A stretch of DNA of 64,000 bases from Acidimicrobiales bacterium (lineage in GTDB: Bacteria > Actinomycetota > Acidimicrobiia > Acidimicrobiales > Ilumatobacteraceae), in assembly GCA_046081125.1 (NCBI GenBank), contig JBJTVH010000040.1, positions 109 to 64,108 on the forward strand, read 5' to 3'. A program made the translations under genes and the position numbers. A model generated the notes under the pieces. That model was given only the letters and a program-made list of their open reading frames with translations, did not search any database and had not been told where the DNA came from. Positions 1 to 64,000 of this stretch are shown here, one piece after another. Positions within the stretch are counted from its first letter, which is position 1. Each line of letters begins with the position of its first letter.

Positions 1-159
1 GCTAATCTTGAAGAAGCGGCCACTGAACTGGTCCGCCGGGCCAATGAAAAAGGCGGCAAGGACAACATCTCCGTTGTGCTGGTGCGACCGCAGGAGGCCG
101 CCGATGGGAAGGCCGGTTTCCTGAAAAAATTCAATGGCTTTATGAAAAAGGGCAGCTGA
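1..159 (+). CDS. PP2C-family Ser/Thr phosphatase, C-terminal fragment (5' end outside window)
   Basis: Frame +1 is open from the window edge to TGA 157-159. It reads ...ELVRRANEKGGKDNISVVLVRPQEA...; GGxDN(I/V)(S/T)VV is the C-terminal signature of PPM/PP2C phosphatases. Many A/T-ending codons (AAT, GAA, AAA, TTT, CTT), unlike the rest of the window. Confidence 0.6.
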   Translation, partial: ANLEEAATELVRRANEKGGKDNISVVLVRPQEAADGKAGFLKKFNGFMKKGS

Positions 160-172
160 ATAGGACAGAACG

Positions 173-457
173 ATGGCGAAGTTGGTTCTGAGCATGAACG
201 GCGCTGTGCAGGGGGAGTTCCAGCTGGGCAAGGAACGGATATCCATCGGCCGCAAGCCCGACAACGATATCCAGATCGACAACCTTGCCGTCAGCGGCAA
301 GCATGCCCTCATCATCACCATCCTCGATGATTCCTTCCTCGAGGACCTCGGCTCCACCAACGGCACCTTCGTCAACGGTGAGCGGGTGGCCGCGCCCACC
401 CGGGTCAACCGGGGTGACAGCCTGCAGGTCGGCACGACCGTGCTGGAGGTGCAGTAG
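173..457 (+). CDS. small FHA-domain protein
   Basis: ATG 173, 94 aa. Canonical FHA motifs: ISIGRKPDNDIQIDNLAVSGKHALI ... LEDLGSTNGTFVNG. Confidence 0.85.
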   Translation: MAKLVLSMNGAVQGEFQLGKERISIGRKPDNDIQIDNLAVSGKHALIITILDDSFLEDLGSTNGTFVNGERVAAPTRVNRGDSLQVGTTVLEVQ

Positions 458-1711
458 GTGGCCACGACCGTCCCCACCGTGCGCTGGGGCGCCACGACCG
501 ACGTGGGTCGGACCCGCCGCGTCAACGAAGACAGCGTGCTGGCCACGGGCGTCGTCTTCGCCGTGGCCGACGGCATGGGCGGGCACGCTGCGGGCGAAGT
601 GGCCTCGTCGTTGGCCGTCGACACCGTCCGCACGAGCCTGGCCGCAAGCCCCCCACCGCTCGAAGCTGCCGTCGCCGCAGTTGCGTCGGCGAATCGGGCC
701 GTCTTCGGCCGAGCCCTCGATGAACCCCACCTGCGGGGCATGGGCACGACCCTGTGCGGCCTCGTGCTGGCCGACGACGGCCGCGTCGTGATCGTCAACG
801 TCGGCGATTCACGGGCCTACGTGCTTCGAGGCGGCGCTCTCGTCCAGATCAGCCGCGACCACAGCTACGTCGAGGAACTCGTCGCCGCAGGCGCACTCAC
901 CCGGGCCGAGGCCCGCACCCACCCGCACCGCAACATCGTGACCCGCGCGCTCGGGATCGAGCCCGAGGTGCACGTCGACGCGTGGCAGGTCGAACCGCTC
1001 GTCGGCGACCGCTTCCTGCTGTGTTCCGACGGCCTCTATGGCGAGGTCGACGACGACGTGATCGCCCAGGTGCTCGCTGGCCTCGACGATCAACAGGCCG
1101 TTGCCGACAAGCTGGTCGTCCTGGCCAACGACGCCGGCGGGCGGGACAACATCTCAGTGGTCATCGTCGACGTGGTCGATGCCCGGACCGCGGCGACCCT
1201 GCGCGACGCCGCGCCGACCGAGCCGGCTGCGCCCGTCCCGGCCGACACCGTGGCCCGGGCGAGCGCGCCACCTCGGCCCAAGAGGCGCCGGCGAGCGCCG
1301 AGGCCGTCGTCGGTGCTGTTCGCCTTCGCCGTCGTGGCCGTGCTCGCCGGCGCAGTCGCCGCCGTGCAGTACTTCGGTCGCCAGGGCTACTACGTCACCT
1401 TCGGCGACACCGGCCGCATCGAGGCCTACCAGGGCCGCTCGGGCGGCCTGCTGTGGGTCCAGCCCTCCCGGGTCCGCATCTTCGAGCTCTCGCGCAGCGA
1501 TCTCGTCCCGGCGTGGCAGGACCGCATCGACGGCGAGATCACCTTCACCGATCGTGCCGCCGTCGATGCGTGGTACGAGGCGTTGTCCCGCAACCCTGCG
1601 GCCCAAGCGGCGACGACGACCACGACGACGGCTACGACGACCACGACGACCACGACCGCCGTGGCCCCTGCGCCCACCGAGGCGACGACCACCACGGTGG
1701 CCGGTCCGTGA
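458..1711 (+). CDS. pstP: PP2C Ser/Thr phosphatase (PstP-like), membrane-anchored with extracytoplasmic tail
   Basis: GTG 458 abuts the FHA stop. PP2C motifs RRVNEDS, VADGMGGHAAGEVAS, GGRDNISVVIVDV. One TM segment (VLFAFAVVAVLAGAVAAV). The C-terminal tail ends in a poly-Thr run. Confidence 0.9.
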   Translation: MATTVPTVRWGATTDVGRTRRVNEDSVLATGVVFAVADGMGGHAAGEVASSLAVDTVRTSLAASPPPLEAAVAAVASANRAVFGRALDEPHLRGMGTTLCGLVLADDGRVVIVNVGDSRAYVLRGGALVQISRDHSYVEELVAAGALTRAEARTHPHRNIVTRALGIEPEVHVDAWQVEPLVGDRFLLCSDGLYGEVDDDVIAQVLAGLDDQQAVADKLVVLANDAGGRDNISVVIVDVVDARTAATLRDAAPTEPAAPVPADTVARASAPPRPKRRRRAPRPSSVLFAFAVVAVLAGAVAAVQYFGRQGYYVTFGDTGRIEAYQGRSGGLLWVQPSRVRIFELSRSDLVPAWQDRIDGEITFTDRAAVDAWYEALSRNPAAQAATTTTTTATTTTTTTTAVAPAPTEATTTTVAGP

Positions 1712-1721
1712 CCACCGGGAC

Positions 1722-3020
1722 ATGAGCAGCTCGTCGGCCACCGGGCGGCGCTCGACCGAGCTCGGCCTGGTGGTGATGGCGGCGCTCGTGACGAGCGGCG
1801 CCTACGTGCTCGTCGCCCTCGGCCGGACCGCCGACGTCCCCCCGAACCTGGTGCCGTTCCTGCTCGGCGTGCTGGGGCTCCTCGTCGTCGCCCACCTTGC
1901 GACCCGCCGCCTGGCCCGCGCCGCCGACCCGGTCCTGCTGCCGATCGCGCTGCTGCTCAACGGGATCGGCTACGTCTTCATCGCGCGGGTCCGGCCCGAC
2001 CTCGCCGGCCTGCAGGCCACCTGGACCGCGGTCGGCATCACGGCCTACGTGGCCACCCTGCTGCTCATCCGCCGCGTCGGTGATCTCGCCCGCTACACGT
2101 GGACCGCTGCGGCGGCCGGCCTCGGGCTGCTGTGCCTGCCGTTCCTGCCGATCATCGGCACGAACATCAACGGCAGCCGTATCTGGATCCGCCTCGGCCC
2201 GATGAGCTTCCAGCCCGGTGAGGTGGCCAAGGTGCTGCTCGCCGTGTCGTTCGCGGCCTACCTCACCGATCGACGCGAACTGCTGGCCACCGGCACGTGG
2301 CGGGTCGGGCCCCTGTGGCTGCCCGAGCCCCGGCACCTTGGGCCGATCCTCGCCGCCTGGGTCGTGTCGATCACCGTGATGATCGGCCAGCGCGACCTCG
2401 GGTCCTCACTGCTGTTCTTCGCGCTGTTCGCCGTGCTGCTGTGGGTCGCCACCGAGCGCACCGCCTACCTCGCGCTCGCCGGGATCCTGTTCGTCGTCGG
2501 AGCGGCCGCTGCGGCGTCGGTGTTCGACCACGTGCAGCGCCGCATCGACATCTGGCTCGACCCGTGGGCGACCCGTCAGGGCAGCGGTTACCAGATCGTG
2601 CAGGCCGTGTATGCGCTCGCCGACGGGGGGCTGTCCGGGGCGGGCCTCGGCCTCGGCGACCCTCGGCGGATCCCCGAGGTGCACAACGATTTCATCTTCG
2701 CCGCCATCGGCGAGGAGCTCGGGTTGTTCGGTGCGAGCGCCCTGCTCATCGGGTATCTCCTGCTCATCGGCGCCGGGCTACGCATCGCCGTGCGCGCCGA
2801 ACGAACCTTCGACAAGCTGCTCGCGACCGGGCTCACGACCGTGGTGGGCGTGCAGGCGTTCATCATCATCGGGGGCGTCACCCGCGTCGTGCCGCTCACC
2901 GGCGTCACCCTGCCGTTCGTGAGCTACGGCGGCTCGTCACTGCTGGCCAACTACGTCATCCTCGGTCTGCTGATGCGCCTGTCGGACACGACGGCCCGCC
3001 GCCTCGGGGAAGCGGGATGA
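1722..3020 (+). CDS. rodA: SEDS-family peptidoglycan polymerase (FtsW/RodA)
   Basis: ATG 1722 within ORF 1101..3020. Multi-pass membrane protein with SEDS motifs GSGYQIVQAVYALADGGLSGAGLG, HNDFIFAAIGEELG, LPFVSYGGSS. Synteny pstP-rodA-pbpA-pknB. Confidence 0.9.
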   Translation: MSSSSATGRRSTELGLVVMAALVTSGAYVLVALGRTADVPPNLVPFLLGVLGLLVVAHLATRRLARAADPVLLPIALLLNGIGYVFIARVRPDLAGLQATWTAVGITAYVATLLLIRRVGDLARYTWTAAAAGLGLLCLPFLPIIGTNINGSRIWIRLGPMSFQPGEVAKVLLAVSFAAYLTDRRELLATGTWRVGPLWLPEPRHLGPILAAWVVSITVMIGQRDLGSSLLFFALFAVLLWVATERTAYLALAGILFVVGAAAAASVFDHVQRRIDIWLDPWATRQGSGYQIVQAVYALADGGLSGAGLGLGDPRRIPEVHNDFIFAAIGEELGLFGASALLIGYLLLIGAGLRIAVRAERTFDKLLATGLTTVVGVQAFIIIGGVTRVVPLTGVTLPFVSYGGSSLLANYVILGLLMRLSDTTARRLGEAG

Positions 3021-4486
3021 ACCGCACGCTGCGTCGCCTCGCACTCGGGCTGATGGCGTGCTTCGTCGCACTGTTCGTCCAGCTGAACGTCGTGCAGGTC
3101 GTCAACGCCGACCGCTACCGCAACGAGCCCGACAACACCCGCCAGGCCGTGCGGGACTTCTACCGCAGTCGCGGGGCGATCTATGCCGCCGACGGCCGCA
3201 CGGTGCTGGCGCGCAGCGACGCGGTCGACGACCGCTTCGGCTTCCAACGGGTGTATCCCTTCGGCGACCTCTTCGCCCATACCGTCGGCTCGTTCTCGTT
3301 CGTCTACGGCTCCTCGGGGCTCGAGCGGATCCGCAACGACGTGCTCACCGGCCGCACGGCCCAGCAGGAACTGCTCGGGCTCGGCGACCTGTTCAGCGAC
3401 ACGCGGCCCGTCGGCGACGTCATCACGACCCTGCGTCCCGAACTCCAGACCGTCGCACGCGACGCCCTCGGCGAACGCGAAGGGTCCATCGTCGTGCTCG
3501 ATCCACGCACCGGCGCCGTTCTCGCGCTGTGGAGTTGGCCGTCGTTCGACCCCGGACCGCTTGCCTCCCACGATCTCGCCATCGCCGACGCCGCCCGCAA
3601 GGCCTTGCTCGCCGACCCGCGCAAACCGTTGCTGGCCAACGCCTATCAGGAGCGGTACATGCCGGGTTCGACGTTCAAGGTGGTCACCGCGGCCGCCGGG
3701 CTCGACCGCGGTGCCGTGACCGTCGACAGCACCTACCCGGTCGAGCGCAGCTTCGTGCCACCGCTGACCACCACGCCGATCCAGAACTACCGGGGCACCC
3801 TGTGCGGCGGGGACTTCTTCACGGTGTTCCGACTCTCCTGCAACACCTCCTTCGCCCGCATGGGTCTCGACGTCGGCGCCCCCGGCATGGTCGCCACGGC
3901 CGACGCCATCGGGTACAACAGCGCCGCGCCCATCGACCTACCCGATCCGGCCCGCTCGTTCTTCGGCGACGAGAAACGGTTCGAGCGCAACGATCCGGTG
4001 CTCGCGCAATCGTCGTTCGGCGCCAACGAGGTGCAGGCGACCCCGCTCGAGATGGCACTGGTGGCCTCGGCCGTGGCCAACAAGGGGATCGTCATGCGGC
4101 CCTACGTCGTGGCCGAGACCCGCACGCCGGCGGGCACCCTGCTCGAACGCACCTCCCCGCAGCCGTGGCGCACGGCGATGCAACCGGCGACGGCCGCCAT
4201 CCTCACCGAGGCGATGGTCGGCGTGGTCACCAACGGCACGGCGGCGTGCTGCCTGCAACTCGAGGGCGGCATCCAGGCTGCCGCCAAGACGGGCACGGCG
4301 GCGCTCAACCCACCCGGCGAACCCGAACGCTCGCACGCCTGGATCATCGCGTTCGCTCCGGCCGAGGCCCCGACCGTGGCCGTCGCCGTGATGGTCAAGG
4401 AGTCACCGGAGGTGAGCGCCTCGGTCGGCGGACGAGTCGCCGGGCCGATCGCAAAGGCCGTGCTCGACCGAGCCCTGCAGCCATGA
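3017..4486 (+). CDS. pbpA: class B penicillin-binding protein (transpeptidase)
   Basis: ATG 3017 overlaps the rodA stop (ATGA). N-terminal TM segment. Transpeptidase motifs PGSTFK (SxxK), SCN (SxN), KTGTA (KTG). Confidence 0.9.
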   Translation: MNRTLRRLALGLMACFVALFVQLNVVQVVNADRYRNEPDNTRQAVRDFYRSRGAIYAADGRTVLARSDAVDDRFGFQRVYPFGDLFAHTVGSFSFVYGSSGLERIRNDVLTGRTAQQELLGLGDLFSDTRPVGDVITTLRPELQTVARDALGEREGSIVVLDPRTGAVLALWSWPSFDPGPLASHDLAIADAARKALLADPRKPLLANAYQERYMPGSTFKVVTAAAGLDRGAVTVDSTYPVERSFVPPLTTTPIQNYRGTLCGGDFFTVFRLSCNTSFARMGLDVGAPGMVATADAIGYNSAAPIDLPDPARSFFGDEKRFERNDPVLAQSSFGANEVQATPLEMALVASAVANKGIVMRPYVVAETRTPAGTLLERTSPQPWRTAMQPATAAILTEAMVGVVTNGTAACCLQLEGGIQAAAKTGTAALNPPGEPERSHAWIIAFAPAEAPTVAVAVMVKESPEVSASVGGRVAGPIAKAVLDRALQP

Positions 4487-4538
4487 CCACGCAGCGACCT
4501 CCAACGACTGCAGAGGGTCGATAACCTCCGCAACAGCC

Positions 4539-6689
4539 ATGGCCGACCGCCCCGTGTTCAACGACCGCTACGAGGTCCACAGCCGCATCGGCCGAGGCGG
4601 GATGGCCGACGTGTTTCTGGCCCGGGACCGCCTGCTCGACCGGCCGGTCGCAGTCAAGGTGCTCTTCCCGGAATACGCGACCGATCCGAGTTTCGTGGAG
4701 CGGTTCCGCCGCGAGGCGCAGTCCGCAGCGAACCTCAACCATCCCAACGTGGTCGGCGTCTACGACTGGGGCCGCCAGGGCGGCACGTACTTCATCGTGA
4801 TGGAGTACGTGAACGGTCGCACCCTCGCCGATCTGCTGCGCGCCGACGGCCCACTGGGCGCCCAACGGGCCGCCGAGGTCGCGGCCGACGTGGCCAACGC
4901 ACTCGGTTTCGCCCACCGATCGGGTGTGGTTCACCGCGACGTGAAACCCGCCAACATCCTGATCGCCACGTCCGGCGCGGTGAAGGTGGCGGACTTCGGC
5001 ATCGCACGAGCCCTGAACTCCGCCACGGAGCAGGACCTCACTCAGGTCGGCGCAGTGATGGGCACGGCCACCTACTTCTCGCCCGAACAGGCCCAGGGCG
5101 CCACGCCGGATCCCCGGTCGGACCTGTACTCGCTCGGCATCGTGATGTACGAGATGCTCGCCGGCCGGCCGCCCTTCACCGGCGACAACCCCGTGGCCAT
5201 TGCGTACCGCCAGGTCCACGACCAACCGCGGCCACTGTCGCAGGTGCAGCCCAACGTGCCCCGCCCGTACGAGGCGATCACCACCAAGCTGCTCTCGAAG
5301 AACCCCGCCGACCGTTACCCCTCGGCCGACGACCTGCGCGCCGACCTGCAGCGCTTCCGGGACGGCCAACCGGTGCTGGCCGCAGGCGCCGGACCCGTCT
5401 CCGGCGGCCCAGGTGTGGCAGCAGGTGCAGCCGCCGCCGCGACGGCGCCGACTCCGGTCACCCGGCCGGCCGATGCGCCGACCGTTGCAACACCGGCTGC
5501 GGTCGCCCCCACGCAGGCAGTCCGTCCGGTCGCCACCCCGGCCCAACGAGAGCAGTACGCGCAGGTGGCCCGGCCCGCCGACGGCGGTCAGTTCTCCGGC
5601 GGTCGTGTCCCCCCCTCGAGGCCACCGGTCGACGACGATCGCGGCCGGGGCGGCGCCGGCTGGTGGGTGACGGGCGGCCTGGTCGCCGTCGTGCTCATCG
5701 GCATCGGCGCGTTCCTGCTCCTGCGAGCGCTCAACGACACCGAGACGACCCCGGCCGACTTCATCACCGTGCCCGACGTTCGTCTGAAGACCCGGGACGA
5801 AGCCCGCGACCTCGTCGTGCGCGCCGGCCTCCAGTACAAGGAGGAGGCGCAAGCGACCGACAGCGTCCAGCCGGGTCTGGTGTGGGATCAGCGCCCTGCC
5901 CGCGGGAACCAGGTGCTGCGCAACGACACGGTCACGGTCGTCTACAACCCGTCCAAGCAGACGGTCGCACTGCCCTCGCTGGTGGGCACGACCAAGGACC
6001 AGGCGGTGCAGATCCTCGCCAGCCTCGGCTTGAAGGCGCAGTTCAAGGACGCCGAGAGCCCGGACCGTCCGGCGGGCACCGTGCTCGCCCAGGATCCGGC
6101 GCCCGGCGACGTCCCGGCCGGCGCGACAGTCACGATCACGGTCTCCGTGGGCAAGGGCAAGGTGACGGTCCCGAACGTGCTCAACCTCGATCAGGCGGTC
6201 GCCAGCAATCAGCTCGGGGCAGCGGGGCTCGTCGCCAAGGTGGCCCCGGAGGCCTCACCGACCGTCCCGACGGGTGCGGTCATCCGGACCGAGCCACCGG
6301 TGGGAACCGAGGTCGACAAGGGCTCGGCGGTCACCCTCGTGGTGTCGAGCGGGCCCGCCCCCGTCGAGGTGCCCAAGCTCGTGGGCCTCACCGAGTCGGC
6401 GGCCCGAGACAAGCTGCAGGAGTTGGGCCTCAAGGCGTCGGTCACCACGACGGACGTGCCGAACGGCTCCGAACAGGCCGGCAAGGTGATCCTCCAGGGC
6501 ACGCCCGAGACCACCAAGGTGCCGCCGGGGTCGACGATCACGCTCACGGTCGGCAAGGCGCTCCCGCCGACGACCACGACCACGACCACGATCGCCACGA
6601 CCACCACGACCACCACCACGACGGCGCCGACGACGACCACCACGGGCGGCACCACGACGACGACGCAGGCGAAACCGCCGACGCCCTGA
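4539..6689 (+). CDS. pknB: Ser/Thr protein kinase with four extracellular PASTA domains
   Basis: Hanks kinase motifs GRGGMADVF...VAVKVL, HRDVKPANILI, DFGIAR, GTATYFSPEQA. One TM segment (WWVTGGLVAVVLIGIGAFLLL). Four PASTA repeats. Poly-Thr C-terminal tail. Confidence 0.95.
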   Translation: MADRPVFNDRYEVHSRIGRGGMADVFLARDRLLDRPVAVKVLFPEYATDPSFVERFRREAQSAANLNHPNVVGVYDWGRQGGTYFIVMEYVNGRTLADLLRADGPLGAQRAAEVAADVANALGFAHRSGVVHRDVKPANILIATSGAVKVADFGIARALNSATEQDLTQVGAVMGTATYFSPEQAQGATPDPRSDLYSLGIVMYEMLAGRPPFTGDNPVAIAYRQVHDQPRPLSQVQPNVPRPYEAITTKLLSKNPADRYPSADDLRADLQRFRDGQPVLAAGAGPVSGGPGVAAGAAAAATAPTPVTRPADAPTVATPAAVAPTQAVRPVATPAQREQYAQVARPADGGQFSGGRVPPSRPPVDDDRGRGGAGWWVTGGLVAVVLIGIGAFLLLRALNDTETTPADFITVPDVRLKTRDEARDLVVRAGLQYKEEAQATDSVQPGLVWDQRPARGNQVLRNDTVTVVYNPSKQTVALPSLVGTTKDQAVQILASLGLKAQFKDAESPDRPAGTVLAQDPAPGDVPAGATVTITVSVGKGKVTVPNVLNLDQAVASNQLGAAGLVAKVAPEASPTVPTGAVIRTEPPVGTEVDKGSAVTLVVSSGPAPVEVPKLVGLTESAARDKLQELGLKASVTTTDVPNGSEQAGKVILQGTPETTKVPPGSTITLTVGKALPPTTTTTTTIATTTTTTTTTAPTTTTTGGTTTTTQAKPPTP

Positions 6690-6708
6690 CGCCCTCACCG
6701 GCGTGGGC

Positions 6709-7284
6709 TCAGGCCGGTGCAGCCAACGCCAGGAAGTTGCGCAGCAGTTGATGCCCGCCCACGGTCAGGATCGACTCCGGGTGGAACTGCACGCCCTCGA
6801 TCGGCAGCTCCCGGTGGCGCAGGCCCATGACGAGGCCGTCGTCGGTCTCGGCGGTGATCTCGACGCAGTCGGGCACGCTCGCCCGATCGACGACGAGCGA
6901 GTGGTAGCGGGTGGCCTCGAGCGGATCGGGCAGCCCGCGGAACACCCCGACGCCCCGGTGACGAACCAGGGAGGTCTTCCCGTGCATCAGCGCCGGCGCC
7001 CGCACGACCCGACCCCCGAAGGCCTGCCCGATCGCCTGGTGCCCCAGGCAGACCCCGAGGATCGGGATCCCGGCCGCGGCCGGAATGAGCGCCGGCACGA
7101 TGCCGGCATCCTCCGGTCGACCCGGCCCGGGTGAGAGCAGGATCGCGTCGGGCGCAAGGGCGAGCGCCTCCTCGACGCCGAGCGCATCGTGGCGGTGCAC
7201 GATCGGCTCCACCCCGAGCTCCCCGAGGTATTGCACGAGGTTGAAGACGAACGAGTCGTAGCAGTCGACCACGAGTACGCGCAC
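6709..7284 (-). CDS. trpG: glutamine amidotransferase component II (anthranilate / aminodeoxychorismate synthase)
   Basis: Class-I GATase motifs [24 protein letters not shown] (catalytic Cys), GVQFHPES. I prefer GTG 7284 ([12 protein letters not shown]...), the typical N-terminus. The ORF-track ATG at 7443 adds 53 non-homologous-looking residues. Confidence 0.85.
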
Positions 7285-7345
7285 GGCCTCAGCGTCGCAG
7301 GGCCGGTCGAGCCTGTCGAGCCACCCCTCCCCTACACTCCTCGGC

Positions 7346-7681
7346 GTGGCACCTCCGAAGCGCAAAGGCGGCGGTCGAGTGACGCCGAAGGGCACCCAGC
7401 CGGGGGCGTTGCCCACGGCTGCCCGACCCACGCTCGGCACCACCGAACACGCCCGCCACGCTGCCGCAGCGTCCGCCCGCTACACCCCGCCGACGCACAA
7501 GCTCAAGGGTCCGAGCCCCCGTTGGGTGCCCATCCTGATGTTCACCCTGCTGATCGTGGGTGCGCTCGTGCTGGTGCTGAACTACCTGACGCTGCTCCCC
7601 GGTGCCACGAGCAACTGGTACCTCCCGGTGGGCCTCGGGCTGATCCTCGGCGGGATCATCACCGCCACGCAGTACCGCTGA
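7346..7681 (+). CDS. crgA: cell division membrane protein CrgA
   Basis: 111 aa. Basic N-terminus, two TM segments and CrgA-like motifs [10 protein letters not shown]...[22 protein letters not shown]...ATQYR. Conserved position next to trpG/pknB. Confidence 0.85.
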
Positions 7682-7753
7682 CCCCGCGCGGGGGGTTGTC
7701 CCCATCGGTATCCACAGGGAGTGGACAACACGCGCGTCCGTTCTCCCGATGCG

Positions 7754-8011
7754 TCAATCCATGATCCGGAAGACGTCCATCTCTTCCATGCAGTGCCGGG
7801 GCGGCACCGGCTCCTCATCGGTGGCGAGCGTCATCCGCAGCTCCGTGCCGCACAGCGAACATCGGTAGCGAACGTTCACCCGGCGTAGTTCCCCCGCGGG
7901 CGGCGGCGGCGGAATCGGGGTGCCCAGGCTCCGCAGGAGTCCGATCCCGATCTTCCAGATGACGAGGAAGGCACCGGCCGCCACCAGCAGGACCACGATC
8001 GTGCCGAACAC
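7754..8011 (-). CDS. hypothetical small membrane protein with CxxC...HC motif
   Basis: 85 aa with an N-terminal TM segment (IVVLLVAAGAFLVIW), a PPPPP linker, then CSLCG...PPRHC. Coding-like composition; no family recognised. Confidence 0.45.
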   Translation of the reverse strand: MFGTIVVLLVAAGAFLVIWKIGIGLLRSLGTPIPPPPPAGELRRVNVRYRCSLCGTELRMTLATDEEPVPPRHCMEEMDVFRIMD

Positions 8012-8080
8012 GACCTCAGGATACGGGGACCGGTCGGTGACGCTCGATCGGCGCCGGCGCCCGGTCCCCGGCCGGATGGC

Positions 8081-9238
8081 TCAGCAGCGCTCGATGATCG
8101 TGGCGTTGGCCATGCCGCCGCCCTCGCACATCGTCTGGAGCCCGAAGCGACCACCGGTCCGCTCCAACTCGTTCAGCAGGGTGGTCATCAGCCGGGCCCC
8201 GGAGCACCCGAGCGGGTGGCCGAGCGCGATCGCTCCGCCGTTCACGTTGACCCGGCTCATGTCGGGGTGGTGTTCCTTCTCCCATGCGAGCACGACCGAG
8301 GCGAACGCCTCGTTGATCTCGACGAGGTCGATCTGGTCGATGGTCATGCCGGCCTTCGCCAGCACCTTCGTCGTGGCCGGGATCGGCGCCGTCAGCATCA
8401 GCCGGGGATCGTCGGCTGCGAGCGCGAACGACACGAACCGGGCCCGCGGCTTCAGGCCGAGCTCGGCTGCCTTTTCCTCGCTCATGATGAGCAGGGCGGA
8501 CGCGCCGTCGGTGATCTGCGAGGAGTTGCCGGCCGTAACCCCGCCGTCCTCCCGGAAGGACGGCTTCAGGCTCTGGAGCTTCTCGATCGTCGACTCCCGG
8601 ATGCCCTCATCCGCGGTGACCATCGCCCCGTCCGCGCCGAGGACCGGGATGATCTCGTTCTGGAACCGTCCCTCGGCGGTGGCCCGAGCGGCGAACTGCT
8701 GGCTGCGAAGCCCGAACGCGTCCATCTCGGCGCGCGTGATGCCCCACTTCTCGGCGATCAACTCGGCCGAGATGCCCTGCGGGACCAACCCCCCGACCGC
8801 GGCATAGCGAGCCCCGATGCTCGGGCCGAACGGCAACCCGAACTTGCCGTCCGCCATCGACGCGCCCATCGGCACCCGGGACATCACCTCGACGCCAGCG
8901 GCGATCACCACGTCGTAGGCACCGGCGATCACGCCCTGGGCGGCGAAGTGCGCGGCCTGCTGGGAGGAACCGCACTGCCGATCGACCGTCGTACCGGGGA
9001 TGGACTCCGGCCAGCCCGCCGCCAGCACGGCATTGCGCGCCACGTTCACACCCTGCTCGCCGACCTACATCACGCACCCCATGACGACGTCGTCGATCAC
9101 CGCCGGGTCGATGCCCGTGCGGGCGACCAGCGCCTTCAGGGTCTCGGCCGCGAGGTCGACCGGATGCCAGTCCTTGAGCTTCCCGTTGCGCTTCCCCATC
9201 GGGGTGCGAACGGCGTCGACGATGACGGCGGTGGTCAC
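8081..9238 (-). pseudogene. acetyl-CoA acyltransferase (thiolase) interrupted by an in-frame TAG
   Basis: GTG 9238 is preceded by AAGGAG. The N-terminal part ...[18 protein letters not shown]...DDVVMGCVM stops at TAG (9067..9065). The same frame continues VGEQGVNVARNAVLAAGW...VDRQCGSSQQA...NVNGGAIALGHPLGCSGARL...CEGGGMANATIIE. The uninterrupted length would be 385 aa, typical for thiolases. Confidence 0.75.
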
Positions 9239-9343
9239 GAGGAACTCCTTTCGCCGACCGTCGATGGCCGGCGGCGAACGCGCGGGCCAAAAGTCTCGCG
9301 ACCGACCGGCGCACTGTCCAGGTGTCGAACACCATGGAAGGGT

Positions 9344-11042
9344 GTGATCGTGACCGCGCCGGGGAACCCCGTAGCCCCCGAGACGACCATCCCCCGGGCG
9401 TTCTTGCGCACCGTTGCCCGGCAACCCGACGCCGTCGCCCTCCGAGCCGTCGACCCGACCGGCTCGTGGGCGCGCTGGACCTGGACGGAGGTGGTCGGCC
9501 ACGTGGCCCGACTCTCGGCCGGGCTCGCCGCCCAGGGCATCGAACCCGGGGACCGCATCGTGTTCGCCTTTCGCAATCGGCCCGAGTTCCATTGGCTGGA
9601 TCTCGCAGCGCAGTTCCGCCGAGCCGTACCGGTGAGCCTGTACCGCACCACGAGCACCGGCGACCCCCCGAAGAGCTTCGATCCCTCGTCGGCCACACCG
9701 GCGCCCGCCTGGCCATCGTCGACGATCCCCGGCTCGCCGAACGCCTTCGCGACTGGTCCGGGGACCTGCCTCGGCTGACCGACGTTGTCGTGCTCGACGC
9801 GCCGGGCACACCCGCGGCGTCCGCGGGCGCACTGCTGGCCGGTGATCAGCACGTCGACGACCTCGAGACCCTCGCTGCCGCGACCCGCGCCGAGGATCTC
9901 GCCACCCTCGTCTACACGTCGGGCACCACGGGTCTGCCGAAAGGGGTCATGCTCGACCAGGCCAACGTCGTGGCCACGGCCGAGCAACTGCGTCGATGCC
10001 TCGGCACCGAGGACCTCACGGGATGGCGCGTCGTCTCCTACCTCCCGATGGCACACATCGCAGAACGGATGGTCGGTCACTACCTGTGGGTGATCGGTGG
10101 ATCCTCGACGCCCTCGATCCCGACCGCCGGTCCCGGTTGGAGGAGGGTGTTGCGCTCGCGCGGACGATCGCAGCGGCCGAACGGTCCGGCACGGCGACCG
10201 ACGAGCAGCGAGCGAGCTGGTCGTTCCTCGACGCCATCGCCTTCGCACCGCTTCGCGAGGCCGTCGGACTCGACGCCCTCCGTCTGGCCGTGAGCGGTGC
10301 AGCGCCGCTGCCCCCGGAGCTCCACGAGTGGTTCCTCGCCGTCGGCATCCCGCTCAGCGAGATCTACGGCCAGTCGGAATCGTCCGGACCGATCAGCTGG
10401 TCCCCGCACGAGGCCCGGCCCGGCCCGGTCGGTCGGGCGATCCCGGAGTGCGAGGTTCGCCTCGCGGACGACGGGGAGGTCTGTTGCCGTGGTCCGAACG
10501 TGTTCCGTGGCTGCTGGCACGACGAGGCACGCACCAGCGATGCCCTCGTCGACGGCTGGTTGCACACCGGCGACATCGGGGTCCTCGAGCCGGACGGGCT
10601 GTTGCGCATCGTCGACCGCAAGAAGGACCTCATCGTGACCTCCGTCGGCGAGCACGTCAGCCCCGCCTCGCTCGAGGCCGCGCTCCGCATGGTCCCGCTC
10701 ATCGGGCAGGCCGTCGTGGTCGGTGACGGCCGCCCGTTCGTCGCAGCCGTCGTCACGCTGGATCCGGATGCGGTACGCAACTCGGCCGCATCGCACGACC
10801 TCGTCGATCGAACGACGGCAACCCTCGTGGAGGAGCCCGCGCTGGTTGCCGACGTTGCGGCCGGGATCGACGGCCTCAACGAACGGTTGGTGCCCCCGAG
10901 CCAGGTCCGGCGCTTCGCGATCGTCACCGAGGACTGGGACCGGACTGCCGGGCTCCTCACCCCCACCGCCAAGCTGAAACGTCGAGCGGTGGCCGAACGC
11001 TACGCCGACGTGATCGACGGGCTCTACCGCACCGTTCCATGA
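9344..11042 (+). pseudogene. long-chain acyl-CoA synthetase (AMP-binding family), frame-disrupted
   Basis: The homologous sequence runs through three frames. Frame 2 covers 9344 to about 9667 ([15 protein letters not shown]...AVPVSLY). Frame 1 runs to about 10095 ([19 protein letters not shown]...[16 protein letters not shown]...YLPMAHIAERMVGHY). Frame 0 runs to 11042 (YGQSESSGP...WLHTGDIG...DRKKDLIV...TPTAKLKRR). The first shift is at a C6 run (9664-9669); the second coincides with an apparently missing segment. Confidence 0.7.
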
Positions 11043-11074
11043 CATCCGAACTACGGGTTGCCTGACTACCCTGA

Positions 11075-12553
11075 GTGACCGTGGCCACGATCGGGACGTC
11101 TTCGGAGTTCGCCCGAGCCCTGCAGGCGAAGCTGGTCGAGGGCGACCTCGACTGGCTGCGGGCTCGGTTCCTCGCCGGCGACCTCAACTTCCTGCGAGAC
11201 CTGCTGCCCGCCAGCGAACGCGCCCAGTTCCCCCGTCGCCTCGATGACCGCGACCTCGGGTGGATCCGGACCGTGCTCGCCGCGGTGGTGATCCCCGGTG
11301 TCGGGCCGCTCGCCGTTCCGGTCGCAGCCCCGACGGTTCCCCCGGCGCCGGTCGTCCCAAACGCCGCACCACGCGGACCGACAGCGCCGGGAGGCACGAG
11401 CCGGCCGGCGATGCCGGGCGAGTACCTGGGCGAGCCCGCCTTCAGCTTCGGCCCCGACTACTCGCCCGATACGGACTTCACCCTCGATCCGGTGACCCCG
11501 ACCGCACGGCCCAACACCAGTCGAACCCCCCAGCGCTGGTGGATCGTGGTAATCCCGGTCGTCGCCGTCCTTGCGCTGGTCGCCCTGGTGTTCGTGCGGA
11601 GCCGTGGCGACGACCCCGGCACAGCCGCCCCGATCACGACCTCGGCCCGGACGACGACCGTTCCGGCCACCGCCAACCTGGCCCGCACGCTCGAAGCCGA
11701 ACCGAGGCTGTCGACCCTGTTCGCCGCCGTGCGCGCCGCCGGTCTCGCCGACGTGCTCGCCGATCCGGCCGGGGTGCTCACCGTGTTCGCTCCCACGAAC
11801 GACGCGTTCGCCGCCCTGGCCCCTGGGCGCCTCGACGCGCTGCTCGCCGATCCCGCGGCGCTGCGAAAGGTGCTCCTCTACCACGTCGCGTCGGGACGTT
11901 GGACCTCCGTCACGGCCAAGACCGGCGAGTTGCCGGTCCTCGACGGGCCGCCGCTCAAGGTCGCCCGCACGGGGAACACCCTGACCGTCGGCGGCGCAAC
12001 CGTCGTGTCGGCCGATCTGACCGCCTCCAACGGCGTCGTCCATCTGCTCGATCGAGTGCTGCTCCCGCCGGACGGGCCTACCCCGACCGGCATCGGGACG
12101 ACGGCGGCTGCGACGACCGGCGCGGCGACGACCGGCGCGGCGACGACGGCGGCCGCGACGACCGGGGTCGCGACGACCACGGCAACGACGGCGGCCTCGA
12201 CGACCGTACCGGCCGGGCCGACGAGCACGACCGGACCCGGCATCGACGTGGTCGTGAAATTCCCGACCCCCAATGGCGTGACCCTCGATGCGCAGGCCAC
12301 CGCCGTCGTCAACGACCTGGCGGCCGCCATCAAGCGTCTCCCGGCCGGAGCGGTCGTCAAGGTGACCGGTTGGAGCGACACCCGCGGGGGTGAACGTGCC
12401 GCACTCGACCAGTCCAAGGCTCGGGCCGACGCCGTCGTCGCCGCCCTGCGCGCCGCCGGCGCAACCTCTGTCACCTACACCGTGACCGGTGCCGGGGGCC
12501 GGTGGGCGGCGGTTTACGCGGACGCCCGCGTCGTGGAGGTCGACCTCCCGTGA
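11075..12553 (+). CDS. membrane protein with FAS1 (fasciclin) domain and OmpA-like C-terminal domain
   Basis: GTG 11075. TM segment (WWIVVIPVVAVLALVALVFV). FAS1 motifs TVFAPTNDAFAAL ... NGVVHLLDRVLLP. Thr/Ala-rich linker. C-terminal GWSDTRGGERAALDQSKARADAVVAAL resembles OmpA/MotB peptidoglycan-binding domains. Confidence 0.8.
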   Translation: MTVATIGTSSEFARALQAKLVEGDLDWLRARFLAGDLNFLRDLLPASERAQFPRRLDDRDLGWIRTVLAAVVIPGVGPLAVPVAAPTVPPAPVVPNAAPRGPTAPGGTSRPAMPGEYLGEPAFSFGPDYSPDTDFTLDPVTPTARPNTSRTPQRWWIVVIPVVAVLALVALVFVRSRGDDPGTAAPITTSARTTTVPATANLARTLEAEPRLSTLFAAVRAAGLADVLADPAGVLTVFAPTNDAFAALAPGRLDALLADPAALRKVLLYHVASGRWTSVTAKTGELPVLDGPPLKVARTGNTLTVGGATVVSADLTASNGVVHLLDRVLLPPDGPTPTGIGTTAAATTGAATTGAATTAAATTGVATTTATTAASTTVPAGPTSTTGPGIDVVVKFPTPNGVTLDAQATAVVNDLAAAIKRLPAGAVVKVTGWSDTRGGERAALDQSKARADAVVAALRAAGATSVTYTVTGAGGRWAAVYADARVVEVDLP

Positions 12554-12993
12554 TCGTTCGCCGTGGGCACCTTGCCCAAGGCCGCAAGCAGCCCCTCTGC
12601 GCCGCCGTCCGTCAAGTGACGCCCGAGATGACGCTGCACGCTTCGACCGTGCACCGCTGACGCCCGGCGGAGGCGTTCCCGGCCGACGCGACTGATGACC
12701 GCGTATGCGCCCCGCCCGTCGGTCGGGTCGGCTTCGCGCAGCGCCATCTCCTGCTCCACGAGCCGATCGAGAACCCGGCTCGCCGTGCTCTTGTGCACAC
12801 CCATCGCCGCAGCGAGTTCCTGCACGCGAAGCGAACCTTCTGCGTCACGGAGCGCTTCGAGCGCCGAGAACCACACCAGAGGCATCCCGCACTGGTCTCG
12901 CAGATCGGCATCGAGGTGCGAAGTCACCACCCCTGCCACCTCGAGCAACCGCTTCCCCGCCGCGAGCCGGTCGGGATCCGGGCGTGCCGCCAT
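12514..12993 (-). CDS. MarR-family transcriptional regulator
   Basis: Winged-HTH segment LRVQELAAAMGVHKSTASRVLDRLVEQEMALREADPTDGRGAY. 159 aa. Confidence 0.85.
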   Translation of the reverse strand: MAARPDPDRLAAGKRLLEVAGVVTSHLDADLRDQCGMPLVWFSALEALRDAEGSLRVQELAAAMGVHKSTASRVLDRLVEQEMALREADPTDGRGAYAVISRVGRERLRRASAVHGRSVQRHLGRHLTDGGAEGLLAALGKVPTANDHGRSTSTTRASA

Positions 12994-13014
12994 GCCCTAA
13001 GCCTACCGACGCGC

Positions 13015-14232
13015 TCAGGCCAGGGTGGCAGCGTGGACCAGGCCTTCGTCCCAGGAGGCACCCTCCATGAGCAGCTTTCGGTACGACATGAGCGCCCGAG
13101 GCATCGACAGGCCGAACACGCCGCGCAGGCGTCCCGCCCGGCCGTACAACGCCACGAACCGTCGCGAAGCGACGTCGCCGACCGCGATCACGACGTCGTC
13201 GTCGCCGGATGCGCGACCGAGGAACTGGATCCGGGCGTCGTACTGGTCACTCCAGAAGAACGGCACCGGGTCGTAGGGCAGGCCGGCGCCACCGGCGGCG
13301 ACCGCCAGCGCGTTGCGGGCGGCGAGCGCTCCCTGCTCCGCCGCGTTGGTCCAGTGCTCGACCCGCATCTCCTCGCCATACCGGGGATTGGGCCACCGGG
13401 CGACGTCGCCGGCGACGTAGACCCCAGGGGGACCCGCAGCCAGGGTCTCGTCGGCGACCACCCCGTCCCGCAGGGTGAGCCCGCTATCGGCCAACCACCC
13501 GGTCGCCGGCTGGACCCCGATGCCGACGACGACGACGTCGGCATCGAGGATCGTGCCGTCCCCGAGGCGGACCCGCTCGACGCGGGTGCCTCCTTCGATC
13601 GCATCGACCCCTACCCCCAGACGGAGCCGCACACCGTGGTCCCGGTGGATCTCGGCGCAGGCGTCGCCGAGGACCGGGCCGAGGCCGCGGACCATCGGGA
13701 CCGGCAACGCCTCCACCATCGTGACCTCGAGTCCCCGGGAGCGCGCCGTGGCCGCAACCTCGGCGCCGATGAACCCGGCCCCGATCACGACCACGTGTTG
13801 CGGGGTCGCGTCGAGATCGGCGCGCAGGGCGAGCGCGTCGTCGAGGGTGCGCAACTCGTGGATGCCCGGCAGGTCCGGTTGGTTCGGCAACCGACGACAG
13901 CCGGCGCCGGTGGCGATCACGAGTGCGTCGTAGGGCACGGACGATCCGTCCGAGAGGTCCACCCGGCGCTGCCCGACGTCGAGTCCGGTCGCCGCCGTGC
14001 CCAGGCGGAACTCGAGGCCGAGTTCGTCGTACCCCCCCGGCTTGCGCAGAGCGATCCGATCGGCATCCCACTCACCGGCGAGGACCTTCTTCGACAGCGG
14101 CGGCCGATCGTACGGGAGGTGCGGCTCGGCGCCGACGAGGGTGAGACGCCCATCGAACCCCTCGCTGCGGAAGGTTTCCGCCGCGCGCAACCCGGCGAGA
14201 GAAGCACCGACGACCACGACGTGTTGCACCAT
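13015..14232 (-). CDS. FAD-dependent pyridine nucleotide-disulfide oxidoreductase (ferredoxin-reductase-like)
   Basis: ATG 14232 (MVQHVVVVGASLAGLRAAE...). Second dinucleotide fold VVVIGAGFIGAEVA. VYVAGDVA motif. The ORF-track start at 14424 adds 64 Arg/Pro-rich residues that look non-coding. Confidence 0.85.
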   Translation of the reverse strand: MVQHVVVVGASLAGLRAAETFRSEGFDGRLTLVGAEPHLPYDRPPLSKKVLAGEWDADRIALRKPGGYDELGLEFRLGTAATGLDVGQRRVDLSDGSSVPYDALVIATGAGCRRLPNQPDLPGIHELRTLDDALALRADLDATPQHVVVIGAGFIGAEVAATARSRGLEVTMVEALPVPMVRGLGPVLGDACAEIHRDHGVRLRLGVGVDAIEGGTRVERVRLGDGTILDADVVVVGIGVQPATGWLADSGLTLRDGVVADETLAAGPPGVYVAGDVARWPNPRYGEEMRVEHWTNAAEQGALAARNALAVAAGGAGLPYDPVPFFWSDQYDARIQFLGRASGDDDVVIAVGDVASRRFVALYGRAGRLRGVFGLSMPRALMSYRKLLMEGASWDEGLVHAATLA

Positions 14233-14293
14233 CACCCCACGATGCCACGCCACTGCGGCACCGGGCACCCGACCCGCATCCGGGCCTCGGCCC

Positions 14294-15046
14294 TCAGGAC
14301 GCTGGTCGGGTGCCGGCGGACCCGAACCCCACGGGCAGTGTGCCGGACTCGTGCGCGAGCGCAGTTGTGCCTTCGTGACGATCGTGCGCGATCGACCGCA
14401 CGGCCTCCGGCGGCGGTGCGGCATCGTGACGGAACGTGATCGAGAGCCGAGGATCGGCCACCGCCACCTTCGGCACGGCGTGCTCCCACCGCTCCTGGCA
14501 GCGGCCGCCCATCACGAGCAGATCGCCGCGACCGAGCAGGAACGTGTGGGACATCCCGCCACCGCGCGGCCGGATCGAGAACGGCCGAGGCGACCCGACG
14601 GACACGATGGCGACCGTGGGCACCGGCTGCCAGGACGCCAGCCGATCCCCATGCCAGGCAACGCTGTCCGCGCCACTGCGATACAGGTTGAACCCGATCG
14701 AATCGAAGCGCACGCCGTACCGCCCGTCGAGCGCAACCCGGATCCCCTCGAGCACCGGCAACGGGACCGGGCCGTCGGTCCGGGACCACCAGGCACTCAG
14801 CCGTGGCTCGGTGACGACCCGCCCGAACATCGGAACCCGGCGGGCGCGCCAGGACACGCGCGCCACCAACTCGGCGAAGACGTGATCGGCGCCCGACAAC
14901 CAGTGCGGAAAGACATCGAGCCAGCACTCCTCGTCGAGCCAGATGCGGGCGATCCCTGCGAACGTTCGATCGAAGTCCGGTTCGATCAGGCCGAAGAGGC
15001 TCGGTTGCCACTCGAGGACGGGCGCCGCCGCGCCGGGTGTGAACAT
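14294..15046 (-). CDS. alkB: Fe(II)/2-oxoglutarate-dependent dioxygenase AlkB
   Basis: ATG 15046 (MFTPGAAAP...). Motifs NLYRSGADSVAWHGD (HxD), WEHAVPK (His), RLSITFR (2OG-binding Arg). Confidence 0.8.
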   Translation of the reverse strand: MFTPGAAAPVLEWQPSLFGLIEPDFDRTFAGIARIWLDEECWLDVFPHWLSGADHVFAELVARVSWRARRVPMFGRVVTEPRLSAWWSRTDGPVPLPVLEGIRVALDGRYGVRFDSIGFNLYRSGADSVAWHGDRLASWQPVPTVAIVSVGSPRPFSIRPRGGGMSHTFLLGRGDLLVMGGRCQERWEHAVPKVAVADPRLSITFRHDAAPPPEAVRSIAHDRHEGTTALAHESGTLPVGFGSAGTRPAS

Positions 15047-15090
15047 GTGTTCGATCCTGATGGGGGCGGCGTGATCTGTCAAGCGCGACC

Positions 15091-15921
15091 ATGGGTCCGA
15101 TGCCGCCGAGGATCGAACCCGTGGTCGACCCGACCGACGAGCGCGTCGCGCCGTACCGGTCGTTGCGCGACCCCGAGGCACGTCGGCGCGTGGAGCCAGC
15201 CGGTGGCGTCGCAGTCGTGGAGGGCCTCGTCGCCCTCGCCGAACTGTTGCGCTCCCCGGTGCCGGTCGTGTCCGGGTTCGTGCTCGACGCACGCCTGGAG
15301 CGGGTCGCTGCGCAGTGGCCCGACGGCCCGCCGCTGTACGTCGCGCCAGCCCCGGTCCTCGACGCCGTCGCCGGATTCCCGGTGCATCGCGGGGTCCTTG
15401 CGCTCGCCCGACGGCCGGCGCCGGTCGCCGTCGCCGACATCGCCGCCCATGCCACGGTCGTGGCGCTCGAGGACCTCAACGACGTCGAGAACCTCGGCGC
15501 GATCGGCCGGGCAGCGCGCGCCCTGGGTGCCGGGGCGCTCGTGCTGTCGCCCCGATGCGCAGACCCGTACACACGTCGCGCGCTGCGGGTGTCTCAGGGC
15601 CACCTGCTGCACCTGCCCGTCGCGCGCGCCCACGCGTGGCCCGACGCACTCGGGGGCCTGCGGGCCGCCGGTCATCGGCTCGTCGCGCTCAGCCCCGACG
15701 GCGACACCGACCTCGAAGGGCTGATCGCAGCACCGACCGACCGCCTGACGCTGCTGCTGGGCGCCGAAGGTCCCGGGTTGTCGCCCGTGGTCCTCGAACG
15801 GGCCGACCACCGGATCCGCATCCCGCTGCTCGCCGGCGTCGACTCGCTCAACGTCGGCCATGCGGCGGCGATCGCCCTCCATCACGTCGCCGCGTCACGG
15901 CGCGCCATGATGCGAGGGTGA
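15091..15921 (+). CDS. TrmH/SpoU-family RNA 2'-O-methyltransferase
   Basis: SPOUT motifs LEDLNDVENLGAIGRAARALGA, LLLGAEGPGLS, IPLLAGVDSLNVGHAAAIAL. Confidence 0.85.
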   Translation: MGPMPPRIEPVVDPTDERVAPYRSLRDPEARRRVEPAGGVAVVEGLVALAELLRSPVPVVSGFVLDARLERVAAQWPDGPPLYVAPAPVLDAVAGFPVHRGVLALARRPAPVAVADIAAHATVVALEDLNDVENLGAIGRAARALGAGALVLSPRCADPYTRRALRVSQGHLLHLPVARAHAWPDALGGLRAAGHRLVALSPDGDTDLEGLIAAPTDRLTLLLGAEGPGLSPVVLERADHRIRIPLLAGVDSLNVGHAAAIALHHVAASRRAMMRG

Positions 15922-16382
15922 TCGACTTCTCCCGCACCTTCCACACCGGCATCCGAGTGCCCGACATCCGCGCCGCGATGGCCGAGCTGTCCGACCAGCT
16001 CGGCGTCACCTGGGCGGCGCTCCAGGAGCGGGACCAGGCCGTGTGGACCCCGGAGACCGGGCTGGTGACCACCCCGCTCAAGTTCACCTACTCCTGCGAG
16101 GGGCCGGTGCACCTCGAGCTTCTCCAGGGTCAACCCGGCACCTACTGGTACGGCGCCGACGCACCGGGCCCGCACCACATCGGGGTGTGGGTCGACGACG
16201 TGAAGGCCACCACCGAAGCCGCCGTCGCCGCCGGATGGACGCTGCTGTCGGCCGGGGCGCCGCCCGAGCAGGGGTACGGAGCGTTCACCTATGTCCGCTC
16301 CCCGCAGGGAGTCATCGTCGAACCGGTCTGGAGCGCAGTCATCCCGGCGTTCGAACGCTGGTGGGCGGGCGGCTCGCTGTGA
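15918..16382 (+). CDS. VOC (glyoxalase/bleomycin-resistance fold) family protein
   Basis: GTG 15918 overlaps the trmH-like stop (GTGA). FHTGIRVPDI... and HHIGVWVDDV are typical paired beta-alpha-beta-beta-beta module signatures. Confidence 0.7.
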   Translation: MIDFSRTFHTGIRVPDIRAAMAELSDQLGVTWAALQERDQAVWTPETGLVTTPLKFTYSCEGPVHLELLQGQPGTYWYGADAPGPHHIGVWVDDVKATTEAAVAAGWTLLSAGAPPEQGYGAFTYVRSPQGVIVEPVWSAVIPAFERWWAGGSL

Positions 16383-16774
16383 GCATCCAGGTCACCACCG
16401 GCGCGGCGCTCGTGTGCAGCTTCGGGATCGCGCCGTCCACGCTCACCGTCGTGCCGACCGGTCCCCCCGTGATGGCCGGCGGAGCGCCGGCCGCCACCGT
16501 GCAGGACAACAAGCCGATGGCCAACGTCGCTCCGTTCGGCATGTGCACCACCCTCACCAACCCGCAGGTCGCCGCGGCCACCTCCGCGGCGCTCGGCGTG
16601 CTCACGCCGCAACCGTGCCTCCCGGTCACCACCGCGCCGTGGACCCCGGGGTCGACCTCGGTGCTGATCGGCGGCCAGCCGGCCCTCGGGTCCACCTGCA
16701 CGCTGCTGTGCCAGTGGGGCGGCACGATCACCATCACCGCACCGGGCAGTGCCACCACGGTGATGACCGGCTGA
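16379..16774 (+). CDS. DUF4280 (PAAR-like spike-tip) protein
   Basis: GTG 16379 overlaps the VOC stop (GTGA). 131 aa with DUF4280-type pattern ...GAALVCSFGIAPSTLTV...NVAPFGMCTTLTNPQVAAATSAALGVLTPQPC.P......W.PGS..VLIGG.PAL...C.LLCQWGG.ITI. Confidence 0.8.
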   Translation: MSIQVTTGAALVCSFGIAPSTLTVVPTGPPVMAGGAPAATVQDNKPMANVAPFGMCTTLTNPQVAAATSAALGVLTPQPCLPVTTAPWTPGSTSVLIGGQPALGSTCTLLCQWGGTITITAPGSATTVMTG

Positions 16775-16902
16775 CCCGCAGCAGCCCGGACCCGCCCGGC
16801 CGGTGGACGCACCGGGGTGTGTCAAGATGCCGGCCGCCGTTGGTCGACGCCGCTGCGGAGGGTTCGGATGCCTGGACGGAGTGCCGTCGTGAAGGTTCCG
16901 TC

Positions 16903-17523
16903 GTGAAGATCCCCGTGTTCGTCCATGCCGATGATCCGGTCCTGCAGGCCGGGGTCACGGCGCTCTTGCGTGGTCGCCCCGAGGCGACCGTGGTCGAGGC
17001 CACCGACCTCGACACGGCCCGCGTGGTGATCGTCGCGGCCGACGACGTCGACGAGCCGACCGTTCGCACCGCTCGGGCGTTGCAGCGCAACGGCTCGATG
17101 CGGCTGGTGCTCGTGATCACCAACCTCGGCGACGCGGCGCTGCTGGCCGGGATCGGTGCGGGCGCCTGCGGGTTCGTGCGCCGATCGGAGGCCACCCCCG
17201 AGCGCCTCGGTGCGGTCGTGCGCAGTGCCGCGTCGGGAGACGGTGCCGTGCCACCCGACCTGCTCGGGCGCCTGCTCGAACACATGAGCTCCGTGCAGAG
17301 CTCGATCCTCGAACCCCGCGGGCTGTCGCTGTCGGGCCTGTCGGAGCGAGAGACGACGGTCCTGCGGCTCGTGGCCGAGGGGCTCGAGACCTCCGAGATC
17401 GCCGAGCGGTTGTGCTTCTCCGAGCGCACCGTCAAAGGCGTCATCCACGAGGTGACGACCCGGCTGCGGCTGCGCAACCGGGCCCAGGCCGTCGCCTACG
17501 CCGTGCGGCAGGGCCTGATCTGA
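16903..17523 (+). CDS. LuxR/NarL-family regulator with atypical receiver-like N-domain
   Basis: GTG 16903. C-terminal HTH LSERETTVLRLVAEGLETSEIAERLCFSERTVKGVIHEVTTRLRLRNRAQAVAYAVRQGLI. The N-terminal 120 aa are receiver-like. Confidence 0.85.
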   Translation: MKIPVFVHADDPVLQAGVTALLRGRPEATVVEATDLDTARVVIVAADDVDEPTVRTARALQRNGSMRLVLVITNLGDAALLAGIGAGACGFVRRSEATPERLGAVVRSAASGDGAVPPDLLGRLLEHMSSVQSSILEPRGLSLSGLSERETTVLRLVAEGLETSEIAERLCFSERTVKGVIHEVTTRLRLRNRAQAVAYAVRQGLI

Positions 17524-17616
17524 GCCGGACACGTCCGCAAGGGAAGCCGCCCCTGCCCGAAGGGGCGCACGAGTAGCCGTTCCCTCCCTGTACGGGGCGT
17601 CCTACCGTCGCCGACG

Positions 17617-18318
17617 GTGATCCACGAGGTCGACGACGCAATCCGAGCCCTGCTGCGCCGCGATGCCATCCGGGGTACGGACATCGACATCGTGTTCGAC
17701 GCGCCCACGAAGGAATGGTCGAGCCGGCGCAATGCGCCGACGATCGACGCCTACCTCTACGACATCCGGGAGGACGTGCGCCGCCGCGAGGTCGGCCGGG
17801 TCGACGTCCGCACCGACGGCCTGGTCACCGCCCGTGTCGGCCCGCCACGCTGGTTCAAGCTGTCCTACCTGCTGACGGCCTGGACGCAACGGCCCGAGGA
17901 CGAGCACCGACTGCTCGCCGCCATGCTGCGCGGGCTGTTGCGCTACGAGGCGCTGCCGGCCGACCTGCTGACGGGTTCGCTGGGCGATCTCGGCCTACCC
18001 GTGCCGTACACCTGCGGGCTCCCGCCACCGGAGGACCGGGCGTTGTCGGACGTGTGGTCGGCCCTCGGTGGCGAGTTGAAGCCCTCGCTCGATCTCGTCG
18101 TCATCGCGCCGTTCGATCTGTCGCGCGACCACGAGTTCGGACCGCCGGTCACCGAGGAGACCCGGCTCGTGGTGAGCACCGGTCGCAATCTCGCCACGAA
18201 CGACTGGGCCCCCGAACGCAGCGAGCCCCCTCGGGTTCCGCTGGCCTCCGAGGAGCGCGTCGTCGGCCCGCCGCAGCGGCCCGGCCGACGGGTGCGGATC
18301 ACGGAACTGCCCCGATGA
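17617..18318 (+). CDS. DUF4255 protein (Afp16/Pvc16-like tail terminator/cap)
   Basis: The N-terminus, with IDIVFDAPTKEW...PTIDAYLYDIRED...FKLSYLLTAW, matches the DUF4255 pattern. It is translationally coupled (ATGA) to the AAA+ ATPase, as in eCIS loci. Confidence 0.8.
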   Translation: MIHEVDDAIRALLRRDAIRGTDIDIVFDAPTKEWSSRRNAPTIDAYLYDIREDVRRREVGRVDVRTDGLVTARVGPPRWFKLSYLLTAWTQRPEDEHRLLAAMLRGLLRYEALPADLLTGSLGDLGLPVPYTCGLPPPEDRALSDVWSALGGELKPSLDLVVIAPFDLSRDHEFGPPVTEETRLVVSTGRNLATNDWAPERSEPPRVPLASEERVVGPPQRPGRRVRITELPR

Positions 18319-20291
18319 ACGCCGCCGAGCGCTACCTGCAGGGCCGGCTCGACGGTGTGCGCGCCCGCGTAGCCGCTGCGATCGAGCGACGCCGCGCCGG
18401 CGATCCCGACCCCGGCGATCGCTTCCGCGGGCTCTACGTCAGCGACGAGCAGGCGGGTCGGCTGCTCGACGACCGGCCGCCACTCGCCGACGTCCCCACC
18501 CTCGACGACGACCTCGAGCGCTGGGCCGACGAGCGCGAGCAGGATGGCGCCGTCGTGCACCTGCGCGACACCGCCCGGGCCTTCGGGCTCGATCCGGTCG
18601 AGGTCGAGCTGATGCTCGTCGCCGCCGCACCGGATCTCGATCCCCGCCTCGAGCGCGCCTACGGCTACCTGCACGACGACGTCACCCGACGGCGGGCCAC
18701 GATCGGCCTCGCGATCGAGCTGACCGGCGGCCGGCCCGACGACCCGGCGGCCCGGGCCCGGCTCGGCCCGGTCGGCACGCTCGTGCGGTTCGGGCTCGTC
18801 GTGGTGGAGGAGACCGACCGGCCGGTGCTGTCGCGGTCGCTGCGCGTGCCGGACTGCGTGCTCGATCACCTGCTCGCCGGCCAGGGCGCCGACCCGGTGG
18901 TCGACGCCCTGCGAGAACGGCCCGTCGCGGCGAACGACATCGACGGCGAATCCTTGGCCCGCGCGCTGCGCTTCGGGTGCCCGCTCGTCTACGTGCGCGA
19001 CCGGCTCGGGGCGGCGACGCTGTCGTTCGCCGTGCGCGGCGTCCACGCCGCCGGCCGGGAGGCGCTCGTGGTCGATCTCGACCGTCTCGCCCCCGGTGCC
19101 GACGTCGCCGCAGTGACCCAGTCGCTCGTGCGCGCCGCCCGGCTCGACGGGGCGGTGCTGGTGGCCGGGCCGATCGAGGCACTGTCCGAGCGTGACGCCG
19201 CGGCGGCCCGGCAGCTCGCCGACGCCGAGGTCGACACCGTGCTGATCGGACACCGGGCCTGGGACCCGGTGTGGTCGCGCCGACCGCCCCTGCAGCTCGA
19301 CCCGCCGGACATCACCGGTGACTTCGCCGCAGGCCTGCCGTTCCGCCTCACCCCCGAGCAGGCCGCCCGGGCGCGCGCCGCGGCCGAACTGCAGGCGACG
19401 GCCTTCGGCGAGCCGGTCACCCTCGACCACCTCGCGGCGGGGGCCCGGGCCCAGAACGCGAGCGGCCTCGAGCGGCTGGCATTGCGGATCTCTCCGGTCG
19501 CCGGGTTCGACGACCTGGTCCTGCCCGAGCCCGTGACACAGCAACTCACCGACATCGTGGCCCGCGTCCGCCATCGGACCCGGGTGCTTGGCGACTGGGG
19601 GATGCGGCGTTCGGCCGGCAAGGGCCGTGGGGTGACGGCACTGTTCGCCGGCGACTCGGGCACCGGCAAGACGCTCTCGGCCGAGGTGGTCGCCGGGGCG
19701 CTCGGCCTCGACCTGTACGTGATCGACCTTGCGACGGTGATCGACAAGTACATCGGCGAGACCGAGAAGAACCTCGACCGGATCTTCCGGGAGGCCGACC
19801 GGGTGAACGGCGTGCTGCTGTTCGACGAAGCCGACGCGATCTTCGGCAAGCGCTCCGAGGTCCATGACGCCCGGGATCGCTACGCCAACGTCGAGGTGGC
19901 CTACCTCCTGCAGCGCATGGAGCGGTTCGACGGCATCGCCATCCTGACCACGAACCTGCGGGCCAACCTCGACGACGCATTCCTGCGCCGCCTCGACGCC
20001 CTCGTCGATTTCCCCACCCCGGACGAGCCGAGCCGTCGCCTGCTGTGGGAGCGCCACCTCCCCCGCAGCCTGCCCACCGGCTCCGACGTCGACCTCGGGT
20101 TCCTCGCCCGCGCGTTCGACCTCCCGGGCGGCAACATCCGCAACATCGCCGTGTCCGCCGCGTTCCTGGCCGCCGCCGCCGACCGGGACGTCGGGATGCC
20201 CGATCTGATCAAGGCCACCGTGCGCGAGTACCGCAAGCTCGGACGGCTGTGCCTGGAATCCGAGTTCGGGCCGTACTTCTCGCTCGTCTGA
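18315..20291 (+). CDS. AAA+ ATPase (Afp15/Pvc15-like)
   Basis: ATG 18315. Long N-terminal region followed by a single AAA+ module: Walker A GDSGTGKT, Walker B VLLFDEADA, sensor-1 ILTTN, second region of homology LRRLD. Confidence 0.9.
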   Translation: MNAAERYLQGRLDGVRARVAAAIERRRAGDPDPGDRFRGLYVSDEQAGRLLDDRPPLADVPTLDDDLERWADEREQDGAVVHLRDTARAFGLDPVEVELMLVAAAPDLDPRLERAYGYLHDDVTRRRATIGLAIELTGGRPDDPAARARLGPVGTLVRFGLVVVEETDRPVLSRSLRVPDCVLDHLLAGQGADPVVDALRERPVAANDIDGESLARALRFGCPLVYVRDRLGAATLSFAVRGVHAAGREALVVDLDRLAPGADVAAVTQSLVRAARLDGAVLVAGPIEALSERDAAAARQLADAEVDTVLIGHRAWDPVWSRRPPLQLDPPDITGDFAAGLPFRLTPEQAARARAAAELQATAFGEPVTLDHLAAGARAQNASGLERLALRISPVAGFDDLVLPEPVTQQLTDIVARVRHRTRVLGDWGMRRSAGKGRGVTALFAGDSGTGKTLSAEVVAGALGLDLYVIDLATVIDKYIGETEKNLDRIFREADRVNGVLLFDEADAIFGKRSEVHDARDRYANVEVAYLLQRMERFDGIAILTTNLRANLDDAFLRRLDALVDFPTPDEPSRRLLWERHLPRSLPTGSDVDLGFLARAFDLPGGNIRNIAVSAAFLAAAADRDVGMPDLIKATVREYRKLGRLCLESEFGPYFSLV

Positions 20292-20297
20292 TCGCCC

Positions 20298-23200
20298 TCA
20301 CGGCGGCGCCACGGACATGTTCGGCTCCGGCGCCGCGGGCGACTCCGAGGAGCCGTACTCCGACGCCGTGCCGTCGACCGCGGCCCGGCCGACGCCCGAG
20401 AGCACCCGGGCGATCGTGCTGCGGTAGGCGAGCCAGCGGGCATGGTTCGCCATCTGCGCCGACATCGCCTCGATGGCCGAGGCGCTGTGGGCGAGGTTCG
20501 CCTCCTGCCGCAACGCCGTGAGCAGGCTGGTCGACTGCTGGGTGACGGCGGCGAGCGCCGCTTCGGCATCGGCCCGGATCGCCGCATCCACGACACCGCG
20601 ATCGGCGCGCACCTTGATGCTCTCGAATCGGGTCACCAGGTCGGCGAACACGCCTTCGGCCGGGCCCTCGAAGCCGACCTCCGCCATACGTCGGCCGTAC
20701 TTGCCGATGCTGCGGAACGCGTCCGCAAGCTGTCCCGGGTTGACGGCGTGGTGCAGTTCCTCCACCGCGTGACGGATCTTGGGGATCTGGTCGATCACCG
20801 AAGACATCCGATCGACGGCGGACATCGGTGCGCCGAGCGGTCCGATCCCGCCGGGTGGCTCGTACAGGCCTCGCTCGGTCACGTAGCGCCGGGTGCCGCC
20901 GCTGGTGAAGTAGCCGCCCTCCTCGGCGGCGTTGATCATCGACTGCCGCTCGACGATCGACTCGGCCACCCGGGCCTGCGCGGCGGTATCCCCGGACCGG
21001 CAGGCCTCGACGAGTTGCTGCTGAAGGGCGTCCACCTCGTGCGACAGCGCGTTGGCCTGCGTCGCGTTCATCACCGACACCCGCCGCACCGGGATCCCGG
21101 CGGCATCCATCTGGGCGCGCAGCGCAGCGACCGCCGCCTCGTCGCCGGCCTGCTGGGCCATCTGGAGCTGCGAGTTCATGACCATCACCTGCTGCGAGGC
21201 CGCCGTGCGCCGGGCGATGTCCTCCCGCAGCGCATCGGGCACCACCTCGGTGAAGGCCCGCATGCGGGCGGCGTCGGTGAAGAAGTCGTTCTTCAGCAGC
21301 CGGTTCAACCCTCCGGGCCCGGTCCCGGCTCGCTCGGCCAGGAACAGCCGCGCCCGGTCACGGTTCTCGGCAGCGAAGGTGCCGTAGGTGGAGATGTCGA
21401 GGTCGTTCTTGAACGACCCGCGCGATCCGGTCGCTTCGAGCAACGGCTGACCCTCGGCGATCCCCTCCCGTCGCAGCCCGTTCGGCGCCCAGTTCAGGAG
21501 ATCCCCGTAGAGCACTTCGCGCCAGGCCACGAGCGCCTTGCCGGTCTCGGACTCGTTGCCGAGCACCGACGACAACATCGTCCATCCCCCGGCCTGGTCG
21601 AGCAGGCCCTTGGGGCCGAGGGCGGCGAGCCCGTCGCGCGCCGCCGCCTCGGCCGCAGCACCCCGCAACTTGCCGCTCGCGATCAACGCCACCCGCTGAC
21701 CGACCGAGCGCGACACCGCCGCGCCGGCCCCGGAGGCACCCGCCTCGACGCCCTCGCGGGCGAGCAACTCCTGGTAGGCGAGCACCTGCCGGCCCGCCGC
21801 CGAGTCCCGCCCGACCGCGGTGAGCAACTCCTCGGCGCTCTTCCCCGACAGGCGCATCGCCTCGGGCACCCCGACCTCGCCGATCCCGCGCGCCAGCACC
21901 TCGGCGGCGTTGGGCGGAAGCGCACCCCGCCCGATCTCGGCGAGCGCGGCGGCCCCCATGCGCTCTTGCGCCGCTCGGGTGACGCCGCGCTCGGCAAACA
22001 ACGCGCGGCCGCGCCCCACACTCTGGAAGCCGTCCAGGAACGCGAAGACCGTATCGAGGATCGCTGCGACGAGCGCCGCATCGGCCTGCCCCTGTGAAAC
22101 GAGCGCCGTCTCCGGTGACGTCGAGGCCCGGGCTGCGACCGCAAGGTCCTCCCACTGCTCCCAACTGCGCGCCGCCATGCTCGCACTGGTGGCCACGCCG
22201 CCGACGAGCGCCACGGTGGCCAAGCCGCCGCTCGCGATCTCGGCGACCACGAACAACGCGCCCGACAGCACGCCGCCGCCGATGGCGAGCAGGGTCTGCA
22301 TCCCCTCGTGGTCGCCGATCACGCCTTGGCCGATGGTGCGGTAGAAGCGGCCCTGCTCGGCGTAGAGCTGGCCGTGGATGGGCTGCAGGTCCCGCCAGTC
22401 GAGGTCGCCGGAATCGATCTTCGGCTGGGTTTCGCGGATCTTGGTCTCGGTCTCGCGCAGCTGGGTGGCCATCTCGGTGCGGGCCTGCTGTGGGCTGGCC
22501 TGCGCCAGGGCATCGACCCGGTTGTCACGTATGGCGAGATGCACGGTCGGCGACATCGCCGAATACCCCGTGAGGACCGCCTGAACCCTGTCCCAGTTGG
22601 TCTTCACCGCGTCCCAGCTCGAGAACCCCGGCTCGGTCGAGGCACGGGTCGGTTGGGTGTTCGGATCGAAGCGGGACACCACCTCGTCGGGTCCGAACGA
22701 GGGCATGTCGCTGTAGTTCGGAATCGTGTCGTAGCCGACCGGGATCTCCCGCAACCCAGCGGCGAACTGCTGGGCCCGGCCGACCTCGACGAGGATCTGC
22801 TGCACGAACGCGAGCCGGTCGTCCTGGTCGTTGCGGACCGCTTCGTTCGGCGCCGACGCCTCCAACCCCATCGCCTCGATCTCGCCGTGGACGCTCGTGA
22901 GGTTCCGGGCCATGTAGTCCCGGGCCCGCTGCTTGGTGTCGTTCTCGAACCGGGTCCGCAGCGCCGCCACAGCGCCGATCGAGTGCAGCTCCGCGCCCCG
23001 GGCGATGCACCCCTCCCACAGCGCGAAGTTGGCCTCGGCCACGCCCTGGATTCCGGCGCCGAAGCTGTCCCAGATCCGCTCCATCGCCGACTCGTCGAGC
23101 GGACCGGCCCAGCCCTGGTTCGAGAGCATCGACAACGCTCGGATCCGTTCCGGTTGACTGAACGACCCCCACGACATGATGTCCTTGAGGGGTCCGACGT

Positions 23201-23471
23201 CGTCGAGGGTGATCGCCCGGTCGTAGCGGCTGCGGTCGGTCTCGGCCGCCCGCTCCAACGGGGCGGCGAGCTGCTCGTCGGTGATCCGAGCGACGAACGT
23301 CCCGGCGGCCTGGTTGCCCGCGAGCCGCTGCACCCGACCCACCATCGCTGCGGCCATGCCGGCCGGTGCGGCCGGATCGAGGACCGGCGGGGCACCCTCC
23401 GGCGACCGGCCGGCGGTGCGCGCCGTGCGAGCCGGTGCCGGTTCCGCCGCCGGCCGCGCCCGCTGCGTCAC
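20298..23471 (-). CDS. large (1057 aa) CIS-associated orphan protein; candidate cargo/effector or structural extension
   Basis: GTG 23471 overlaps the stop of the gpI-like gene (GTGA). The N-terminus has MVGRVQRLAGNQAAGTFV. Central hydrophobic hairpin LLAIGGGVLSGALFVVAEIASGGLATVALVGGVATSA. The remainder is Ala/Glu/Arg/Gln-rich and looks helical. No family recognised. Confidence 0.75.
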   Translation of the reverse strand: MTQRARPAAEPAPARTARTAGRSPEGAPPVLDPAAPAGMAAAMVGRVQRLAGNQAAGTFVARITDEQLAAPLERAAETDRSRYDRAITLDDVGPLKDIMSWGSFSQPERIRALSMLSNQGWAGPLDESAMERIWDSFGAGIQGVAEANFALWEGCIARGAELHSIGAVAALRTRFENDTKQRARDYMARNLTSVHGEIEAMGLEASAPNEAVRNDQDDRLAFVQQILVEVGRAQQFAAGLREIPVGYDTIPNYSDMPSFGPDEVVSRFDPNTQPTRASTEPGFSSWDAVKTNWDRVQAVLTGYSAMSPTVHLAIRDNRVDALAQASPQQARTEMATQLRETETKIRETQPKIDSGDLDWRDLQPIHGQLYAEQGRFYRTIGQGVIGDHEGMQTLLAIGGGVLSGALFVVAEIASGGLATVALVGGVATSASMAARSWEQWEDLAVAARASTSPETALVSQGQADAALVAAILDTVFAFLDGFQSVGRGRALFAERGVTRAAQERMGAAALAEIGRGALPPNAAEVLARGIGEVGVPEAMRLSGKSAEELLTAVGRDSAAGRQVLAYQELLAREGVEAGASGAGAAVSRSVGQRVALIASGKLRGAAAEAAARDGLAALGPKGLLDQAGGWTMLSSVLGNESETGKALVAWREVLYGDLLNWAPNGLRREGIAEGQPLLEATGSRGSFKNDLDISTYGTFAAENRDRARLFLAERAGTGPGGLNRLLKNDFFTDAARMRAFTEVVPDALREDIARRTAASQQVMVMNSQLQMAQQAGDEAAVAALRAQMDAAGIPVRRVSVMNATQANALSHEVDALQQQLVEACRSGDTAAQARVAESIVERQSMINAAEEGGYFTSGGTRRYVTERGLYEPPGGIGPLGAPMSAVDRMSSVIDQIPKIRHAVEELHHAVNPGQLADAFRSIGKYGRRMAEVGFEGPAEGVFADLVTRFESIKVRADRGVVDAAIRADAEAALAAVTQQSTSLLTALRQEANLAHSASAIEAMSAQMANHARWLAYRSTIARVLSGVGRAAVDGTASEYGSSESPAAPEPNMSVAPP

Positions 23472-24046
23472 CGGGGAACGACCTCGACACGCACGGGCAC
23501 ATGGGCCGGGGTCGCTGCGCGTACCAGCCGGCTGACCCGATCGAGTTCGGCGGGAATGAGCGGCGCCGCCACCCGAACGAGGATCCCCGGCGCGCTCGTC
23601 CCCGGCGCGACGCCACCGGGCCGGGCCGAGACCGCGACCCCCCCGTTGTCGAGCACCTCGACCCGACCGCCGAGGTACGCCTCGACGAGCTCGCGCACGC
23701 CCTTGGCGGTCCCCCGCCACCGGAACAGCTCGACGCCGGAGGCAACGAGACGGCGGAGCTGCTCAGGCCGCCAGTTGTCGTCGACCGCAAGGCCCACCCA
23801 ACCGGCCACCCAGGACAGCACGTCGAGCGGCGAGAGCGCCGGATCGAGGTAGGCATCGAGGTTGTCGAGCGTCAGCCACACCGGGGCGAGCACGGCGTCG
23901 AGGGCGTCACACAGGAGCATCGCGTTGGCGTCGAGTTCCTGGTAGATCGCCGGAAGCAACGATCCGAGCCCGACCGCGCCGCGCCCGACGAAGCCGGGGA
24001 CGGGTTCGACCCCCGGCAGCGACCAGTCCTCGAACCCGGCCCTCAT
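23468..24046 (-). CDS. phage tail protein, P2 gpI-like domain (baseplate wedge, Afp12-position)
   Basis: ATG 24046 overlaps the baseplate J stop (ATGA). 192 aa. LPAIYQELDANAMLLCDALDAVLAPVWLTLDNLDAYLDP..SPLDVLSWVAGWVGL resembles the gpI N-terminal tail-protein domain. The longer ORF-track version (to 25252) overlaps baseplate J in another frame. Confidence 0.75.
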   Translation of the reverse strand: MRAGFEDWSLPGVEPVPGFVGRGAVGLGSLLPAIYQELDANAMLLCDALDAVLAPVWLTLDNLDAYLDPALSPLDVLSWVAGWVGLAVDDNWRPEQLRRLVASGVELFRWRGTAKGVRELVEAYLGGRVEVLDNGGVAVSARPGGVAPGTSAPGILVRVAAPLIPAELDRVSRLVRAATPAHVPVRVEVVPR

Positions 24047-26016
24047 GTCGACCCCTGCAACCGCACCTCGCAGCGCTCCAGGTACGGAAGCCCGTTGGCT
24101 TGCGGGACCAGGCGCGGTTGGGGCTGCGGGGCGTACTGCCCGGTGGCGAGGTCGATGGCGAACAGCAGGAGGTCCTCCACCTGGTCCACCCCCGGAAGGC
24201 GGGCCACCGCGCCGACGAGTTCCCCCGTGGTGACCGGCCGCCCGAGCGGCCATCCGGTGCCGTCGGGTCCGCCGTGGACCGGGTGCAGGTGGCGGCGCAC
24301 GGCGGCGACCACCCGCGCTTCGAGTTCGGCGGCGTTCGCGGTGGCCCACGGCCGCACGAACACGACGATCCGCACGCCTTGGTAGACGGGCGGCTCGATC
24401 ACCACGCGGGCGCCGAGGACCCGGCGCAGATCCAGTTCGGCGGCCACTCGGCCCAAGGTGTCGGCGTCGGGTTGGAGTTGCTCCGGGCTGGGCTGCTCGG
24501 GCACGTGGGGCACCACGAGCAACCGGACGACGCCCGGCTCGGCCGCCGGCGTGAGGCAGTGGGCCCGGGCCAGGTTCCGAGACGCCTGCAGCGCAAGGTA
24601 CTCGTAGTCCTCGGCCGTGACCGCCCGGTCCCGCGTGCGGAACGCGAGCGGGGCGCGTGCCTTCGCCGCGTCGACCGTCTCGCCGTCGACCCCGCCGGTC
24701 GCCGCCCGCCGGTTCTCCACGCGTGCCACCGAGGGCACGGAGGCCTTCAGCACCCGCAGGGTTCCCGGCAGGACGTTGCCGACCCGGCCGCCGCCGTGCA
24801 GGTAGCGGCGCACCCGCAACACGCTGCCGGCCGGGGGGACCGCGCCGTACTGGCGCAGCGCACCCTCGGGCTCGCGCACCGCCGGTCCGAACACGATCCG
24901 CCCTGCGGTGGCGTCGATCCGGAACACGCGATCGGTCGGACCGGCATCGACGAAGTCGTCCACCCGGCGCCACTCGTGCACCACGGCCGCCGTGGTGCCG
25001 TCGGCCTGCTCGAGGTCCTGCATGGCCTCGATCACCTCGGGTTCGCCGCCGAACACCACCGGGCGGTGCTCGAGGTCGTAGGTCTGGCCGGGTGCCCCCT
25101 CGGAGTTCCCGAGCACCTCGGCGAGCACCTCGGTGGCGTGCCGGGCGCCCGTGGTACCGCCGACGGTGAACGCCATCAGGTCGGTGATCCGGGGCGAGGC
25201 CCGGTACGGGTTGTCGCCCGGAGGGGTGGCAGCCACCACGCAGCGCACCCAACCGCCCCGCTGACCCGACACGGTCGAGGCCGCATGATCGGCGGGGAGG
25301 TGCAACACCACGTCACCGGGACGGTTGAACCCACCTGTGGTGTCCCGCTCGATCTCGCACGGCTTCCAGCCGTCGGCGGTCCATGCCTCCCAGACCCGGG
25401 GCGGCCGAAGCGGGTTGATGCCGAACCCCTCGACGCTGCCGGCGATGCGCAGGTCGAGCACACACGACGGCGCCGGATCGGACAGCCCGACGAAGCACGC
25501 GTCGCCGGGTTGCGGCGGCTCGGCGAACAGCGCCACGTCCCGACCGGTGGCCAGTGCGTTGGTGCGGTCCTCGAGTGCACCGCCGGCGGGCTGCACGGCG
25601 ATGGCGATCCGCCGGACCGGAACGATCGAGAGCTCCTCGACCGTGCGGAACACGACCGCTTCGGTCCGGTCGGTCCGCTCGGTGGCCACCTCGACGCCGG
25701 CCGGGACGGTCACCACGCGCGACTGCGGCGCGGTCAACCAGAACGTCACGTCTGTCGTCGCGGCGTGGGGCGGTCGCAGCTCGATGCCGAGCAGGTCGAG
25801 GAACTTCACGTAGAGGCGGTCGGGGACCCGGTTGAGCCGGTAGAGCAGCTGCTCCACCATGAACGCGAACGTCTCGATCAGCGTGACGCCGGGATCCGAC
25901 ACGTTGTGGTCGGTCCAGCCCGTCCACTCCGGCCAGCGGCGCTGCACCATGCGCTTGGCCTCGTCGACGAGCTGCTGGAACGTTCGGTCGTCGAGGTTCG
26001 GGGCGGGGAGGCTCAC
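24043..26016 (-). CDS. baseplate J-like protein (Afp11 / T4 gp6-like)
   Basis: 657 aa. N-terminus SLPAPNLDDRTFQQLVDEAKRMVQRRWPEWTGWTDHNVSDPGVTLIETFAFMVEQLLYRLN is typical of eCIS baseplate J proteins. Its start overlaps the gp25 stop. Confidence 0.85.
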   Translation of the reverse strand: MSLPAPNLDDRTFQQLVDEAKRMVQRRWPEWTGWTDHNVSDPGVTLIETFAFMVEQLLYRLNRVPDRLYVKFLDLLGIELRPPHAATTDVTFWLTAPQSRVVTVPAGVEVATERTDRTEAVVFRTVEELSIVPVRRIAIAVQPAGGALEDRTNALATGRDVALFAEPPQPGDACFVGLSDPAPSCVLDLRIAGSVEGFGINPLRPPRVWEAWTADGWKPCEIERDTTGGFNRPGDVVLHLPADHAASTVSGQRGGWVRCVVAATPPGDNPYRASPRITDLMAFTVGGTTGARHATEVLAEVLGNSEGAPGQTYDLEHRPVVFGGEPEVIEAMQDLEQADGTTAAVVHEWRRVDDFVDAGPTDRVFRIDATAGRIVFGPAVREPEGALRQYGAVPPAGSVLRVRRYLHGGGRVGNVLPGTLRVLKASVPSVARVENRRAATGGVDGETVDAAKARAPLAFRTRDRAVTAEDYEYLALQASRNLARAHCLTPAAEPGVVRLLVVPHVPEQPSPEQLQPDADTLGRVAAELDLRRVLGARVVIEPPVYQGVRIVVFVRPWATANAAELEARVVAAVRRHLHPVHGGPDGTGWPLGRPVTTGELVGAVARLPGVDQVEDLLLFAIDLATGQYAPQPQPRLVPQANGLPYLERCEVRLQGST

Positions 26017-26414
26017 GGCTGCTCCTGCGGGATGACGTAGAAGGGGAACACGAGGTTGCGCGGATCATTCGAGCCGCGGATCTCGTAACGGATGTCGATG
26101 TACAGGCACGAGCCGTCGGTCTCGTCGGCCCGCACGGTCACGTCGAGGACGTCGATGCGCGGTTCCCATCGCTCGAGTGCCCGAAGCACGGCGTCGCGCA
26201 GGCGTCCGGCGGTCTCCCGGTCGGCGGGAGCGAACACGTAGTCGTGGATGCCGCAACCGAACTCGGGCCGCATCGGGCGCTCGCCCGGTGCCGTCGCCAG
26301 GATCAGCCGGATGGCCTCCTCGATCTCCTGGACCCCGGTGACCAATGCGAGCGACCCGGACGGGTCGAGCCGCAACGGGAAGGCGATCCCTGCACCGATC
26401 GGACTGCGCGCCAT
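26013..26414 (-). CDS. GPW/gp25-family baseplate wedge protein (Afp9-like)
   Basis: 133 aa. GIAFPLRLDPSG...EEAIRLILATAPGERPMRPEFGCGIHDYVF is the gp25/GPW signature. Confidence 0.9.
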   Translation of the reverse strand: MARSPIGAGIAFPLRLDPSGSLALVTGVQEIEEAIRLILATAPGERPMRPEFGCGIHDYVFAPADRETAGRLRDAVLRALERWEPRIDVLDVTVRADETDGSCLYIDIRYEIRGSNDPRNLVFPFYVIPQEQP

Positions 26415-26427
26415 GGCCGTGCTCTCC

Positions 26428-28158
26428 TCAGTTGAGCTGGATCGGTTGACCGGACACCCGCACCGGGCCCGACCCGCTGACGGCGACTTGACCGCCGTCG
26501 AGATCCAGGTTCGATTGGGCCTTGACCTTCACCGATCGCCCGGACAGCTCGAGGGTGCCGGTGGCCTCGACGGTCACATCGCCCCGGGCGGAGATCTTCA
26601 CGTCGCCGTCGCTCTGCACGGTCAGGCTCTTGCCCGCTTGGTCGAGACGGATCGAGATCGCACCGTCGCCAGTTCGCAGTTCGATCCCCTCGGTGCCGCT
26701 CGCGTCGACGAAGACGAGTTGGTGGCCGGTGCGAGACGTGAACAGACGGTTGTTGACCGCGCCGTTGCCCGAGTCGAGCAGCTGGCCCGGGCCGGTCACC
26801 GCTTTGTCCTGGCCGTTGTAGAGCCCGCCGAGCACGTAGGGGTGGTTCATGTCGCCCTGCTCGAACGCGACGAGGACCTCGTCGCCGACCTCGGGCAGCA
26901 ACAGCCAGCCGCGGTCGGCACCTGCGCCGGCGTGACTGACCCGGGACCACACGCTCACGAACTGATCGGCGAGCCACGGGAAGCGCAGGCGCACCCGGCC
27001 GAGTTGGTCCGGGTCGTCGACGTCGTCCACGACGGCCGGCACGACGCCGGCGATCCGGGTCGACCCCCCATCACCCCCGCCGGTGAGCCCGAGCAGCGAG
27101 CGGGCCTCCCGGCCCGACACGGTGAACAGCGTCCGATACCCCTCGGTCGGGTCGTACCGGTGCGTGGTGGAGGTCAGCACGTACGTGCCGTCGAAGGGCG
27201 CGCCGGCGAGCGCTAGTCGCACTGCCGCACCGGCCCGCAACTTGGGATCGCCGTGCGCGATCCCGTCGATCTCGGCGAAGCTCGCCGCCACGTGCTCGGC
27301 GAGCGCCCGCGCGGCCGCGTCGGCGGCCCCTGCGTTGCGGATCGGCGGATCGACGGCGACCAGGGGCGGGCCCTTGAACAGGCCCGCGAGTTCGGCCGGC
27401 GTGTGGCCGTTGGCGATCGTGACGGTGCGGGCCGGCGCCGTCGCCGTGATCGCCCGCTTGTCGAGCGGGTCCCATCCCCGTACCTCGACCTGCTCGACCT
27501 GTTCGGCCGCGGTCACCGCGGCCCGAAGCTCGACCAGGTTGCCGCCCACCGTCAGCGTGAGCGGATCCTGGCTCGAGAGGTCGGCCTGCCCGGGTGCCCC
27601 CTGCGACGTCGACGGGGGTCGGAAATGGAGGCGGCCGTCGCTCACGAGCACCTCGTTGCCGACCTCCCGGGCCAGGCGACGAAGGAACTCCCAATCGTTC
27701 TCACTGGCCTGCGTGACATGCGGGTGGGTCGAGTTGGTCGCCACGATGTCGCCCGACCGGAGATGGTGCCGGTCGGCCACCTTCCGAGCGATGTCGGCAT
27801 AGGTGACGTTGACGTAGCTCTCCGTGATGCGGCCGTGGAACAACCGGTGGGACTCGTCGTAGCCCCGCACGACCGTGTAGCTGGTCCCGGCGTGGATCTC
27901 GGCCTCCAGCGCCGTGATCTCCCCTTCGATGAGCGGCTCGCCGGCGGGATGCGCGTCGTTGATCACCACCACCTTGAGCTTCGCCCCGATACGAGCCCCC
28001 ATGCGCTCGACGGCGTTGCGCGCCGGATCCTTGAGCGTGATCGAGAACGAATCCGGCAGGTGGAGGTGGTCCTCGACTTCCACCTCGACGATGTCGACGC
28101 CGTCGACGCGCGAACCGCCCACGCTGATCGCGAGGTTGTTGGACGGTTGCGCGGGCAC
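26428..28158 (-). CDS. VgrG / phage late control gpD-like spike-hub protein (Afp8-like)
   Basis: 576 aa. gpD-like N-domain (...SFSITLKDP...TVVRGYDESHRL...NDWEFLRRLAREVG). gp5-OB-like middle (RVRLRFPWL...SVWSRVSHAGAG). C-terminal beta-helix repeats. Confidence 0.9.
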   Translation of the reverse strand: MPAQPSNNLAISVGGSRVDGVDIVEVEVEDHLHLPDSFSITLKDPARNAVERMGARIGAKLKVVVINDAHPAGEPLIEGEITALEAEIHAGTSYTVVRGYDESHRLFHGRITESYVNVTYADIARKVADRHHLRSGDIVATNSTHPHVTQASENDWEFLRRLAREVGNEVLVSDGRLHFRPPSTSQGAPGQADLSSQDPLTLTVGGNLVELRAAVTAAEQVEQVEVRGWDPLDKRAITATAPARTVTIANGHTPAELAGLFKGPPLVAVDPPIRNAGAADAAARALAEHVAASFAEIDGIAHGDPKLRAGAAVRLALAGAPFDGTYVLTSTTHRYDPTEGYRTLFTVSGREARSLLGLTGGGDGGSTRIAGVVPAVVDDVDDPDQLGRVRLRFPWLADQFVSVWSRVSHAGAGADRGWLLLPEVGDEVLVAFEQGDMNHPYVLGGLYNGQDKAVTGPGQLLDSGNGAVNNRLFTSRTGHQLVFVDASGTEGIELRTGDGAISIRLDQAGKSLTVQSDGDVKISARGDVTVEATGTLELSGRSVKVKAQSNLDLDGGQVAVSGSGPVRVSGQPIQLN

Positions 28159-28161
28159 CGC

Positions 28162-28839
28162 TCAGCTCCCCGAGGGCACGACGAGGCGGCGGCCGGGCCG
28201 GACGCGCAACGGATCGTCGATGTCGTTGGCCCGGGCGATCTCCCGCCATCGGGTCGGGGTGCCGAGCAGTCGGGTGGCGACATGGGCGAGCCGTTCGCCA
28301 CCGTCGAGCTGATGCAGGGCCATCGCCTCGATCGCCCCCGAGGTGGGGTTCTGGCGCGGCGGAACGACGGCCAGCACCTCCTCGAGCGTGAGGGTCACCA
28401 CGGCGCGAATCGCCTGACCCGACGACGCGAACCGGGTGTACTTCACCGCAACGGTCTTCACCGTTGCGCAGTGGACGTAATCGGTGCCGCCCCAGGAGAA
28501 CTTGGCATACGGCGCGACCGGCTTGTTCTGGTCGCCCCCCTTGATCGGCATGACCGCGGCCATCAGCTTCGCCGCCACCTCGACGACCGCCGGGGCGTCC
28601 TTGCCGTCCTCGGACCGGTCGAGGAACATCTCGATGGTGATGGTGCCGCCCTTGGCGCCGTTGTACTCCGGCGGCGCCGGCGTCTTGCCGTTCTTCGGCT
28701 TCCACTCGGCCGAGCGCTGCACGGTGAACTCCTTCGGGTTGAAGGAGAACTCGAACTTTGCGATCTCGTCGCCGAGTCCCCGGCCGCCGTTGGCCGGCTT
28801 GTGCAACGTGAGGGAGGCCTTCGCCAGCTTGCCGTCCAT
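28162..28839 (-). CDS. tube-initiator-like protein with C-terminal LysM (Afp7 / P2 gpX-like)
   Basis: 225 aa. C-terminal LysM: HQLDGGERLAHVATRLLGTPTRWREIARANDIDDPLRVRPGRRLVVP. Confidence 0.85.
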   Translation of the reverse strand: MDGKLAKASLTLHKPANGGRGLGDEIAKFEFSFNPKEFTVQRSAEWKPKNGKTPAPPEYNGAKGGTITIEMFLDRSEDGKDAPAVVEVAAKLMAAVMPIKGGDQNKPVAPYAKFSWGGTDYVHCATVKTVAVKYTRFASSGQAIRAVVTLTLEEVLAVVPPRQNPTSGAIEAMALHQLDGGERLAHVATRLLGTPTRWREIARANDIDDPLRVRPGRRLVVPSGS

Positions 28840-28843
28840 CGCC

Positions 28844-29281
28844 TCAGAACCCCTTGTCCTCGTACTCGAACCCGTGGTGGGCCAACTCCAGGGTTTCGGT
28901 CGCCACCTTCGCCGACTCCGCGTTGAACGACGGGCCCGTCCAGCGCACCGGGATCACCCCGGTGAGACTCCACGAGGCCAGGTCGCGACCCTCGGCGTCC
29001 TTGGCCGTGATGCGACCGGTCTTGCGGGTGACCTTGCCCCCCATCGACGAGAACCACTTGGCGACCTTGGCGCTCGAACGGTCGAGCGGTCGGGTGAGCT
29101 TGATGTTCGTGTACTTCACGCGCACCGGGAGCTGGTGGACGAAGGTGTTGTTGCCACCCTCCTCGCGCTGCTCGACCACGACCTCGGCCCCGAGGCCGTC
29201 GCACTGGGTGAACGCGCCGAGTTCAACGCCGTCGATCTCGACGCTGAAGTAGAGCTGGATTCCCGGATCGCCGTCGGCCAT
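28844..29281 (-). CDS. phage tail tube protein (T4 gp19-like; Afp5-like paralogue)
   Basis: 145 aa. F.VEIDGV..G.F..C.GL..E.....EGG.N.....LP.R.KY.NI.L.R... is the pattern of eCIS tube proteins. Confidence 0.9.
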   Translation of the reverse strand: MADGDPGIQLYFSVEIDGVELGAFTQCDGLGAEVVVEQREEGGNNTFVHQLPVRVKYTNIKLTRPLDRSSAKVAKWFSSMGGKVTRKTGRITAKDAEGRDLASWSLTGVIPVRWTGPSFNAESAKVATETLELAHHGFEYEDKGF

Positions 29282-29291
29282 CGATCTCCCC

Positions 29292-31514
29292 CTACCGCCG
29301 GGTCCGCGTCAGCGAGCCGGCCCGCTCCCGGTCATGGCGCAGTTCCTGCTTGAGCAGCAGCCGCATGCGCCCGTAGAGGCGCTTGGCCAATTCGTCGAGT
29401 TCCGCTCCCGACGCAGCGGCGGCCCCGCTGCTCGCCCCGGATCCTCCGGCCGTCGCCGCGCCCCCGCCCGGTCCCCCGTCGGCCTCCCGCTGGACCGGTT
29501 CGTCGTCGGCCGGGGCGTCGAACACGACAGAGCCATCGGCGTGACGTTGCGCCACTCCCGAGGCCACGGCGACGGCACCGGCATCGACCCACGACCCGGA
29601 ATCGGGCGCCGCAGGCGTCGACCCGCCTCGCCAGTCGAGCGAGGCTGCGTTTGCGCGTGCGACCGGCGCGCCGGACAGGACGGCACGCTGCACGGACGGT
29701 CGGTCCGGCGTCGAGGTCGGCGACGCACCTCCAAGCGAACTGGACATGGCGCCCGAGGACGCCGCCGCGGGTGCCACGCCATCGGCAGCCGGCACGGGCC
29801 GCACGCTCGATGCCACCGGCCGATCACCGAGCAGCGCCGCCGTCAGCGGACTATCGCTCGCCATGCGCTGCAACGGCCCTGCTGGCTCGATCGCGTCGAG
29901 CACGGCATCGGCGCTCGACGCCGCCGGGTTCGCCTCCGGCATTGCGTGGCGCTGGACGGGCAGCGGGGCTGCGACCGGGCTCGTCCCCTCGGTGGGCCCG
30001 TCGAATATTGCGCCGGAGAGTGGCGAGCCCGCCCCTGCGGGCGCCTGCGGCCGACGGTCACCGAGCAGCGGGGCGACGGTCGCCGATTCGGCGGTCGTGC
30101 CCGGCTCGCCGGACACGATTGTCGGCCCGGACACGATTGTCGGCCCGGACTCGACCGACGTCCCCGGTACCTCCACTGCGCCGGCAAGATCCGCAACGCC
30201 TCGGGCGGTCGGTGTCCCAGGTGCCGGTAGCCCAGGTGCCGGGGGTACCGATGGCAACGGTGCGCCGAGACCGACCCGACGCGTCGGAACAACCGCCGCC
30301 CCCTCGGTACGTCGCTGCACCACCGGCCCGGCACCGCTTAGGTCGGGCCCCGCCGTCGACGAACCACCAGACCCCGACCGGACCGGCAACGACCCAGCAC
30401 CGAGCACCGGTGCAACCGAGGTCGCGTCCGAACCCGACGCAGGCCCCGCAGCACCGGCGCCGATCAGCGAGCCCGGGATCGGCGCCGGGTCCTGCGCCGG
30501 ACCCGACGATCCCCCGCTGCCCGACGATCCGTCGGCGGCACGACTCACGACCGGTCCGCCCAGGCCGGGGCGACGTGCCGCCGAAGCAGGCGACTCGACC
30601 GGACCCACGCGAGGCGGGGCGCCGGCATCACCCGACCCGTGCTCAGGCGCATCACCTGATGCGCGACCGGCCCCGACGAGCGGCGCCACCGCCGCGGGGT
30701 CATCACCGGCCCCGACGAGCGACGCCGGTTCGCCTGATCCGTCGCCCAGCGGATCGACCGGTAGCTCGACGGGGAGCAAGGCCGATGGCACGGCCGAGCC
30801 GTCGGCTGCCGCTTCGGTCACGGCGCGGCGCTGTACCGACGGCGTCGGGCCCTCCGAGGCCCGAGCCGGAGCCGGCTCGGCCGGCGGCGACACCACGGAC
30901 CCCGTCGGCAGCGCCAGGTCGTCACGGGAGTCGAGACGATCAGCCCAAGCGGACGCCGGCCCTTGCAGCCCAAGGGACGCTGCGTCGGGCACCGTGGCGG
31001 GTTCTGCTGACACCGGCGACGGCTCGGCCGGCGTCGGTTCGCGCACGGCCGTCACCGGCACGGAACGACTCGGCATGGCGACGACCGGCGCAGGACGACG
31101 AGGGCCGTCCAGCGCAACCACGCGCTGGACGGGCGGTCCCGCCGACGGCCCAGGTGCAGCGCTCTGACCCACGTTTCGCCCCTGCGCGACGCGTGCCTCG
31201 GCATCGCGATGCGCCCGGGCGAGCACGAGACCGGCCGGGGCGTCGCTCGACACGGCGTGATCGAGTTGGCGCAACACCAGCGGCGACTGCCACGAGGCCA
31301 AGGACCGGTCGAATCGCCGGTGGACCACCGGCTCGATCGGTGACACCACCGCCGGCATGGCCGGCAGGGTCGTCCAGTCGGCACGCACGGCGCCGCCGAG
31401 CGGCGAGCCCTCGTGCGTGCCGGCGGGCGACCGATCCTGGTCCGGCTGCTCGGCGGCCGGCGAGGCGCCGTCCGCGGCGCCGGTTCGCGCCCGCAACCAG
31501 TCGAACAGGCCCAT
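29292..31514 (-). CDS. Pro/Ala/Gly/Ser-rich low-complexity protein in the tape-measure position
   Basis: 740 aa; ATG 31514. Eight [V/L/A]QR motifs and six L[LVI]G[AD][GR] motifs are spread through a low-complexity body. The charged helical C-terminus is ELDELAKRLYGRMRLLLKQELRHDRERAGSLTRTRR. It lies between the chaperone-like genes and tube2/LysM/VgrG. Confidence 0.7.
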   Translation of the reverse strand: MGLFDWLRARTGAADGASPAAEQPDQDRSPAGTHEGSPLGGAVRADWTTLPAMPAVVSPIEPVVHRRFDRSLASWQSPLVLRQLDHAVSSDAPAGLVLARAHRDAEARVAQGRNVGQSAAPGPSAGPPVQRVVALDGPRRPAPVVAMPSRSVPVTAVREPTPAEPSPVSAEPATVPDAASLGLQGPASAWADRLDSRDDLALPTGSVVSPPAEPAPARASEGPTPSVQRRAVTEAAADGSAVPSALLPVELPVDPLGDGSGEPASLVGAGDDPAAVAPLVGAGRASGDAPEHGSGDAGAPPRVGPVESPASAARRPGLGGPVVSRAADGSSGSGGSSGPAQDPAPIPGSLIGAGAAGPASGSDATSVAPVLGAGSLPVRSGSGGSSTAGPDLSGAGPVVQRRTEGAAVVPTRRVGLGAPLPSVPPAPGLPAPGTPTARGVADLAGAVEVPGTSVESGPTIVSGPTIVSGEPGTTAESATVAPLLGDRRPQAPAGAGSPLSGAIFDGPTEGTSPVAAPLPVQRHAMPEANPAASSADAVLDAIEPAGPLQRMASDSPLTAALLGDRPVASSVRPVPAADGVAPAAASSGAMSSSLGGASPTSTPDRPSVQRAVLSGAPVARANAASLDWRGGSTPAAPDSGSWVDAGAVAVASGVAQRHADGSVVFDAPADDEPVQREADGGPGGGAATAGGSGASSGAAAASGAELDELAKRLYGRMRLLLKQELRHDRERAGSLTRTRR

Positions 31515-31517
31515 GGC

Positions 31518-31664
31518 TCAACGACCTTGGGCGAGTCGCTCCGCCTCGGCCACGAACCGGCGCCGCAGCGGGTGTTCGAGGTCGAGGATGTCGTCGAGCG
31601 GCCAGTGGTAGTGGAAGGCGAGGAACGCCGCTTCCCGGTAGAGCCGGTCCGAGGCGTTCCTCAC
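31518..31664 (-). CDS. small conserved-looking CIS ORF (48 codons), absent from the ORF track
   Basis: GTG 31664 overlaps the upstream stop (GTGA). It translates VRNASDRLYREAAFLAFHYHWPLDDILDLEHPLRRRFVAEAERLAQGR. TGA at 31520..31518 lies 3 nt before the ATG of the next gene. The composition is protein-like and not Arg/Pro noise. It resembles short proteins I recall from actinobacterial CIS loci (possibly DUF6760, unverified). Confidence 0.55.
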   Translation of the reverse strand: MRNASDRLYREAAFLAFHYHWPLDDILDLEHPLRRRFVAEAERLAQGR

Positions 31665-32122
31665 GGTTCCCCCAGGCGACCACCGGCCAGGTCGACCGTC
31701 AACTCGTGCTTGCAGGCGGGGCAGACCACCCGGGCCCGCGTGTGGCCCTCGGTGTTGATGCGGCGGTAAAGGTCCTGCAGGAAGGCCAGATCGGTGGCGA
31801 AGAGCCCTTCGATCGTCCCGGCGTGGACGTCGGTGATGGTCCCGAGCCGTTCGATGACCCGGGCGAGCAACACGACGGTCAGATAGGCGGGATTCTCGCG
31901 GACCCGGTCGTCGAGCAGGGGCACCAACTCGTCGCGGGCGGTGGCCAGACGCATCACCCCGTCCCGGTGGAGGCGCCCGCCGCTGTCCACGTACCCGCGC
32001 GGCAGCACGAACGTGAACTCCGTACGCAGCTCGTAAGGCTCCTCGCGCGGCGCCGGTGCCGTCGGCGAACCCTCCTCGGGCCCGTCGGCACCACCGGACG
32101 CAGACGCGAAGGACCGCCGCAT
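31661..32122 (-). CDS. tail-assembly-chaperone-like protein with C-terminal CxxC (Afp6-position)
   Basis: ATG 32122 shares one nucleotide with the tube1 stop (TGATG). 153 aa: ...YELRTEFTFVLPRGYVD..G.LHRDGVMRLATARDEL...NPAYLTVVLLARVIERLG...VVCPACKHELTVDL. It occupies the P2 gpE position. Confidence 0.65.
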   Translation of the reverse strand: MRRSFASASGGADGPEEGSPTAPAPREEPYELRTEFTFVLPRGYVDSGGRLHRDGVMRLATARDELVPLLDDRVRENPAYLTVVLLARVIERLGTITDVHAGTIEGLFATDLAFLQDLYRRINTEGHTRARVVCPACKHELTVDLAGGRLGEP

Positions 32123-32565
32123 CACTCGGGCTGCAGGGCTTCGTACGTGATCACGAGCTTCTCGGTGACCACGCTGGTGTCGCCAGCCTTCAGCGTGCCG
32201 AGCTCGAGGCTCTTGGGCCATGCAGCCGTCAGCTTGTACCGCTTGATCGCCACGCCCTCGTAGTCGTACACGATGATCGATCCGCCCTTGCGGGCGTCGT
32301 TCATCTTCCCGAAGTGGGCGGCCTTGATCCACTTCTCGAAGCTGCTGTCCGACGTGAGGGCCCGGGTGAGCGTGACCTCGCCGGCCTTGGGTCGGCCGGG
32401 GAGCTTCTTGTTGATGAACTTGCCGTCGGGCGAGTTGGCCTTCATCTCGATCGTGTCCTGCTCGATCTTGAGGCCGCTCACCTCCTGGATGTGCTTGATC
32501 ACGATGCCGTCGATCTCCAGACCGAAGGAGTGGCCGACGGCGCCGTCGAGATCAGGGAGCGCCAT
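32122..32565 (-). CDS. phage tail tube protein (T4 gp19-like; Afp1-like)
   Basis: 147 aa. GHSFGLEIDGIVIKHIQEVSGLKIEQDTIEMK...GEVTLTRALT.D..F.KWI matches the eCIS inner-tube family. Confidence 0.9.
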   Translation of the reverse strand: MALPDLDGAVGHSFGLEIDGIVIKHIQEVSGLKIEQDTIEMKANSPDGKFINKKLPGRPKAGEVTLTRALTSDSSFEKWIKAAHFGKMNDARKGGSIIVYDYEGVAIKRYKLTAAWPKSLELGTLKAGDTSVVTEKLVITYEALQPE

Positions 32566-32604
32566 GATTGATCACCTCGAAGTCGTTGTGGGCGTGTATC
32601 GGCG

Positions 32605-34128
32605 TCACTCGGCGAGCGCGGCGCCGCCGGAGAACTGGGACAGGCGGAAGATCACGAACTCCGCCGGCTTGACCGGCGCCACGCCGATCTCGCAGATGAG
32701 CTGGCCGAGGTCGACCGACTCCGGCGGGTTCGTCTCCCGGTCGCACTTCACGAAGAAGGCCTCGTCGGGCGTGAGGCCGAACAACGCGCCCTTGCGCCAC
32801 TCATTGGTGAGGAACGCCGAGATGGTGCGCCGCACCCGGGCCCACAGCGCATCGTCGTTCGGCTCGAACACCACCCACTGGGTGCCGTTGAGGATCGACT
32901 CCTCGAGGTAGTTGAACAAGCGCCGCACGTTCAGGTAGCGCCACTCGGGATCGCTCGACAGCGTGCGCGCACCCCACACCCGGATCCCCCGACCGGGGAA
33001 CGACCGGATGCAGTTCACCCCGATCGGGTTCAACAGTTCCTGCTCGCGCGACGTGAGGCTGCAGGCGAGGTCGACCACACCGCGCACCACCTCGTTGGCC
33101 GGCGCCTTGTGCACCCCCCGGGTGTCGTCGTTGCGACCCCAGATCCCGGCCACGTGGCCCGACGGCGGCACGAAGACGTTGGCGTTCACGGCCGGGTCGT
33201 ACACCTTGATCCAGGGCCAGTAGAGCGCGGCGTACTTCGAGTCGTACCCGGCGACGTCGGTGCGCCAGTTGGCGACCTTCTGCGGGTTTAGATCGGGCGG
33301 CGGGTCGAGGACCGCCACCCGGTCGCCCATCAGCTCGCAGTGGGCGATCATCGCCAACTGCACGGCCTTGACCCCTTCGAGCGTGAGCAGACCCTTCTGG
33401 TAGGCCGCCATCACGTCGGGGACGCACACCATCGTGATCTCGTCGATCGCCTCGAGGCCACCGAAGCCGGTGCGGTCCGCCGCGTCGCCGATGTAGTCCG
33501 ACGGATCGAGCTTGGCCGGGGTGGCCGAGGCCGCACCCCCGGCAAGGGCGACGGTGCCGTTGGCCGGCCGGATGGCGGGTGCACCGGCCACCTCCGCGAG
33601 TTCGATCAGCTGGCTCGCGCTCTTCAGCACGGTGACCGCGCTCTGCTTGCCCCGACCGCTGGTGAGGTTGTCGTGCTCCTCCACGACGCGGCCGTCGCGC
33701 TTGACCACGAGCTTGAAGGCCTCCTCGCCCCCCTCGCTCGCATCGGTGACCTCGACGCTCAGGCCGTCGCCGGTGGGACCGGCCTCCAGCGCCCGCACCG
33801 AGTAGCGGGCCTTGCTCCCGTCGCCGAGCGCACCGAGGATCCCCTGAGCATTCGGGGCGGCACCACCCGCTCCGACCCGGACCACGAAGCAGTTGCCGCC
33901 ACCGTTGAGGAAGTAGCCGTAGACGGCGTGGGCCAGGTAGCCGTCACCGGTGAAGTCGCCGAAGGTGTCGACGAACTGCTTCCAGTTCGACACCAGGGTG
34001 GGGGTGTTGGCCGGGCCCCGGGCGGCAAGGCCGACGAAGGCCGCCACCGCCGTGCCGACGCCCTCGATGGGCGCCGAGCCGGACGGCTTTTCCTCCACGT
34101 ACACACCGGGCGAGAGATAGGTAGGCAT
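32605..34128 (-). CDS. contractile tail sheath protein (Afp2/3-like)
   Basis: 507 aa. Hallmark N-terminus MPTYLSPGVYVEE. Conserved C-terminal sheath domain (...VNCIRSFPGRGIRVWGARTLS.DPEWRYLNVRRL...). Confidence 0.95.
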   Translation of the reverse strand: MPTYLSPGVYVEEKPSGSAPIEGVGTAVAAFVGLAARGPANTPTLVSNWKQFVDTFGDFTGDGYLAHAVYGYFLNGGGNCFVVRVGAGGAAPNAQGILGALGDGSKARYSVRALEAGPTGDGLSVEVTDASEGGEEAFKLVVKRDGRVVEEHDNLTSGRGKQSAVTVLKSASQLIELAEVAGAPAIRPANGTVALAGGAASATPAKLDPSDYIGDAADRTGFGGLEAIDEITMVCVPDVMAAYQKGLLTLEGVKAVQLAMIAHCELMGDRVAVLDPPPDLNPQKVANWRTDVAGYDSKYAALYWPWIKVYDPAVNANVFVPPSGHVAGIWGRNDDTRGVHKAPANEVVRGVVDLACSLTSREQELLNPIGVNCIRSFPGRGIRVWGARTLSSDPEWRYLNVRRLFNYLEESILNGTQWVVFEPNDDALWARVRRTISAFLTNEWRKGALFGLTPDEAFFVKCDRETNPPESVDLGQLICEIGVAPVKPAEFVIFRLSQFSGGAALAE

Positions 34129-34252
34129 GAACCCCCCACGAGGACACGAGACTCCGGGCAGGCTCGCGGCCCATCGGGTTCACGACAACGGTTCGGGGGA
34201 CGGGCACAGGGGAAGGCACCGGTGCCCGTTCGGGCAACCGGTCCGTGCGACG

Positions 34253-36601
34253 TCAGGTCTTGACGGTGGTGGCCACGACGATCTTGCTGATGTCGACCGG
34301 GTTCTTCAGCACGATGTCCGGCGTGATGAAGATCGACTTGCAGCTGATCCCGACCGCGGAGTCCCGGGCCACCTCGGTGACCACCGTCGTAGTCGGCCCG
34401 CCACCGGTCGAGCCGGACGTGGTCGGCGTGGGCGTCTGGGAGGTCACGGTGTCGGTGTCCTTGCACCACGACGAGACGGTCGCCTTCAGGTTGACCGCCG
34501 TGAGCGCGGCCTTGGCCTGCGCGATCGTTTTCCCGACCAGGTTCGGTACCGGCACCGGAGGACCGCTGGAGACGGTCACCTCAATCGCCGAGCCCTCCGA
34601 CTGGGATGTCCCCGCACCGGGCGACACCGATACGACGCGCCCTGCTGCGACCGTCTTGCTCGGTTCCTTCTTCGTCGTCACGGACAAACCGACCGCTTGG
34701 ATGGCCGCCGTGGCCTCGGCCTCGGTCTTGTTCGCCACGGCCGGCACGGCCACCTTCTTCGTGCCGATCCCGACCACCAACTGCAGCGTGGTGCCGAGAG
34801 GAGCCCTGGTGGACTTGGCCGGGAGGCCGGTGGCGACGACGTCGACGACCTTGCCGAGCTTGGCGTTGTCCCCGGTCACGTCGACGGTCTTGGTGCTCGA
34901 CAACACGGCGAACCCTGCCGCTTTCAGGTCCGCCGTCGCTGCGTCGGGCGCGGCGCCGATGACCGATGGGATGTCCTTGAGCGGCGGGCCGGACGACAAC
35001 ACCAGCGTCACCGCCTTGTTCTTCTCGAAGTCGGTCCCGGCAGCCGGGATCGTCTGCGCCACCGAGTTGGCGGCGAACTCGGTGCTCTGCACCTTCGACG
35101 GCGCGACCTCGACCTTCTGGAACCCCTGCTGGGTGAGGAAGGCCGACGCCTCCTCGGGCTTCATGCCCAGCAGATAGGGCATCGGCAGCTTGCCGGGCGC
35201 CACCGACATGACCAGCTTCACCGTCGCGCCCTTGGCCACGGACTGTCCGGCCGCCGGCGATACCTCGACCACCCGGTCGGGCACGGCGGCCTCCACGGTG
35301 CGAACGTCCTTCTCGGCCACGAGACCCTTGCTGGCCAGAGTCGCCTGCGCATTCGCGAAATCGAGGCCCTCGAGGGCGGGGACCACGACGGCGACCGTCC
35401 CCGCACCGAGGAACACCTTCACCGTCGAGTCCGGCTTCACCTTCTCCGCTGCGGCCGGCTCCTGGCGCACCACCCGCCCCTCGGGTTGATCCGGGACGCG
35501 GTCGGCAGCGGCCTCGACCCGGAGCTTCAGCGCGGTCAGCTGTCCCTGGGCCTGGTCGAGGGTGAGCCCGCTGAGATTCGGCACGGCGACGGGCTCGCTG
35601 GCATCGCTCTTGCTCAGCTGGCGCAGCAGCAGTGGGACACCGAGCGCAAGCAGGATGGCCAGCACGGCGGCGGCGACCGGCAGCAGCCACTTGGGCAGCC
35701 GGGCGATCTGGGTGTACGTGCCCTGGGTGTGCGCCTGGGGCTTGCCGTCGACCTCGACGGAGAACGTGTGACGCTTCGGCTGGCCGATCCAGAGACGTCG
35801 TCGCGGTAACGCCTGCAGCGGCACGGTCAGGTCGGCGCCGGGCGCGAGCTCGACCGTCGGCGGGAGACCGAAGCGCACCTGCTCGGATCGATCCGTGGCC
35901 GAGATCGCCACGTTCCTGGCGACGTTGCCGCGGTTGGCGAGGAGCAGACGATGCTCACCGAGCTTCTTGCCCTCGGACTCCGGCGGGGTCAGCTGGGCGA
36001 CGAGATCGTCGAAACGCCCGACCTCGAGTGCACCGGACTGCGTGGCGCGCACCGAGGCGTCGAGGCTGGAGGACGCAACCACGTTGAACGTCCGTCGTCC
36101 CGGAGCCGTCGAGGGCAACCGAGGCGGTGCGACGCGGACGTGGACCTCGGCGTCGTCGTCGACGTAGAGGTTGAGCGCCGGCGGCTCGATCGTCACCCAG
36201 TCCGCCGGCAGATCCGGCACGGTGACCGACACGTTGTCGACGATCGTGCCGGTGTTGCGCACCCGGAGCGTGGCCAGCACCACCGAACCCGGCTGCACCA
36301 CGAGCTCGCTCGGGGTGAGCACGGTGGTGATCCCGCCGCGGTCCCGAGGCACCGTCGGCGTCGGGCCGGTGACGGGCGGAGGCGGCGGGGGCGGCACGAC
36401 GCTCGTGGGCCGAGTGATCGGTGGCGGCGGCGGGATCGACGGCCCGCCGAGCGGGGGCATGGCCGGCAGGGGAGCCGTCGGCGGAACCTGTGGGTTGACC
36501 GCGGTGGGCGCCGACGACCAATCGAGGTAGGCGTTGCACGACGGGTTGCGGCAGAACACCATGCCCGGCTCGTTGGCCTGACCGCACCGTTCGCAGTTCA
36601 T
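34253..36601 (-). CDS. bitopic membrane protein: N-terminal zinc ribbon, Pro-rich linker, beta-sandwich-like cytoplasmic domains, TM, about six extracellular PASTA repeats
   Basis: ATG 36601 is preceded by GAGGAG. MNCERCGQANEPGMVFCRNPSCNAYL is a zinc ribbon. TM segment WLLPVAAAVLAILLALGVPLLL. The ectodomain has repeats of the PASTA pattern (VPNLSGLTLDQAQGQLTALKL..., VPALEGLDFANAQATLASKGL..., VPNLVGKTIAQAKAALTAVNL...). The ORF-track extension to 37339 is antisense to the prsW-like gene. Confidence 0.8.
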   Translation of the reverse strand: MNCERCGQANEPGMVFCRNPSCNAYLDWSSAPTAVNPQVPPTAPLPAMPPLGGPSIPPPPPITRPTSVVPPPPPPPVTGPTPTVPRDRGGITTVLTPSELVVQPGSVVLATLRVRNTGTIVDNVSVTVPDLPADWVTIEPPALNLYVDDDAEVHVRVAPPRLPSTAPGRRTFNVVASSSLDASVRATQSGALEVGRFDDLVAQLTPPESEGKKLGEHRLLLANRGNVARNVAISATDRSEQVRFGLPPTVELAPGADLTVPLQALPRRRLWIGQPKRHTFSVEVDGKPQAHTQGTYTQIARLPKWLLPVAAAVLAILLALGVPLLLRQLSKSDASEPVAVPNLSGLTLDQAQGQLTALKLRVEAAADRVPDQPEGRVVRQEPAAAEKVKPDSTVKVFLGAGTVAVVVPALEGLDFANAQATLASKGLVAEKDVRTVEAAVPDRVVEVSPAAGQSVAKGATVKLVMSVAPGKLPMPYLLGMKPEEASAFLTQQGFQKVEVAPSKVQSTEFAANSVAQTIPAAGTDFEKNKAVTLVLSSGPPLKDIPSVIGAAPDAATADLKAAGFAVLSSTKTVDVTGDNAKLGKVVDVVATGLPAKSTRAPLGTTLQLVVGIGTKKVAVPAVANKTEAEATAAIQAVGLSVTTKKEPSKTVAAGRVVSVSPGAGTSQSEGSAIEVTVSSGPPVPVPNLVGKTIAQAKAALTAVNLKATVSSWCKDTDTVTSQTPTPTTSGSTGGGPTTTVVTEVARDSAVGISCKSIFITPDIVLKNPVDISKIVVATTVKT

Positions 36602-36665
36602 CGTCGCTCCTCGACCGCTTCTGGTTCGGCATCGTAGAGAGTGCCACGACCCTACGATCAGCGCG

Positions 36666-37823
36666 GTGAGCACCCCGTTGCCGCCCCCGGTGCCGAGCGG
36701 AACACCTGCCGGGTGGTACCCCGACCCGTGGCACCAAGCGGCATGGCGGTGGTGGGACGGTCGATCGTGGACCCCCCACGTCGGCGGTGGACCGGGGCCG
36801 GGTGGTCCTGCAACCCCCCGGCGACCCCGGCTGCCGGCGTGGCTGAGCCCGCCGGTGCTCGTCGCCGCCGTCCTCGCCATCCCCCTGCAGGTGCTCGCCC
36901 TGATCCTGGCGCCCGTGGCGACGCTGCTCGCCGTCGTGCCGTTGGCCGTCGTGTTGCCGACCCTCACCTGGCTCGACCGGGTCGAACCCGAGCCACGTGG
37001 AGCGCGGATCCACGCGTTGCTGTGGGGCGCGACCGTCGCCGTCGTGATCTCGGCGATCGTCAACAGCCTCGTCGCAGTCGGGGCCGGCGAGGACGTGGCG
37101 GCCGTCGCCTCGGCGCCGCTGGTGGAGGAGTTCACCAAAGGTCTCGGGGTCTGGTGGGCGGTCCGCCGGCGCGAGCTCGACGGCGTCGTCGATGGCCTCG
37201 TGTACGCCGGCTGGGTAGCCGCAGGATTCGCGGCGGCCGAGAACGTGCAGTACTTCGTGATGGCCGCCGGGGACGGCTCGCTCGTCGCCACGTTCGTCCT
37301 GCGCGGCATCGCGACCCCCTTCGCCCATCCGTTGTTCACGGCATGGATCGGGGTGGCGATCGGGCTGGCCGTCTCGCGTGGGCGGCCCCGGCTGGCCGCC
37401 GCCGTCCCCGGCTACCTCGCCGCCGTTGCGCTGCATGCGGCCTGGAACGGCTCACTGGTCGCGTCGAGCAACGGAGCCGGGCTGCTGCTGTTCGCCATCG
37501 CCGTGTTCGTTGCGATCTTCGTGACGACGGTGCTGATGGTGATCTGGCTGCGCCAGCGGGAGCGGCGGCGGATCCTGGCCACGATCCCGGCCCTCGCCGG
37601 CCGGTATGGGATCCCGGTCGAGCAGCACGCCGTCCTCGCCGACTGGTCGACACGCCATCGCGTGCGCCGACAGCTCGCCAGGGCCGACCGACGCCGGTTC
37701 GACGACCTCTACGCCACGCTCGCCCGGCTGGTGATGCTGCAGGACCGACCAGGCGGCATCGACCCGGTGACCGAGGCTCGGCTCCTCGAACGTCTCCGCT
37801 CCGGAGGACCCAAGCCGGGCTGA
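36666..37823 (+). CDS. PrsW-family intramembrane metalloprotease with N-terminal DUF2510-like segment
   Basis: GTG 36666. GWYPDPW...RWWDGRSWT N-segment. Multi-pass membrane protein with PrsW motifs PLVEEFTKGLG, FAHPLFT, ALHAAWNG. Confidence 0.85.
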   Translation: MSTPLPPPVPSGTPAGWYPDPWHQAAWRWWDGRSWTPHVGGGPGPGGPATPRRPRLPAWLSPPVLVAAVLAIPLQVLALILAPVATLLAVVPLAVVLPTLTWLDRVEPEPRGARIHALLWGATVAVVISAIVNSLVAVGAGEDVAAVASAPLVEEFTKGLGVWWAVRRRELDGVVDGLVYAGWVAAGFAAAENVQYFVMAAGDGSLVATFVLRGIATPFAHPLFTAWIGVAIGLAVSRGRPRLAAAVPGYLAAVALHAAWNGSLVASSNGAGLLLFAIAVFVAIFVTTVLMVIWLRQRERRRILATIPALAGRYGIPVEQHAVLADWSTRHRVRRQLARADRRRFDDLYATLARLVMLQDRPGGIDPVTEARLLERLRSGGPKPG

Positions 37824-38040
37824 GGTGGCGGTGCTGGTCGTGGCTGCAGACCACGGCGGTGCGCGATGGACGACGTGCACGACCTTGGAGGCCTGCACGG
37901 CGCTCGGTATCCCGGCGTCGTGCCTTGAACCAAGGTGACCTTGCGAGAAGTCGGTTACGACGAGCGACCGCACGCCGGATCCGACCGATGCCCTGCCGAC
38001 GGCGGGTACCCTGGCCACCCAATCCGTAGGCTTCGCGTTC

Positions 38041-38059
38041 GGTGGAGACGAAGGGACTC
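38041..38059 (+). repeat. att repeat, distal copy (GGTGGAGACGAAGGGACTC)
   Basis: Matches 43773..43791 (GGTGGAGACGATGGGACTC) at 18 of 19 positions. That copy is the acceptor/T-arm 3' part of tRNA-Ala. Confidence 0.75.
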
Positions 38060-38108
38060 CAGTGGCACGGACGTTCGCCCAGCTCAGAGCTTGTTTCTAC
38101 GCTCTGGA

Positions 38109-38131
38109 GGGAGCAACCCGGGGAGCAACGG
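38109..38131 (+). repeat. GGGAGCAAC x2 array (23-bp perfect copy of 43632..43654)
   Basis: GGGAGCAACCCGGGGAGCAACGG occurs identically near both island ends and in the same orientation. Confidence 0.8.
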
Positions 38132-38158
38132 AGGGCTTAGTCGCCGGTCGATCTCGAC

Positions 38159-38410
38159 GTGCTCGGTAGCCTTCCGGGCGTGTCTCGTCTCGACCGGATC
38201 ACGGTGGACCCAGCGATCTGCCACGGAAAGCCGACAGTGCGCGGACTGCGCTACCCGGTGGAGATGATCCTCGAGCTACTGGCCTCAGGAATGACCGTCG
38301 ATGAGTTGCTCGCCGACTACGTCGACTTGGAGGCCGATGACGTGCTTGCAGCGCTCGAGTTCGGCGCGTTGGCAGCCGGGAGTCGACTTCGTCCCCTCGG
38401 GGCAGCGTGA
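38159..38410 (+). CDS. DUF433-family antitoxin-like protein
   Basis: 83 aa. ITVDPAICHGKPTVRGLRYPVEMILELLASGMTVDELLADY..LEADDVLAAL is the DUF433 pattern. It overlaps the next gene (GTGA). Confidence 0.8.
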   Translation: MLGSLPGVSRLDRITVDPAICHGKPTVRGLRYPVEMILELLASGMTVDELLADYVDLEADDVLAALEFGALAAGSRLRPLGAA

Positions 38411-38766
38411 GGTTTCTGGTCGACGCACAGCTTCCGGCCCGTCTCGCTCGGTTGCTGACGTCCCTCGGCCACGATGCGGTCCATACCTCTCAACTGCCTG
38501 ATGGAAATCGGACGCCTGACGGGCGTGTCGCGGCCATCGCCGACGCAGAACAGCGGGTACTGGTGACGAAGGATGGCGACTTCCGGGACTCGCATCTGCT
38601 CCGCAGGTCTCCTGAGCGCCTGCTCATCGTCGGAACGGGGAACATCAGCAACGATGAACTCCTCGACCTCGTGGAAGCGAACGTCGACGACATCGTGGGT
38701 TCCTTGACTGGTTCGTCGGTCGTCGAGCTGCGCCGCAACGCACTGGTCGTGCGCGGCGAAGACTGA
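38407..38766 (+). CDS. DUF5615 (PIN-like / Mut7-C-like) toxin-like protein
   Basis: 119 aa. MRFLVDAQLPARLARLL..LGHDAVH... and VLVTKDGDF are typical of DUF5615 partners of DUF433. Confidence 0.8.
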   Translation: MRFLVDAQLPARLARLLTSLGHDAVHTSQLPDGNRTPDGRVAAIADAEQRVLVTKDGDFRDSHLLRRSPERLLIVGTGNISNDELLDLVEANVDDIVGSLTGSSVVELRRNALVVRGED

Positions 38767-39078
38767 AGTCCCGAGAGGCCGCACCGTGTCCCCAGAGCGT
38801 GCCCGAGGTTGATCGTCGCCAGCCCGGCAGTTGGCCGGAGCTGGTCCCCGATGACCGGTCCGAGGTGCATCACCGCTTTGGTGCACATGTGTGCGGTTTG
38901 CGGTCTCGCTCGGCCCTCCGCGGTTCGATCTTGCATCGGAAGCGGTCGCGTCAGATGCGGGGCTCGTGGCCGGCTACGTCGAGGCTGGCGCGCGTATGAC
39001 GGGCGGACTGTTGAGGAGTTTCAAGGTTCGACGGGCCGTCGCTGCTGCGTTTGGCGATTCTTCGGCTCCGTATCAGGC

Positions 39079-39327
39079 ATGAACACCACCATGTCCTTCG
39101 ACGGACCCTCGACGACGGCCACTGACACAAGTGGATGGCGTTGCGTCACGATCGCTGAGGCCGCCAGCTTCCTTGCGATCTCGCGGAGCACCGTCTACGT
39201 ATTGCTCGACAGCGGCGCACTGCGCTCAGTCCACGTGGGTCGCGCTCGGCGCGTACCGATTGTGGAACTCGAGCGCTTCGTCCGCGAGCGCCTTGCAGCC
39301 ACCGACGGTGCAAGTTCGTGCAGGTGA
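39079..39327 (+). CDS. excisionase-family HTH DNA-binding protein (Xis-like)
   Basis: ATG 39079. VTIAEAASFLAISRSTVYVLLDSGALRSVHVGRARRVPIVELERFV matches the MerR-like excisionase DNA-binding domain. Confidence 0.7.
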   Translation: MNTTMSFDGPSTTATDTSGWRCVTIAEAASFLAISRSTVYVLLDSGALRSVHVGRARRVPIVELERFVRERLAATDGASSCR

Positions 39328-39755
39328 ACAAGCATGTGGTCGCGGTCGATAGGCAAGCATCCCGGCGTCTCGGTCAGGAGCGGTCCGCCGACCTGGCCGA
39401 CGGCACAGGGAACGGAGGTTCTCCGGATTACAAGCGCTGCCTCCTCCAGGTTCGCGCTCGCACTGCTTGCACCCTCGGGAGGTGGCTAGGTCCGCACGTG
39501 CTCAGGGAACCACACACCCCACTTCGCATGATATGTGGGTGATGTGGGGCTCGTTCTGTGATGCTGGTTCGATGGTCGGGACTGGTCGGTTATGAGGTGG
39601 GTGCCGTGCGTGGTGCGCTCGGTGTCGCCGTCTGGCGACGGTTCGTGGCCGGTCGGGGACTGCCATCGGCATCCGAACCACTCATCGGGGGACTTCGTGT
39701 CTCGTTGGTGTCCAGGCCTGTGTGGCCGAGGTGAGCTGGGGCGCCTTCGCGTGGC

Positions 39756-40409
39756 TCAGTTCGCGGTCGGTGAATTCCGGTCGTGGCCGCGTCGGCGACG
39801 GTGGCGAACGGCGAGGCCCATGAGCGCTGTTGGGATCCCCCATCCGGCGATGGCGAGCGAGTTCGTTTCGCCGGTGATCGCGAGGAACGGCATCATGACG
39901 GCGAAGAAGTACACGCCCATTGAGACGCTTGCTGCGCTGAGTTGCCGGTCGGCGTGCCGGGCGAGGGTGCCGTAGGCGATGCTCGACACTGCGGTGAGGA
40001 GGGCGGCGATCGGCAGGAGCGTCTCGTTCTCGGTCCCGGCGACGAGTCCGCTGACTTCGGCGGTGGCGAACAGCATGCGTGCAGTGAGGGCCGTGACGAG
40101 CGCGGTTGTTGCTGCGCGGCTCGACTCGTGTGGCCGCAGGCGAAGCAGCCCGAGGAGGCCGGCTACGACGAGCAGGTCGGCTGCCAGCCATGTGATGGCA
40201 CTGGCCCGGAACCGCCAACCCGCTTGGGCGTACAGCAGCCCGGCCGAGACCCAGAGCGCACCGCCGGCGATCCAGGCGGCCGCTGTGTACTTGTGGGTGG
40301 GTGAGCCTTCGGCATGGGGTCGCCGGATCGCGCTCGGACGTCGCGTGCCAGCGAGCTCACCAGTGTCGGCGTGCGTGTGGGACGTGGTGTTGGAAGGCAT
40401 GCATGTCAT
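39756..40409 (-). CDS. hypothetical multi-pass membrane protein
   Basis: 217 aa with about six hydrophobic segments. No family recognised; the start is uncertain. Confidence 0.5.
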   Translation of the reverse strand: MTCMPSNTTSHTHADTGELAGTRRPSAIRRPHAEGSPTHKYTAAAWIAGGALWVSAGLLYAQAGWRFRASAITWLAADLLVVAGLLGLLRLRPHESSRAATTALVTALTARMLFATAEVSGLVAGTENETLLPIAALLTAVSSIAYGTLARHADRQLSAASVSMGVYFFAVMMPFLAITGETNSLAIAGWGIPTALMGLAVRHRRRRGHDRNSPTAN

Positions 40410-40912
40410 TGTCGGGCTCGGTGTGTCCCGCCGTCGCGGGCCATGTTCCCGACGAGTCGGGAACGTTGGTGGTGACGATCGGGATCACACGTCGGCCATG
40501 ATCTGGGGCGTGCGCTTGAGGAGTCGGCCGGCGATCGGTGCCGGGATCATCGCCGTGGTGATCGTCGCCGCGACCGTGGTGGGCCTCGTTCGCCTTGATG
40601 TCGTCGCTGGCGCCGAGGTGCCCACGTCGCAGCTGCCGCTCTTTCAGGTGGCGCTCGCCGTCGCGTGGTGGGTGCCTGGGGCTGCGCTTGCGTGGTGGCG
40701 TCCGACGCTTCCCTTTGCATGGCTGGCATTGGGTGCCGGTTCGAGACGCCCGACGGCGTCAAGCTGCTCAGCGTCACACCGCAACCCACGGACCACACCT
40801 GCGACCGTCCCCGCTGAGCACTGCGAGCAGCACTCATCCCAGCGTTCGGGTGAGGTCTCATGGATGCCGCGCGACTGTCCACTCAACAAGCCGCTGGGGA
40901 GTTCGGCGGGCC

Positions 40913-41425
40913 TCAAGCGTGTCGTGGTTGCCCGCCGGTTGATGCGTCACGCAGTGCGGCCACGGCGGCTTCTGGTTCGGGCACCGTGATGGTGATGATG
41001 CGTTGGTTGTGGAGCGTGAGTCGCACGGTCGGTCCGCTGCGGACGGTGCAGTTCGTTCGCTTGGGTGTCCACCAGAATCCGTAGGAGACTCGCCACCATG
41101 GCAGGGTGATCACTTCCGCGTGGTCGATCTCGTTGATGCGGTAGGTGCTTCGGGGCCATCCGACCTGCCCCCAGTGGATGGTGAGGCCGTTAGGCCCGGC
41201 GGTGGCACGCACGCTGGATGCCGTCAGGACGTTGGCGAGCACGCCGATGGCGACGAGGATCAGCGGCACCACGAACATGGGGTCGCCCCACGCGCCGTCG
41301 GATTCCTTGCCCATGACCACGACGACGAGCGCGCCGACGCATGTCGCGGCGACCATCGGCCAGCTGGTGCTGCGGCCGGTGTACACGGTGTGTCGGCTCG
41401 GACCGGTGACGGGTGGTGAGGTCAT
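40913..41425 (-). CDS. membrane protein with C-terminal bacterial-PH-like region
   Basis: 170 aa with two TM segments, then GLTIHWGQVGWPRSTYRINEIDHAEV...VRLTLHNQRIITITV. Its start overlaps the GntR stop (ATGA). Confidence 0.6.
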   Translation of the reverse strand: MTSPPVTGPSRHTVYTGRSTSWPMVAATCVGALVVVVMGKESDGAWGDPMFVVPLILVAIGVLANVLTASSVRATAGPNGLTIHWGQVGWPRSTYRINEIDHAEVITLPWWRVSYGFWWTPKRTNCTVRSGPTVRLTLHNQRIITITVPEPEAAVAALRDASTGGQPRHA

Positions 41426-41769
41426 GTCAGCTCCTTGATGATGCGGATCAAATCGTTCTTCCCGAGACCGTGCTCGTTGGCGGTGGCGATCAACTTCTGG
41501 GCTGCCTCGGTCACCGACGACAGTGCCGGGCCCGCGGACGCGACGCGTGCTCCGCGTCCGCGTCGGAACTCGAGCACTCCGTCATCGCGGAGCTGTCGGT
41601 AAGCGGCGAGCACGGTGTTGCGATCGACGGACAACGCCGTGCCGAGTTCAGCAGCGGGCGGTAATTGCTCACCGACGGTCAGCTCTCCGGACGCCACCCC
41701 GCGGCGGACGCAATTTGTGATCTGGTCCTGGAGACGCTCTCGGGATGTGTGATCGATCGCCCAACGCAT
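41422..41769 (-). CDS. GntR-family (YtrA-like, short) transcriptional regulator
   Basis: 115 aa. Winged HTH LPPAAELGTALSVDRNTVLAAYRQLRDDGVLEFRRGRGARV. Confidence 0.85.
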   Translation of the reverse strand: MRWAIDHTSRERLQDQITNCVRRGVASGELTVGEQLPPAAELGTALSVDRNTVLAAYRQLRDDGVLEFRRGRGARVASAGPALSSVTEAAQKLIATANEHGLGKNDLIRIIKELT

Positions 41770-41790
41770 GGTACTAATATTATTAGTACC
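41770..41790. promoter_or_regulatory. AT-rich inverted repeat GGTACTAAT-att-ATTAGTACC (candidate GntR operator)
   Basis: Perfect 9-bp arms with a 3-nt spacer. It starts at the base immediately 5' of the GntR ATG (41769). Confidence 0.6.
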
Positions 41791-42359
41791 ATAACGGGAT
41801 GCAAGTCAAGTGCGCTTCTGCGGTTCCGTTCGCGACCCGTCACCGCGCATCGTCCGGGCGCATCGATTGATCACAGACTCAAACCCGCACACTTCGCCAC
41901 GCAGAATCACGCCCCGTCTACTCATCGGCGCGTGCGATATCGGCCCTTATGGGCTACGGGGACGACGCATGCCGTCGTTTGCAACGTGATGGGACGGGGC
42001 CGCCCGCAGAAGGGCACCCGTTGCGGAGAGCTGGTGTCGGTAAACGCGCCATCGCCTGTCGTAGTTGTGTCGCCAAACGCGCCATCGAGCGATGTGGCGT
42101 GCTGTTCGGTGTCGGCGTGGGTTGCTGGATCGCTGTCGTGTCGATCGCAAGGAGTTCGTCGGTGATCGCCTCATGCTCCGATGGCCGCCTGGGCTGTCGT
42201 CGCCATCACCGATCGAAAGCCATCACCGACAGTCCCTCTGCGCCGTTCGTCATCGTCGTCCCTGTGGCTCTTGGCCTGCGCCCGCATCGGCACGACCGCC
42301 CGGGGTCAGCCGAACGCGTGATGCCTGTATGTGGAATGGTCGACCTGGGTTCGGTGCGG

Positions 42360-43604
42360 TCAGCGCGACCGCTCGGCGACGATCGGGTCGAGAAGACGAG
42401 CGGCAAGTTCGGCGGTGTGGTGAGGGCGCGTCCCCAGGTGGCGCACGTACCCGGCCGTCGTCGTGGGCGAGGCGTGGCCGACGTGGCGGGCCACATCGGC
42501 GAGATCGACTCCACCATCGGCGTACAGCGCTGTGATCACTGCTCGGCGGCCTGCGTGGGTTCCGATGCCGGTCGGGTCGATGCCGGCGATCCTGCAGCAC
42601 TCCTGCACCGCTTTGTAGAGCCGCTGACGTACGACGAGCCGGCCGTCGCCGGTCGTGAAGACCATGTCGAGACTCACACCCTGATAGGTCGTGGTGTGCC
42701 AGGCCGGTCCCACGGCGAGCCGTTGCGCCACCTGGGTCGTGCGGTGAGTTCGGAGCAACTCGACGACGACGGGTGCGATCTCGCGCACGCCCTTGGTCGA
42801 CTGTGTTTTCGGCTCGTCGAGTCGTTGCCCGATGCCCCCGCCGGTGTAGGTCGATCCCCGCTGCACGATCACCGTTCGACGGTCGAGGTCGATGTCCGAC
42901 CAGGCAAGACCAAGCACTTCTGACGCTCGGCCACCGAGGGTGAACAGCATGGCGACACCAGCACCCAACGGATGACGACGCGCAGCCTCGACGATTCGTC
43001 GACACTCCTCGGGAGTGGGTGTTCGTTTGGTCGTCCCACTTGCACCGCTCGACTGCTTCGGCGCCCGTACCTCGCTGACCACGTTGAACGGCACAAGCCG
43101 ATGCTTCACGGCCGTCGCCATGATCTGGTGCAACGCGGTGCGATCGTTGCGGACGGTCGACGCTGACAAATGACCCAGTCGCGAAACGCGCCATTGCAGC
43201 ACTTGATCTGTCGTCAAACGCGCCACTGGGATGTCGCCGAGCTCGACAACCAGCCGAGCGACCGACTTGCGGTAGGCGTGCAGGGTCGGCGGTCTGACGT
43301 CAGGTGCCTTGACATAGGTGAGCCACCACTCCGCCAGTTCAGCGATCGTCATCGTCGGCGACAGTGGTCCACCGGTCGAACGGGCGGACGCTTCGGCGGC
43401 ATCGAGCGCACGCTGTTCGGCCTCGGCACGGGTGCGCCCGAGCACCGAGCGCCGCTTCCCTGCGGCGTCGAGGTAGGTCGCTCGCCAGCGGTCCTTGCTC
43501 TTGTCGAAGAACACGCTGCCGGCGCCGTTCTCAGCCTTGCCGGCCACGCTGACGACCTTGCCGTCGCCGTCTCTGCGCTGCTTCGGGGTTGGCCGTCGCG
43601 GCAT
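42360..43604 (-). CDS. int: tyrosine recombinase / phage-type integrase
   Basis: ATG 43604 (MPRRPTPKQRRDGDGK...). Catalytic-domain motifs LFTLGGRASEVLGLAWSDID, GTHAGRRAVITALY (HxxR), HVGHASPTTTAGYVRH (H...Y). Confidence 0.9.
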   Translation of the reverse strand: MPRRPTPKQRRDGDGKVVSVAGKAENGAGSVFFDKSKDRWRATYLDAAGKRRSVLGRTRAEAEQRALDAAEASARSTGGPLSPTMTIAELAEWWLTYVKAPDVRPPTLHAYRKSVARLVVELGDIPVARLTTDQVLQWRVSRLGHLSASTVRNDRTALHQIMATAVKHRLVPFNVVSEVRAPKQSSGASGTTKRTPTPEECRRIVEAARRHPLGAGVAMLFTLGGRASEVLGLAWSDIDLDRRTVIVQRGSTYTGGGIGQRLDEPKTQSTKGVREIAPVVVELLRTHRTTQVAQRLAVGPAWHTTTYQGVSLDMVFTTGDGRLVVRQRLYKAVQECCRIAGIDPTGIGTHAGRRAVITALYADGGVDLADVARHVGHASPTTTAGYVRHLGTRPHHTAELAARLLDPIVAERSR

Positions 43605-43631
43605 CAGCTGGCCGCCGAATCGGTACCTGCG

Positions 43632-43674
43632 GGGAGCAACCCGGGGAGCAACGGGGAGCAACCGGGGGAGCAAC
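43632..43674 (+). repeat. GGGAGCAAC x4 array between the integrase start and tRNA-Ala
   Basis: Units at 43632, 43644, 43654 and 43666. The first 23 bp are identical to 38109..38131. Confidence 0.8.
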
Positions 43675-43771
43675 GAGCCAGAAACGTCACAAGTGCGAAG
43701 TGTATGCCCTAGGACGTTTGCCCTGCTCAAGCCCTACATCGGTGGACAACGGCGGACGGCAGTGGACGGTT

Positions 43772-43848
43772 TGGTGGAGACGATGGGACTCGAACCCACG
43801 ACCTTCTGCGTGCAAAGCAGACGCTCTAGCCAACTGAGCTACGTCCCC
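43772..43848 (-). tRNA. tRNA-Ala (anticodon UGC), CCA encoded
   Basis: Reverse complement: GGGGACGTAGCTCAGTTGGCTAGAGCGTCTGCTTTGCACGCAGAAGGTCGTGGGTTCGAGTCCCATCGTCTCCACCA. It folds as a cloverleaf by hand. The anticodon loop is TTTGCAC, and the G3:U70 Ala identity pair is present. Confidence 0.95.
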
Positions 43849-43894
43849 GAGGGGCGACCGAACTCTATCCGGCCGCACCCGGGTAAACCGAGGG

Positions 43895-44740
43895 CTAGGG
43901 CATCATGCTCCCGAGGGGAAGGAACCCCGTGGCGATCGAGGCGTTCCGGGCTTCGATCGCTCCGAGCATGTCGGGGTGGGTGACGATCCAGAACCGCTCC
44001 GTGCGGATCCCGTCGACGACCATCCCCGCCACCTCCGCCGGGTCGAGTGCGATCGTGGCGAAGATGTCCTTCAGCGTGTCGTTGCGAGCGGTGGCCTCGC
44101 CGCCCTTGCGCCGCTCGTTGCGCAGTTCGGCGGGTCGGTTGCGCTGGCTGGTGAGGATGTTGGTTCGAACCCAACCGGGGCACAGCACCGAGACGTGCAC
44201 CGGCGACCCGGCCTGGTGCAGTTCGACCGCAAGCGACTCCGACAACCCCACCACGGCGAATTTCGACGCGCAGTACGGCCCGATCCCAGCCGACCCGGCC
44301 AGGCCTGCCAGTGATGCGGTGTTGACGATGTGCGCCGGTTCACCGTGAGCCGTCAGGTGGGGCAAGAACGCGTGGACGCCGTGCACCACCCCCCAAAGGT
44401 TCACCTCGATCACCCAGCGCCAGTCGTTGAGCGTGGTGGAGGCGAGCAGGCCGCCACCACCGATGCCGGCGTTGTTGCACAACACGTGCACCCGCCCGAA
44501 GCGCTCGATCGTCGCATCGGCCAGCGCCTGCACCGCCTCGGCCGATCGCACGTCGACCACGCGCCCCATCACCGTGGCGCCACCCGCCGCCAGCGACGCC
44601 ACGGCAGCATCGAGCGGGCCCGGCTCGACGTCGGCGAGCACCACCGACATCCCCTCCGCAGCAAAGCGCGTGGCCAGGGCCAACCCGATCCCGCTCGCTG
44701 CGCCCGTCACGACCGCCGTCCGTCCTGCGAGTTGCTCCAT
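43895..44740 (-). CDS. SDR-family oxidoreductase
   Basis: TGAASGIGLA (TGxxxGxG), NNAG, YCASK (YxxxK). Confidence 0.9.
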   Translation of the reverse strand: MEQLAGRTAVVTGAASGIGLALATRFAAEGMSVVLADVEPGPLDAAVASLAAGGATVMGRVVDVRSAEAVQALADATIERFGRVHVLCNNAGIGGGGLLASTTLNDWRWVIEVNLWGVVHGVHAFLPHLTAHGEPAHIVNTASLAGLAGSAGIGPYCASKFAVVGLSESLAVELHQAGSPVHVSVLCPGWVRTNILTSQRNRPAELRNERRKGGEATARNDTLKDIFATIALDPAEVAGMVVDGIRTERFWIVTHPDMLGAIEARNASIATGFLPLGSMMP

Positions 44741-44820
44741 GCGGGCAACCTAACCCTCCGGCCGGGCCGGGGGCCCGTGCCCGGTTGGGGCCGGTTCGAC
44801 CGGCGTCGTAGCGTTCGGGA

Positions 44821-46062
44821 ATGCGGCTCGGCTTCGGTTCCTTCCTCGCCCCCCACCATCCGCTCGGCGAGTCGCCGACGTTGCTGCTGCGGCGCGACCT
44901 CGACTTCGTCGCTCATCTCGACGCTCTGGGCTTCGACGAGTTCTGGTGCGGGGAGCATCACTCCTCGGGCTGGGAGATGATCGGCTCGCCGGAGTTGTTC
45001 CTCGCCGCCGCCGGCGAACGCTCGCATCACATCCGCCTCGGCACCGGGGTGGTCTCGCTGCCGTACCACCACCCGTTCAACGTGGCGCAGCGGATGGTGC
45101 AGCTCGACCACCAGACGCGCGGCCGGGTCATCCTTGGCACCGGGCCGGGCGCGCTGCCCTCCGACGCCTGGATGCTCGGCATCGACCCGGCCACCCAGCG
45201 CGACCGCCAGGACGAGGCGATCGGGGTGATCAAGCGGCTGCTGGCCGGTGAGGTCGTCAGCCACGAGTCGCCGTGGTTCACCCTGCGCGACGCGCAGCTG
45301 CAGATCCTGCCGTTGCAGGAGCGCCTGCCGATGGCCGCCGCCTCGTCGCTGAGCCCGTCGGGCATGACGCTCGCCGGCAAGCACTCCATCGGGGTGTTGT
45401 CGATCGCGTCGAACTCCTCCGAGGGCCTTCAGGCCCTTCCCACCCAATGGTCCTTCGCCGAGGCCGCGGCGCACACCCACGGCGGCGTGGCCGACCGGTC
45501 CCAGTGGCGGGTCCTGATGTCGTTCCACATCGCCGAGACCCGGGAACAGGCCCGGGCCGAGGCAGCCGACGGGTTGCAGCGGTGGCACAACGAATACAAC
45601 GTGAAGATCCTCGGGCGCCCGAATGCCGTGCACGTCGAGAACAAGTGGGAGTTGCTCGAGCAGATGACCGACCGGGCCGCCGGCGGTGGTGCCGTCATCG
45701 GCACGCCGGACGATCTCGTCGCGGCGATCCGCGACCTCTACGAGCTCACCGGTGGCTTCGGCACCCTCATCGGCTTCGCGCACGATTGGGCCAACCGGGA
45801 GAACACCTGGCGGTCCTGGGAGCTGATCGCCCGCTACGTGATCCCCGAGGTGAACGGCCAACTGCGCAAGCTGCGGGCCTCGGCACAGTTCCTGATCGAC
45901 CGGCAGGCCGAACTCATGGGCGGCGCATCGGCTGCCGTCATGCAGAAGATCCTCGGCAACGACACCGCCGCCGCGGCCCTCGCCGTCACCCTGCAGCAAC
46001 GTCAGGCCAACCAGGCATGGCGACCCGGCGCGGCACCGGAGACGACGCCGGCCAACCGGTGA
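44821..46062 (+). CDS. LLM-class (luciferase-like) flavin-dependent monooxygenase
   Basis: 413 aa. FDEFWCGEHHSS..., LGTGVVSLPYHHP, and the overall pattern of limonene-monooxygenase-type LLM proteins. Confidence 0.8.
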   Translation: MRLGFGSFLAPHHPLGESPTLLLRRDLDFVAHLDALGFDEFWCGEHHSSGWEMIGSPELFLAAAGERSHHIRLGTGVVSLPYHHPFNVAQRMVQLDHQTRGRVILGTGPGALPSDAWMLGIDPATQRDRQDEAIGVIKRLLAGEVVSHESPWFTLRDAQLQILPLQERLPMAAASSLSPSGMTLAGKHSIGVLSIASNSSEGLQALPTQWSFAEAAAHTHGGVADRSQWRVLMSFHIAETREQARAEAADGLQRWHNEYNVKILGRPNAVHVENKWELLEQMTDRAAGGGAVIGTPDDLVAAIRDLYELTGGFGTLIGFAHDWANRENTWRSWELIARYVIPEVNGQLRKLRASAQFLIDRQAELMGGASAAVMQKILGNDTAAAALAVTLQQRQANQAWRPGAAPETTPANR

Positions 46063-46063
46063 G

Positions 46064-48247
46064 CTACTGCTCCTGGAACACGTGGAGACGGCCGACGTAG
46101 CAGGCCACCCACACCTGTCGGGCCTCGGCGTCATGGGTGATCCCGATCGGATTGGTCGACACCGGGATCACGGCCGTCACGGCCATGTCCGAGGTCCGCA
46201 CCTGCGCGAACGACGAGCCGAAGTAGTTGACCACGTACAACGTCGAGCCGTCCGGCGTGAGCACGGCGCTGCGGGGCGTATCACCGGTGACGGCTCGACC
46301 GACCACAGCGCCCGTTGCCGTGTCGATCTTGGCCACCTGGTTGTTGCCGGCCAGCGTCACGTAGAGCCATCGACCGTCGGGGGAGAGGTTGGCGTGCCGG
46401 GGCTGGGTGCCCAGACCCGTGAACCGGCGGGTGACCGTGCCCGTCTCCAAGTCGACGACCGCCACGACGTATGCGCCCATGGCTGCGATGTAGGCCGTCT
46501 TCGAGTCCGCCGTGATGGCGACGCCCCGCGGATTGCGCCCGATCGGCACGCGGCGCACCTCGCGCCCGAGCGCCACGTCGACGATGCTCACGTCGTCGCC
46601 GCACCAGTTCGACACGACGAGCCAGCGGCCGTCGGGGCTGGCCGCCAGGTACTTGGGCACCTTGCCCACGGGGATCACCTGATCGATGGCTAGGGACCCC
46701 AGGTCGACCCGATAGACGGTGCTCGAACCGACCGGATCGCTCGGCAGGCAATCGTCGAACCCTTCGGGTCCGTCGCCCGGGCCGTACATCGCATAGTTGC
46801 TCACGTACATCGAGCGGCCGTCGGCCGACACCGTTGCCTCGACGGGCGCGCCGGGTCGACCGCCGACATTGTCGGAGATGGTCCGCACGAGGCGGAGGTC
46901 GCGGTCGTAGACCGTGATCGTGTGTGAGTACATCATGTTCTGGGCGAAGAACAGCCCGGTCCCCGTGGCGACGACCGACTTGGGCGAAATGCGTCCGCCG
47001 ACGACGCCGAGCGACACGAGGGGACCACCCGAGGCTGCATTCGGCGGTGGCGGCGCAACAGGCGGGACACCGGACTCTGCGGGCACGGGTGCCCCGGTGA
47101 ACCATCCGGCAAGGTCGCCGATGAGTTGCGTCGATCGTTGCGCGTACAACGAGATGGCGTTCGTCGAGCCGAGTCGCACGAGCGCAAGGTTGGCTCTCGT
47201 CTGCCACGTCTGCTCGAGGTTGAGGTTGGACGTGCCGGGCCATGCCGTTCCCGCCGGGTACGCCGTCACGAAACCGGGACGGGTCGATTCGGTCGCGGTC
47301 AGGTTCATCAGCACGGCCGCTGCGGTTCCCGTCGGGAGGCCCGGCACGGACACGTCGCTGCGCCACGAATCGACAGGTCGCGTCATGCCGAAATCGGATC
47401 GCGTGTCGAAGAATCGGGACGGCGCCACCGGCACGAACCGACCCGAGTCGGCGACGGCGGCGGTCGGTCCCGTGAACATCCCGAGGAGGTCGACGACGAG
47501 GTGGGTTCCGCTCTGGCTGAACACCCGGATGTCACCCGTCGGACCGACCGGCACCACGGCGAGGTTCGACACCGTCTGCCCTGCCCGCTCCACGTTGAGA
47601 TTGGACGCCAAGGGACGCTGCACCCCGTCGGGGTGCACGGTGAGGAATCCGGGGGCGAGGGCCTCGGTGGCCGTCACGTTGACCACGACGGCCGATGCGC
47701 CCGGCGTCCTGGCCGCCACCGGAACAACGACGCTGTCCGTCCGGCCCACGGGACGGCCCGCACGGGTGTCGAGGACCCGCACCGGTCCGACCGGTTCGAA
47801 GCGCCCGTCGGCAACCGGGGACGCAGCATCGACGAACACCCCGGAGAGGTCGACGACGACGTGCAGGGAACGCTGGACGAACACCTCGAGCGCGCCCTGG
47901 CTCCCGGTGCGCACGACCGCAGCGTTCGCCAGTGTCTGATCGGCACGCTCGACGTTCAGGTTGGACGCGGGCGGCCGGGGCGAGTCGGCCGGCCAGACCG
48001 TGACGAACCCCGGACCCGTCGTCTCCGTAACGGTCACCGTGACGACGGCTGCGAGCACCTCGGAACCCGGGATGACCACCCGGACCGTCCCACCGTCGGG
48101 CACACGCGCTCCGCCGGTACGCGTGTCGAGCAGGCGTTGCGGTCCGACCGGAACCAGACGGGTCGCGCCCGGCACGCCCGCCGCCTTCGGCATCGGCGGT
48201 GAGGCCGAGCCGCCCTCCCCAGACGGCGCGACCGGCGCAGACGGCAC
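46064..48247 (-). CDS. secreted/lipoprotein candidate: three about 125-aa N-terminal repeats plus C-terminal YVTN-type beta-propeller
   Basis: Repeats share R.LDTR...N.T.T......GF.T..P.......SNLN......N.A.V..G... The C-terminal half has YVTN/lactonase-like blades (SADGRSMYVSN, SPDGRWLVVSN, SPDGRWLYVT, TPDGSTLYVVN). The true start is probably upstream of 48247 (see finding). Confidence 0.75.
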   Translation of the reverse strand: MPSAPVAPSGEGGSASPPMPKAAGVPGATRLVPVGPQRLLDTRTGGARVPDGGTVRVVIPGSEVLAAVVTVTVTETTGPGFVTVWPADSPRPPASNLNVERADQTLANAAVVRTGSQGALEVFVQRSLHVVVDLSGVFVDAASPVADGRFEPVGPVRVLDTRAGRPVGRTDSVVVPVAARTPGASAVVVNVTATEALAPGFLTVHPDGVQRPLASNLNVERAGQTVSNLAVVPVGPTGDIRVFSQSGTHLVVDLLGMFTGPTAAVADSGRFVPVAPSRFFDTRSDFGMTRPVDSWRSDVSVPGLPTGTAAAVLMNLTATESTRPGFVTAYPAGTAWPGTSNLNLEQTWQTRANLALVRLGSTNAISLYAQRSTQLIGDLAGWFTGAPVPAESGVPPVAPPPPNAASGGPLVSLGVVGGRISPKSVVATGTGLFFAQNMMYSHTITVYDRDLRLVRTISDNVGGRPGAPVEATVSADGRSMYVSNYAMYGPGDGPEGFDDCLPSDPVGSSTVYRVDLGSLAIDQVIPVGKVPKYLAASPDGRWLVVSNWCGDDVSIVDVALGREVRRVPIGRNPRGVAITADSKTAYIAAMGAYVVAVVDLETGTVTRRFTGLGTQPRHANLSPDGRWLYVTLAGNNQVAKIDTATGAVVGRAVTGDTPRSAVLTPDGSTLYVVNYFGSSFAQVRTSDMAVTAVIPVSTNPIGITHDAEARQVWVACYVGRLHVFQEQ

Positions 48248-48458
48248 CGCCGCACCCGCTGCAATAGCAGAGGAGGACGACGCAGCGGGAGGGTCCGCGG
48301 CCGCCGGACTCGCCGACTGCGTTGCCTGGCATCCGCTCGCCGTCGCGAGGACGGCACAGACGGCGGTGCCCCAGAGCCTCAGTCCACGTCGCAGACCCGG
48401 TGGGCCTTTCCGTGAACGTCCCGACCCTTCACCGATCGGGCATCAGGGTGCACGTGGC

Positions 48459-50180
48459 TCACGACGAGGCCCCGGAGCGCAGCGTGCGACCCGCGAAGGC
48501 CCCGGTGTGCTCACCGTGCTCCATGAAGACCTGGCCGTTGACGATCGTGGCGTCGTAGCCACCGCCCCGCTGCACGTACCGGCCGGCACCACCGGGGAAG
48601 TCGCGCGCGTACTCCGGGATCGGCAGGTGCAGGCCCTCGAAATCGATCACGTTCACGTCGGCGTAGGCACCGGGCACCAACCGGCCCCGACCGGCGAGCC
48701 CGAACAGGTCGGCAGTGTCGGACGTGAGACGTCGCACCGCCTCCTCGATCGTCCACCGCTGACGCTCCCGGACCCAGTACGTGAGGAAGAACGTGGGCTG
48801 CGAGGAGTCCATGATCTGCCCGACGTGGGCGCCGGCGTCGGCGAGGCCGAGGGTGACCACCGGATCGTCGAGCATCTCCTGCACCGCGTCGAGCGACTGG
48901 TTCAGCGCCGGGTAGTTGAGCACCACGGCGCCGTCGGTCTCATCCGCGAGGGCGAGGAACGCCTCGGCCACCGACACCCCCCGGCGAGCCGCCTCGGCCG
49001 CGAGCGAACGAGCGGGGTCGAGGTCGTAACGGGCTTCACCCGGGCCCAGCACGTAGATCCCGGTTGCGTCGATCGGCAGCGGCCGGGTCTCGGCCTCGGC
49101 CACGAGCGCCGACCGACGCTGCGGATCACGGATCACCGCCAGGCGCTCGGCCGGCGACAGTTCGCCCAGCGCCCGCCACGACGGGTTCAGGTCGAACGGC
49201 GTCCGATTGTCGAGCGACCACAGGATGCCGACCCCGCGCGCCGTGGTCTGGGGGCGCACGACGGCCCCGAGCGCGTTCTCCTCCTTGGCGAAATCGACGA
49301 CCCGCCGGTAGAGGTCGGGTCGGCGGTACGACTGGGTGAGCCCGAAGCTCACCGGCCGCCCGCTGCGCCGGCTCACCTCACCCATCCAGGCCAACTCGGC
49401 CCGGGTGTTCGGGTAGCCGTCGGTGTCGCGCTCGCCGAGGCGGGACGCCGATTCGAACACCCCGCGACCGTGGCGACCGAGGACGTCGGCGATGGCGTAC
49501 AACTCTTCGACAGCGGCGAAGGTCCCCGGAACCGGGCGGCCGTCGGGCACCTTGTGCAGGAAGGTGCGCGACGTCGAGAAACCGAGTGCACCGGAGCCGA
49601 TCGCTTCGTCGACGAGCTCGCACATGGCTGCGAGGTCGTCGGCCGACGCCGGGGCTTCGTCGAGGCTGCGCTCGCCCATCGCCGCGACGCGCACGGCGCA
49701 GTGCCCGACCATGCCGCCGATGTTGAAGCCCTTCGGCAGCGTGTCGATCCAGCCGAGGTACTCGCCGTAGGTCCGCCACGTCCACGGCATGCCCTCGAGG
49801 ATGGCGTGGCGGGGGATGTCCTCGACCGACTCCATCATCTCGGCGAGGAATGGCGCACCGCCGTCGCGCACCGGAGCGAACGTGACCCCGCAGTTGCCGA
49901 GCACGGCCGAGGTGATGCCGTGCCAACAACTCGACGTGCCCACGTGGTCCCAGGCGATCTGGGCGTCGAGATGGGTGTGGATGTCCACGAAGCCGGGGGT
50001 GACGACACGCCCGTCGGCGTCGATGGTGCGCGTCGCCGTGCCCTCCCATCCGGGCTCGACGGCCACGATCCGATCGCCGGCAACGGCTACGTCGGCCCGG
50101 CGGGCTGCAGCCCCCGTGCCGTCGACCACGGTTCCCCCTCGAACGACGAGATCGACCTGCATCGCGTTCCCCATTCTCAC
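48459..50180 (-). CDS. N-acyl-D-amino-acid deacylase (D-aminoacylase) family amidohydrolase
   Basis: VVRGGTVVDGTG...DRIVAV...GRVVTPGFVDIHTHLD (HxH metal site). Length and C-terminal beta-barrel segment are typical. The start may be the internal ATG at 50162. Confidence 0.8.
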   Translation of the reverse strand: MRMGNAMQVDLVVRGGTVVDGTGAAARRADVAVAGDRIVAVEPGWEGTATRTIDADGRVVTPGFVDIHTHLDAQIAWDHVGTSSCWHGITSAVLGNCGVTFAPVRDGGAPFLAEMMESVEDIPRHAILEGMPWTWRTYGEYLGWIDTLPKGFNIGGMVGHCAVRVAAMGERSLDEAPASADDLAAMCELVDEAIGSGALGFSTSRTFLHKVPDGRPVPGTFAAVEELYAIADVLGRHGRGVFESASRLGERDTDGYPNTRAELAWMGEVSRRSGRPVSFGLTQSYRRPDLYRRVVDFAKEENALGAVVRPQTTARGVGILWSLDNRTPFDLNPSWRALGELSPAERLAVIRDPQRRSALVAEAETRPLPIDATGIYVLGPGEARYDLDPARSLAAEAARRGVSVAEAFLALADETDGAVVLNYPALNQSLDAVQEMLDDPVVTLGLADAGAHVGQIMDSSQPTFFLTYWVRERQRWTIEEAVRRLTSDTADLFGLAGRGRLVPGAYADVNVIDFEGLHLPIPEYARDFPGGAGRYVQRGGGYDATIVNGQVFMEHGEHTGAFAGRTLRSGASS

Positions 50181-50292
50181 GAGTGGCTCTCCCGATCATT
50201 GCAGCAGCGCAGCGGGCCGACCACCTTCTCCATTCGGAACGGCTAGGGTCCGGCGGTCCTCGCACCGGTCGTGCTCGCCCCGAGGAGTCCCC

Positions 50293-51507
50293 GTGGCCGC
50301 TGAGCTCATCTACGCGTTCCGGGTCATGCGCCTCACCCTGCTCGACGCGGACGGCGCGCCGATCGGGCGGCTCGACGACGTCGTGCTCGCCCCCGGCCAG
50401 GCCGCGAAGCCGCCCCGGGTCGTCGGATTCGTCGCCACGAGCCAGCGCCGACGGATCTTCGTGAACGCGAACCGGGTGGCCGCGCTCGACAACGACGGCG
50501 CGCATCTCCGGTCCTGGGATCTCGATCTCAACCCGTTCAAGCCGCGCGCCGGCGAGATCCTCGTGTCGTCCCTCATCGATCGGCGGGTGGGCGAGGAAGC
50601 GGTCTCGGACATCGCCCTTCGGCCGGTCGCCGGGCGGACCTTGTCCTGGGAGGTCGCCCGGGTGCGCCTCGCCCGGCGGCACCCGCTGCGCCGCCGCCGC
50701 AGCGAACGGGTGGTCGACTGGGAGGAGGTGGCCGAGTTGTTCGCCACCTCGACGCTCGCCGCCGAAGCGGCGCGCCTGCGCGAGTTGCACCCCAGCGACG
50801 TCGCTGCAGCGTTGCGCTCCCTCCCCCTCACCCAGCGCCGCCAGTTGGCCGCCATGCTCGACGACGAGGGGCTCGCCGACCTCCTCGAGGAGTTGCCCGA
50901 GGCCGAGCAACTCCGGCTGATCGAAGGGCTCGACCTCGAGCGGGTCGTCGCCGTGTTCGACGAGATGGAATACGACGACCTCACCGACCTGTTGGCCGAG
51001 ATGCCGGGCGAGCAGCGCAGCCGGATCATCGCCGCCATGGAGCCGGAGGAGGCCGACGTGGTCACCCGGTTGCTGGCCTACGCAGAGGGATCGGCCGGCT
51101 CGCTCATGACCCCCGAGGTCATCATCCTCGGGCCCACGGCCACCGTCGCCGAGGCGCTCGCCCAGGTTCGCGATCCGAGCTGGCAGGTCTCGGTCGCCGC
51201 GCAGGTCTACGTCACCCAGGCACCGTTCGTGGCACCGACCGGCACCTACCTCGGCGTCGTCCACTTCCAACGGTTGTTGCGCGAACCGCCGGCGATGGAG
51301 CTCGGACGCTGCCTGGAGCCCGAACCGACGATCCCGCCCACGATGCCCGAGCGCGAGGTCGCCGAACGTCTCGCCGCCTACAACCTGCTGTCGGTCGGCG
51401 TCTGCGACGAAGCGGGTCACCTGCTCGGCGCGATCACCGTCGACGACGTCCTCGACCGTGTGCTGCCGACCGGCTGGCGTCAGCGGCGGCGCACCGGGGT
51501 GGGTTGA
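50293..51507 (+). CDS. soluble MgtE-N-domain plus CBS-pair protein
   Basis: GTG 50293. LHPSDVAAALRSLP...LLEELP..E....IE.LD resembles the MgtE N-domain, followed by a CBS pair (MTPEVIILGPTATVAEAL...LSVGVCDEAGHLLGAITVDDVLD). No TM domain. Paired with DUF1003. Confidence 0.75.
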   Translation: MAAELIYAFRVMRLTLLDADGAPIGRLDDVVLAPGQAAKPPRVVGFVATSQRRRIFVNANRVAALDNDGAHLRSWDLDLNPFKPRAGEILVSSLIDRRVGEEAVSDIALRPVAGRTLSWEVARVRLARRHPLRRRRSERVVDWEEVAELFATSTLAAEAARLRELHPSDVAAALRSLPLTQRRQLAAMLDDEGLADLLEELPEAEQLRLIEGLDLERVVAVFDEMEYDDLTDLLAEMPGEQRSRIIAAMEPEEADVVTRLLAYAEGSAGSLMTPEVIILGPTATVAEALAQVRDPSWQVSVAAQVYVTQAPFVAPTGTYLGVVHFQRLLREPPAMELGRCLEPEPTIPPTMPEREVAERLAAYNLLSVGVCDEAGHLLGAITVDDVLDRVLPTGWRQRRRTGVG

Positions 51508-51508
51508 C

Positions 51509-52018
51509 ATGCCCCGGACCGACCTGTCGACCCCCCGCAACCGGGGCCGGTTCGGGGTTCATTACGACCCCGAAGCTTTCGGACAGTTCTCCGAGGCGAT
51601 CGCCCGCTACCTCGGCACCGCCCGTTTCCTCGTCATCCAGACGATCATCGTGATCGTCTGGATCGCGCTGAACGTCGCCGTGGTCGCGCTCCGGTTCGAC
51701 CCCTACCCGTTCATCTTGCTCAACCTGGGCTTCTCCACCCAGGCCGCCTACGCCGCGCCGCTGATCCTGCTCGCCCAGAACCGCCAGGAGGCACGCGACC
51801 GCACCCAACTCGAGCTCGACCGGCAAGTCAACGCCCGGGTGCAGGCCGACACGGAATTCCTGGCCCGTGAGCTCGCCAGCGTGCGGCTCGCACTGGCGGA
51901 CGTGGTCACGACGGGCGATCTCGACGATCTCACCCGAGCCGTCGAGCGCATCCACCGCCGCCTCGACGACCTCAGCGAACCGGGACCGCCCCCACCGCGC
52001 GAACCAACGCCCGACTGA
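51509..52018 (+). CDS. DUF1003 membrane protein
   Basis: ATG 51509. GTARFLVIQTIIVIVWIALN...FDPYPFILLNLGFSTQAAYAAPLILLAQNRQ is the DUF1003 pattern. Confidence 0.8.
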   Translation: MPRTDLSTPRNRGRFGVHYDPEAFGQFSEAIARYLGTARFLVIQTIIVIVWIALNVAVVALRFDPYPFILLNLGFSTQAAYAAPLILLAQNRQEARDRTQLELDRQVNARVQADTEFLARELASVRLALADVVTTGDLDDLTRAVERIHRRLDDLSEPGPPPPREPTPD

Positions 52019-52799
52019 ACGCGGCGGGCGACTCCCACGGCACGAGATGGTCGCCGTCGAGCTCGACAACCGCCGCACCGATCATCCCGGCCAGCTCGCG
52101 CTGGCGACCCGGCGGCACCAGCCGGTCGCGTGTGGTCACTACGGACACGGCGGGAACCCCGAGCGAGCCCACCCAGGGCCGGCCGTCGAACCCGCTGATC
52201 GCCCGACCCGCCTCGCGCAACGCCCGCGGGTCGTGACGGCGCCCTTCGGCGGCGAGCCACGGAAGGTAACCGCCGAGTTCGTCCGCCAACACCCGCCGTA
52301 ACCCACGTTGCCCCAGGCGCGCCCCGAGCCGACTGCGCAGCATCGTCTCGAGCAGCGGGAGGCCGATCCACCCCAGGCGCTGATGGCGGTGGCTCGAGAA
52401 CTCGAGCGAGGTCGCTGCGAGCACCAGGCCGCTCACCAGCTCGGGATGCCGGCGAGCGACCAGCAACGAGATCGGTCCGCCCATCGAGTAACCGGTCACG
52501 ATCGACGGACCGAGCCCGAGCACCCGCATCACCCCGGCCACGTCGTCGGCCGCGTCTTCGAGCCGGAACGGATGGAGATCGCGCACCCCTCGCCCGTGAC
52601 CCCGGTGGTCCACGGCGACGAAGCGGTGGGTGGACGCCAACGCCTCGTAGGCGGTGAACCACTGGAGATCACCCGACGCCGTCCACCCGTGCAGCAGGAC
52701 CACCCACGGGCCGGCTCCCTCGGCGTGCACCCGACAGACCATCTCACCCCGACCCGGGAGATCGATCACCTGGGCGGGAGGAAGCCATGGACGCTGCAC
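51972..52799 (-). CDS. alpha/beta hydrolase
   Basis: VVLLHGW..., DHRGHGRG, nucleophile elbow GYSMGG, C-terminal GDHLV. Confidence 0.85.
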   Translation of the reverse strand: MQRPWLPPAQVIDLPGRGEMVCRVHAEGAGPWVVLLHGWTASGDLQWFTAYEALASTHRFVAVDHRGHGRGVRDLHPFRLEDAADDVAGVMRVLGLGPSIVTGYSMGGPISLLVARRHPELVSGLVLAATSLEFSSHRHQRLGWIGLPLLETMLRSRLGARLGQRGLRRVLADELGGYLPWLAAEGRRHDPRALREAGRAISGFDGRPWVGSLGVPAVSVVTTRDRLVPPGRQRELAGMIGAAVVELDGDHLVPWESPAAFSRALVRAVGAVPVR

Positions 52800-52896
52800 G
52801 GCGCCGGAGGGTACCGGGCGACCGGGCGGGGGCTGCCTCCACCCGCTGCTGTGACTCCTGTGACACGATCAGGCCAAGCGGTCGTAGACTCCCAGC

Positions 52897-53688
52897 GTGC
52901 GCACCCAATTGCCGCCCGACCACCTCGCTCGCGACGAGCGCTTCCACCGGATCACCACGGCCGAGCGCTTCAACGATCAGCGGCTCACCAACGGTGAGGA
53001 GCGACGGATGGATCCGACGGCCGAGGACGTCGCCGATCGGGCACGCCGCCAGATGCACGGGATCTTCGTCGGCGAGATCCAAGCCCTCGAGGGGGCCGGA
53101 CGCACGGCGTTCGACTACGGCACCGACGAGATCCCGTTTGCGATGAAGCTGGATATGGCTCGTCAGTGTTGGGACGAGGCCCGTCACGTCGAGATCTCGC
53201 TGAAGCTCGCCGAGCACATGGGCGGCGAGATCGGCGAGTACGCCGAGGCGGTCACCCTGTTCGAAGCGGCATGCCACCCCGATCCGGTGTTCCGCCTCGC
53301 CGGCGTGAACCGGGCGCTCGAAGGCCTCGCGATCGACGTGTTCACCACGATGCGTGACTTCGCTGCCGAGATCGGCGATCCGGTGCTGTGGTTCTGCGAG
53401 GACTGGATGCTCGCCGACGAGGTCACCCACGTGAAGATGGGCTCGACCTGGCTGCGCGAGGTCACCAAGAACGACGCCGACCGCCAGAAGCGGGCGCTCG
53501 AATTCCAGCGCACGGTCGACGGCCTGTTCAACTTCCGCGGTCTGCGAGGCGAGGGCCGCGAAGCGGCGATCCGACTCGCCCGGAAGTTCCGTGAGCTCGC
53601 CGGGTTCGACACCGAAGAGATCGACGACATCCTCGCCGTCGCGGCCGCCCAGCGCGAGGAGCGCCTCGCCGCCATCGGCGCCTACTGA
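52897..53688 (+). CDS. ferritin-like (DUF455-type) protein
   Basis: GTG 52897. EIQALEGAGR...MARQCWDEARHVEISL...ALEGLAIDV...CEDWMLADEVTHVKMG are di-iron four-helix-bundle-like E/ExxH pairs. Confidence 0.7.
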   Translation: MRTQLPPDHLARDERFHRITTAERFNDQRLTNGEERRMDPTAEDVADRARRQMHGIFVGEIQALEGAGRTAFDYGTDEIPFAMKLDMARQCWDEARHVEISLKLAEHMGGEIGEYAEAVTLFEAACHPDPVFRLAGVNRALEGLAIDVFTTMRDFAAEIGDPVLWFCEDWMLADEVTHVKMGSTWLREVTKNDADRQKRALEFQRTVDGLFNFRGLRGEGREAAIRLARKFRELAGFDTEEIDDILAVAAAQREERLAAIGAY

Positions 53689-53699
53689 TCGCTGCTCTG

Positions 53700-53730
53700 C
53701 CGGTGGCGCCTAGCTAGCGGGCGCCACCGG
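53700..53730. terminator. GC-rich hairpin between convergent genes
   Basis: CCGGTGGCGCC (53700-53710), 9-nt loop, GGCGCCACCGG (53720-53730): a perfect 11-bp stem. There is no clear U-tract on either side. Confidence 0.45.
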
Positions 53731-53735
53731 AACTG

Positions 53736-54713
53736 TTACTCGCCGGCGCCGACGAAGCGAGCCGCACGGATCCCGCGCCGGTAGAGCTCGGTGAGCAGCG
53801 CGATCGTGTCGAGCCGTCGGTCCGCCAACCCGTAGGCGCCTCGCGGCGCCGTAGGTGCCGCCAGCGCCGCCAGCGCAGCGACCCCACCGGCGGCGACCGC
53901 TGGACGGTCGACAGCGCCGAGGATCTCGACGACACGGGCCCCATTGCGCTGACCACGCACCTCGATCCGCACCGCACCGAGCCCGCCTTCAGGATGGGGT
54001 GGTCGCAGCATCGGCAGCCGGGCCGTGAGCCGGTCACGCCGGGTTGCGCTGGTACGGGCCGAAAGGCGTTGCGCCTCCGGGAACGCCGGGAGCAACAGCG
54101 TCGGGTCGACGAGCTGCGCGTGGTAACAGTCGCGAGCGCCGACCGGCTCGGGGAACCAGAGCAGCTCTCGGCCAGAGCCGCCGGAGCGCTCCATCCAACG
54201 CCCGTCTCGCCACATGACGGCTGTCGACGACAGCGCCCGGTGATGCTGCCGAGCACACGCCGGACCGCCGGTCCCGTGCCGAGCCACGTGGACCTCGTCC
54301 ACGTGGTCCATGTCCGCCGCGGCGAAACGCGCCAGCAAGCAGGTGAGGCCAGGAGCGAAGCCGGCGCCGACCAGCACGGTCCGGTCCGAACACTCGGCGT
54401 CCTTACCCAGGTCCAGCACGTCGCGCACGTCCCGCAGGTCGTCCGACGTACTGACGACGTGCGCTCCGAGGGCAAGCGCCGAGCGAACAGCAGGCCCGTG
54501 CGGGGCCGGCGTTGCCAGCACCACGACGTCACACGGCTCCATCGGGAACGCCTCCGACATCCCCCGTGCCGAGCCAGCCAGCGACGCCGCTACCTGCGCC
54601 GATCGACCAGAGACCACGTCGTGAAGCCGCACCTCGGTCACCTGCGGCGACACGGTGAGCTGTCGCGCGGCTCTCGCTCCGACCGCGCCGAGACCGACGA
54701 CCGCAATCCGCAC
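53736..54713 (-). CDS. saccharopine-dehydrogenase-like NAD(P)-binding oxidoreductase
   Basis: MRIAVVGLGAVGARAARQL Rossmann N-terminus. Overall pattern of the Sacchrp_dh_NADP family; the assignment is tentative. Confidence 0.65.
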   Translation of the reverse strand: MRIAVVGLGAVGARAARQLTVSPQVTEVRLHDVVSGRSAQVAASLAGSARGMSEAFPMEPCDVVVLATPAPHGPAVRSALALGAHVVSTSDDLRDVRDVLDLGKDAECSDRTVLVGAGFAPGLTCLLARFAAADMDHVDEVHVARHGTGGPACARQHHRALSSTAVMWRDGRWMERSGGSGRELLWFPEPVGARDCYHAQLVDPTLLLPAFPEAQRLSARTSATRRDRLTARLPMLRPPHPEGGLGAVRIEVRGQRNGARVVEILGAVDRPAVAAGGVAALAALAAPTAPRGAYGLADRRLDTIALLTELYRRGIRAARFVGAGE

Positions 54714-54852
54714 TCAGGCCGTCCGGTCGAAGGGAATCTCCTGCCAGCCGCCACGCTGCGGAGGCACGCCACCTCGGCCGCGCAGCCGCACGAGAAGTGC
54801 GATCACGGCGGTTCCCGACACAGCCAGGAGCGCTCGGCGTACGGCCTTCACG

Positions 54853-54926
54853 TGGGGCTAGCTGGAATCGAACCAGCGACCTTCACATTATCAGTGTGAC
54901 GCTCTAACCGACTGAGCTATAGCCCC
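54853..54926 (-). tRNA. tRNA-Ile (anticodon GAU), CCA not encoded
   Basis: Reverse complement: GGGGCTATAGCTCAGTCGGTTAGAGCGTCACACTGATAATGTGAAGGTCGCTGGTTCGATTCCAGCTAGCCCCA. The anticodon loop is CTGATAA. Confidence 0.95.
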
Positions 54927-54967
54927 GAACCGGGACCGGCAGGCTACCCGCCCCGAACCGGATGGCG

Positions 54968-55723
54968 TCAACCGGATACCGCTGGTCCCGCGAGGGCCGG
55001 GTCGCTCCCATCCGCCGGGGCGCCGGACGGCAGGTCGTAGGCGAGGACGACCTCTTCCTCGAGCACCGTCACCCGAATGCCCCCGACGAGGTCGGTAATC
55101 AGGTTGAACAGGATCGCCGCCACGACGCTCGCCGCCGTGCCCGCCAGGGCGAGCACCGCTCCGAGCCACACCGCAGCACGGAAGATGACGTCGCCCTGAA
55201 GCTCAAAGGAGTCGAGCGCGAACAGTTCCTTCACGAACCCTTCGACGTTGGCGATCGTGCCGGTGGTGTCCGCAAGGTTCCACAGCAGCACGGAGGCGAC
55301 GAGCACCACGGCATACGCCACCGCCCAGAACACGAGCGCCACCTTGAACACCGACCAGGCGTCGACCCGGCGCACCACCCGGGACACCTTCCGGACCCGC
55401 GGACGGCGCATTCGCCACCGTTGCCAAGCCGAGGGCGCCGGCCGGACCGGTTCGACGACCGGTTCGACGATGGCGGCGGGCTCCGGATCGACGGTCACCA
55501 CAGCAGGGACCACGGTGGCCAGTTCGGCGGGCCAGGACTGGTCGTGCGCTCCGAGATCCGTACGCGCCGGCTCCGGCGCCTCGGGCTCCAGGAGCGCATC
55601 GTTCGCCGTCGGTTCGTTCCACGGGGGAGCCTCGCTCGGCGGCGCCCAGGAGGTGAACGGCGAGTCCGCGTTCGTTGGATCGTCGCTCGGCCGCAGCGGT
55701 CGGTCGTCGATCCGTTCGGCCAT
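54968..55723 (-). CDS. DUF3566 transmembrane protein (conserved gyrA neighbour)
   Basis: C-terminal VRRVDAWSVFKVALVFWAVAYAVVLVASVLLWNLA...LFNLITDLVGGIRVTVLEEE is the DUF3566 pattern. I prefer ATG 55723 (MAERIDD); the alternative 55765 overlaps the upstream gene. Confidence 0.8.
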   Translation of the reverse strand: MAERIDDRPLRPSDDPTNADSPFTSWAPPSEAPPWNEPTANDALLEPEAPEPARTDLGAHDQSWPAELATVVPAVVTVDPEPAAIVEPVVEPVRPAPSAWQRWRMRRPRVRKVSRVVRRVDAWSVFKVALVFWAVAYAVVLVASVLLWNLADTTGTIANVEGFVKELFALDSFELQGDVIFRAAVWLGAVLALAGTAASVVAAILFNLITDLVGGIRVTVLEEEVVLAYDLPSGAPADGSDPALAGPAVSG

Positions 55724-55733
55724 CACGGCGAGC

Positions 55734-56081
55734 TTACGGCGGCGAGGTGTTCCGACGGCGTTCATCCGCGGGCACCCAGACGAGCTCGGCGCGCGCGTGC
55801 GCCCGGGCGCCTCCGACTACGACGACCACCTCAACGACGTCACCGGTGCGAACCACCGACGCCACACGTGCGCCGTTGTCGGCGGCCAGCCGCTCCGCGG
55901 GCGCGCCCATCGCCACCCCGAGCGCCACGGCATCGGCGGCAGTGCGGGCCCGGGCAGCATCGACCGCCACCGCCGACAACCGTCCGATCGCTGTCACCGA
56001 CACGGCAGCGACCGCAGCGACGGCGACCACCAGAACCGTCGCTCCTCCGAGCTCCGCTCGCACGTCCGAATGACCACCCAC
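55734..56081 (-). CDS. Rv3654c-type TadE-like protein (orphan)
   Basis: 115 aa. GGATVLVVAVAAVAAVSV...ARARTAADAVALGVAMG...LAADNGARVASVVRTGDVVEVVVVV resembles the helicase/secretion-neighbourhood TadE-like family. No other Tad genes are nearby. Confidence 0.5.
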   Translation of the reverse strand: MGGHSDVRAELGGATVLVVAVAAVAAVSVTAIGRLSAVAVDAARARTAADAVALGVAMGAPAERLAADNGARVASVVRTGDVVEVVVVVGGARAHARAELVWVPADERRRNTSPP

Positions 56082-56147
56082 GACCCACCTCCGGCCAACC
56101 GGGGCGGCGCACGCCGCGAACGAACGACCTGGGTCGCCCGAGACCGC

Positions 56148-58676
56148 TCACTCGGCGGGATCGACCGCCTCGGCGACAATGGGCGCCACCGACGCAACCG
56201 ACTGACCCTCGCCGAGGCTCATCACCCGCACCCCGGTGGCTTCGCGACCCTGGAGGGAGATCTCCCGGACAGGCATCCGGATCGTGACTCCCTCGGTGCT
56301 GACCGCCACGATCTCGTCGTCCTCGCCGACCATGAACGCTGCGACCACGGCACCCTTCAACGAGGTCAACCGGATCGCCATCACCCCTTGACCGCCACGA
56401 CCCTGGACCGAGAACCGAGCGGTTTCGGTGCGCTTGCCGTAACCGGCTTCGGTCACCACCAGCAGGGCCATCTGCGGGCGCACGAGATCGCAGGACACCA
56501 CCGTGTCGCCCGCACGTAGACGCATCCCCCGCACACCCGTGGCGTCGCGCCCCATGGACCGCGCGTCCGACTCGGTGAAACGGATCGCCATCCCTTGGCG
56601 GGAGACCAGCAGCACGTCGTCGTCACCGGAGGTGACCACGACTCGGACCAGCTCGTCACCGTCACGCAGATGCAGCGCAATGAGCCCGTCGCGGCGCGAC
56701 GAGGCGTACTCGGCGAACTCCGTCCGCTTCACCGTACCGTCGCGAGTGACGAACAGCAGATAGCGCTCTCCACCGATCTCGCGAGTGTCGATGATCGCCT
56801 GGACCTGCTCACCGACCTGCAACGGCAACAGGTTCTGGATCGGCATCCCTTTCGCTGTGCGCTCCCGCTCGGGAATGCGATGGGCGCGAAGGCGGTAGAC
56901 GCGACCCAGGTTCGTGAAGAACAAGACATGGGCGTGAGCCGTCGTGTGGATCACGTGCCGGACCAAATCTTCGTCCTTCAGCTTTGCGGCCGACACCCCC
57001 CGTCCACCGCGGGCCTGGGTCCGGAATGCGGCGGCGTCGACCGTCTTCACGTAGCCGGCACCGGTCATCACGACGACGAGTTCCTTGTCATCGATCAGAT
57101 CGAGGTCGTCGATCTCACCGATATCCTGGGTGAGCTGCGCACGACGCGGGGTTGCATACTCGGCCCGGATCGCGACGAGTTCGTCGGTGATCACCGCACG
57201 CTTGCGACCTTCGTCGGCGAGCAGCACCTCGAGCTCGGTGACCGTCGCGCGCAGCGCTTCGATGCGCTCCTCGATCTCGACCCGGGAGAGTCGGGTCAGC
57301 TGCCCGAGACGCATGTCGAGGATGTGGTTCGCCTGGTCCTCGCTGAATACGTAGGGCTCGGTCATCAGCCGGCTCCGGGCGTCGGCCCGGTCCTCGCTGG
57401 CGCGCACGAGGGCGATGATCTCGTCGATCACGTTGATCGCTCGCGCCAAACCCTCCTGGATGTGGAGCTGGTGTCGCGCCTCGGCGAGCCGGTGCTCGCT
57501 TCGCCGGGTGATCACCTCGAGCTGGTGCGCCACGTAGGCGGTGAGCGCATCGCGCAGGTTGAGCGTCCTCGGCACACCGTCGACGAGCGCCACCATGTTC
57601 ACCGGGAAGCTGGTCTGCAGCTGGGTGAGCTTGTAGAGGTTGTTGAGGACCACGTTGGGGTTCGCGTCCCGCTTCAGCGAGAACACGAGCCGAGTCCCGA
57701 CCTTGTCCGACGATTCGTCGTTGACGTCGTCGATCCCGGTGAGTTCCCCCGCGGCGACCAGTTCGGTCGTGCGCTCCGCGATCGCGTTGCAGCTCGTCTG
57801 GTACGGAAGTTCCGTCACGACGATCTGGAAGCGATCGCCTCGGCGGCCCGCTTCCTCGATGACGGCGTTGGCGCGCATCTTCACCGAACCACGGCCGGTC
57901 CGGTAGGCCTCGGCGATCCCGACCCGACCGAGGATCAGGCCGCCGGTCGGGAAGTCCGGTCCCTTCACGAACCTCATCAGGTCGTCTGGGGTTGCGTCCG
58001 GGTTGGCGAGCAGGTGCACCGTGGCGTCGATGACCTCGCCGAGGTTGTGTGGCGGGATGTTGGTGGCCATGCCTACCGCAATGCCCTGGCTGCCGTTCAC
58101 CAAGAGGTTGGGAAAACGGGCCGGGAGCACGACCGGCTCGGTGGTCTGCGCGTCGTAGTTCGCCGTGAAGTCGACGGTGTTCTCATCGATGTCGGCGAGC
58201 AACCGCATGGCGATGGACGCAAGGCGGCATTCCGTGTAGCGCTCTGCGGCGGGGCCGAAGTCCGGCGAGCCGTAGTTGCCGTGGAAGTCGACCAGCGGAT
58301 GTCGCAGCGAGAACGGCTGGGCCATCCGCACGAGGGCGTCGTAGATCGCCGAATTCCCGTGCGGATGGAACTTCGCCATCGTGTCCCCCGTTACCCGGGC
58401 ACACTTGACGAACGGCCGGTCGGGACGGAAGTTCTGCTGCTCCATGTCCCAGAGGATCCGTCGGTGCACCGGTTTGAGGCCGTCGCGCACGTCTGGCAGA
58501 GCGCGGGCGACGATGACCGACATGGCGTAGTCGAGGAACGACCGTTCCATCTCGGCTTGGATCTCGATGGGTTCGATGGACGAGGGGGCCGGGATCTCCA
58601 CCACGGCATCGACCGGGGTGCCGTCCGGGGTGGCCTGAGGCGTCGGTTCCGGGTGGTCGGGCGGAAGGTCGGTCAT
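56148..58676 (-). CDS. gyrA: DNA gyrase subunit A
   Basis: ATG 58676 is just downstream of the gyrB stop. FLDYAMSVIVARALPDVRDGLKPVHRRILW, HPHGNSAIYDALVRMAQ, and the C-terminal beta-pinwheel repeats. Confidence 0.97.
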   Translation of the reverse strand: MTDLPPDHPEPTPQATPDGTPVDAVVEIPAPSSIEPIEIQAEMERSFLDYAMSVIVARALPDVRDGLKPVHRRILWDMEQQNFRPDRPFVKCARVTGDTMAKFHPHGNSAIYDALVRMAQPFSLRHPLVDFHGNYGSPDFGPAAERYTECRLASIAMRLLADIDENTVDFTANYDAQTTEPVVLPARFPNLLVNGSQGIAVGMATNIPPHNLGEVIDATVHLLANPDATPDDLMRFVKGPDFPTGGLILGRVGIAEAYRTGRGSVKMRANAVIEEAGRRGDRFQIVVTELPYQTSCNAIAERTTELVAAGELTGIDDVNDESSDKVGTRLVFSLKRDANPNVVLNNLYKLTQLQTSFPVNMVALVDGVPRTLNLRDALTAYVAHQLEVITRRSEHRLAEARHQLHIQEGLARAINVIDEIIALVRASEDRADARSRLMTEPYVFSEDQANHILDMRLGQLTRLSRVEIEERIEALRATVTELEVLLADEGRKRAVITDELVAIRAEYATPRRAQLTQDIGEIDDLDLIDDKELVVVMTGAGYVKTVDAAAFRTQARGGRGVSAAKLKDEDLVRHVIHTTAHAHVLFFTNLGRVYRLRAHRIPERERTAKGMPIQNLLPLQVGEQVQAIIDTREIGGERYLLFVTRDGTVKRTEFAEYASSRRDGLIALHLRDGDELVRVVVTSGDDDVLLVSRQGMAIRFTESDARSMGRDATGVRGMRLRAGDTVVSCDLVRPQMALLVVTEAGYGKRTETARFSVQGRGGQGVMAIRLTSLKGAVVAAFMVGEDDEIVAVSTEGVTIRMPVREISLQGREATGVRVMSLGEGQSVASVAPIVAEAVDPAE

Positions 58677-58677
58677 C

Positions 58678-60660
58678 TCAGATGTCCAGGAACCGAACGT
58701 CTTTCGCGTTGCGTTGGATGAACGCCTTGCGAAGGTCGACCTCGTCACCCATCAGCACGCTCGTGATCTCGTCCGCGAGCGCAGCCTGCTCGACCGTGAC
58801 CTGCAGCAACGTACGCCGGTCCGGATCCATCGTGGTGTCCCGCAGTTCGGCGGCATCCATTTCGCCGAGGCCTTTGAGGCGCTGGAATTCCTTGCGGTGA
58901 TTCGGATGCGCCTGCAGGAACTGGGTCTTCGCGACGTCGTCCTTCAGGTAGCGCTTCTCTTTCCCCACTTCGGTCGAATAGAGCGGCGGCTGCGCGATGT
59001 AGATCATCCCGCTCTCCACCAGGGGCTTCATCTGCCGGAAGAAGAACGTGAGGAGCAACGTTCGGATGTGGCTGCCATCGACATCGGCGTCGCACATCGC
59101 GATCACCTTGTGGTAGCGCACCTTGCCCAGATCGAACTCGTCGCCCACCCCGCCACCGATAGCGGTCACCAAGGCGATGATCTCGTTGTTCTTGAGCATC
59201 CGATCGATACGCGCCCGCTCGACGTTCAGGATCTTCCCGCGGATCGGCAGGATCGCCTGGATGCGCGGATCGCGTGCCGACACGGCGGTCCCGCCGGCCG
59301 AGTCGCCCTCCACGATGAACAGCTCGCATTCACCCGGGTCGCGGCTCGAGCAATCCTTCAACTTCTCGGGCATCCCGGCCCCCGACAGGCCGGTCTTGCG
59401 ACGGATGGCGTTTCGGGCGTTCTTCGCTGCGACGCGCGCGAGCGCAGCCGCTTGCGCCTTGCGGACGATCAGCTGCGCCTCTTTGGGGTTCTCCTCGAAC
59501 CATTCGGCGAGCTTTGCGTTCGTGACCTTCTGTACGAGCGAACGAATCGAAACGTTGCCGAGCTTCGCTTTGGTCTGACCTTCGAACTGCGGTTCCCGGA
59601 GCTTCACCGCGATGATTCCGGTGAGACCTTCGCGTATGTCGTCACCGGTGAGCCGTTCGTCCTTGCCCTCTTTCAGCAGTCCACGGGCAAAGGCGTAGTC
59701 GTTGACCACCTTGGTGAGCGCAGAGCGGAAGCCCTCGACATGCATCCCCCCTTCAGTGGTGGAGATGCCGTTGGCGTACCCGTGGATCGACTCGTAGTAG
59801 CCGGTGTTCCACTGAAGGGCGACGTCGACGGTCTGGTCGTCCTCCTCGGCGTCGAAGGTGATCGCCTTCACGAACAGCGCTTCTTTCGACGCGTTGAGGT
59901 GCCGGACGAAATCGACGAGCCCGCCGTCGTACCGGAACACCTCGGCGTGCTCGCGGCCGGCACGTTCGTCGACGAAGGCGATCTCGAGACCGCGGTTGAG
60001 GAACGCCATCACCTGCAGGCGTTCGAGGACGGTGCGGGCGACGAACTCCACGCCTTCCTCGGACTGGAAGATCGCAGCATCGGGCCAGAACGTGACGGCC
60101 GTGCCGCTTCGCCGGCCTTCTGGACTGTCGCCGACGATCTGCAGCGCAGCCGCGACCTTGCCACCGTCGGCGAACACCATCCGGTGACGGGAGCCGCCCC
60201 GGTCGATCTCGAGTTCGAGCCGCGTCGACAACGCATTGACGACGGAGACGCCCACGCCATGGAGACCGCCGGACACCTTGTAGCCCTCGCCGCCGAACTT
60301 GCCACCGGCGTGCAGCACCGTGAGCACGACCTCAGCAGCACTCTTGCCCGCATGCGGCCCTTCCGGATACGGGTCGACGGGGATGCCCCGGCCGTCGTCG
60401 ACCACTCGACAGCCGCCGTCGGCAGTGAGGGTGACCTCGATCCGTCGGCAGTAGCCGGCCATCGCTTCGTCGACCGAATTGTCGACGACCTCCCAGATCA
60501 GGTGGTGGAGCCCGGTGAGGCCGGTGGAGCCGATGTACATGCCCGGCCTCTTGCGGACCGGCTCGAGCCCTTCGAGGACCTGGATGTCCTTCGCTCCGTA
60601 CTCCCGCGAACCGGACATTGCCGAACCGCTCGTCAAGTTGTCACTCGTGGCATCCGTCAA
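58678..60660 (-). CDS. gyrB: DNA gyrase subunit B
   Basis: LEGLEPVRKRPGMYIGSTG, GLHHLIWEVVDNSVDEA, GGLHGVG, EGDSAGG, PIRGKILNVE, C-terminal RFLDI. Confidence 0.97.
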   Translation of the reverse strand: MTDATSDNLTSGSAMSGSREYGAKDIQVLEGLEPVRKRPGMYIGSTGLTGLHHLIWEVVDNSVDEAMAGYCRRIEVTLTADGGCRVVDDGRGIPVDPYPEGPHAGKSAAEVVLTVLHAGGKFGGEGYKVSGGLHGVGVSVVNALSTRLELEIDRGGSRHRMVFADGGKVAAALQIVGDSPEGRRSGTAVTFWPDAAIFQSEEGVEFVARTVLERLQVMAFLNRGLEIAFVDERAGREHAEVFRYDGGLVDFVRHLNASKEALFVKAITFDAEEDDQTVDVALQWNTGYYESIHGYANGISTTEGGMHVEGFRSALTKVVNDYAFARGLLKEGKDERLTGDDIREGLTGIIAVKLREPQFEGQTKAKLGNVSIRSLVQKVTNAKLAEWFEENPKEAQLIVRKAQAAALARVAAKNARNAIRRKTGLSGAGMPEKLKDCSSRDPGECELFIVEGDSAGGTAVSARDPRIQAILPIRGKILNVERARIDRMLKNNEIIALVTAIGGGVGDEFDLGKVRYHKVIAMCDADVDGSHIRTLLLTFFFRQMKPLVESGMIYIAQPPLYSTEVGKEKRYLKDDVAKTQFLQAHPNHRKEFQRLKGLGEMDAAELRDTTMDPDRRTLLQVTVEQAALADEITSVLMGDEVDLRKAFIQRNAKDVRFLDI

Positions 60661-60782
60661 CGCGCGCTCCGCGGCTGGTCAGGTGGGGCGGAACCGGGCC
60701 GAGTGGGAATGAACCGGCAGGTCAGACGGTCCGTGGGGAGGGGTTCCTCGACCACCCGAAGTCTACCAGGGGGGTGACGCGA

Positions 60783-61148
60783 CTATCGGCGACGCACGCG
60801 CACCTCGAGCGCCACGACGCGGCCTGGCCCGACCACGGCCGCGAGTCGTCCGAGCACCTCGGACTCGAGGAACCGCACCTGCGTCGACCAGGCCGGATCG
60901 TCCACCTCGACCACGAGACGGCCGTCGTCGAGATGCACCGGGCGGACGTGACGAGCGATGTGGTCACCCACCGCCGCTTCCCAGGACGCGAACACCGATG
61001 CCGTCGCCCGACCGTCGCCTCCCCGCCACGACCGCACGACGGCATCGAGCGCGTCGGTGATCCCCACCGGATCGTCTCCTCGGCGAGCTCGGTCAGGGGC
61101 ACTCATCGCCGGATCCCGATCATGGACATCCCGATCACGACTGGTCAT
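60783..61148 (-). CDS. DUF721 (DciA-like) protein
   Basis: Conserved position between recF and gyrB. W..AVG..IA.H..PV.L.DG.L.V.V....W...L.....E.L..L pattern. Confidence 0.8.
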   Translation of the reverse strand: MTSRDRDVHDRDPAMSAPDRARRGDDPVGITDALDAVVRSWRGGDGRATASVFASWEAAVGDHIARHVRPVHLDDGRLVVEVDDPAWSTQVRFLESEVLGRLAAVVGPGRVVALEVRVRRR

Positions 61149-62223
61149 CCGGCACGATCGTGGACTGTTCGATGCGCACGCGCCGGTCCACGTGCAGGCC
61201 CGGAGGCAACAGACCGGCAGTGGTCAGCAGGACCTGCGTCGGCGGCAGGGCGCCGACCAGGGCTTCGCTGCGACGGGCATCGAGTTCGGAGAACACGTCG
61301 TCGAGCACGAGAACCGGCTGCTCGCCAATTGCTTCGGCCACGAGCCGATGGGCCCCGAGACGCAATGCGAGCGCTATCCCCCGCTGTTCCCCCTGCGACG
61401 CGTGGGTGCGTGCCGGTTGGGTGTCCAAGGTGATCTCGAGGTCGTCACGATGCGGACCGACGCCGGTTGACTGGCGACGCAGGTCGTCGGACCGAGCGGA
61501 CGAAAGCGCCGGGCCGAGCCCGCCGGCGAGCCAGGTCGGGTCGTACGCCAGCGACACCCTCCCTCCACCCGCAAGGGTCCGGTACGCCTCGTCGACCAGG
61601 GGTTGCAACGCCGCCACCAGATCGGCCCGCGCCCGACCGAGCCGATCGCCGGCCTCGGCGAGCTTGTGATCCCACACGTCCAGTGTGAGCTCGGTCTCGG
61701 GGGTGAGTCGCCCGGCCATCTGACGGAGCAAGCTCGCTCGTTGCCGCAAGATGCGGTCCACATCGCTCACCACGAGATCGAGGGCGGGCCGGCGTGCGAC
61801 GAGGGCATCGTCGAGGAAGCCTCGCCGCACCGCCGGGCCGCCTTTGACCAGTTCGAGATCGTCGGGAGAGAACACGCTCACCCGGACCACCCCGAGCAGG
61901 TCTCGAGTCCGGTGCACCCGCTGGCGGTTCACCTGAGCCCGCACTCGGCCCCGCCGCGGCACCTCCACCTCGACGAGCAACTCGCGCCCGTCGGCGTGGC
62001 GAACCTGCGCCCGTATCACCGCATGCTCGGCTCCGGTACGAACCATCGCTTCCGACGGCACGTTGCGGAAGCTCGACAGGGTGCCCAGAAAGGCGAGTGC
62101 CTCCACGAGGTTCGTCTTGCCCTGGCCGTTGCGACCGAGCACCAGCGTGCAGCCCGGGTCCAACTCGAGCGTGGCCGAGGCGTAACTGCGCACATCGCGC
62201 AACCACACCTGCTCGACGTGCAC
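61135..62223 (-). CDS. recF: DNA replication/repair protein RecF
   Basis: Walker A GRNGQGKTNLVEA, signature/Walker B VLVLDDVFSELD. dnaN-recF synteny. Confidence 0.95.
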   Translation of the reverse strand: MHVEQVWLRDVRSYASATLELDPGCTLVLGRNGQGKTNLVEALAFLGTLSSFRNVPSEAMVRTGAEHAVIRAQVRHADGRELLVEVEVPRRGRVRAQVNRQRVHRTRDLLGVVRVSVFSPDDLELVKGGPAVRRGFLDDALVARRPALDLVVSDVDRILRQRASLLRQMAGRLTPETELTLDVWDHKLAEAGDRLGRARADLVAALQPLVDEAYRTLAGGGRVSLAYDPTWLAGGLGPALSSARSDDLRRQSTGVGPHRDDLEITLDTQPARTHASQGEQRGIALALRLGAHRLVAEAIGEQPVLVLDDVFSELDARRSEALVGALPPTQVLLTTAGLLPPGLHVDRRVRIEQSTIVPDDQS

Positions 62224-62224
62224 G

Positions 62225-63319
62225 TCAGGGCACGCGCACCGGCATCAGCAGGTACAGGTAGCCGTTGTCCTCCGCGGACCGCAGCAGCGCCGGCTTGAGC
62301 GCGTCGAGGGTCTCGATCACGACCTCCTCGCCCCCGACGGCCTCCACCCCGCTCGACAGGTAATCGGGATTGAAGGCCACCGTGAGATCGCCGCCGTCGA
62401 AACTCGCATCGAGTGCCTCGTCCGCATTGCCCATGTCTTGGGTTACCGCGACGAGTTCGAGTTGCTCTGCGGTCATCCGGAGCCGTACCGGCGACGAATC
62501 GCGGGCAAGGATCTTCACGCGACGGATGGCATCGAGCAGGTTCGCACGGTTCACCCGCATCCGGTTGGGATGGCTCGACGGAATCAGCTGGCGGTAGTTC
62601 GGGAACTCCCCCTCGATCAGCCGGGTCGTGAGACGCACCCCGCCGATCTCGAACGTCGCGTCCCGCTCCCCGAGTCGCAGCACGACCTCACCGCTCGCCG
62701 GCAACAGGCGCGTGAGTTCGTTGAGCGCACGGGACGGCACCAGCACCTTTTGGCCGGCGCTGAGCACCGACTGACCCGCGAGATCGCGGACGGCGAGCCG
62801 GTACGAATCGGTCGCCACCAGACGGAGACCCTCTCCCTCGGCGCTCATGAGCACACCGGTCAGCACGGGACGGGCCTCGTCCGAGGACGCCGCCCGCACC
62901 ACCTGCCGCAGCGCTTCACCCAGATCGGCCGCCGGGATCGATGTTGCGTTCGCGGCGGGAGGGCTGCTGCGGGGGAAATCCTCCACGGCCATCGTCCGCA
63001 ACGAAAACACCGTTCGGCCCGCGCTCAGCCGAGCCTCCTCGGGTCCCACCGTGACCTCCACCGCCCCGGCCGGGGCGGCTCGCACCACGTCGCCGACCAG
63101 GCGGGCGGGCAACACACAGTGACCGTCCTCGCTACCGGCCACCGTCGTCGACACCTCGATCAGGAGTTCCAGATCGGTCCCCGTGACCGTCAGACGATCG
63201 CCGACAAGGTGCACGTGCACACCGGCCAACACAGGATGACCGGCGCCGCGGCTCGCTGAGGCGCGAGCGGCGGTACCGATAGCGTCGGCGAGGAGATCTC
63301 GTTCACAACGGAACTTCAC
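62225..63319 (-). CDS. dnaN: DNA polymerase III beta sliding clamp
   Basis: 364 aa, MKFRCERDLLADAI..., three-domain clamp pattern. Position between oriC/dnaA and recF. Confidence 0.95.
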   Translation of the reverse strand: MKFRCERDLLADAIGTAARASASRGAGHPVLAGVHVHLVGDRLTVTGTDLELLIEVSTTVAGSEDGHCVLPARLVGDVVRAAPAGAVEVTVGPEEARLSAGRTVFSLRTMAVEDFPRSSPPAANATSIPAADLGEALRQVVRAASSDEARPVLTGVLMSAEGEGLRLVATDSYRLAVRDLAGQSVLSAGQKVLVPSRALNELTRLLPASGEVVLRLGERDATFEIGGVRLTTRLIEGEFPNYRQLIPSSHPNRMRVNRANLLDAIRRVKILARDSSPVRLRMTAEQLELVAVTQDMGNADEALDASFDGGDLTVAFNPDYLSSGVEAVGGEEVVIETLDALKPALLRSAEDNGYLYLLMPVRVP

Positions 63320-63612
63320 GGGTGGTTTCCCTCTCGTTCAGGTCGTTCATGCCGGAGTCGGATGGAACACAGTCGGTAATGGTGGTGATAGGGGCTGTGG
63401 ATTGTGGACAGCGCCCGTTTCGGCCAGGCCAGGGCATTCGACGATGGTCACAGCGCGTCCACTGCAGTGCACAGCTCGAGCGACCGCTGTCGGGACCGCA
63501 GTGGACGACGGTTCGGTGGTCCACTGTGTCCACCCGGTCGTCCACCCGGTGTCCCCAGATCGGTCCCCATGTCGGCCACGGTGGCCACGGTGGCCACGGT
63601 GGCTACGGGTGG
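63320..63612. promoter_or_regulatory. dnaA-dnaN intergenic region: candidate oriC with DnaA-box-like cores
   Basis: Back-to-back TGTGGAT/TGTGGACA at 63396-63410. GTCCAC/GTGGAC cores at 63457, 63501, 63519, 63528 and 63540. This is the location of oriC in Actinomycetota. Confidence 0.6.
63574..63600 (+). repeat. 9-bp tandem repeat GGCCACGGT x3 (plus two degenerate units to about 63618)
   Basis: Three perfect head-to-tail copies, followed by GGCTACGGG and GGTCACGGA. The repeat ends at the dnaA stop codon. Confidence 0.85.
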
Positions 63613-64000
63613 TCACGGATTGCCCTTCACGGTCTGGATCAGGTCGGTGACCTGGTCGTACACCTGCTGGCGCTCCTTCATCAGACGCTGCACTTTGTCG
63701 ACGGCGTGGATCACGGTGGTGTGATCACGGTTGCCGAAGACGCGAGCAATCGCCGGGAAGGAGAGATCGGTCTGGTCGCGGAAGACGAACATGGCGATCT
63801 GGCGCGCCGTGACGAGCGGCCGCTGCCGGCTCTTGCCCTTGAGGGCCTCCACGGTGAACCCGAGCTTGTTCGAGATGAGCTCGAGCATGGCGTCAGGCGT
63901 GAGTTGGCGCGGTCGATGACCGCCGACGATGTCGTCGAGCAGACGCTCGGCCAGGGCGGTGGTGACCGGGACACGGTTCAGGCTGGCGTAGGCGCCGACC
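63613..64000 (-). CDS. dnaA: chromosomal replication initiator DnaA, C-terminal part (5' end outside window)
   Basis: The frame is open to the window edge. Domain IV HTH: SRQRPLVTARQIAMFVFRDQTDLSFPAIARVFGNRDHTTVIHAVDKV. Confidence 0.9.
   Translation of the reverse strand, partial: VGAYASLNRVPVTTALAERLLDDIVGGHRPRQLTPDAMLELISNKLGFTVEALKGKSRQRPLVTARQIAMFVFRDQTDLSFPAIARVFGNRDHTTVIHAVDKVQRLMKERQQVYDQVTDLIQTVKGNP

Follow-up and report, generated by a model that had tools for sequence, protein, structure and literature searches.

A fibre-less class IId contractile injection system cluster of the Streptomyces type, with variant accessory membrane proteins, in an uncultured Acidimicrobiales bacterium

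Do the tail-like genes in this stretch of DNA form a complete contractile injection system (CIS) or a prophage tail, and where would the particle they encode act? We examined these questions in a 64,000-nt window (the whole stretch analysed) from a metagenome-assembled genome (MAG) of an uncultured Acidimicrobiales bacterium. A first-pass annotation had read positions 16379-34128 as a complete fibre-less CIS split into two convergent operons.

A complete class IId CIS cluster on the chromosome

All of the core CIS parts named in the first-pass annotation were found where it had placed them (Pfam, PHROG), and profile searches with Pfam, NCBIfam and PHROG backed every core call, including sheath, tube and baseplate. 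Its limits, however, were too narrow at two points. The locus does not stop at 34128 but reaches 36601, since a gene encoding a Zn-ribbon/PapD-like/PASTA protein just upstream of the sheath gene had been overlooked. Likewise, the gpI-like gene is not the last of the minus-strand operon: it is followed by an overlooked gene for a 1057-aa protein, which starts with GTG and overlaps the end of cis12 by 4 nt. The extended region is a complete, fibre-less, Streptomyces-type class IId CIS gene cluster on the chromosome, made up of the following genes.

16379-16774, plus: DUF4280/PAAR-like spike-tip protein (Cis10-like); Pfam DUF4280 2.2e-33, weak PAAR_motif; NCBIfam T6SS IglG PAAR-like 2e-6
16903-17523, plus: LuxR/GerE-family regulator; Pfam GerE 5.5e-14
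17617-18318, plus: cap/tail terminator Cis16 (Pvc16_N, DUF4255); Pfam Pvc16_N 4.5e-40; best solved-structure match the S. coelicolor CIS cap, PDB 9gts_0A, E 1.9e-62
18315-20291, plus: AAA+ ATPase with N-terminal winged helix (Cis15/Pvc15-like); Pfam AAA 8e-23, WHD 1.5e-20
20298-23471, minus: 1057-aa all-helical protein in the tail-fibre/CisA position; last gene of the structural operon
23468-24046, minus: baseplate wedge protein Cis12 (gpI-like); Pfam Tail_P2_I 5.7e-12; NCBIfam tail domain 9e-25, CIS12_fam 2.6e-15; PDB 9gtp_E 5.9e-28
24043-26016, minus: baseplate wedge protein Cis11 (gpJ-like); Pfam Baseplate_J 7e-16; PDB 9gtp_1K 2.4e-194, full length
26013-26414, minus: gp25-like baseplate protein Cis9; Pfam GPW_gp25 4.6e-28; PDB 9gtp_V 1.9e-50
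26428-28158, minus: VgrG-like spike Cis8; Pfam Phage_base_V 1e-25, Phage_GPD 1.3e-12; PDB 9gtr_q 4.2e-101
28162-28839, minus: CIS_tube and LysM baseplate hub protein Cis7; Pfam CIS_tube 2.2e-19, weak LysM; PDB 9gtp_P 4.6e-30
28844-29281, minus: second tube protein/tube initiator Cis1b (tube2); Pfam Phage_T4_gp19 6.6e-35; PDB 9gtp_a 2.5e-42
29292-31514, minus: 740-aa Ala/Pro/Gly/Ser-rich protein in the tape-measure position, called by position and low complexity
31518-31664, minus: 48-aa DUF6760 protein; Pfam DUF6760 1.7e-7
31661-32122, minus: 153-aa tail-assembly-chaperone-like protein with C-terminal CxxC; PHROG 508 tail assembly chaperone 1.5e-6
32122-32565, minus: tube protein Cis1a (tube1); Pfam Phage_T4_gp19 1.8e-28; PDB 8bl4_v 1.8e-26
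32605-34128, minus: sheath Cis2; Pfam Phage_sheath_1 4e-26, sheath_1C 3.5e-20; Streptomyces CIS sheaths 8bky_A and 8bl4_V, E 6e-208 and 7.5e-205, residues 1-503
34253-36601, minus: Sco4256-type accessory membrane protein; Pfam PASTA x5, 5e-55

Along the minus-strand operon the particle genes follow the order of assembly, from sheath, tube and chaperone through to Cis11 and Cis12, and from tube1 through the 1057-aa gene the spacings are -4 to +13 nt, in agreement with the first-pass annotation. Coding sequence fills 16379-36601, with largest gaps of 128, 124 and 93 nt, and therefore leaves no room for an unassigned ORF or a fibre gene. The 740-aa protein matched no family in Pfam, NCBIfam or PHROG; it has eight hQR motifs and, at the C-terminus, a motif kept across phyla (ELDELAKRLYGRMRLLLKQELRHDRERAG). 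In most of 73 related loci this slot holds a gene ending ..RL(Y/F)..L.EL..DRER.G, with a length of ~550-1165 aa among the loci with a fully recovered ORF.

Each of the nine proteins resolved in the S. coelicolor CIS (8bky/8bl4, 9gtp, 9gtr, 9gts) is the best match, among solved structures, of a protein from the window (E values from 6e-208 to 1.8e-26). The window shares one-to-one homologues of Cis1a, 1b, 2, 7, 8, 9, 11, 12 and 16 with CIS_Sc and CIS_Sv of S. coelicolor and S. venezuelae (PMC10066040, PMC12237407) and with SLP of S. lividans, as well as Cis15, the LuxR regulator and an identical order of the structural operon. These systems likewise lack fibres and a conventional tape measure, and carry a low-complexity gene that separates DUF6760 from the second tube gene. 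In contrast, they have the cap, ATPase, regulator and PAAR-like genes ahead of the sheath gene, whereas in the window this group is downstream and convergent. Afp, PVC, AlgoCIS and the thylakoid-anchored CIS of Anabaena have the sheath, tube, spike, gp25, wedge, cap and ATPase families in common with the window, but with much weaker similarity (sheath E ~1e-53 to 1e-31); unlike the window CIS, Afp, PVC and AlgoCIS carry fibres, and Afp and PVC carry multiple sheath paralogues.

We compared gene order across 80 related loci, including those of Streptomyces, Amycolatopsis and Actinoplanes. The order sheath-tube-chaperone-DUF6760-variable-tube-LysM-VgrG-gp25-J-I was shared at least through DUF6760, and further wherever the sequence sufficed. 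The DUF6760 gene is kept in the same slot in all related loci, the chaperone-like protein is 54-79% identical across them, and the AAA+ ATPase homologues are 48-67% identical. Homologues of the LuxR/GerE-type regulator (47-55% identity, ~99% coverage) adjoin the sheath in many loci, and this regulator is a conserved neighbour of class IId CIS loci. The convergent two-operon split is a rearrangement, also present in one related genome (L008), while cap and ATPase lie upstream of the sheath in most class IId loci. At the outer end of the plus-strand genes, the DUF4280 start overlaps an upstream VOC gene by 4 nt.

The cluster had also been placed near oriC within conserved core synteny. The flanks are indeed pstP-rodA-pbpA-pknB-crgA on one side and gyrA-gyrB-recF-dnaN-dnaA on the other, and the GC skew, negative over the window, would suit an origin located at its right end or further out. 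This arrangement was seen, however, only in this species and close relatives (L001, L005, L006); other, more distant cluster-bearing Acidimicrobiales (L007-L009, L021) lack it and carry the cluster in other contexts. Little can therefore be read into the near-oriC position as regards function.

Two accessory membrane proteins

Within its class the machine has nothing out of the ordinary except two unusual accessory membrane proteins, its only non-standard parts. The PASTA gene lies on the sheath's strand, 124 nt upstream of it. Its product comprises a Zn ribbon (residues 1-26), a proline-rich linker, tandem PapD-like beta-sandwiches (~90-300), a TM helix (306-331) and five PASTA repeats. AF2 modelled residues 90-331 as a tandem PapD-like fold plus TM helix with a pLDDT of ~97, and Foldseek on this model returned CEP192, Hydin, RbmA, CsuC and YadV, the very neighbours that HHpred gave for Sco4256 domain 1 in published work (PMC10020575, PMC10066040). 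Structural neighbours common to both proteins are RbmA, CsuC, YadV 5GHU, 2QSV, CEP192 7PTB and 7SQC.

Like Sco4256/4257/4258 (PMC10066040; PMC10020575), the PASTA protein has a PapD-like N-domain, a TM helix and a variable C-terminal glycan-binding domain, and genes for effectors of this type likewise precede the sheath gene in class IId loci. In this comparison of architectures, it differs in ending with five PknB-related PASTA repeats where those effectors have a lectin or ricin domain, and in its added N-terminal zinc ribbon and proline-rich linker. The TM+PASTA part is 32% identical to, and collinear with, the TM+PASTA region of the window's PknB. The N-domain occurs within 10 kb of the sheath in ~33 of 80 sheath-anchored loci, and Sco4256-family homologues have already been listed for Ilumatobacter (Acidimicrobiia) (PMC10066040; PMC10020575 Supplementary Data 4-5). 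Judged by architecture and predicted structural neighbours, the protein has the layout of a Sco4256 effector with a PknB-like cell-wall-binding ectodomain. It would thus be this locus's equivalent of the Sco4256-58 effectors, with its PapD-like domain in the cytoplasm, a helix in the membrane and an array of five PASTA repeats outside. A PASTA ectodomain binds peptidoglycan/lipid II, and its site of action would therefore be the cell wall.

The 1057-aa protein matched nothing in Pfam, NCBIfam or PHROG. Its AF2 model was all-alpha and poor (pLDDT 64), with no match among PDB folds, and an exhaustive HMMER search gave 836 clusters. The protein has a central hydrophobic hairpin, with a hydrophobic segment at residues 353-389 in the numbering of the 1019-aa form. 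In the S. coelicolor system, the position directly after cis12 belongs to the membrane protein CisA (Sco4242; PMC12237407), which is required for firing. CisA has 468 aa, one TM helix and a ~150-aa extracytoplasmic C-terminal domain after a Cys-rich segment; the window protein shares its position and membrane association but is unrelated to it, all-helical and without detectable similarity to any annotated family. Neither a CisA homologue nor a DUF4157 gene was recognised in the window.

The 1057-aa protein also resembles the tape-measure-related effectors Sle1/Sle2 of actinobacterial CIS (PMC13277306) in being large and helical with a hydrophobic helical hairpin. Its N-terminal VQRLAGNQA motif occurs once in the whole window and belongs to an LQRxAGNxAV type also carried, in related loci, by canonical DUF4157 (Sle2-like) proteins and by large Sle1-like proteins whose genes precede the sheath. 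The motif was present in 25 ORFs of 20 of the 85 loci, against 0.05 expected, a count that includes the 1057-aa protein itself in three loci (L001, L002, L005). Unlike Sle1/Sle2, the gene has no adjacent DUF4157 partner and follows the baseplate genes instead of preceding the sheath, and phmmer found no sequence similarity to Sle1-like proteins of the fetched loci. None of its three distant relatives with readable surroundings adjoins a CIS, and its link to the machine could therefore be local and recent. The protein is a candidate membrane-active cargo: translationally coupled to cis12, it would most likely be a membrane-inserting cargo or adaptor filling the slot of Streptomyces CisA.

Site of action and rival readings

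It is highly improbable that the locus is what a decayed myovirus prophage has left of its tail module, or that it represents an R-type tailocin. The gene order does mirror a P2-like tail module, and a tyrosine integrase gene (42360-43547) lies ~6 kb from the PASTA gene at the locus's outer end and ~8 kb from the outer end of the sheath gene. The integrase, which had escaped the first-pass statement that no capsid, portal, terminase, lysis or integrase genes adjoin the cluster, nevertheless sits in an island apart from it, 5.7 kb long and located at tRNA-Ala. That island carries its own att repeats and no phage structural genes, and it is missing from a same-species genome that keeps the CIS. 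The rest of that statement stands: capsid, portal, terminase, holin and endolysin genes are all missing, and Pfam searches and annotation of the whole 64 kb detected no head, terminase or lysis genes. Moreover, the cap, AAA+ ATPase and DUF4280 protein are CIS markers, the GC content of the cluster equals that of its flanks, and the same cluster is conserved across phyla. A conventional extracellular CIS, in which producer lysis frees particles that inject cargo into other organisms and the membrane proteins have no role in firing, is unlikely. Core parts are common to Afp, PVC and AlgoCIS, an AAA+ ATPase and PAAR-like tip are typical of eCIS, and one Streptomyces study treated a homologous system as an eCIS (PMC10020575). 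Against this, Pfam and NCBIfam revealed no fibre/receptor-binding gene, lysis cassette or recognisable soluble toxin, the closest of the characterised relatives are cytoplasmic (PMC10066040, PMC12237407), and both accessory proteins are membrane proteins.

A possibility that we entertain more seriously, if still tentatively, concerns the PASTA protein, which might be an anchor and sensor rather than cargo. It would hold the particle at the cytoplasmic membrane, as the Anabaena CIS is held on thylakoids, with the PapD-like domains binding the baseplate and the PASTA array reporting wall damage and triggering firing. Consistent with this are the N-in/C-out topology with extracytoplasmic PASTA domains collinear with PknB, the awkward fit of folded tandem Ig-like domains in a tube lumen, the position of the N-domain gene directly after cis12, in the fibre/CisA slot, in three loci, and the need for the membrane protein CisA in Streptomyces firing (PMC12237407). 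Sco4256-58 of S. coelicolor, however, behave as lumen cargo, and the tubes of the triple mutant are empty (PMC10066040).

We consider it probable that the locus is a class IId CIS cluster acting in the cytoplasm, with its accessory membrane proteins as effector counterpart and cargo or adaptor. The first-pass annotation had likened the absence of fibres and the LuxR gene to the cytoplasmic CIS of Streptomyces, a likeness borne out by the conserved regulator and by Streptomyces CIS proteins being by far the closest solved relatives. Localisation, firing direction and a role in cell death are extrapolated from Streptomyces, a mycelial actinomycete, to an uncultured member of the Acidimicrobiales represented by a MAG. 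Class IId CIS are an established type, to which this locus adds a new member with variant accessory proteins. By homology to the S. coelicolor system, its particle would assemble in the cytoplasm without fibres and, when the envelope is under stress, fire either against the membrane of its own cell or through it, and the outcome may be cell death or envelope remodelling rather than an attack on distant prey.

Gene map and class of the injection system

The window has a G+C content of about 70%, and a gene map of 15-38 kb, drawn from codon-position GC and a codon-usage model, was unambiguous. Every part of the contractile injection system (CIS) named in a first-pass annotation was recovered by profile searches (Pfam, NCBIfam and PHROG), and two genes were added: a PASTA protein before the sheath and a 1057-aa protein after cis12.

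Genes of the CIS locus (window coordinates, strand, product and support)
34253-36601, minus (sheath strand): PASTA protein, ending 124 nt upstream of the sheath
32605-34128, minus: sheath (profile search)
32122-32565, minus: tube protein, tube1 (profile search)
31661-32122, minus: 153-aa protein, matched by a family of phage tail assembly chaperones
31518-31664, minus: DUF6760 protein, 48 aa (profile search)
29292-31514, minus: low-complexity protein, 740 aa, in the tape-measure slot
28844-29281, minus: second tube protein (profile search)
28162-28839, minus: CIS_tube and LysM protein (profile search)
26428-28158, minus: VgrG (profile search)
26013-26414, minus: gp25 (profile search)
24043-26016, minus: Baseplate_J (profile search)
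23468-24046, minus: Tail_P2_I, gpI-like, cis12 (profile search)
20298-23471, minus: 1057-aa protein, final gene of the structural operon
16379-16774, plus: DUF4280 protein (profile search)
16903-17523, plus: GerE/LuxR regulator (profile search)
17617-18318, plus: Pvc16_N cap, Cis16 (Pvc16_N, 4.5e-40)
18315-20291, plus: WHD and AAA ATPase, Cis15 (profile search)

The tight packing described after tube1 was borne out by spacings of -4 to +13 nt, and the stop codons of the two convergent operons lie 6 nt apart. A scan of 19.9-37.9 kb for sigma-70 promoters and terminators gave nothing above chance, and an Rfam scan matched two tRNAs and nothing else. At the start of the plus-strand genes, those for a SpoU methyltransferase, a VOC/glyoxalase protein and DUF4280 (15121-16774, plus) are joined by successive 4-nt overlaps, an arrangement also present in the 87% relative L005. 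Translation of the spike-tip gene thus appears to be coupled to that of two enzyme genes unrelated to it.

Compared with solved structures, the sheath matched the Streptomyces CIS sheaths 8bky (6e-208) and 8bl4 (7.5e-205) over its full length. The third-ranked structure was 9ezm (1.8e-118); matches to Pvc2/Afp2 lay at about 1e-53 to 1e-47 and that to T4 gp18 at 1e-17. Judged from these match scores, the sheath would group with the Streptomyces CIS sheaths and not with those of Afp, PVC or phages. The remaining particle parts were concatenated into one query, and each had its counterpart chain in the structures of the extended S. coelicolor CIS (9gtp, 9gtr, 9gts, 8bl4) as best PDB match: Cis11 (2.4e-194), Cis8 (4.2e-101), Cis16 (1.9e-62), Cis9 (1.9e-50), Cis1b (2.5e-42), Cis7 (4.6e-30), Cis12 (5.9e-28) and Cis1a (1.8e-26). 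The particle protein set is complete (Cis1a, 1b, 2, 7, 8, 9, 11, 12 and 16), with the Cis16 cap and the Cis15 AAA+ ATPase both present and moved into the convergent operon.

A genome scan with the sheath identified 80 loci, the nearest in an Acidimicrobiales MAG at 99% identity. No database record matched the exact sheath sequence, and a near-identical ENA contig came to light by way of the 1057-aa protein. Loci at 61-78% came from Acidimicrobiales, Ilumatobacteraceae, Amycolatopsis, Actinoplanes, Micromonospora, Streptomyces and Kitasatospora, and closely related ones were also found in MAGs labelled Dormibacterota and Chloroflexia. Structural gene order through DUF6760 was identical in 80/80 loci, including those of Streptomyces, Kitasatospora and Amycolatopsis, and the order from sheath to cis12 was common to all loci long enough, shorter contigs ending before the baseplate genes. 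By sequence homology, the window system can be assigned to the class IId CIS of the literature (PMC10066040, PMC10020575, PMC12237407). It is a new representative of this known class, and comes from a lineage for which class IId CIS have not previously been discussed; our literature search found no paper whose main text pairs Acidimicrobiia with contractile injection systems.

Most class IId loci have the regulator, cap and ATPase on the sheath strand, upstream of the sheath gene; in Dormibacterota loci the cap is divergent. In the window's lineage and in L008, a related Acidimicrobiales locus, these three genes are instead downstream of the sheath and convergent. No tail fibre (Afp13) gene was found, with all coding space in 16379-36601 assigned; the sole unassigned large protein, that of 1057 aa, is all-helical with a transmembrane (TM) hairpin, unlike a fibre. 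The lack of fibres reported from the first reading stands, and its interpretation as a CIS resembling the cytoplasmic ones of Streptomyces was correct and well made; the parts show one-to-one homology to a structurally solved cytoplasmic CIS. By analogy with this, the window CIS would assemble in the cytoplasm.

The tape-measure slot is occupied by a 740-aa protein that is 55% Ala/Pro/Gly/Ser, carries eight hQR motifs and has the C-terminal end ELDELAKRLYGRMRLLLKQELRHDRERAG. The same slot is filled in 73 related loci (median 48% A/P/G/S); among these, completely recovered ORFs encode proteins of about 550-1165 aa. Most of the 73 share the C-terminal motif ..L(A/V)(K/R)RL(Y/F)..L(K/R).EL..DRER.G, which is conserved across Actinomycetota, Dormibacterota and Chloroflexia while the protein body varies in length. 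The Streptomyces CIS papers report a conventional tape measure as absent; with its conserved end and variable length, the slot protein is the obvious candidate for a tape measure or lumen protein.

Chromosomal setting and search for phage genes

The housekeeping flanks consist of pstP, rodA, pbpA, pknB and crgA on the left and gyrA, gyrB, recF, dnaN and the dnaA 3' end on the right, with metabolic and regulatory genes between them and the CIS. The cluster has the same G+C as its surroundings. No capsid, portal, terminase or lysis gene was present among the window genes covered, which reach to about 44.8 kb and resume at about 56 kb, those of the left flank being taken from the annotation of the related locus L001. 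Together with the housekeeping flanks, this upholds the view that the cluster is not a prophage tail. The accompanying claim that no capsid, portal, terminase, lysis or integrase genes adjoin it needs one correction: an integrase is encoded at 42360-43547, about 6 kb from the PASTA gene and about 8 kb from the sheath gene, in a separate island.

This tyrosine integrase, the only integrase, lies inside a 5.7-kb island (38037-43791) at a tRNA-Ala gene (43772-43848, minus strand). The island has a G+C of about 0.65, against 0.70-0.72 elsewhere, and at its two borders (38037-38059 and 43769-43791) the tRNA 3' end is repeated imperfectly over 23 nt. Besides the integrase, it carries a DUF433 and PIN-like (DUF5615) pair, an HTH_17 excisionase-like gene and a GntR regulator. 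A same-species MAG (L006) has the CIS and lacks the island.

About 29 kb separate the CIS cluster from the dnaA-dnaN spacer, and GC skew is negative over the window, which fits an origin at or past its right end. A DnaA-box scan gave one weak site in the spacer, no better than chance. The cluster had first been described as unusually close to oriC within conserved core synteny. The position is real; the flank synteny is restricted to the same species and close relatives, and other Acidimicrobiales carry the cluster elsewhere. The near-oriC position is therefore not obviously meaningful.

The PASTA protein upstream of the sheath

The PASTA protein begins with a zinc ribbon and a proline-rich linker, continues with some 220 residues (the N-domain) and ends with a TM helix (306-331) and five PASTA repeats. 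Of the 80 sheath-anchored loci, about 33 encode the N-domain no more than 10 kb from the sheath, and its gene directly follows cis12 in three loci. Its C-terminal partner varies: it is PASTA in five Acidimicrobiales genomes and repeats in Actinoplanes, whereas Dormibacterota and Ilumatobacteraceae have an unannotated domain containing Cys and others have fn3. Tandem arrangements were also seen, with three to five or more PapD-like copies followed by several TM helices and not one (L057, 3-2231; L033, 4002-5771).

In an AlphaFold (AF2) model (pLDDT ~97), the N-domain consists of two beta-sandwiches, after which comes the TM helix. Foldseek matched the model to 7sqc, 2qsv, 7ptb, 4kkq/4kkr, CsuC and 5ghu (E 1e-6 to 5e-11), the neighbours being Hydin/ASH domains, CEP192 SPD-2, 2QSV, RbmA and the pilus chaperones CsuC and YadV. 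These approximately 200 residues are thus predicted to adopt a PapD-like chaperone fold. The same entries were returned by published HHpred searches with domain 1 of Sco4256 (PMC10020575), a protein with the same three-part architecture and with homologues named in Ilumatobacter, of the Acidimicrobiia (PMC10020575, Supplementary Data 4); Sco4256-58 are CIS-associated effectors of S. coelicolor (PMC10066040). The N-domain family defined here likewise includes Ilumatobacteraceae members. In its PapD-like N-domain, its single TM helix followed by a variable C-terminal domain and its class IId locus, the PASTA protein fits the Sco4256 family at the level of fold, architecture and context. No Sco4256-like gene lay within 10 kb in the Streptomyces and Kitasatospora loci L049, L074 and L084, which appear to be differently arranged.

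The TM and PASTA part of the protein is collinear with that of the window's PknB (4539-6689, four PASTA repeats) and 32% identical to it, the two genes lying within 30 kb of each other. This suggests that the ectodomain of the CIS protein came from a PknB-type gene. We infer a site of action at the cell wall for the protein, which would be a cargo sent outward or else an anchor that also serves as a sensor. No paper pairing PASTA domains with contractile injection systems was found in our literature search.

Two further features of this region were recorded. Codon 265 of the PASTA gene (35807-35809) is TTA, one of three among about 18,500 codons in the window's called genes; in Streptomyces, such codons within CIS genes have been pointed out as a possible means of control by development. 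A gene for a PrsW-family intramembrane protease (36855-37823, plus) faces away from the PASTA gene; among CIS loci it keeps this place in the same species (L006) only. Bacillus PrsW initiates a sigma-factor cascade of the envelope-stress type.

The 1057-aa protein and possible functions of the locus

The GTG start of the 1057-aa gene overlaps the cis12 stop by 4 nt. The protein has no Pfam, NCBIfam or PHROG match and is predicted to be all-helical, with a central 37-residue hydrophobic segment that would form a hairpin. Its AF2 model was poor (pTM 0.30), and Foldseek against the PDB returned only noise and no structural neighbour. A word-indexed search gave eight relatives and made the protein look near-unique; an exhaustive HMMER profile search overturned this rarity with 836 clusters, many matching the N-terminal half alone, which places it in a sizeable, modular, unannotated family. 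A nucleotidyltransferase-like motif in the C-terminal half (GSxGSFKNDLDIS) was set aside, having no Pfam, NCBIfam or fold support.

Relatives at 81-87% identity occupy the same CIS position, and one at 33% lies near WHD-AAA and DUF4280 genes; three others, on long contigs, have no CIS nearby. In L008, which has the same convergent layout, just ~700 bp separate cis12 from the ATPase, so the 1057-aa gene is an addition in the window's lineage.

The N-terminus of the protein is hydrophilic and disordered and then reads VQRLAGNQA. The pattern [LVIM]QRx[AIVLMQ]GNx[AV] was found in 25 ORFs from 20 of the 85 loci compared, against 0.05 expected from shuffles, and once in a six-frame translation of the whole window, in this protein. 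Carriers include canonical DUF4157 proteins and the adjoining large helical proteins upstream of sheaths. An N-terminal LQRxAGNxAV is shared by such pairs, in which the DUF4157 protein is small, in, for example, L047 (5163-8054), L075 (4942-9663) and L013 (4520-9217). These pairs correspond to the Sle2/Sle1 effectors of actinobacterial CIS (PMC13277306). The motif may be a cargo or adaptor tag, and its presence on DUF4157, Sle1-like and 1057-aa proteins could mark cargo of class IId CIS.

The 1057-aa protein shares with Sle1-like proteins the short N-terminal motif only: phmmer found no match to the Sle1-like ORFs of related loci, Sle1-type effectors are encoded upstream of the sheath whereas this gene follows cis12, and no DUF4157 (Sle2) partner gave a Pfam match in 15918-44740 or the two core flanks. 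Nor is it linked to phage tape measure proteins by any PHROG or PDB fold match. CisA (Sco4242), the membrane protein needed for firing in Streptomyces, has a homologue following the baseplate genes in about 75-79% of Streptomyces loci. Here the 1057-aa protein holds that slot, with an architecture that does not match CisA as published; no CisA homologue was recognised among the window genes scanned with Pfam and NCBIfam. We suggest that the 1057-aa protein, in the slot of CisA, would be a cargo or adaptor that bears a tag and inserts into membranes.

By analogy with the Streptomyces systems, the particle would be assembled in the cytoplasm and, when the envelope is stressed, fire at the membrane of its own cell and bring about cell death, with the PASTA protein acting at the wall. 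A more specific combination can be drawn, in which the Sco4256-type protein of these Acidimicrobiales swapped its lectin for a PknB-derived PASTA array, wiring a peptidoglycan/lipid II sensor to a cytoplasmic CIS; the whole would be a self-destruct or envelope-repair device triggered by wall damage, and the 1057-aa hairpin protein its membrane-breaching cargo, recognised by an N-terminal tag of LQRxAGNxAV type. We regard this combination as improbable. If true, it would place a self-destruct or envelope-repair CIS in a bacterium for which no mycelial life cycle is known.

To our knowledge, experiments on class IId CIS exist only for mycelial Streptomyces, where these systems have been linked with development and with death under stress. 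An Acidimicrobiales CIS that is complete and apparently intact raises the question of the machine's purpose without a mycelial life cycle. Its PASTA repeats let the Sco4256-type protein settle the topology of the effector family, whose C-terminus lies at the wall, outside the cell; they also point to a testable connection between firing and the state of the cell wall. Overall, the basic picture of class IId CIS is left unchanged, and the two accessory-protein variants are what is noteworthy in this lineage.

Follow-up and report, generated by a model that had tools for sequence, protein, structure and literature searches.

A large modular protein family with a conserved hairpin module and its Acidimicrobiales member, a putative cargo or effector of the adjacent CIS

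The window analyzed here, meaning the whole 64,000-nucleotide stretch of DNA, carries the gene cluster of a contractile injection system (CIS), a phage-tail-like machine, in which a plus-strand operon and a minus-strand structural operon converge, the latter ending in a gene for a 1057-aa protein (the target). The features on which the analysis draws are listed below, with aa positions counted along the target protein.

16,291–17,523, plus strand: GerE/LuxR-type regulator, first gene of the plus-strand CIS operon (Pfam)
17,617–18,318, plus strand: Pvc16_N tail terminator/cap gene (Pfam, E = 4.5e-40)
18,306–20,291, plus strand: Pvc15/Afp15-like AAA+ ATPase gene (WHD and AAA; Pfam), convergent with the target gene; presumed cargo loader
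20,298–23,471, minus strand: target gene, 1057 aa and stop (ORF listing, translation, GC3 frame plot), with the GTG start at 23,471 and the stop codon at 20,298–20,300
20,397–22,016, minus strand: C-module, aa 486–1025, about 550 aa (profile matches, AF2 models)
21,246–21,281, minus strand: partner motif FTD..R.H..D
21,390–21,431, minus strand: TGSRGSFKNDLDIS (aa 681–694), in which G682, D690 and D692 are invariant; candidate motif for metal binding or an active site
22,017–23,219, minus strand: conserved N-module, aa 85–485 (alignments A1, A2 and A3; profile matches; AF2)
22,170–22,295, minus strand: transmembrane helical hairpin, aa 393–434, with the conserved turn AE-I-A-S-G-G (hydropathy, conservation)
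23,220–23,471, minus strand: N-terminal leader, aa 1–84, predicted disordered; proposed loading signal (AF2, conservation)
23,304–23,333, minus strand: leader motif VQRLAGNQAA (aa 47–56), the QRxxGN of the family
23,468–23,471, minus strand: GTGA overlap of the gpI-like stop and the target start, translational coupling (sequence read)
23,468–24,046, minus strand: gpI-like (Tail_P2_I) baseplate gene, whose ATG overlaps the gpJ stop as ATGA (Pfam, sequence read)
24,043–34,128, minus strand: remaining structural operon, with gpJ, gp25, VgrG, CIS_tube+LysM, tube, a 740-aa VQR-rich protein, DUF6760, a 146-aa ORF, tube and sheath (Pfam)
29,292–31,514, minus strand: protein in the tape-measure slot, 740 aa, low-complexity, with eight [V/L/A]QR motifs (translation, shuffle test)

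The target gene is real and translationally coupled. A 1057-codon open reading frame lies exactly at the 20,298–23,471 given in the earlier note, on the minus strand, and reading of the sequence confirmed that its GTG at 23,471 overlaps the TGA of the gpI-like gene, with a GAGG about 10 nt upstream. The codon-position GC of the gene (GC1 0.73, GC2 0.55, GC3 0.88) fits the minus-strand frame, and a plus-strand reading of the interval was rejected, that strand having no such ORF. A longer form starting at 23,720 (1140 aa) was likewise rejected because it would share 250 nt with gpI, the GC3 frame changes around 23,300–23,600, and the homologs P0002 and P0003 start, by alignment, at the position of 23,471. 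The gene is also, as had been claimed, the last of the minus-strand structural operon, following those for sheath, tube, VgrG, gp25, gpJ and gpI, and its stop lies 6 bp from that of the convergent ATPase gene, with no immunity-like gene after it. Such a position, last in a CIS operon and adjoining Pvc15-like and Pvc16-like genes, is typical of eCIS cargo. At its other end, the operon is headed by a bitopic membrane protein with a zinc ribbon, a transmembrane segment and five PASTA repeats. Six-frame searching of the window with a DUF4157 HMM built from family members revealed no DUF4157 domain, and the same HMM scored its positive controls (loci L001 and L003) at 1e-20 to 1e-32. In two Acidimicrobiales MAGs, the order of gpI, target and convergent ATPase is kept, with the target at 80–86% identity versus 90–99% for the other structural proteins compared and about 65% for gpI.

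Searches of Pfam, NCBIfam, PHROGs and PDB sequences returned no match for the target, and a PDB profile search yielded nothing relevant. Foldseek with the full-length AlphaFold model found no match at E ≤ 1e-3 in PDB or BFVD, the nearest BFVD matches being non-significant ones to tape-measure (E ≥ 0.6) and internal virion proteins, while a model of the aa 590–880 domain (pLDDT 88.5, pTM 0.81) gave nothing at E ≤ 1e-3 against PDB (best E 0.57). Across Foldseek, PHROGs and Pfam, no clear tail-fiber or tape-measure homology emerged, in line with the earlier view that the protein resembles neither a fiber nor the conserved tape measure. An Afp13-like tail fiber was rejected on the all-helical model and the lack of a fiber match in Pfam, PHROGs, BFVD or PDB; a tape measure (Afp14/Pvc14 or phage TMP) was rejected on the position of the gene after gpI, the lack of a PHROGs match and the non-significance of the BFVD matches.

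The protein had previously been described as an orphan. Although it matches no curated family, the description is wrong because a profile search yields 805 homologous cluster representatives at E ≤ 1e-3 (457 at E ≤ 1e-30); a second, word-indexed search, run with a profile of 60 sequences, yielded 14 proteins already known and no new ones. The family is large, unnamed and modular, combining a leader predicted to be disordered, a conserved N-module and a variable C-terminus. Among the best 160 of the 805 representatives, 70 have both the N- and C-modules and 75 the N-module only. In 53 N-only members, eCIS_core/DUF4157 (25/53) and AHH (11/53) domains were found together with Ntox21, PT-HINT, ART, CdiA-type RNase A (RNAse_A_bac), MafB19 deaminase and ADP-ribosyl exotoxin (ADPrib_exo_Tox) domains. 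This sharing of one N-module among diverse C-terminal toxin domains is a polymorphic-toxin architecture. An upstream HExxH is present in 50/148 homologs, about a third thus carrying DUF4157. A relationship to SseC, a T3SS translocator, was kept as a hint, weak matches being present in only 2/53 members.

The leader of the target has an AF2 pLDDT below 50 over aa 1–64 and is the least conserved region of the protein, with 60% identity to close relatives versus 85–94% elsewhere. Leaders in the family often bear QRxxGN or a DUF4157/eCIS_core domain. The notion of a shared leader motif is borne out by the recurrence of QRxxGN in the leaders of 41/148 members, about 45–80 aa from the N-terminus, and by an approximately 5-fold enrichment of [LVIMA]QR in leaders (0.87 per 100 aa vs 0.18 per 100 aa elsewhere). 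All peptides quoted in the earlier note (VQRLAGNQAA, the hydrophobic hairpin and TGSRGSFKNDLDIS) are found in the target. The echo proposed between the leader and the protein in the tape-measure slot stands in part: the eight [V/L/A]QR motifs of the latter are non-random (0/5000 shuffles), whereas the single VQR of the target is not above chance (reached in 4070/5000 shuffles), and its meaning derives from the family conservation of QRxxGN. As stated before, no HExxH occurs anywhere in the 1057 aa, and a Pfam scan at E ≤ 1 gave no match to PF13699 (DUF4157/eCIS_core).

The N-module (about 400 aa) is present in essentially all family members and is predicted to be mostly helical with one beta-hairpin, with AF2 pLDDT above 90 over most of its length; it includes PKIDSGDLDWRDLxPIH at aa 350–366. 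The mid-protein hydrophobic hairpin reported earlier proved to be real and to be the most conserved stretch of the family. Its hydropathy exceeds 1.5 on the Kyte-Doolittle scale at aa 393–434, its region holds the invariant residues F407, E411, G416, A418, T419 and G425 (alignment), and RSWEQWEDL follows directly (22,143–22,169). The hairpin motif was found in 99/160 proteins, its two arms averaging 1.80 and 1.32 on the same scale, and the hairpin with its following segment is the best conserved part among distant members (53–72% identity).

The C-module occurs in about half of the best family matches, other members having known toxin domains in its place, and is predicted by AF2 to be helical with a three-stranded mini-sheet. 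The G...DxD motif, which the earlier note had considered a weak and possibly chance resemblance to a nucleotidyltransferase signature, is not a chance feature because G682, D690 and D692 are invariant across 60 sequences; these columns are also invariant or near-invariant in 40 sequences. The motif residues lie on the predicted strands E678–680, E691–695 and E728–732, and the invariant or near-invariant polar residues of the module (G682, D690, D692, D733, R736, H738, K924 and R928) are placed on the mini-sheet. HAD-type DxDxT and GT-A DxD readings were dropped because the model lacks a Rossmann-like sheet and has no strands beyond three short ones. Four members (P0017, P0018, P0025 and P0072) have extra sequence beyond the C-module, which in P0072 contains a weak Ntox4 match. 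No downstream ORF is conserved in common among the C-module-bearing relatives.

An ATPase gene immediately adjoins the family member in L001, L003, L007, L008 and L022, the member directly following an AAA+ ATPase gene in L001, L003 and L022; in L022 a small eCIS_core gene precedes the ATPase gene. Elsewhere, the family member directly follows a PAAR gene (L020), or follows DUF6760 between the tube and baseplate genes (P0050 in L021), and many relatives (L004–L006, L010–L019) have no CIS gene up to 10 kb away. At each of seven loci, an AHH-type member is followed by a homologous Imm11-like ORF of about 210–226 aa. Relatives occur in Gram-negative lineages, some at CIS loci. A genome scan based on alignment A1 identified 13 loci by the two best-conserved peptide patterns of the family, and none of these is in Streptomyces. 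The idea of a fusion or fission relating long relatives such as P0050 to the 740-aa VQR-rich protein plus the target was rejected: P0050 has a globular-looking N-terminal stretch of 770 aa, in which a GHSQGS (GxSxG-type) motif occurs and which shows no BLAST similarity to the low-complexity 740-aa protein, which itself has no Pfam or PHROGs match and, by BLAST, low-complexity similarity to P0072 only.

Taken together, we consider the target to be probably a cargo or effector of the adjacent CIS, belonging to the DUF4157/eCIS_core effector lineage as a copy of a modular family without the DUF4157 peptidase domain. The cargo or effector reading, put forward as a candidate from the sequence alone in the earlier note, is strengthened by homologs that combine DUF4157/eCIS_core N-termini with interchangeable C-terminal toxins, by the immunity genes of the AHH types and by the relatives beside CIS ATPase or PAAR genes. 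It also accords with described systems. DUF4157 marks eCIS toxins, in which the toxin domain is often separated by a very long linker (PMC8213781), and AlgoCIS cargo, which fills the tube lumen after loading mediated by Alg15, begins with a disordered domain required for that loading and ends with a variable one, DUF4157 being optional (PMC8894135; bioRxiv 10.64898/2026.05.27.728243). Like eCIS-associated toxins (EATs; Geller 2021, Danov 2024) and AlgoCIS Cgo1/Cgo2, the target is the product of the last gene in a CIS operon, beside an AAA+ ATPase gene, and comprises a leader predicted to be disordered, a long region and a variable C-terminal domain (Cgo2 being compared by architecture); it shares with them the QRxxGN or phi-QR leader motifs and the DUF4157 of about a third of its homologs. 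In contrast to them, it has no PF13699 or HExxH and no DUF4157 gene in the window, and where the literature describes a “very long linker” it carries the conserved N-module, a defined unit of about 400 aa that includes the transmembrane hairpin. Weighing against the cargo or effector reading are the lack of an immunity-like gene after the target and of a shared downstream ORF among its C-module-bearing relatives, the sequence beyond the C-module in four members, by which the C-module could be scaffold and not payload, the many relatives distant from any CIS gene, the missing DUF4157 domain in the window and the lack of a solved or viral predicted fold matching either module.

By analogy with AlgoCIS Cgo1/Cgo2 and PVC payloads, the roughly 80-aa leader, predicted to be disordered and bearing QRxxGN, may serve as the loading signal, and the Pvc15-like AAA+ ATPase would recognize it and thread the target onto the spike or into the lumen of the tube. 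After firing, the N-module hairpin would insert into a lipid membrane, placing or translocating the C-terminal fusion. The 550-aa C-module might then be the delivered activity, and its polar residues hint that this could well be a metal-dependent enzyme built around D690-x-D692 together with D733, R736, H738, K924 and R928. More tentatively, it is possible that the N-module is an unrecognized pre-toxin membrane-translocation domain found in several phyla and that the C-module is a new enzyme fold centered on D690-x-D692. If so, insertion of the hairpin into the target membrane would bring across whatever payload lies at the C-terminus, the long “linkers” of DUF4157 effectors would be explained, and the C-module enzyme would be delivered without need of producer immunity.

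The significance of the family lies in the difficulty of recognizing CIS effectors, the target marking a family that spans 800 or more sequence clusters. One confidently modeled, unannotated module with a conserved transmembrane hairpin is joined to a wide range of known toxins and, in about half of cases, to another unannotated module whose invariant residues are enzyme-like. Defining the two modules as domains could improve effector annotation, including copies without DUF4157 such as the target; the N-module would offer a concrete candidate for the membrane-translocation step of CIS effectors, and the family architecture a natural chassis for payload swaps in engineered injection systems.

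A non-enzymatic translocon or pore-former, that is, a tape-measure-like lumen protein of the kind proposed for Tme and Sle1 whose effect would be its own membrane insertion, is an unlikely alternative to the cargo or effector reading. The target resembles Tme (BN159_7576, S. davawensis) and Sle1/Sle2 (S. lividans), which were compared by architecture, in being large and helical with predicted transmembrane helices or a hairpin, and Sle1 is translocated to lipid membranes (PMC11126660, PMC13277306); swappable C-terminal functional domains and the DUF4157 association are also shared. The position of P0050 between the tube and baseplate genes is comparable to that of Tme, immediately upstream of the baseplate genes (PMC11126660). 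The predicted near-complete helicity of the target, its conserved hairpin, the absence of a conserved immunity partner, the SseC matches and the tape-measure and internal virion proteins nearest in BFVD point the same way, and the C-module could be a helical scaffold, not a payload, because toxin-like tails extend beyond it in some members. Unlike Tme and Sle1, however, the target is encoded after gpI, neither in the tape-measure slot nor upstream of the sheath gene, and has neither a PHROGs tape-measure signal nor a nuclease domain. Moreover, the fold matches are all non-significant, the SseC signal is limited to 2/53 members, and the clustering of invariant or near-invariant polar residues on the mini-sheet suits an active site better than a scaffold.

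We regard it as quite unlikely that the target is instead a producer-side membrane adaptor of a cytoplasmic CIS, which would sit with its hairpin in the cytoplasmic membrane and tether or trigger the baseplate without being injected. The model for such a role is CisA (SCO4242), a single-pass membrane protein of 468 aa that is needed for CIS firing in S. coelicolor and whose C-terminal domain is periplasmic and substrate-binding-like (PMC12237407). Both genes lie directly downstream of baseplate genes in the fiber slot, both proteins have an unstructured N-terminus and a membrane segment (PMC12237407), and the lack of a tail-fiber gene recognizable by Pfam in the cluster here, like that of an immunity gene after the target, speaks for an adaptor. 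The target nevertheless differs from the 468-aa, single-pass CisA in its 1057 aa and in the two-helix hairpin and all-helical C-terminus of its model, and CisA is not part of a toxin-bearing family. Relatives of the target fuse the same N-module and hairpin to DUF4157 and to toxins of the AHH, ART, RNase and deaminase types accompanied by cognate immunity genes, a pattern in keeping with exported effectors, and Gram-negative lineages hold relatives, some of them at CIS loci. The operon-heading zinc ribbon/transmembrane/PASTA protein is also a better anchor candidate.

Pol-beta-fold nucleotidyltransferases have the motif hG[GS]-x(9-13)-Dh[DE]h with a helix intervening. That the C-module is a toxin of this fold is very improbable: despite the invariant G-S...D-x-D residues, their predicted strand-turn-strand setting and a third acidic residue (D733) after the third strand, G682-S683 and D690 have just 6 residues between them, the model shows no more than three short strands, no nucleotidyltransferase appeared among the 50 best Foldseek matches listed for aa 590–880 or among those of the full-length model, and neither Pfam/NCBIfam at E ≤ 1 nor the PDB profile search gave a relevant match, such that spacing and fold both count against the identity once suggested for the motif.

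The family can also be set beside Rhs, CdiA and T6SS prePAAR effectors, with which it shares a constant N-terminal delivery region, interchangeable C-terminal toxins followed by cognate immunity genes, and transmembrane segments proposed to assist passage through the target membrane, as the N-terminal ones of prePAAR effectors are. It differs from these classical polymorphic toxins in that its constant region is a different, unannotated fold, that the C-module of the target has no immunity partner, and that the presumed delivery machine is an eCIS-type particle and not a T6SS, CDI or T7SS apparatus. As in classical polymorphic toxins, several paralogs may occur per genome, one deltaproteobacterial MAG containing seven family loci.

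The target, the 1057-aa protein for which a cargo or effector role in a contractile injection system (CIS) had been proposed from sequence, was examined for its reading frame and start. Because G+C is ~70%, the window carries long ORFs on both strands; the ORF listing gives no 1057-aa ORF on the plus strand at 20298-23471 and an open frame on the minus strand spanning 23720 to 20298. Translation from the GTG at 23471 returned exactly the protein quoted in the earlier note, codon-position G+C (0.73, 0.55, and 0.88) agrees with this frame, GAGG lies ~10 nt upstream of the GTG, and close homologues start at the same position. The claimed overlap with the upstream gpI-like (Tail_P2_I) gene reads as GTGA, in which the target's GTG overlaps the TGA, and all quoted peptides were found: VQRLAGNQAA (aa 47-56), a hydrophobic hairpin (aa 393-434), and TGSRGSFKNDLDIS (aa 681-694). 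As had also been stated, the target holds no HExxH. The 64-kb window as a whole is without a DUF4157 domain.

The target gene comes last in a minus-strand operon that encodes, in order, a zinc-ribbon/TM protein with five PASTA repeats, sheath, tube, a 146-aa ORF, a DUF6760 mini-ORF, a low-complexity protein in the tape-measure slot, a second tube protein, CIS_tube+LysM, VgrG, gp25, gpJ, gpI, and the target. The members located individually here are the following:

34253-37411, minus strand, zinc-ribbon/PASTA protein gene, first of the CIS operon and directly upstream of the sheath gene
31518-31664, minus strand, DUF6760 mini-ORF (48 aa) flanked by the tube and tape-measure-slot genes
29292-31514, minus strand, tape-measure-slot protein (740 aa, low-complexity)
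20298-23471, minus strand, target (1057 aa)

A convergent plus-strand operon carries the genes for a GerE/LuxR regulator, Pvc16_N, and a Pvc15-like ATPase (WHD+AAA). The stops of the target and this ATPase are 6 bp apart (20291-20298), with no terminator-like hairpin between them or in 19800-20800; the two transcripts must therefore overlap or end within coding sequence. The closest genomes, two Acidimicrobiales MAGs, preserve the order gpI, target, convergent ATPase, with identities of 80-86% for the target, 94-96% for the ATPase, ~65% for gpI, and 90-99% for the remaining structural proteins that were compared; the source organism is therefore no Streptomyces.

The target had been called an orphan, a description that did not hold, although the curated libraries (Pfam, NCBIfam, PDB sequences, and PHROGs) give no match. 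A word-indexed protein search returned only 14 relatives, and the profile of these, scored against 1.84 billion cluster representatives, matched 805 at E<=1e-3, of which 457 reach E<=1e-30. Laying the best 160 of the 805 matches on the profile delimited an N-module (aa 85-485 in target numbering) common to all 160 and a C-module (aa 486 to ~1025) also present in 70, with a different C-terminus in 75. Among 53 N-only members, a Pfam scan found an N-terminal eCIS_core/DUF4157 in 25 and an AHH nuclease in 11, the remaining toxin domains being Ntox21, PT-HINT, ART, CdiA-type RNase A, MafB19 deaminase, and ADP-ribosyl exotoxin. At seven loci, a homologous Imm11-like ORF (~210-226 aa) directly follows an AHH-type member. 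One deltaproteobacterial MAG, CAVYWJ01, has seven loci matching the family through the N-module (L013-L019), and an Imm11-like ORF of this size follows five of them (L013-L017). A shared N-module, varied toxin ends, and Imm11-like partners are how a polymorphic toxin family is built.

Ahead of the N-module lies a leader (aa 1-84), whose first 64 residues fall below pLDDT 50 in an AlphaFold2 model built with a 60-sequence alignment (mean pLDDT of 80.9 for the target). QRxxGN occurs at about residue 45-80 in 41 of 148 family leaders and an upstream HExxH in 50 of 148 members; the two are largely exclusive, co-occurring in only 6. The density of [LVIMA]QR is 0.87 per 100 aa in leaders versus 0.18 in the rest of the proteins, a ~5-fold enrichment, and all eight QR dipeptides of the tape-measure-slot protein, which ends in a basic helical tail (ELDELAKRLYGRMRLLLKQELRHDRER) and has no family in Pfam or PHROGs, are [V/L/A]QR, a count reached in 0 of 5000 shuffles. 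These counts thus make the proposed shared VQR motif real at the family level, while the target's lone VQR is not significant by itself. As guesses, the motif could contact the tube lumen or the ATPase, or mark a processing site.

The N-module is modelled as helical with one beta-hairpin, most of it at pLDDT above 90, and matched nothing among solved or viral predicted structures. Its TM hairpin conserves F407, E411, G416, A418, T419, and G425, with mean arm hydropathies of 1.80 and 1.32 across 99 members; together with the segment that follows (RSWEQWEDL / GQADAAL...DTVFAFLD), it is the best-conserved part among distant members (53-72% identity). Effectors of eCIS that combine a leader, TM helices, and an exchangeable C-terminus are an already known kind. 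What is new is two modules with defined limits and confident models that no curated library contains, one of them a conserved TM-hairpin module in hundreds of toxin fusions across phyla; such regions have been called only a "very long linker" (PMC8213781).

Several relatives lie at injection-system loci. At L001/L002/L009 and L003, the member directly follows an AAA+ ATPase gene, with more eCIS_core genes close by, and a Solirubrobacterales CIS cluster (L022) runs GerE, a small eCIS_core gene, an AAA gene, and then the member. At L021, the member P0050 sits between tube and baseplate genes, immediately preceded by the same DUF6760 mini-ORF as in the window (L021 9688-9846), a position comparable to that described for the Streptomyces effector Tme. 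In Portibacter lacus (L020, 9234-27911), a PAAR-motif gene is directly followed by the member, a giant eCIS_core protein of 2887 aa that combines three DUF4157 copies with the N- and C-modules, and then by a second of 2960 aa that carries a TNT toxin. Within 10 kb, no CIS gene was found beside other members, and no CIS structural gene at L013-L019 when searched with the window's proteins. Upstream at L020, on the opposite strand, is an nSTAND, ThiF, UQ_con, and JAB gene set.

On the best-supported reading, the target is rather likely to be a CIS cargo or effector of DUF4157 lineage whose peptidase domain was lost or never present. Its leader would serve ATPase-dependent loading, the N-module membrane insertion or translocation, and the C-module would be the delivered activity. 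The roles of leader and C-module are argued by analogy: in the AlgoCIS cargo Cgo1/Cgo2, loading requires a disordered N-terminal domain, DUF4157 is dispensable, and cargo fills the tube (PMC8894135; bioRxiv 10.64898/2026.05.27.728243); Tme and Sle1, effectors of Streptomyces CIS, extend the analogy for loading and activity (PMC11126660, PMC13277306). One rival explanation makes the target a non-enzymatic translocon or pore-former. Another, a producer-side membrane adaptor like CisA, the Streptomyces firing protein, draws on the gene slot that target and CisA have in common (PMC12237407), but the toxin-bearing relatives of the target speak against it and the PASTA membrane protein at 34253-37411 is the better anchor candidate. 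The latter, whose true start is probably M271, carries a zinc ribbon at its N-terminus (MNCERCGQ...C..PSC), followed by a Pro-rich linker, a single TM segment at ~aa 575-597, and five PASTA repeats; it is a bitopic envelope protein and a candidate CisA-like anchor or peptidoglycan sensor of this CIS.

In the C-module, across 60 sequences, G619, R651, G682, D690, D692, K924, and R928 are invariant and T681, R714, D733, P734, R736, H738, and D741 nearly so. The model places D690 and D692 on strand two of a three-stranded mini-sheet enclosed by a helical scaffold, with G682 in the turn that leads into strand two and D733 just past strand three; the pattern of conservation looks like an active site. 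The absence of an immunity gene downstream of the target, the lack of any downstream ORF common to C-module relatives, and the extra sequence past the C-module in four members all speak against a classical antibacterial toxin. The suggested nucleotidyltransferase resemblance, a third rival reading, fails, since the motif spacing does not fit and a separate model of aa 590-880 (pLDDT 88.5, pTM 0.81) has no neighbour among PDB structures, the best E-value of 0.57 coming from designed helical bundles.

Directly beside the CIS cluster, the stretch 37400-43850 has a G+C of 0.65 versus 0.70-0.74 and ORFs without family, and is probably an integrative element inserted at a tRNA:

42360-43730, minus strand, phage-type integrase at the end of the stretch, adjoining tRNA-Ala
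43772-43848, minus strand, tRNA-Ala

Lying 10-15 kb away from the CIS cluster are genes for a PknB-like PASTA Ser/Thr kinase (4539-6689, plus strand), the window's second PASTA protein, and a Fasciclin+OmpA protein (11075-12553, plus strand).

Follow-up and report, generated by a model that had tools for sequence, protein, structure and literature searches.

How is particle length set in an actinobacterial contractile injection system (CIS)? Particles of Streptomyces coelicolor are uniform, measuring 268 nm with 60 tube layers, and this CIS lineage has been stated to have no tape-measure gene (PMC12237407, PMC10066040, PMC10286715, PMC6899500). Is the tape measure really missing, or has it escaped recognition? 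The window studied here, 64,000 nucleotides of an Acidimicrobiales genome (contig JBJTVH010000040.1), holds a CIS cluster with one gene in the slot where phages encode their tape measures:

29292..31514, minus strand: tape-measure-slot gene (slot gene), a frame without stops encoding a 740-aa, Pro/Ala/Gly/Ser-rich, mostly disordered protein

On balance, and with modest confidence, we favour reading this protein as a functional, hitherto unrecognised, disordered tape-measure equivalent of the CIS.

What surrounds the gene? Domain matches give the order sheath, tube, PHROG 508 chaperone homologue, DUF6760, slot gene, Cis5, Cis7 and VgrG, which confirms the phage-type synteny described in the first-pass annotation:

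32605..34128, minus strand: sheath protein, Cis2 (PF04984 and PF17482)
32122..32565, minus strand: inner tube protein, Cis1 (PF06841, E 1.8e-28)
31661..32101, minus strand: tail-assembly-chaperone-like protein, 146 aa (PHROG 508 'tail assembly chaperone', E 1.3e-6)
31518..31664, minus strand: DUF6760 small protein, 48 aa (PF20546, E 1.7e-7)
28844..29281, minus strand: tube initiator, Cis5 (PF06841, E 6.6e-35; NCBIfam CIS5_fam, E 1.3e-20)
28162..28839, minus strand: CIS_tube and LysM protein, Cis7 (PF19266, E 2.2e-19; the LysM match is weak)
26428..28158, minus strand: VgrG-like spike and hub, Cis8 (PF04717 and PF05954)

The stop of the chaperone-like gene overlaps the DUF6760 start, 3 nt separate the DUF6760 stop from the slot gene's start, and cis5 begins 10 nt past the slot gene's stop, with the ribosome-binding site GGGGAG. 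A CPAC zinc-ribbon-like motif lies in the C-terminal part of the chaperone-like protein; there was no sign of a chaperone frameshift, and no DUF4157 gene is adjacent to the slot gene. Phage tails (lambda gpH with gpG/gpGT; P2 gpT with gpE/E+E'; T4 gp29) have the same order of tube, chaperone(s), tape measure and hub, and have tape measures that likewise combine conserved termini with a variable middle; the gene upstream in the CIS cluster matches a phage chaperone family (PHROG 508). Since a tail-assembly-chaperone homologue lies directly upstream, a tape-measure partner is implied, and the phage-type slot with its tight translational coupling to the neighbours favours the same reading. The slot protein nevertheless differs from phage tape measures in lacking a helical or coiled-coil body, hydrophobic segments and lytic domains.

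Is the frame a gene at all? Translation and residue counts (138 Ala, 95 Pro, 94 Gly and 81 Ser, together 55%) bear out its description as a 740-aa low-complexity protein. In GC-rich DNA such a frame might open by chance, or it might shadow an 870-aa ORF that runs the other way (29651-32263, plus strand); that antisense ORF is indeed long, the GC3 of the slot gene is only 0.79 against 0.90-0.93 for neighbouring genes, and GC1 is equally high, which leaves frame-plot signals ambiguous. Against this stands the comparison with a congener whose protein is only 51% identical: 645 codons are open, and nucleotide differences at the three codon positions (0.35, 0.30 and 0.51) fall mostly at third positions, the mark of purifying selection. 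Translational coupling with the neighbours argues in the same direction, and both protein ends are conserved across classes of Actinomycetota. End conservation and the congener codon pattern refute a chance or shadow frame, to which we give practically no credence; 29292-31514 is a real gene.

Does the gene have relatives? A word-indexed search with the whole protein returned two matches only, because low-complexity words swamp the candidate list, and a whole-genome search of 61 relatives recovered it in just 3 genomes because the middle evolves too fast. Homologous loci were instead collected through the conserved neighbouring gene, cis5. Of 80 related actinobacterial loci (Streptomyces, Kitasatospora, Amycolatopsis, Micromonosporaceae, Acidimicrobiia and others), 78 have a homologue in the same slot and the same gene order, and a motif similar to that of the DUF6760 protein lies just 5' of the homologue at 52 of 63 loci. 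Common to the homologues are a conserved N-terminal domain, a fast-evolving, motif-studded middle of variable length (553-1470 aa) and a conserved C-terminal helix. Judged by sequence, the 740-aa protein is a member of a large, unnamed actinobacterial CIS family encoded between DUF6760 and cis5. Conserved ends around a middle of variable length are the classic tape-measure layout, and this favours the tape-measure reading, as does the presence of a homologue in the same slot at nearly all loci with the frame under selection.

What does the protein look like? AlphaFold2, run on an alignment of 34 sequences, gave a mean pLDDT of 51, with 464 of 740 residues below 50 and no secondary structure predicted for residues 111-644, in keeping with the first description of a mostly disordered protein. 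That description had placed helix only in the last ~40 residues; helix 701-736 is indeed confident, but a helix at residues 3-11 and a small element at 641-670 had been overlooked. The main regions are:

31215..31385, minus strand: conserved N-terminal domain, about residues 44-100 (family alignments)
29595..31184, minus strand: disordered low-complexity middle, residues 111-640 (AlphaFold2, pLDDT mostly <50; word enrichment)
29505..29594, minus strand: small ordered element, residues 641-670, WVDAGAVAVASGVAQRHADGSVVFDAP (AlphaFold2, pLDDT 85-94; helix 645-651 and a hairpin)
29307..29414, minus strand: conserved charged C-terminal helix, residues 701-736 (AlphaFold2, pLDDT 84-96)

The N-terminal family consensus, W-R-x-LPPxQR...F..L..WQxPSFLxPLGHxV...APxG, is found in the 740-aa protein, although its LPPxQR is degenerate (LPAMPAV) and has lost the QR; in the domain alignments W47 and L72 are invariant, and F68, L84, H86, P93 and G95 are at least 90% conserved. 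Element 641-670 is conserved as G.A.R..DGSVVF, with DGSV or SVVF in 36-43 of 73 orthologues. At the other end, the C-terminus ELDELAKRLYGRMRLLLKQELRHDRERAGSLTRTRR fits the family helix consensus DELxRxLYxPLxRRLKAELRLDRERAG, or more loosely DELxRxLYxxLxxxLKxELRxDRERxG, which lies within ~10 residues of the stop codon and in whose alignment L27, R33 and G35 are invariant; this helix is the putative hub-docking end. Most of the 146 phmmer matches align at the C-terminal helix only and some at residues 16-145 alone, and the middle does not align outside the genus. As expected from its composition, the protein has no hydrophobic or transmembrane segment. Searches of Pfam, NCBIfam and PHROGs with 34 family members (the 740-aa protein and 33 homologues) gave only spurious low-complexity matches, and PDB chains yielded no meaningful match to profiles of the N- and C-terminal modules. 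The protein has no sequence similarity with any tape-measure family, which counts against the reading that we favour.

The middle is studded with dispersed short motifs (hydrophobic-Gln-Arg, PLLGDR and GLGAPL). All eight [V/L/A]QR motifs are exactly as the first-pass annotation listed them, at residues 129, 227, 399, 520, 548, 608, 655 and 674; they take in every one of the protein's eight QR dipeptides, and 0 of 20,000 shuffles reached this number. Six copies had also been claimed for L[LVI]G[AD][GR]; five are strict, and the sixth, PVLGAG, begins with V and counts only under a relaxed form, whose six copies were again reached by 0 of 20,000 shuffles. A short direct repeat noted at the same time is a tandem duplication absent from the congener:

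30109..30154, minus strand: tandem repeat of 18 nt, 2.6 copies, encoding GPTIVSGPTIVSG (Tandem Repeats Finder)

The motifs are far above chance. They are not periodic, as had been supposed: the [V/L/A]QR spacings are 98, 172, 121, 28, 60, 47 and 19 residues, and hydrophobic-Gln-Arg spacings across the family are broad (median 53, interquartile range 27-85). Conservation is clear for hydrophobic-Gln-Arg, which is 29-fold over expectation in the family, keeps 6 of 7 assessable positions in the congener and in its VQR form is present in 72 of 73 orthologues (361 observed against 7 expected). The LxGAG form of the second motif is lineage-specific. As a family feature, strict LxG[AD][GR], with 0-2 copies per orthologue, was rejected and replaced by the PLLG[D/E] core, which is family-wide (45 of 73 orthologues). 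Motif number tracks protein length only loosely across the family (r = 0.63); its members range from 0.45 to 0.65 in Pro/Ala/Gly/Ser content and from 4 to 24 in motif count, against 0.55 and 8 for the 740-aa member.

Could these motifs serve cargo, with length control a by-product? The slot protein would then be a flexible cargo-loading tether, whose hydrophobic-Gln-Arg shares a receptor (the tube lumen or the Cis15 ATPase) with the LQRxAGNxAV leaders of cargo, and it would recruit cargo into the tube or space it there. Two or three copies are common in such leaders (IQRLQRAAGNAAVSRLVAQRY is one example), and PVC and AlgoCIS are known to load cargo by way of N-terminal leaders in an ATPase-dependent manner (preprint 10.64898/2026.05.27.728243). 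Beside the 29-fold enrichment in the slot family, hydrophobic-Gln-Arg is enriched 4-fold in LQRxAGNxA proteins of the same loci and 1.6-fold in other genes, but the 4-fold figure is inflated, that group having been selected on a QR-containing motif. Moreover, the context differs, P-P-P-V-Q-R-A/S in the slot family against LQRxAGNxAV in cargo, the shared receptor is proposed from sequence motifs, and the conserved termini and chaperone partner are explained less well than by a tape measure. We regard the tether as quite improbable.

If the family provides tape measures, where is the one of S. coelicolor? The published CIS-Sc model comprises nine proteins, and the slot-family protein is not among them (PMC12237407). 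Its homologue is apparently hidden antisense to annotated sco4249: the published 'promoter region sco4248-49' encodes, on the sco4248 strand, a C-terminus of the slot family, which hhalign aligns to the family with a probability of 96.6% (E 5e-10). An intact ORF on that strand with the C-terminal end ...RMDRERIGRLRDPR would support the tape-measure reading. The 39-nt S. coelicolor primer arm (Casu 2023) had 0 matches in 401 Streptomyces genomes, and no called protein (413-1314 aa) was recovered with a chimeric query in which the S. coelicolor C-terminal peptide alone counted towards the score. Of 301 Streptomyces genomes, 71 carry a coelicolor-type homologue, with lengths of about 1100-1470 aa. 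The length used for scaling comes from the nearest genome (G258, ~97% nucleotide identity) and seven intact relatives rather than from S. coelicolor itself. In this nearest relative the homologue measures 4195 nt, or about 1400 aa, and is split over several frames; the one lesion examined at base level is a run of four G where the frame needs five. Elsewhere the locus shows what looks like an in-frame stop, near nt 5828, and another change of frame around nt 7080-7150. We read the frame breaks as homopolymer indel errors; tblastn without composition correction was too noisy for mapping them.

Set against the 268-nm particle, the relatives' lengths give 0.165-0.19 nm per residue, one indirect data point from one measured species, and the regression slope of extracellular CIS (eCIS) is 0.2156 nm per residue (preprint 10.64898/2026.05.27.728243). 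By this estimate the scaling is an ordinary tape-measure ratio, with no pointer to a stretched-chain mechanism. A fully stretched 740-aa chain (0.31-0.36 nm per residue) spanning a 230-nm tube had been considered and was dropped in view of the length of the coelicolor-type homologues. The S. coelicolor link and the near-published ratio favour the tape-measure reading, and the slot family is probably where the "missing" tape measure of Streptomyces-type machines is to be found. At 0.17-0.22 nm per residue, a particle with the 740-aa protein as its ruler would be expected to measure roughly 120-160 nm.

How might such a tape measure work? The protein would be made from the core operon together with the tail-assembly-chaperone homologue and DUF6760, a step that is partly established, and these two partners may keep the disordered chain soluble, possibly via the hydrophobic-Gln-Arg and PLLGD motifs. 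Element 641-670 and helix 701-736 would then dock in the hub (tube initiator, LysM tube protein and VgrG), and tube subunits would polymerise around the chain. Growth would end at the conserved N-terminal domain, where a Pvc16-type terminator would cap the tube, and on firing the protein would exit with the tube contents.

Several observations speak against the tape-measure reading. The predicted body is disordered, whereas every characterised tape measure is alpha-helical (preprint 10.64898/2026.05.27.728243). Homologues range from about 530 to 1650 aa within one genus, ~3-fold, and the reading requires an equally large, undocumented spread of particle lengths. By tomography, the tube lumen of the S. 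coelicolor sco4256-58 deletion mutant looks mostly empty (PMC10066040), which means that any lumen-resident chain must be faint. Particle mass spectrometry has never reported the slot protein, as would be expected had it been missing from the search database, an explanation that is unproven. The same cluster also encodes a predicted helical protein at the position that Afp14 has in Afp and PVC operons, after a gpI-like gene:

20298..23357, minus strand: rival ruler or likely cargo, 1019 aa, predicted all-alpha (GC3 0.92 downstream of the start Met and 0.65 upstream)

Is this protein the ruler? If so, the slot protein would serve assembly as a core factor or would reside in the lumen or hub, for instance nucleating or plugging the hub and being ejected first, with length set elsewhere. 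Single-sequence AlphaFold2 predicts the 1019-aa protein as almost all helix (pLDDT 43), and it has a hydrophobic hairpin like phage tape measures, when the disordered protein has no structural hallmarks of one. Its gene follows the baseplate genes and precedes the ATPase, as afp14 does in the Afp operon, and at 0.2156 nm per residue its 1019 aa would correspond to about 220 nm. No match to it was found in Pfam, PHROG or PDB. The N-terminus carries VQRLAGNQAAG, a motif of the LQRxAGNxA type, but proteins of that type are accessory: only 24 of 80 other loci have one in the flanking sequence retrieved, and its strand and position vary, whereas the disordered protein has its fixed position at 78 of 80. 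The S. coelicolor-type counterpart is the SCO4254 orthologue (990 aa, N-terminal LASLQAAAGNRA), which, judged by position and motif, appears to be Sle1, a packaged cargo (PMC13277306). BLASTP of the 1019-aa protein against SCO4254-58 orthologues found no similarity, and hence no evidence of homology with Sle1. Particle morphology is normal after deletion of sco4256-58 (PMC10066040) and, with no apparent defects, of Sle1/2 (PMC13277306), which disfavours this helical class as rulers. Length setting by the 1019-aa protein or another factor is a possibility that we hold doubtful.

How does the slot protein, as the tape-measure equivalent that we favour, compare with known systems? The eCIS tape measures Afp14, Pvc14 and Alg14 (Rybakova et al. 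2015, preprint 10.64898/2026.05.27.728243) belong to machines that share the Pvc16-type terminator and the AAA+ ATPase with this one, and the expected role is the same, a hub-anchored chain inside the tube whose residue number sets length; their slope is close to the 0.17-0.19 nm per residue estimated for coelicolor-type homologues. They are alpha-helical, whereas the slot protein is disordered and has no detectable homology to them; their genes follow baseplate and fibre genes, whereas the slot gene lies between chaperones and tube initiator. Sle1 and Tme, tape-measure-related effectors of Streptomyces CIS, are likewise encoded in actinobacterial CIS clusters and presumed to reside in the tube lumen, and Tme is described as about 70% disordered (PMC13277306, PMC11126660). 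They carry coiled coils, transmembrane hairpins, effector domains and DUF4157 partners, none of which the slot protein has; it thus differs from Sle1-type proteins as defined by Nagakubo et al. 2026 (N-terminal coiled coil, C-terminal helical domain with transmembrane hairpin, DUF4157 neighbour). Sle1-type genes are also accessory, whereas the slot gene is core and fixed in position.

Is there a precedent for a ruler that is not helical? YscP of the injectisome and FliK of the flagellar hook, both Pro-rich and disordered in part, set the length of a tubular assembly by their number of residues; for the YscP-type ruler Journet et al. reportedly found, in 2003, about 0.19 nm per residue. These rulers come from an unrelated machine, pass out through the growing tube instead of becoming part of it, and have a C-terminal T3S4 switch domain, whereas the slot protein has no Pfam match to T3S4 and stands in a CIS, not a type III, context. 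A more specific proposal is that a disordered ruler, anchored by irregular hydrophobic-Gln-Arg contacts with the tube lumen or with a chaperone coat, sets length in this CIS lineage. We consider it unlikely. If true, length would depend on chain length and motif layout and not on a rigid helix, a ruler principle undescribed for any phage-tail-like machine, and both the 'missing' Streptomyces CIS tape measure and the mis-annotation of SCO4249 would be explained.

What does the slot family mean for these machines? Conserved and unannotated, it is a concrete tape-measure candidate for the Streptomyces and lineage-II CIS that are stated to lack one. Should the candidate fail, the hydrophobic-Gln-Arg motifs would still need an explanation. 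If it holds, contractile tail-like machines would have their first disordered tape measure, the published mass-spectrometry data would have to be searched again with the corrected sequence, and the family would offer a handle for tuning particle length and cargo capacity.

What occupies the tape-measure position in this contractile injection system (CIS)? The window has a GC content of 70% and comes from a 3.9 Mb genome; its tube initiator gene is 99% identical to that of a lake Acidimicrobiales metagenome-assembled genome (L005), which places the host among the acidimicrobial actinobacteria rather than in Streptomyces. The genes, in sheath-to-gpI order, followed by a further large protein and the convergent genes, are:

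32605-34128, minus strand, sheath, first in this order
32122-32565, minus strand, tube
31661-32101, minus strand, 146-aa protein matching the phage family 'tail assembly chaperone' (PHROG 508, E 1.3e-6)
31518-31664, minus strand, 48-aa protein, DUF6760 (E 1.7e-7)
29292-31514, minus strand, tape-measure-slot ORF, between DUF6760 and the tube initiator
28844-29281, minus strand, gp19-type tube initiator
After the tube initiator, minus strand, in order: CIS_tube plus LysM protein, VgrG, gp25, baseplate J, P2 gpI-like protein
20298-23357, minus strand, 1019-aa protein, GC3 0.92, start MAAAMVGRVQRLAGNQAAG, N-terminal motif VQRLAGNQAAG
Plus strand, convergent with the minus-strand CIS operon: Pvc16-type terminator and AAA+ ATPase

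This order upholds the first-pass annotation, which had assigned the ORF to the tape-measure slot by synteny, as it lies between the PHROG 508 chaperone homologue with DUF6760 and the tube initiator. Packing is tight: the chaperone-homologue stop overlaps the DUF6760 start, the ATG of the ORF lies 3 nt past the DUF6760 stop, and 10 nt separate the stop of the ORF from the start of the tube initiator. The operon's first gene, directly upstream of the sheath (~36700 to 34253, minus strand), begins with a zinc ribbon (MNCERCGQ...CRNPSCNAYLDW) and a Pro-rich linker, continues with segments resembling the 'LRVRNTG..VD' repeats of Sco4256/57 orthologues, and has on its C-terminal side a transmembrane helix followed by six PASTA domains (E 1.4e-55). 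This architecture could be that of a CisA-like adaptor for membrane and cell wall whose outer part binds peptidoglycan. The ORF at 16291-17523 (plus strand) adjoins the terminator gene; its C-terminal part resembles, by eye, a LuxR-type response regulator, and its placement is reminiscent of SCO4263, which regulates the S. coelicolor cluster.

Is the tape-measure-slot ORF a gene at all? Its GC3, 0.79, is below that of the sheath, tube, VgrG and baseplate J genes (0.90-0.93), and an 870-aa shadow ORF (29651-32263, plus strand) runs antisense to it, to DUF6760 and to the chaperone gene, so the reading frame needed proof. With GC1 at 0.80 and GC2 at 0.67, the codon-position signals are near-symmetric on both strands, which invites gene calls on the wrong one. 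A same-genus genome retains 645 open codons, with nucleotide differences of 0.35, 0.30 and 0.51 at first, second and third codon positions; conserved islands coincide with the N-terminal domain, VQR motifs, APLLGDR, GLGAPLPSVPP and block 641-670. The 146 matches found among 1.84 billion representative proteins are nearly all confined to about residues 640-740 or 16-145. Judged by these comparisons, 29292-31514 is a real gene whose ends are conserved and whose middle evolves fast.

The protein has 740 residues, 55% of them Pro, Ala, Gly or Ser (PAGS). All eight [V/L/A]QR motifs listed in the first pass were found and make up all its QR dipeptides; the six LxG motifs (L[LVI]G[AD][GR]) resolved into five strict copies and one that fits a relaxed pattern. 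Neither count was reached in 20,000 shuffles. The direct repeat also noted there, GPTIVSGPTIVSG, is an 18-nt tandem duplication. An AlphaFold2 model built on a 34-sequence alignment agrees with the proposed disorder: residues 111-644 are without predicted secondary structure, with pLDDT mostly below 50. The C-terminal ~40 residues had been taken as the only helical part, and a confident helix is indeed predicted at 701-736, but two ordered elements had been missed, one a helix (3-11), the other a small helix with a hairpin (641-670). Nor are the motifs periodic, as had been claimed: the [V/L/A]QR spacings are 98, 172, 121, 28, 60, 47 and 19 residues, and spacing across the family is likewise broad and aperiodic.

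This family was gathered by anchoring on the well-conserved tube initiator. Eighty loci were fetched, from Streptomyces, Kitasatospora, Amycolatopsis, Micromonosporaceae, Frankiaceae, Nocardioides, Acidimicrobiia and others, and 78 of them have a PAGS-rich ORF (0.45-0.65) just upstream of the tube initiator on the same strand; a DUF6760-like motif precedes the family ORF in 52 of 63 loci. Lengths span 553-1470 aa (54 curated members). The N-terminal domain has the consensus W-R-x-LPPxQR...F..L..WQxPSFLxPLGHxV...APxG and the C-terminus DELxRxLYxPLxRRLKAELRLDRERAG. Within Streptomyces, length varies ~3-fold (loci L005-L084 and L094-L100 of the comparison set): homologues ending in ...LSRLLKAxLRLERERAGFLINTRH have ~530-1230 aa, and coelicolor-type ones ending in ...RIIGRVTRLVRTELRMDRERIGRLRDPR ~1100-1650 aa.

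Enriched words in an unbiased word count over 73 family members
VQR: observed 361, expected 7, in 72 of 73 members
PLLG: observed 65, expected 1.6, in 45 of 73 members
LLGD: observed 41, expected 0.6, in 26 of 73 members

The single-copy blocks GLGAPL and G.A.R..DGSVVF are likewise enriched in these members. As a consensus the motif reads P-P-P-[V 55%, A 18%, L 16%, I 6%]-Q-R-[A/S]-[A/V], and Arg, at a frequency of 7%, follows 42% of all family Gln. Conservation of the motif in orthologues is thus borne out, hydrophobic-Gln-Arg being 29-fold over expectation in the family vs 1.6-fold in the remaining genes of these loci. Motif number correlates loosely with protein length (r = 0.63). None of 34 family members matched Pfam or NCBIfam, the window's protein had no PHROG match, and profiles of the N- and C-terminal ends matched no PDB chain.

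Could another gene of the window be the ruler? The 1019-aa protein follows the gpI-like gene, an Afp14-like position; in Afp-type operons afp14 takes a comparable place. It is predicted, at low confidence (pLDDT 43), to be almost entirely helical, with a hydrophobic hairpin near residues 350-396. Its start had been listed ~121 codons too far upstream, at 23720 (GC3 is 0.65 before the Met and 0.92 after). It matched no family, PHROG or PDB entry, and a BLAST comparison with the G258 orthologues of SCO4254-58 showed no similarity; G258 is the Streptomyces genome nearest to S. coelicolor. However, its leader motif, of LQRxAGNxA type, is also found on the SCO4254 orthologue (apparently Sle1, going by position and motif), and deletion of Sle1/2 leaves particle structure normal (PMC13277306). 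Sle1 and Tme are helix-rich, tape-measure-related proteins of Streptomyces clusters described as cargo, and deletion of sco4256-58 empties the lumen while particle structure stays normal (PMC10066040). Proteins of the LQRxAGNxA type are, moreover, accessory and variable in position. By analogy, the 1019-aa protein is more likely cargo than ruler; since that reading draws on analogy, a ruler role is retained as an unlikely alternative.

The literature describes this lineage as lacking a tape measure. Homologues of afp14 are 'generally absent' from lineage II, in which unexplained subtype-specific genes exist (Chen et al. 2019, PMC6899500), and the S. coelicolor and S. lividans clusters are stated to have no tape-measure gene, yet the reported particles are all identical, at 268 nm and 60 tube layers (Casu et al. 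2023, 2025; Nagakubo et al. 2023; PMC10066040, PMC12237407, PMC10286715). The 'promoter region sco4248-49' printed by Vladimirov et al. 2023 (Suppl. Fig. 7), with two annotated starts marked divergent, encodes on the sco4248 strand (the reverse complement of the printed region) ...PPVQR...PPPVQRPP...FDPRQLT.FQLDELVHRIIGRVTRLVRTEL(R)MDRERIGR.... This is machine-read supplementary text with dropped letters, in which the reading jumps frame and the sco4248 N-terminus is broken likewise. With one letter restored, the peptide matches the family C-terminal profile at a probability of 96.6% (hhalign, E 5e-10), and the raw fragment at E 6e-6. On this sequence evidence, from the machine-read printed fragment, S. 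coelicolor carries a family gene. The annotated sco4249 GTG falls within it, antisense, which would account for the gene being missed and for its inability to turn up in mass-spectrometry searches. The 'divergent promoter' P1/P2 fragment of S. coelicolor includes the 3' end of a coding gene. Among 5.8 billion clusters no called protein of 413-1314 aa has the S. coelicolor-type C-terminus, a result consistent with, though no proof of, the gene being passed over by gene callers.

How long is the S. coelicolor protein? Of 301 Streptomyces genomes sampled, 71 match its C-terminal peptide, in open frames mostly of 1080-1680 aa. Seven intact examples measure 1099-1470 aa; they share the family N-terminal domain and end in ...DELVHRIIGRVTRLVRTELRMDRERIGRLRDPR, with a PAGS fraction of 0.55-0.64 and 9-24 hydrophobic-Gln-Arg motifs. 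In G258, ~97% identical to the S. coelicolor text, the gene covers 4195 nt from DUF6760 to stop (L093, G258:C1:8059500-8068400, nt 3087-7281) in at least three frames, with an apparent stop near nt 5828. The lesion examined closely is a four-G run where the frame needs five, typical of long-read indel error, and seven related genomes carry the gene intact; the breaks therefore look like homopolymer error in a gene rich in Pro and Gly codons, real decay being the alternative. About 1400 residues would give 0.19 nm per residue for the 268-nm particle and 0.165 for the ~231-nm tube, a single particle length being compared. The eCIS tape measures known so far are alpha-helical, at 0.2156 nm per residue (PROCIS preprint 10.64898/2026.05.27.728243), a slope predicting 1243 aa for the S. 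coelicolor particle. A fully stretched chain was dropped, as 0.165-0.19 nm per residue is ordinary scaling. The suggested departure from the helical-ruler model does not show in the scaling: the estimate from this one particle length has no unusual ratio.

Lambda gpH and gpG/GT, together with eCIS tape measures, suggest by analogy docking, a lumen location and length control. The chaperone homologue and DUF6760 would handle the disordered chain, block 641-670 and the C-terminal helix would dock in the hub, the tube would grow around the chain, and the N-terminal domain would mark the end for the terminator. The hydrophobic-Gln-Arg motifs might bind the chaperone, contact the lumen or act as a signal common to cargo leaders; LQRxAGNxAV proteins, found at 24 other loci as well as in the window, are 4-fold enriched in them. 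Gene order, conservation pattern, predicted disorder and the scaling estimate are what was observed, and we lean towards the tape-measure-slot protein being the tape-measure equivalent of this lineage. At the same ratios, the window's 740 aa predict a particle of ~120-160 nm.
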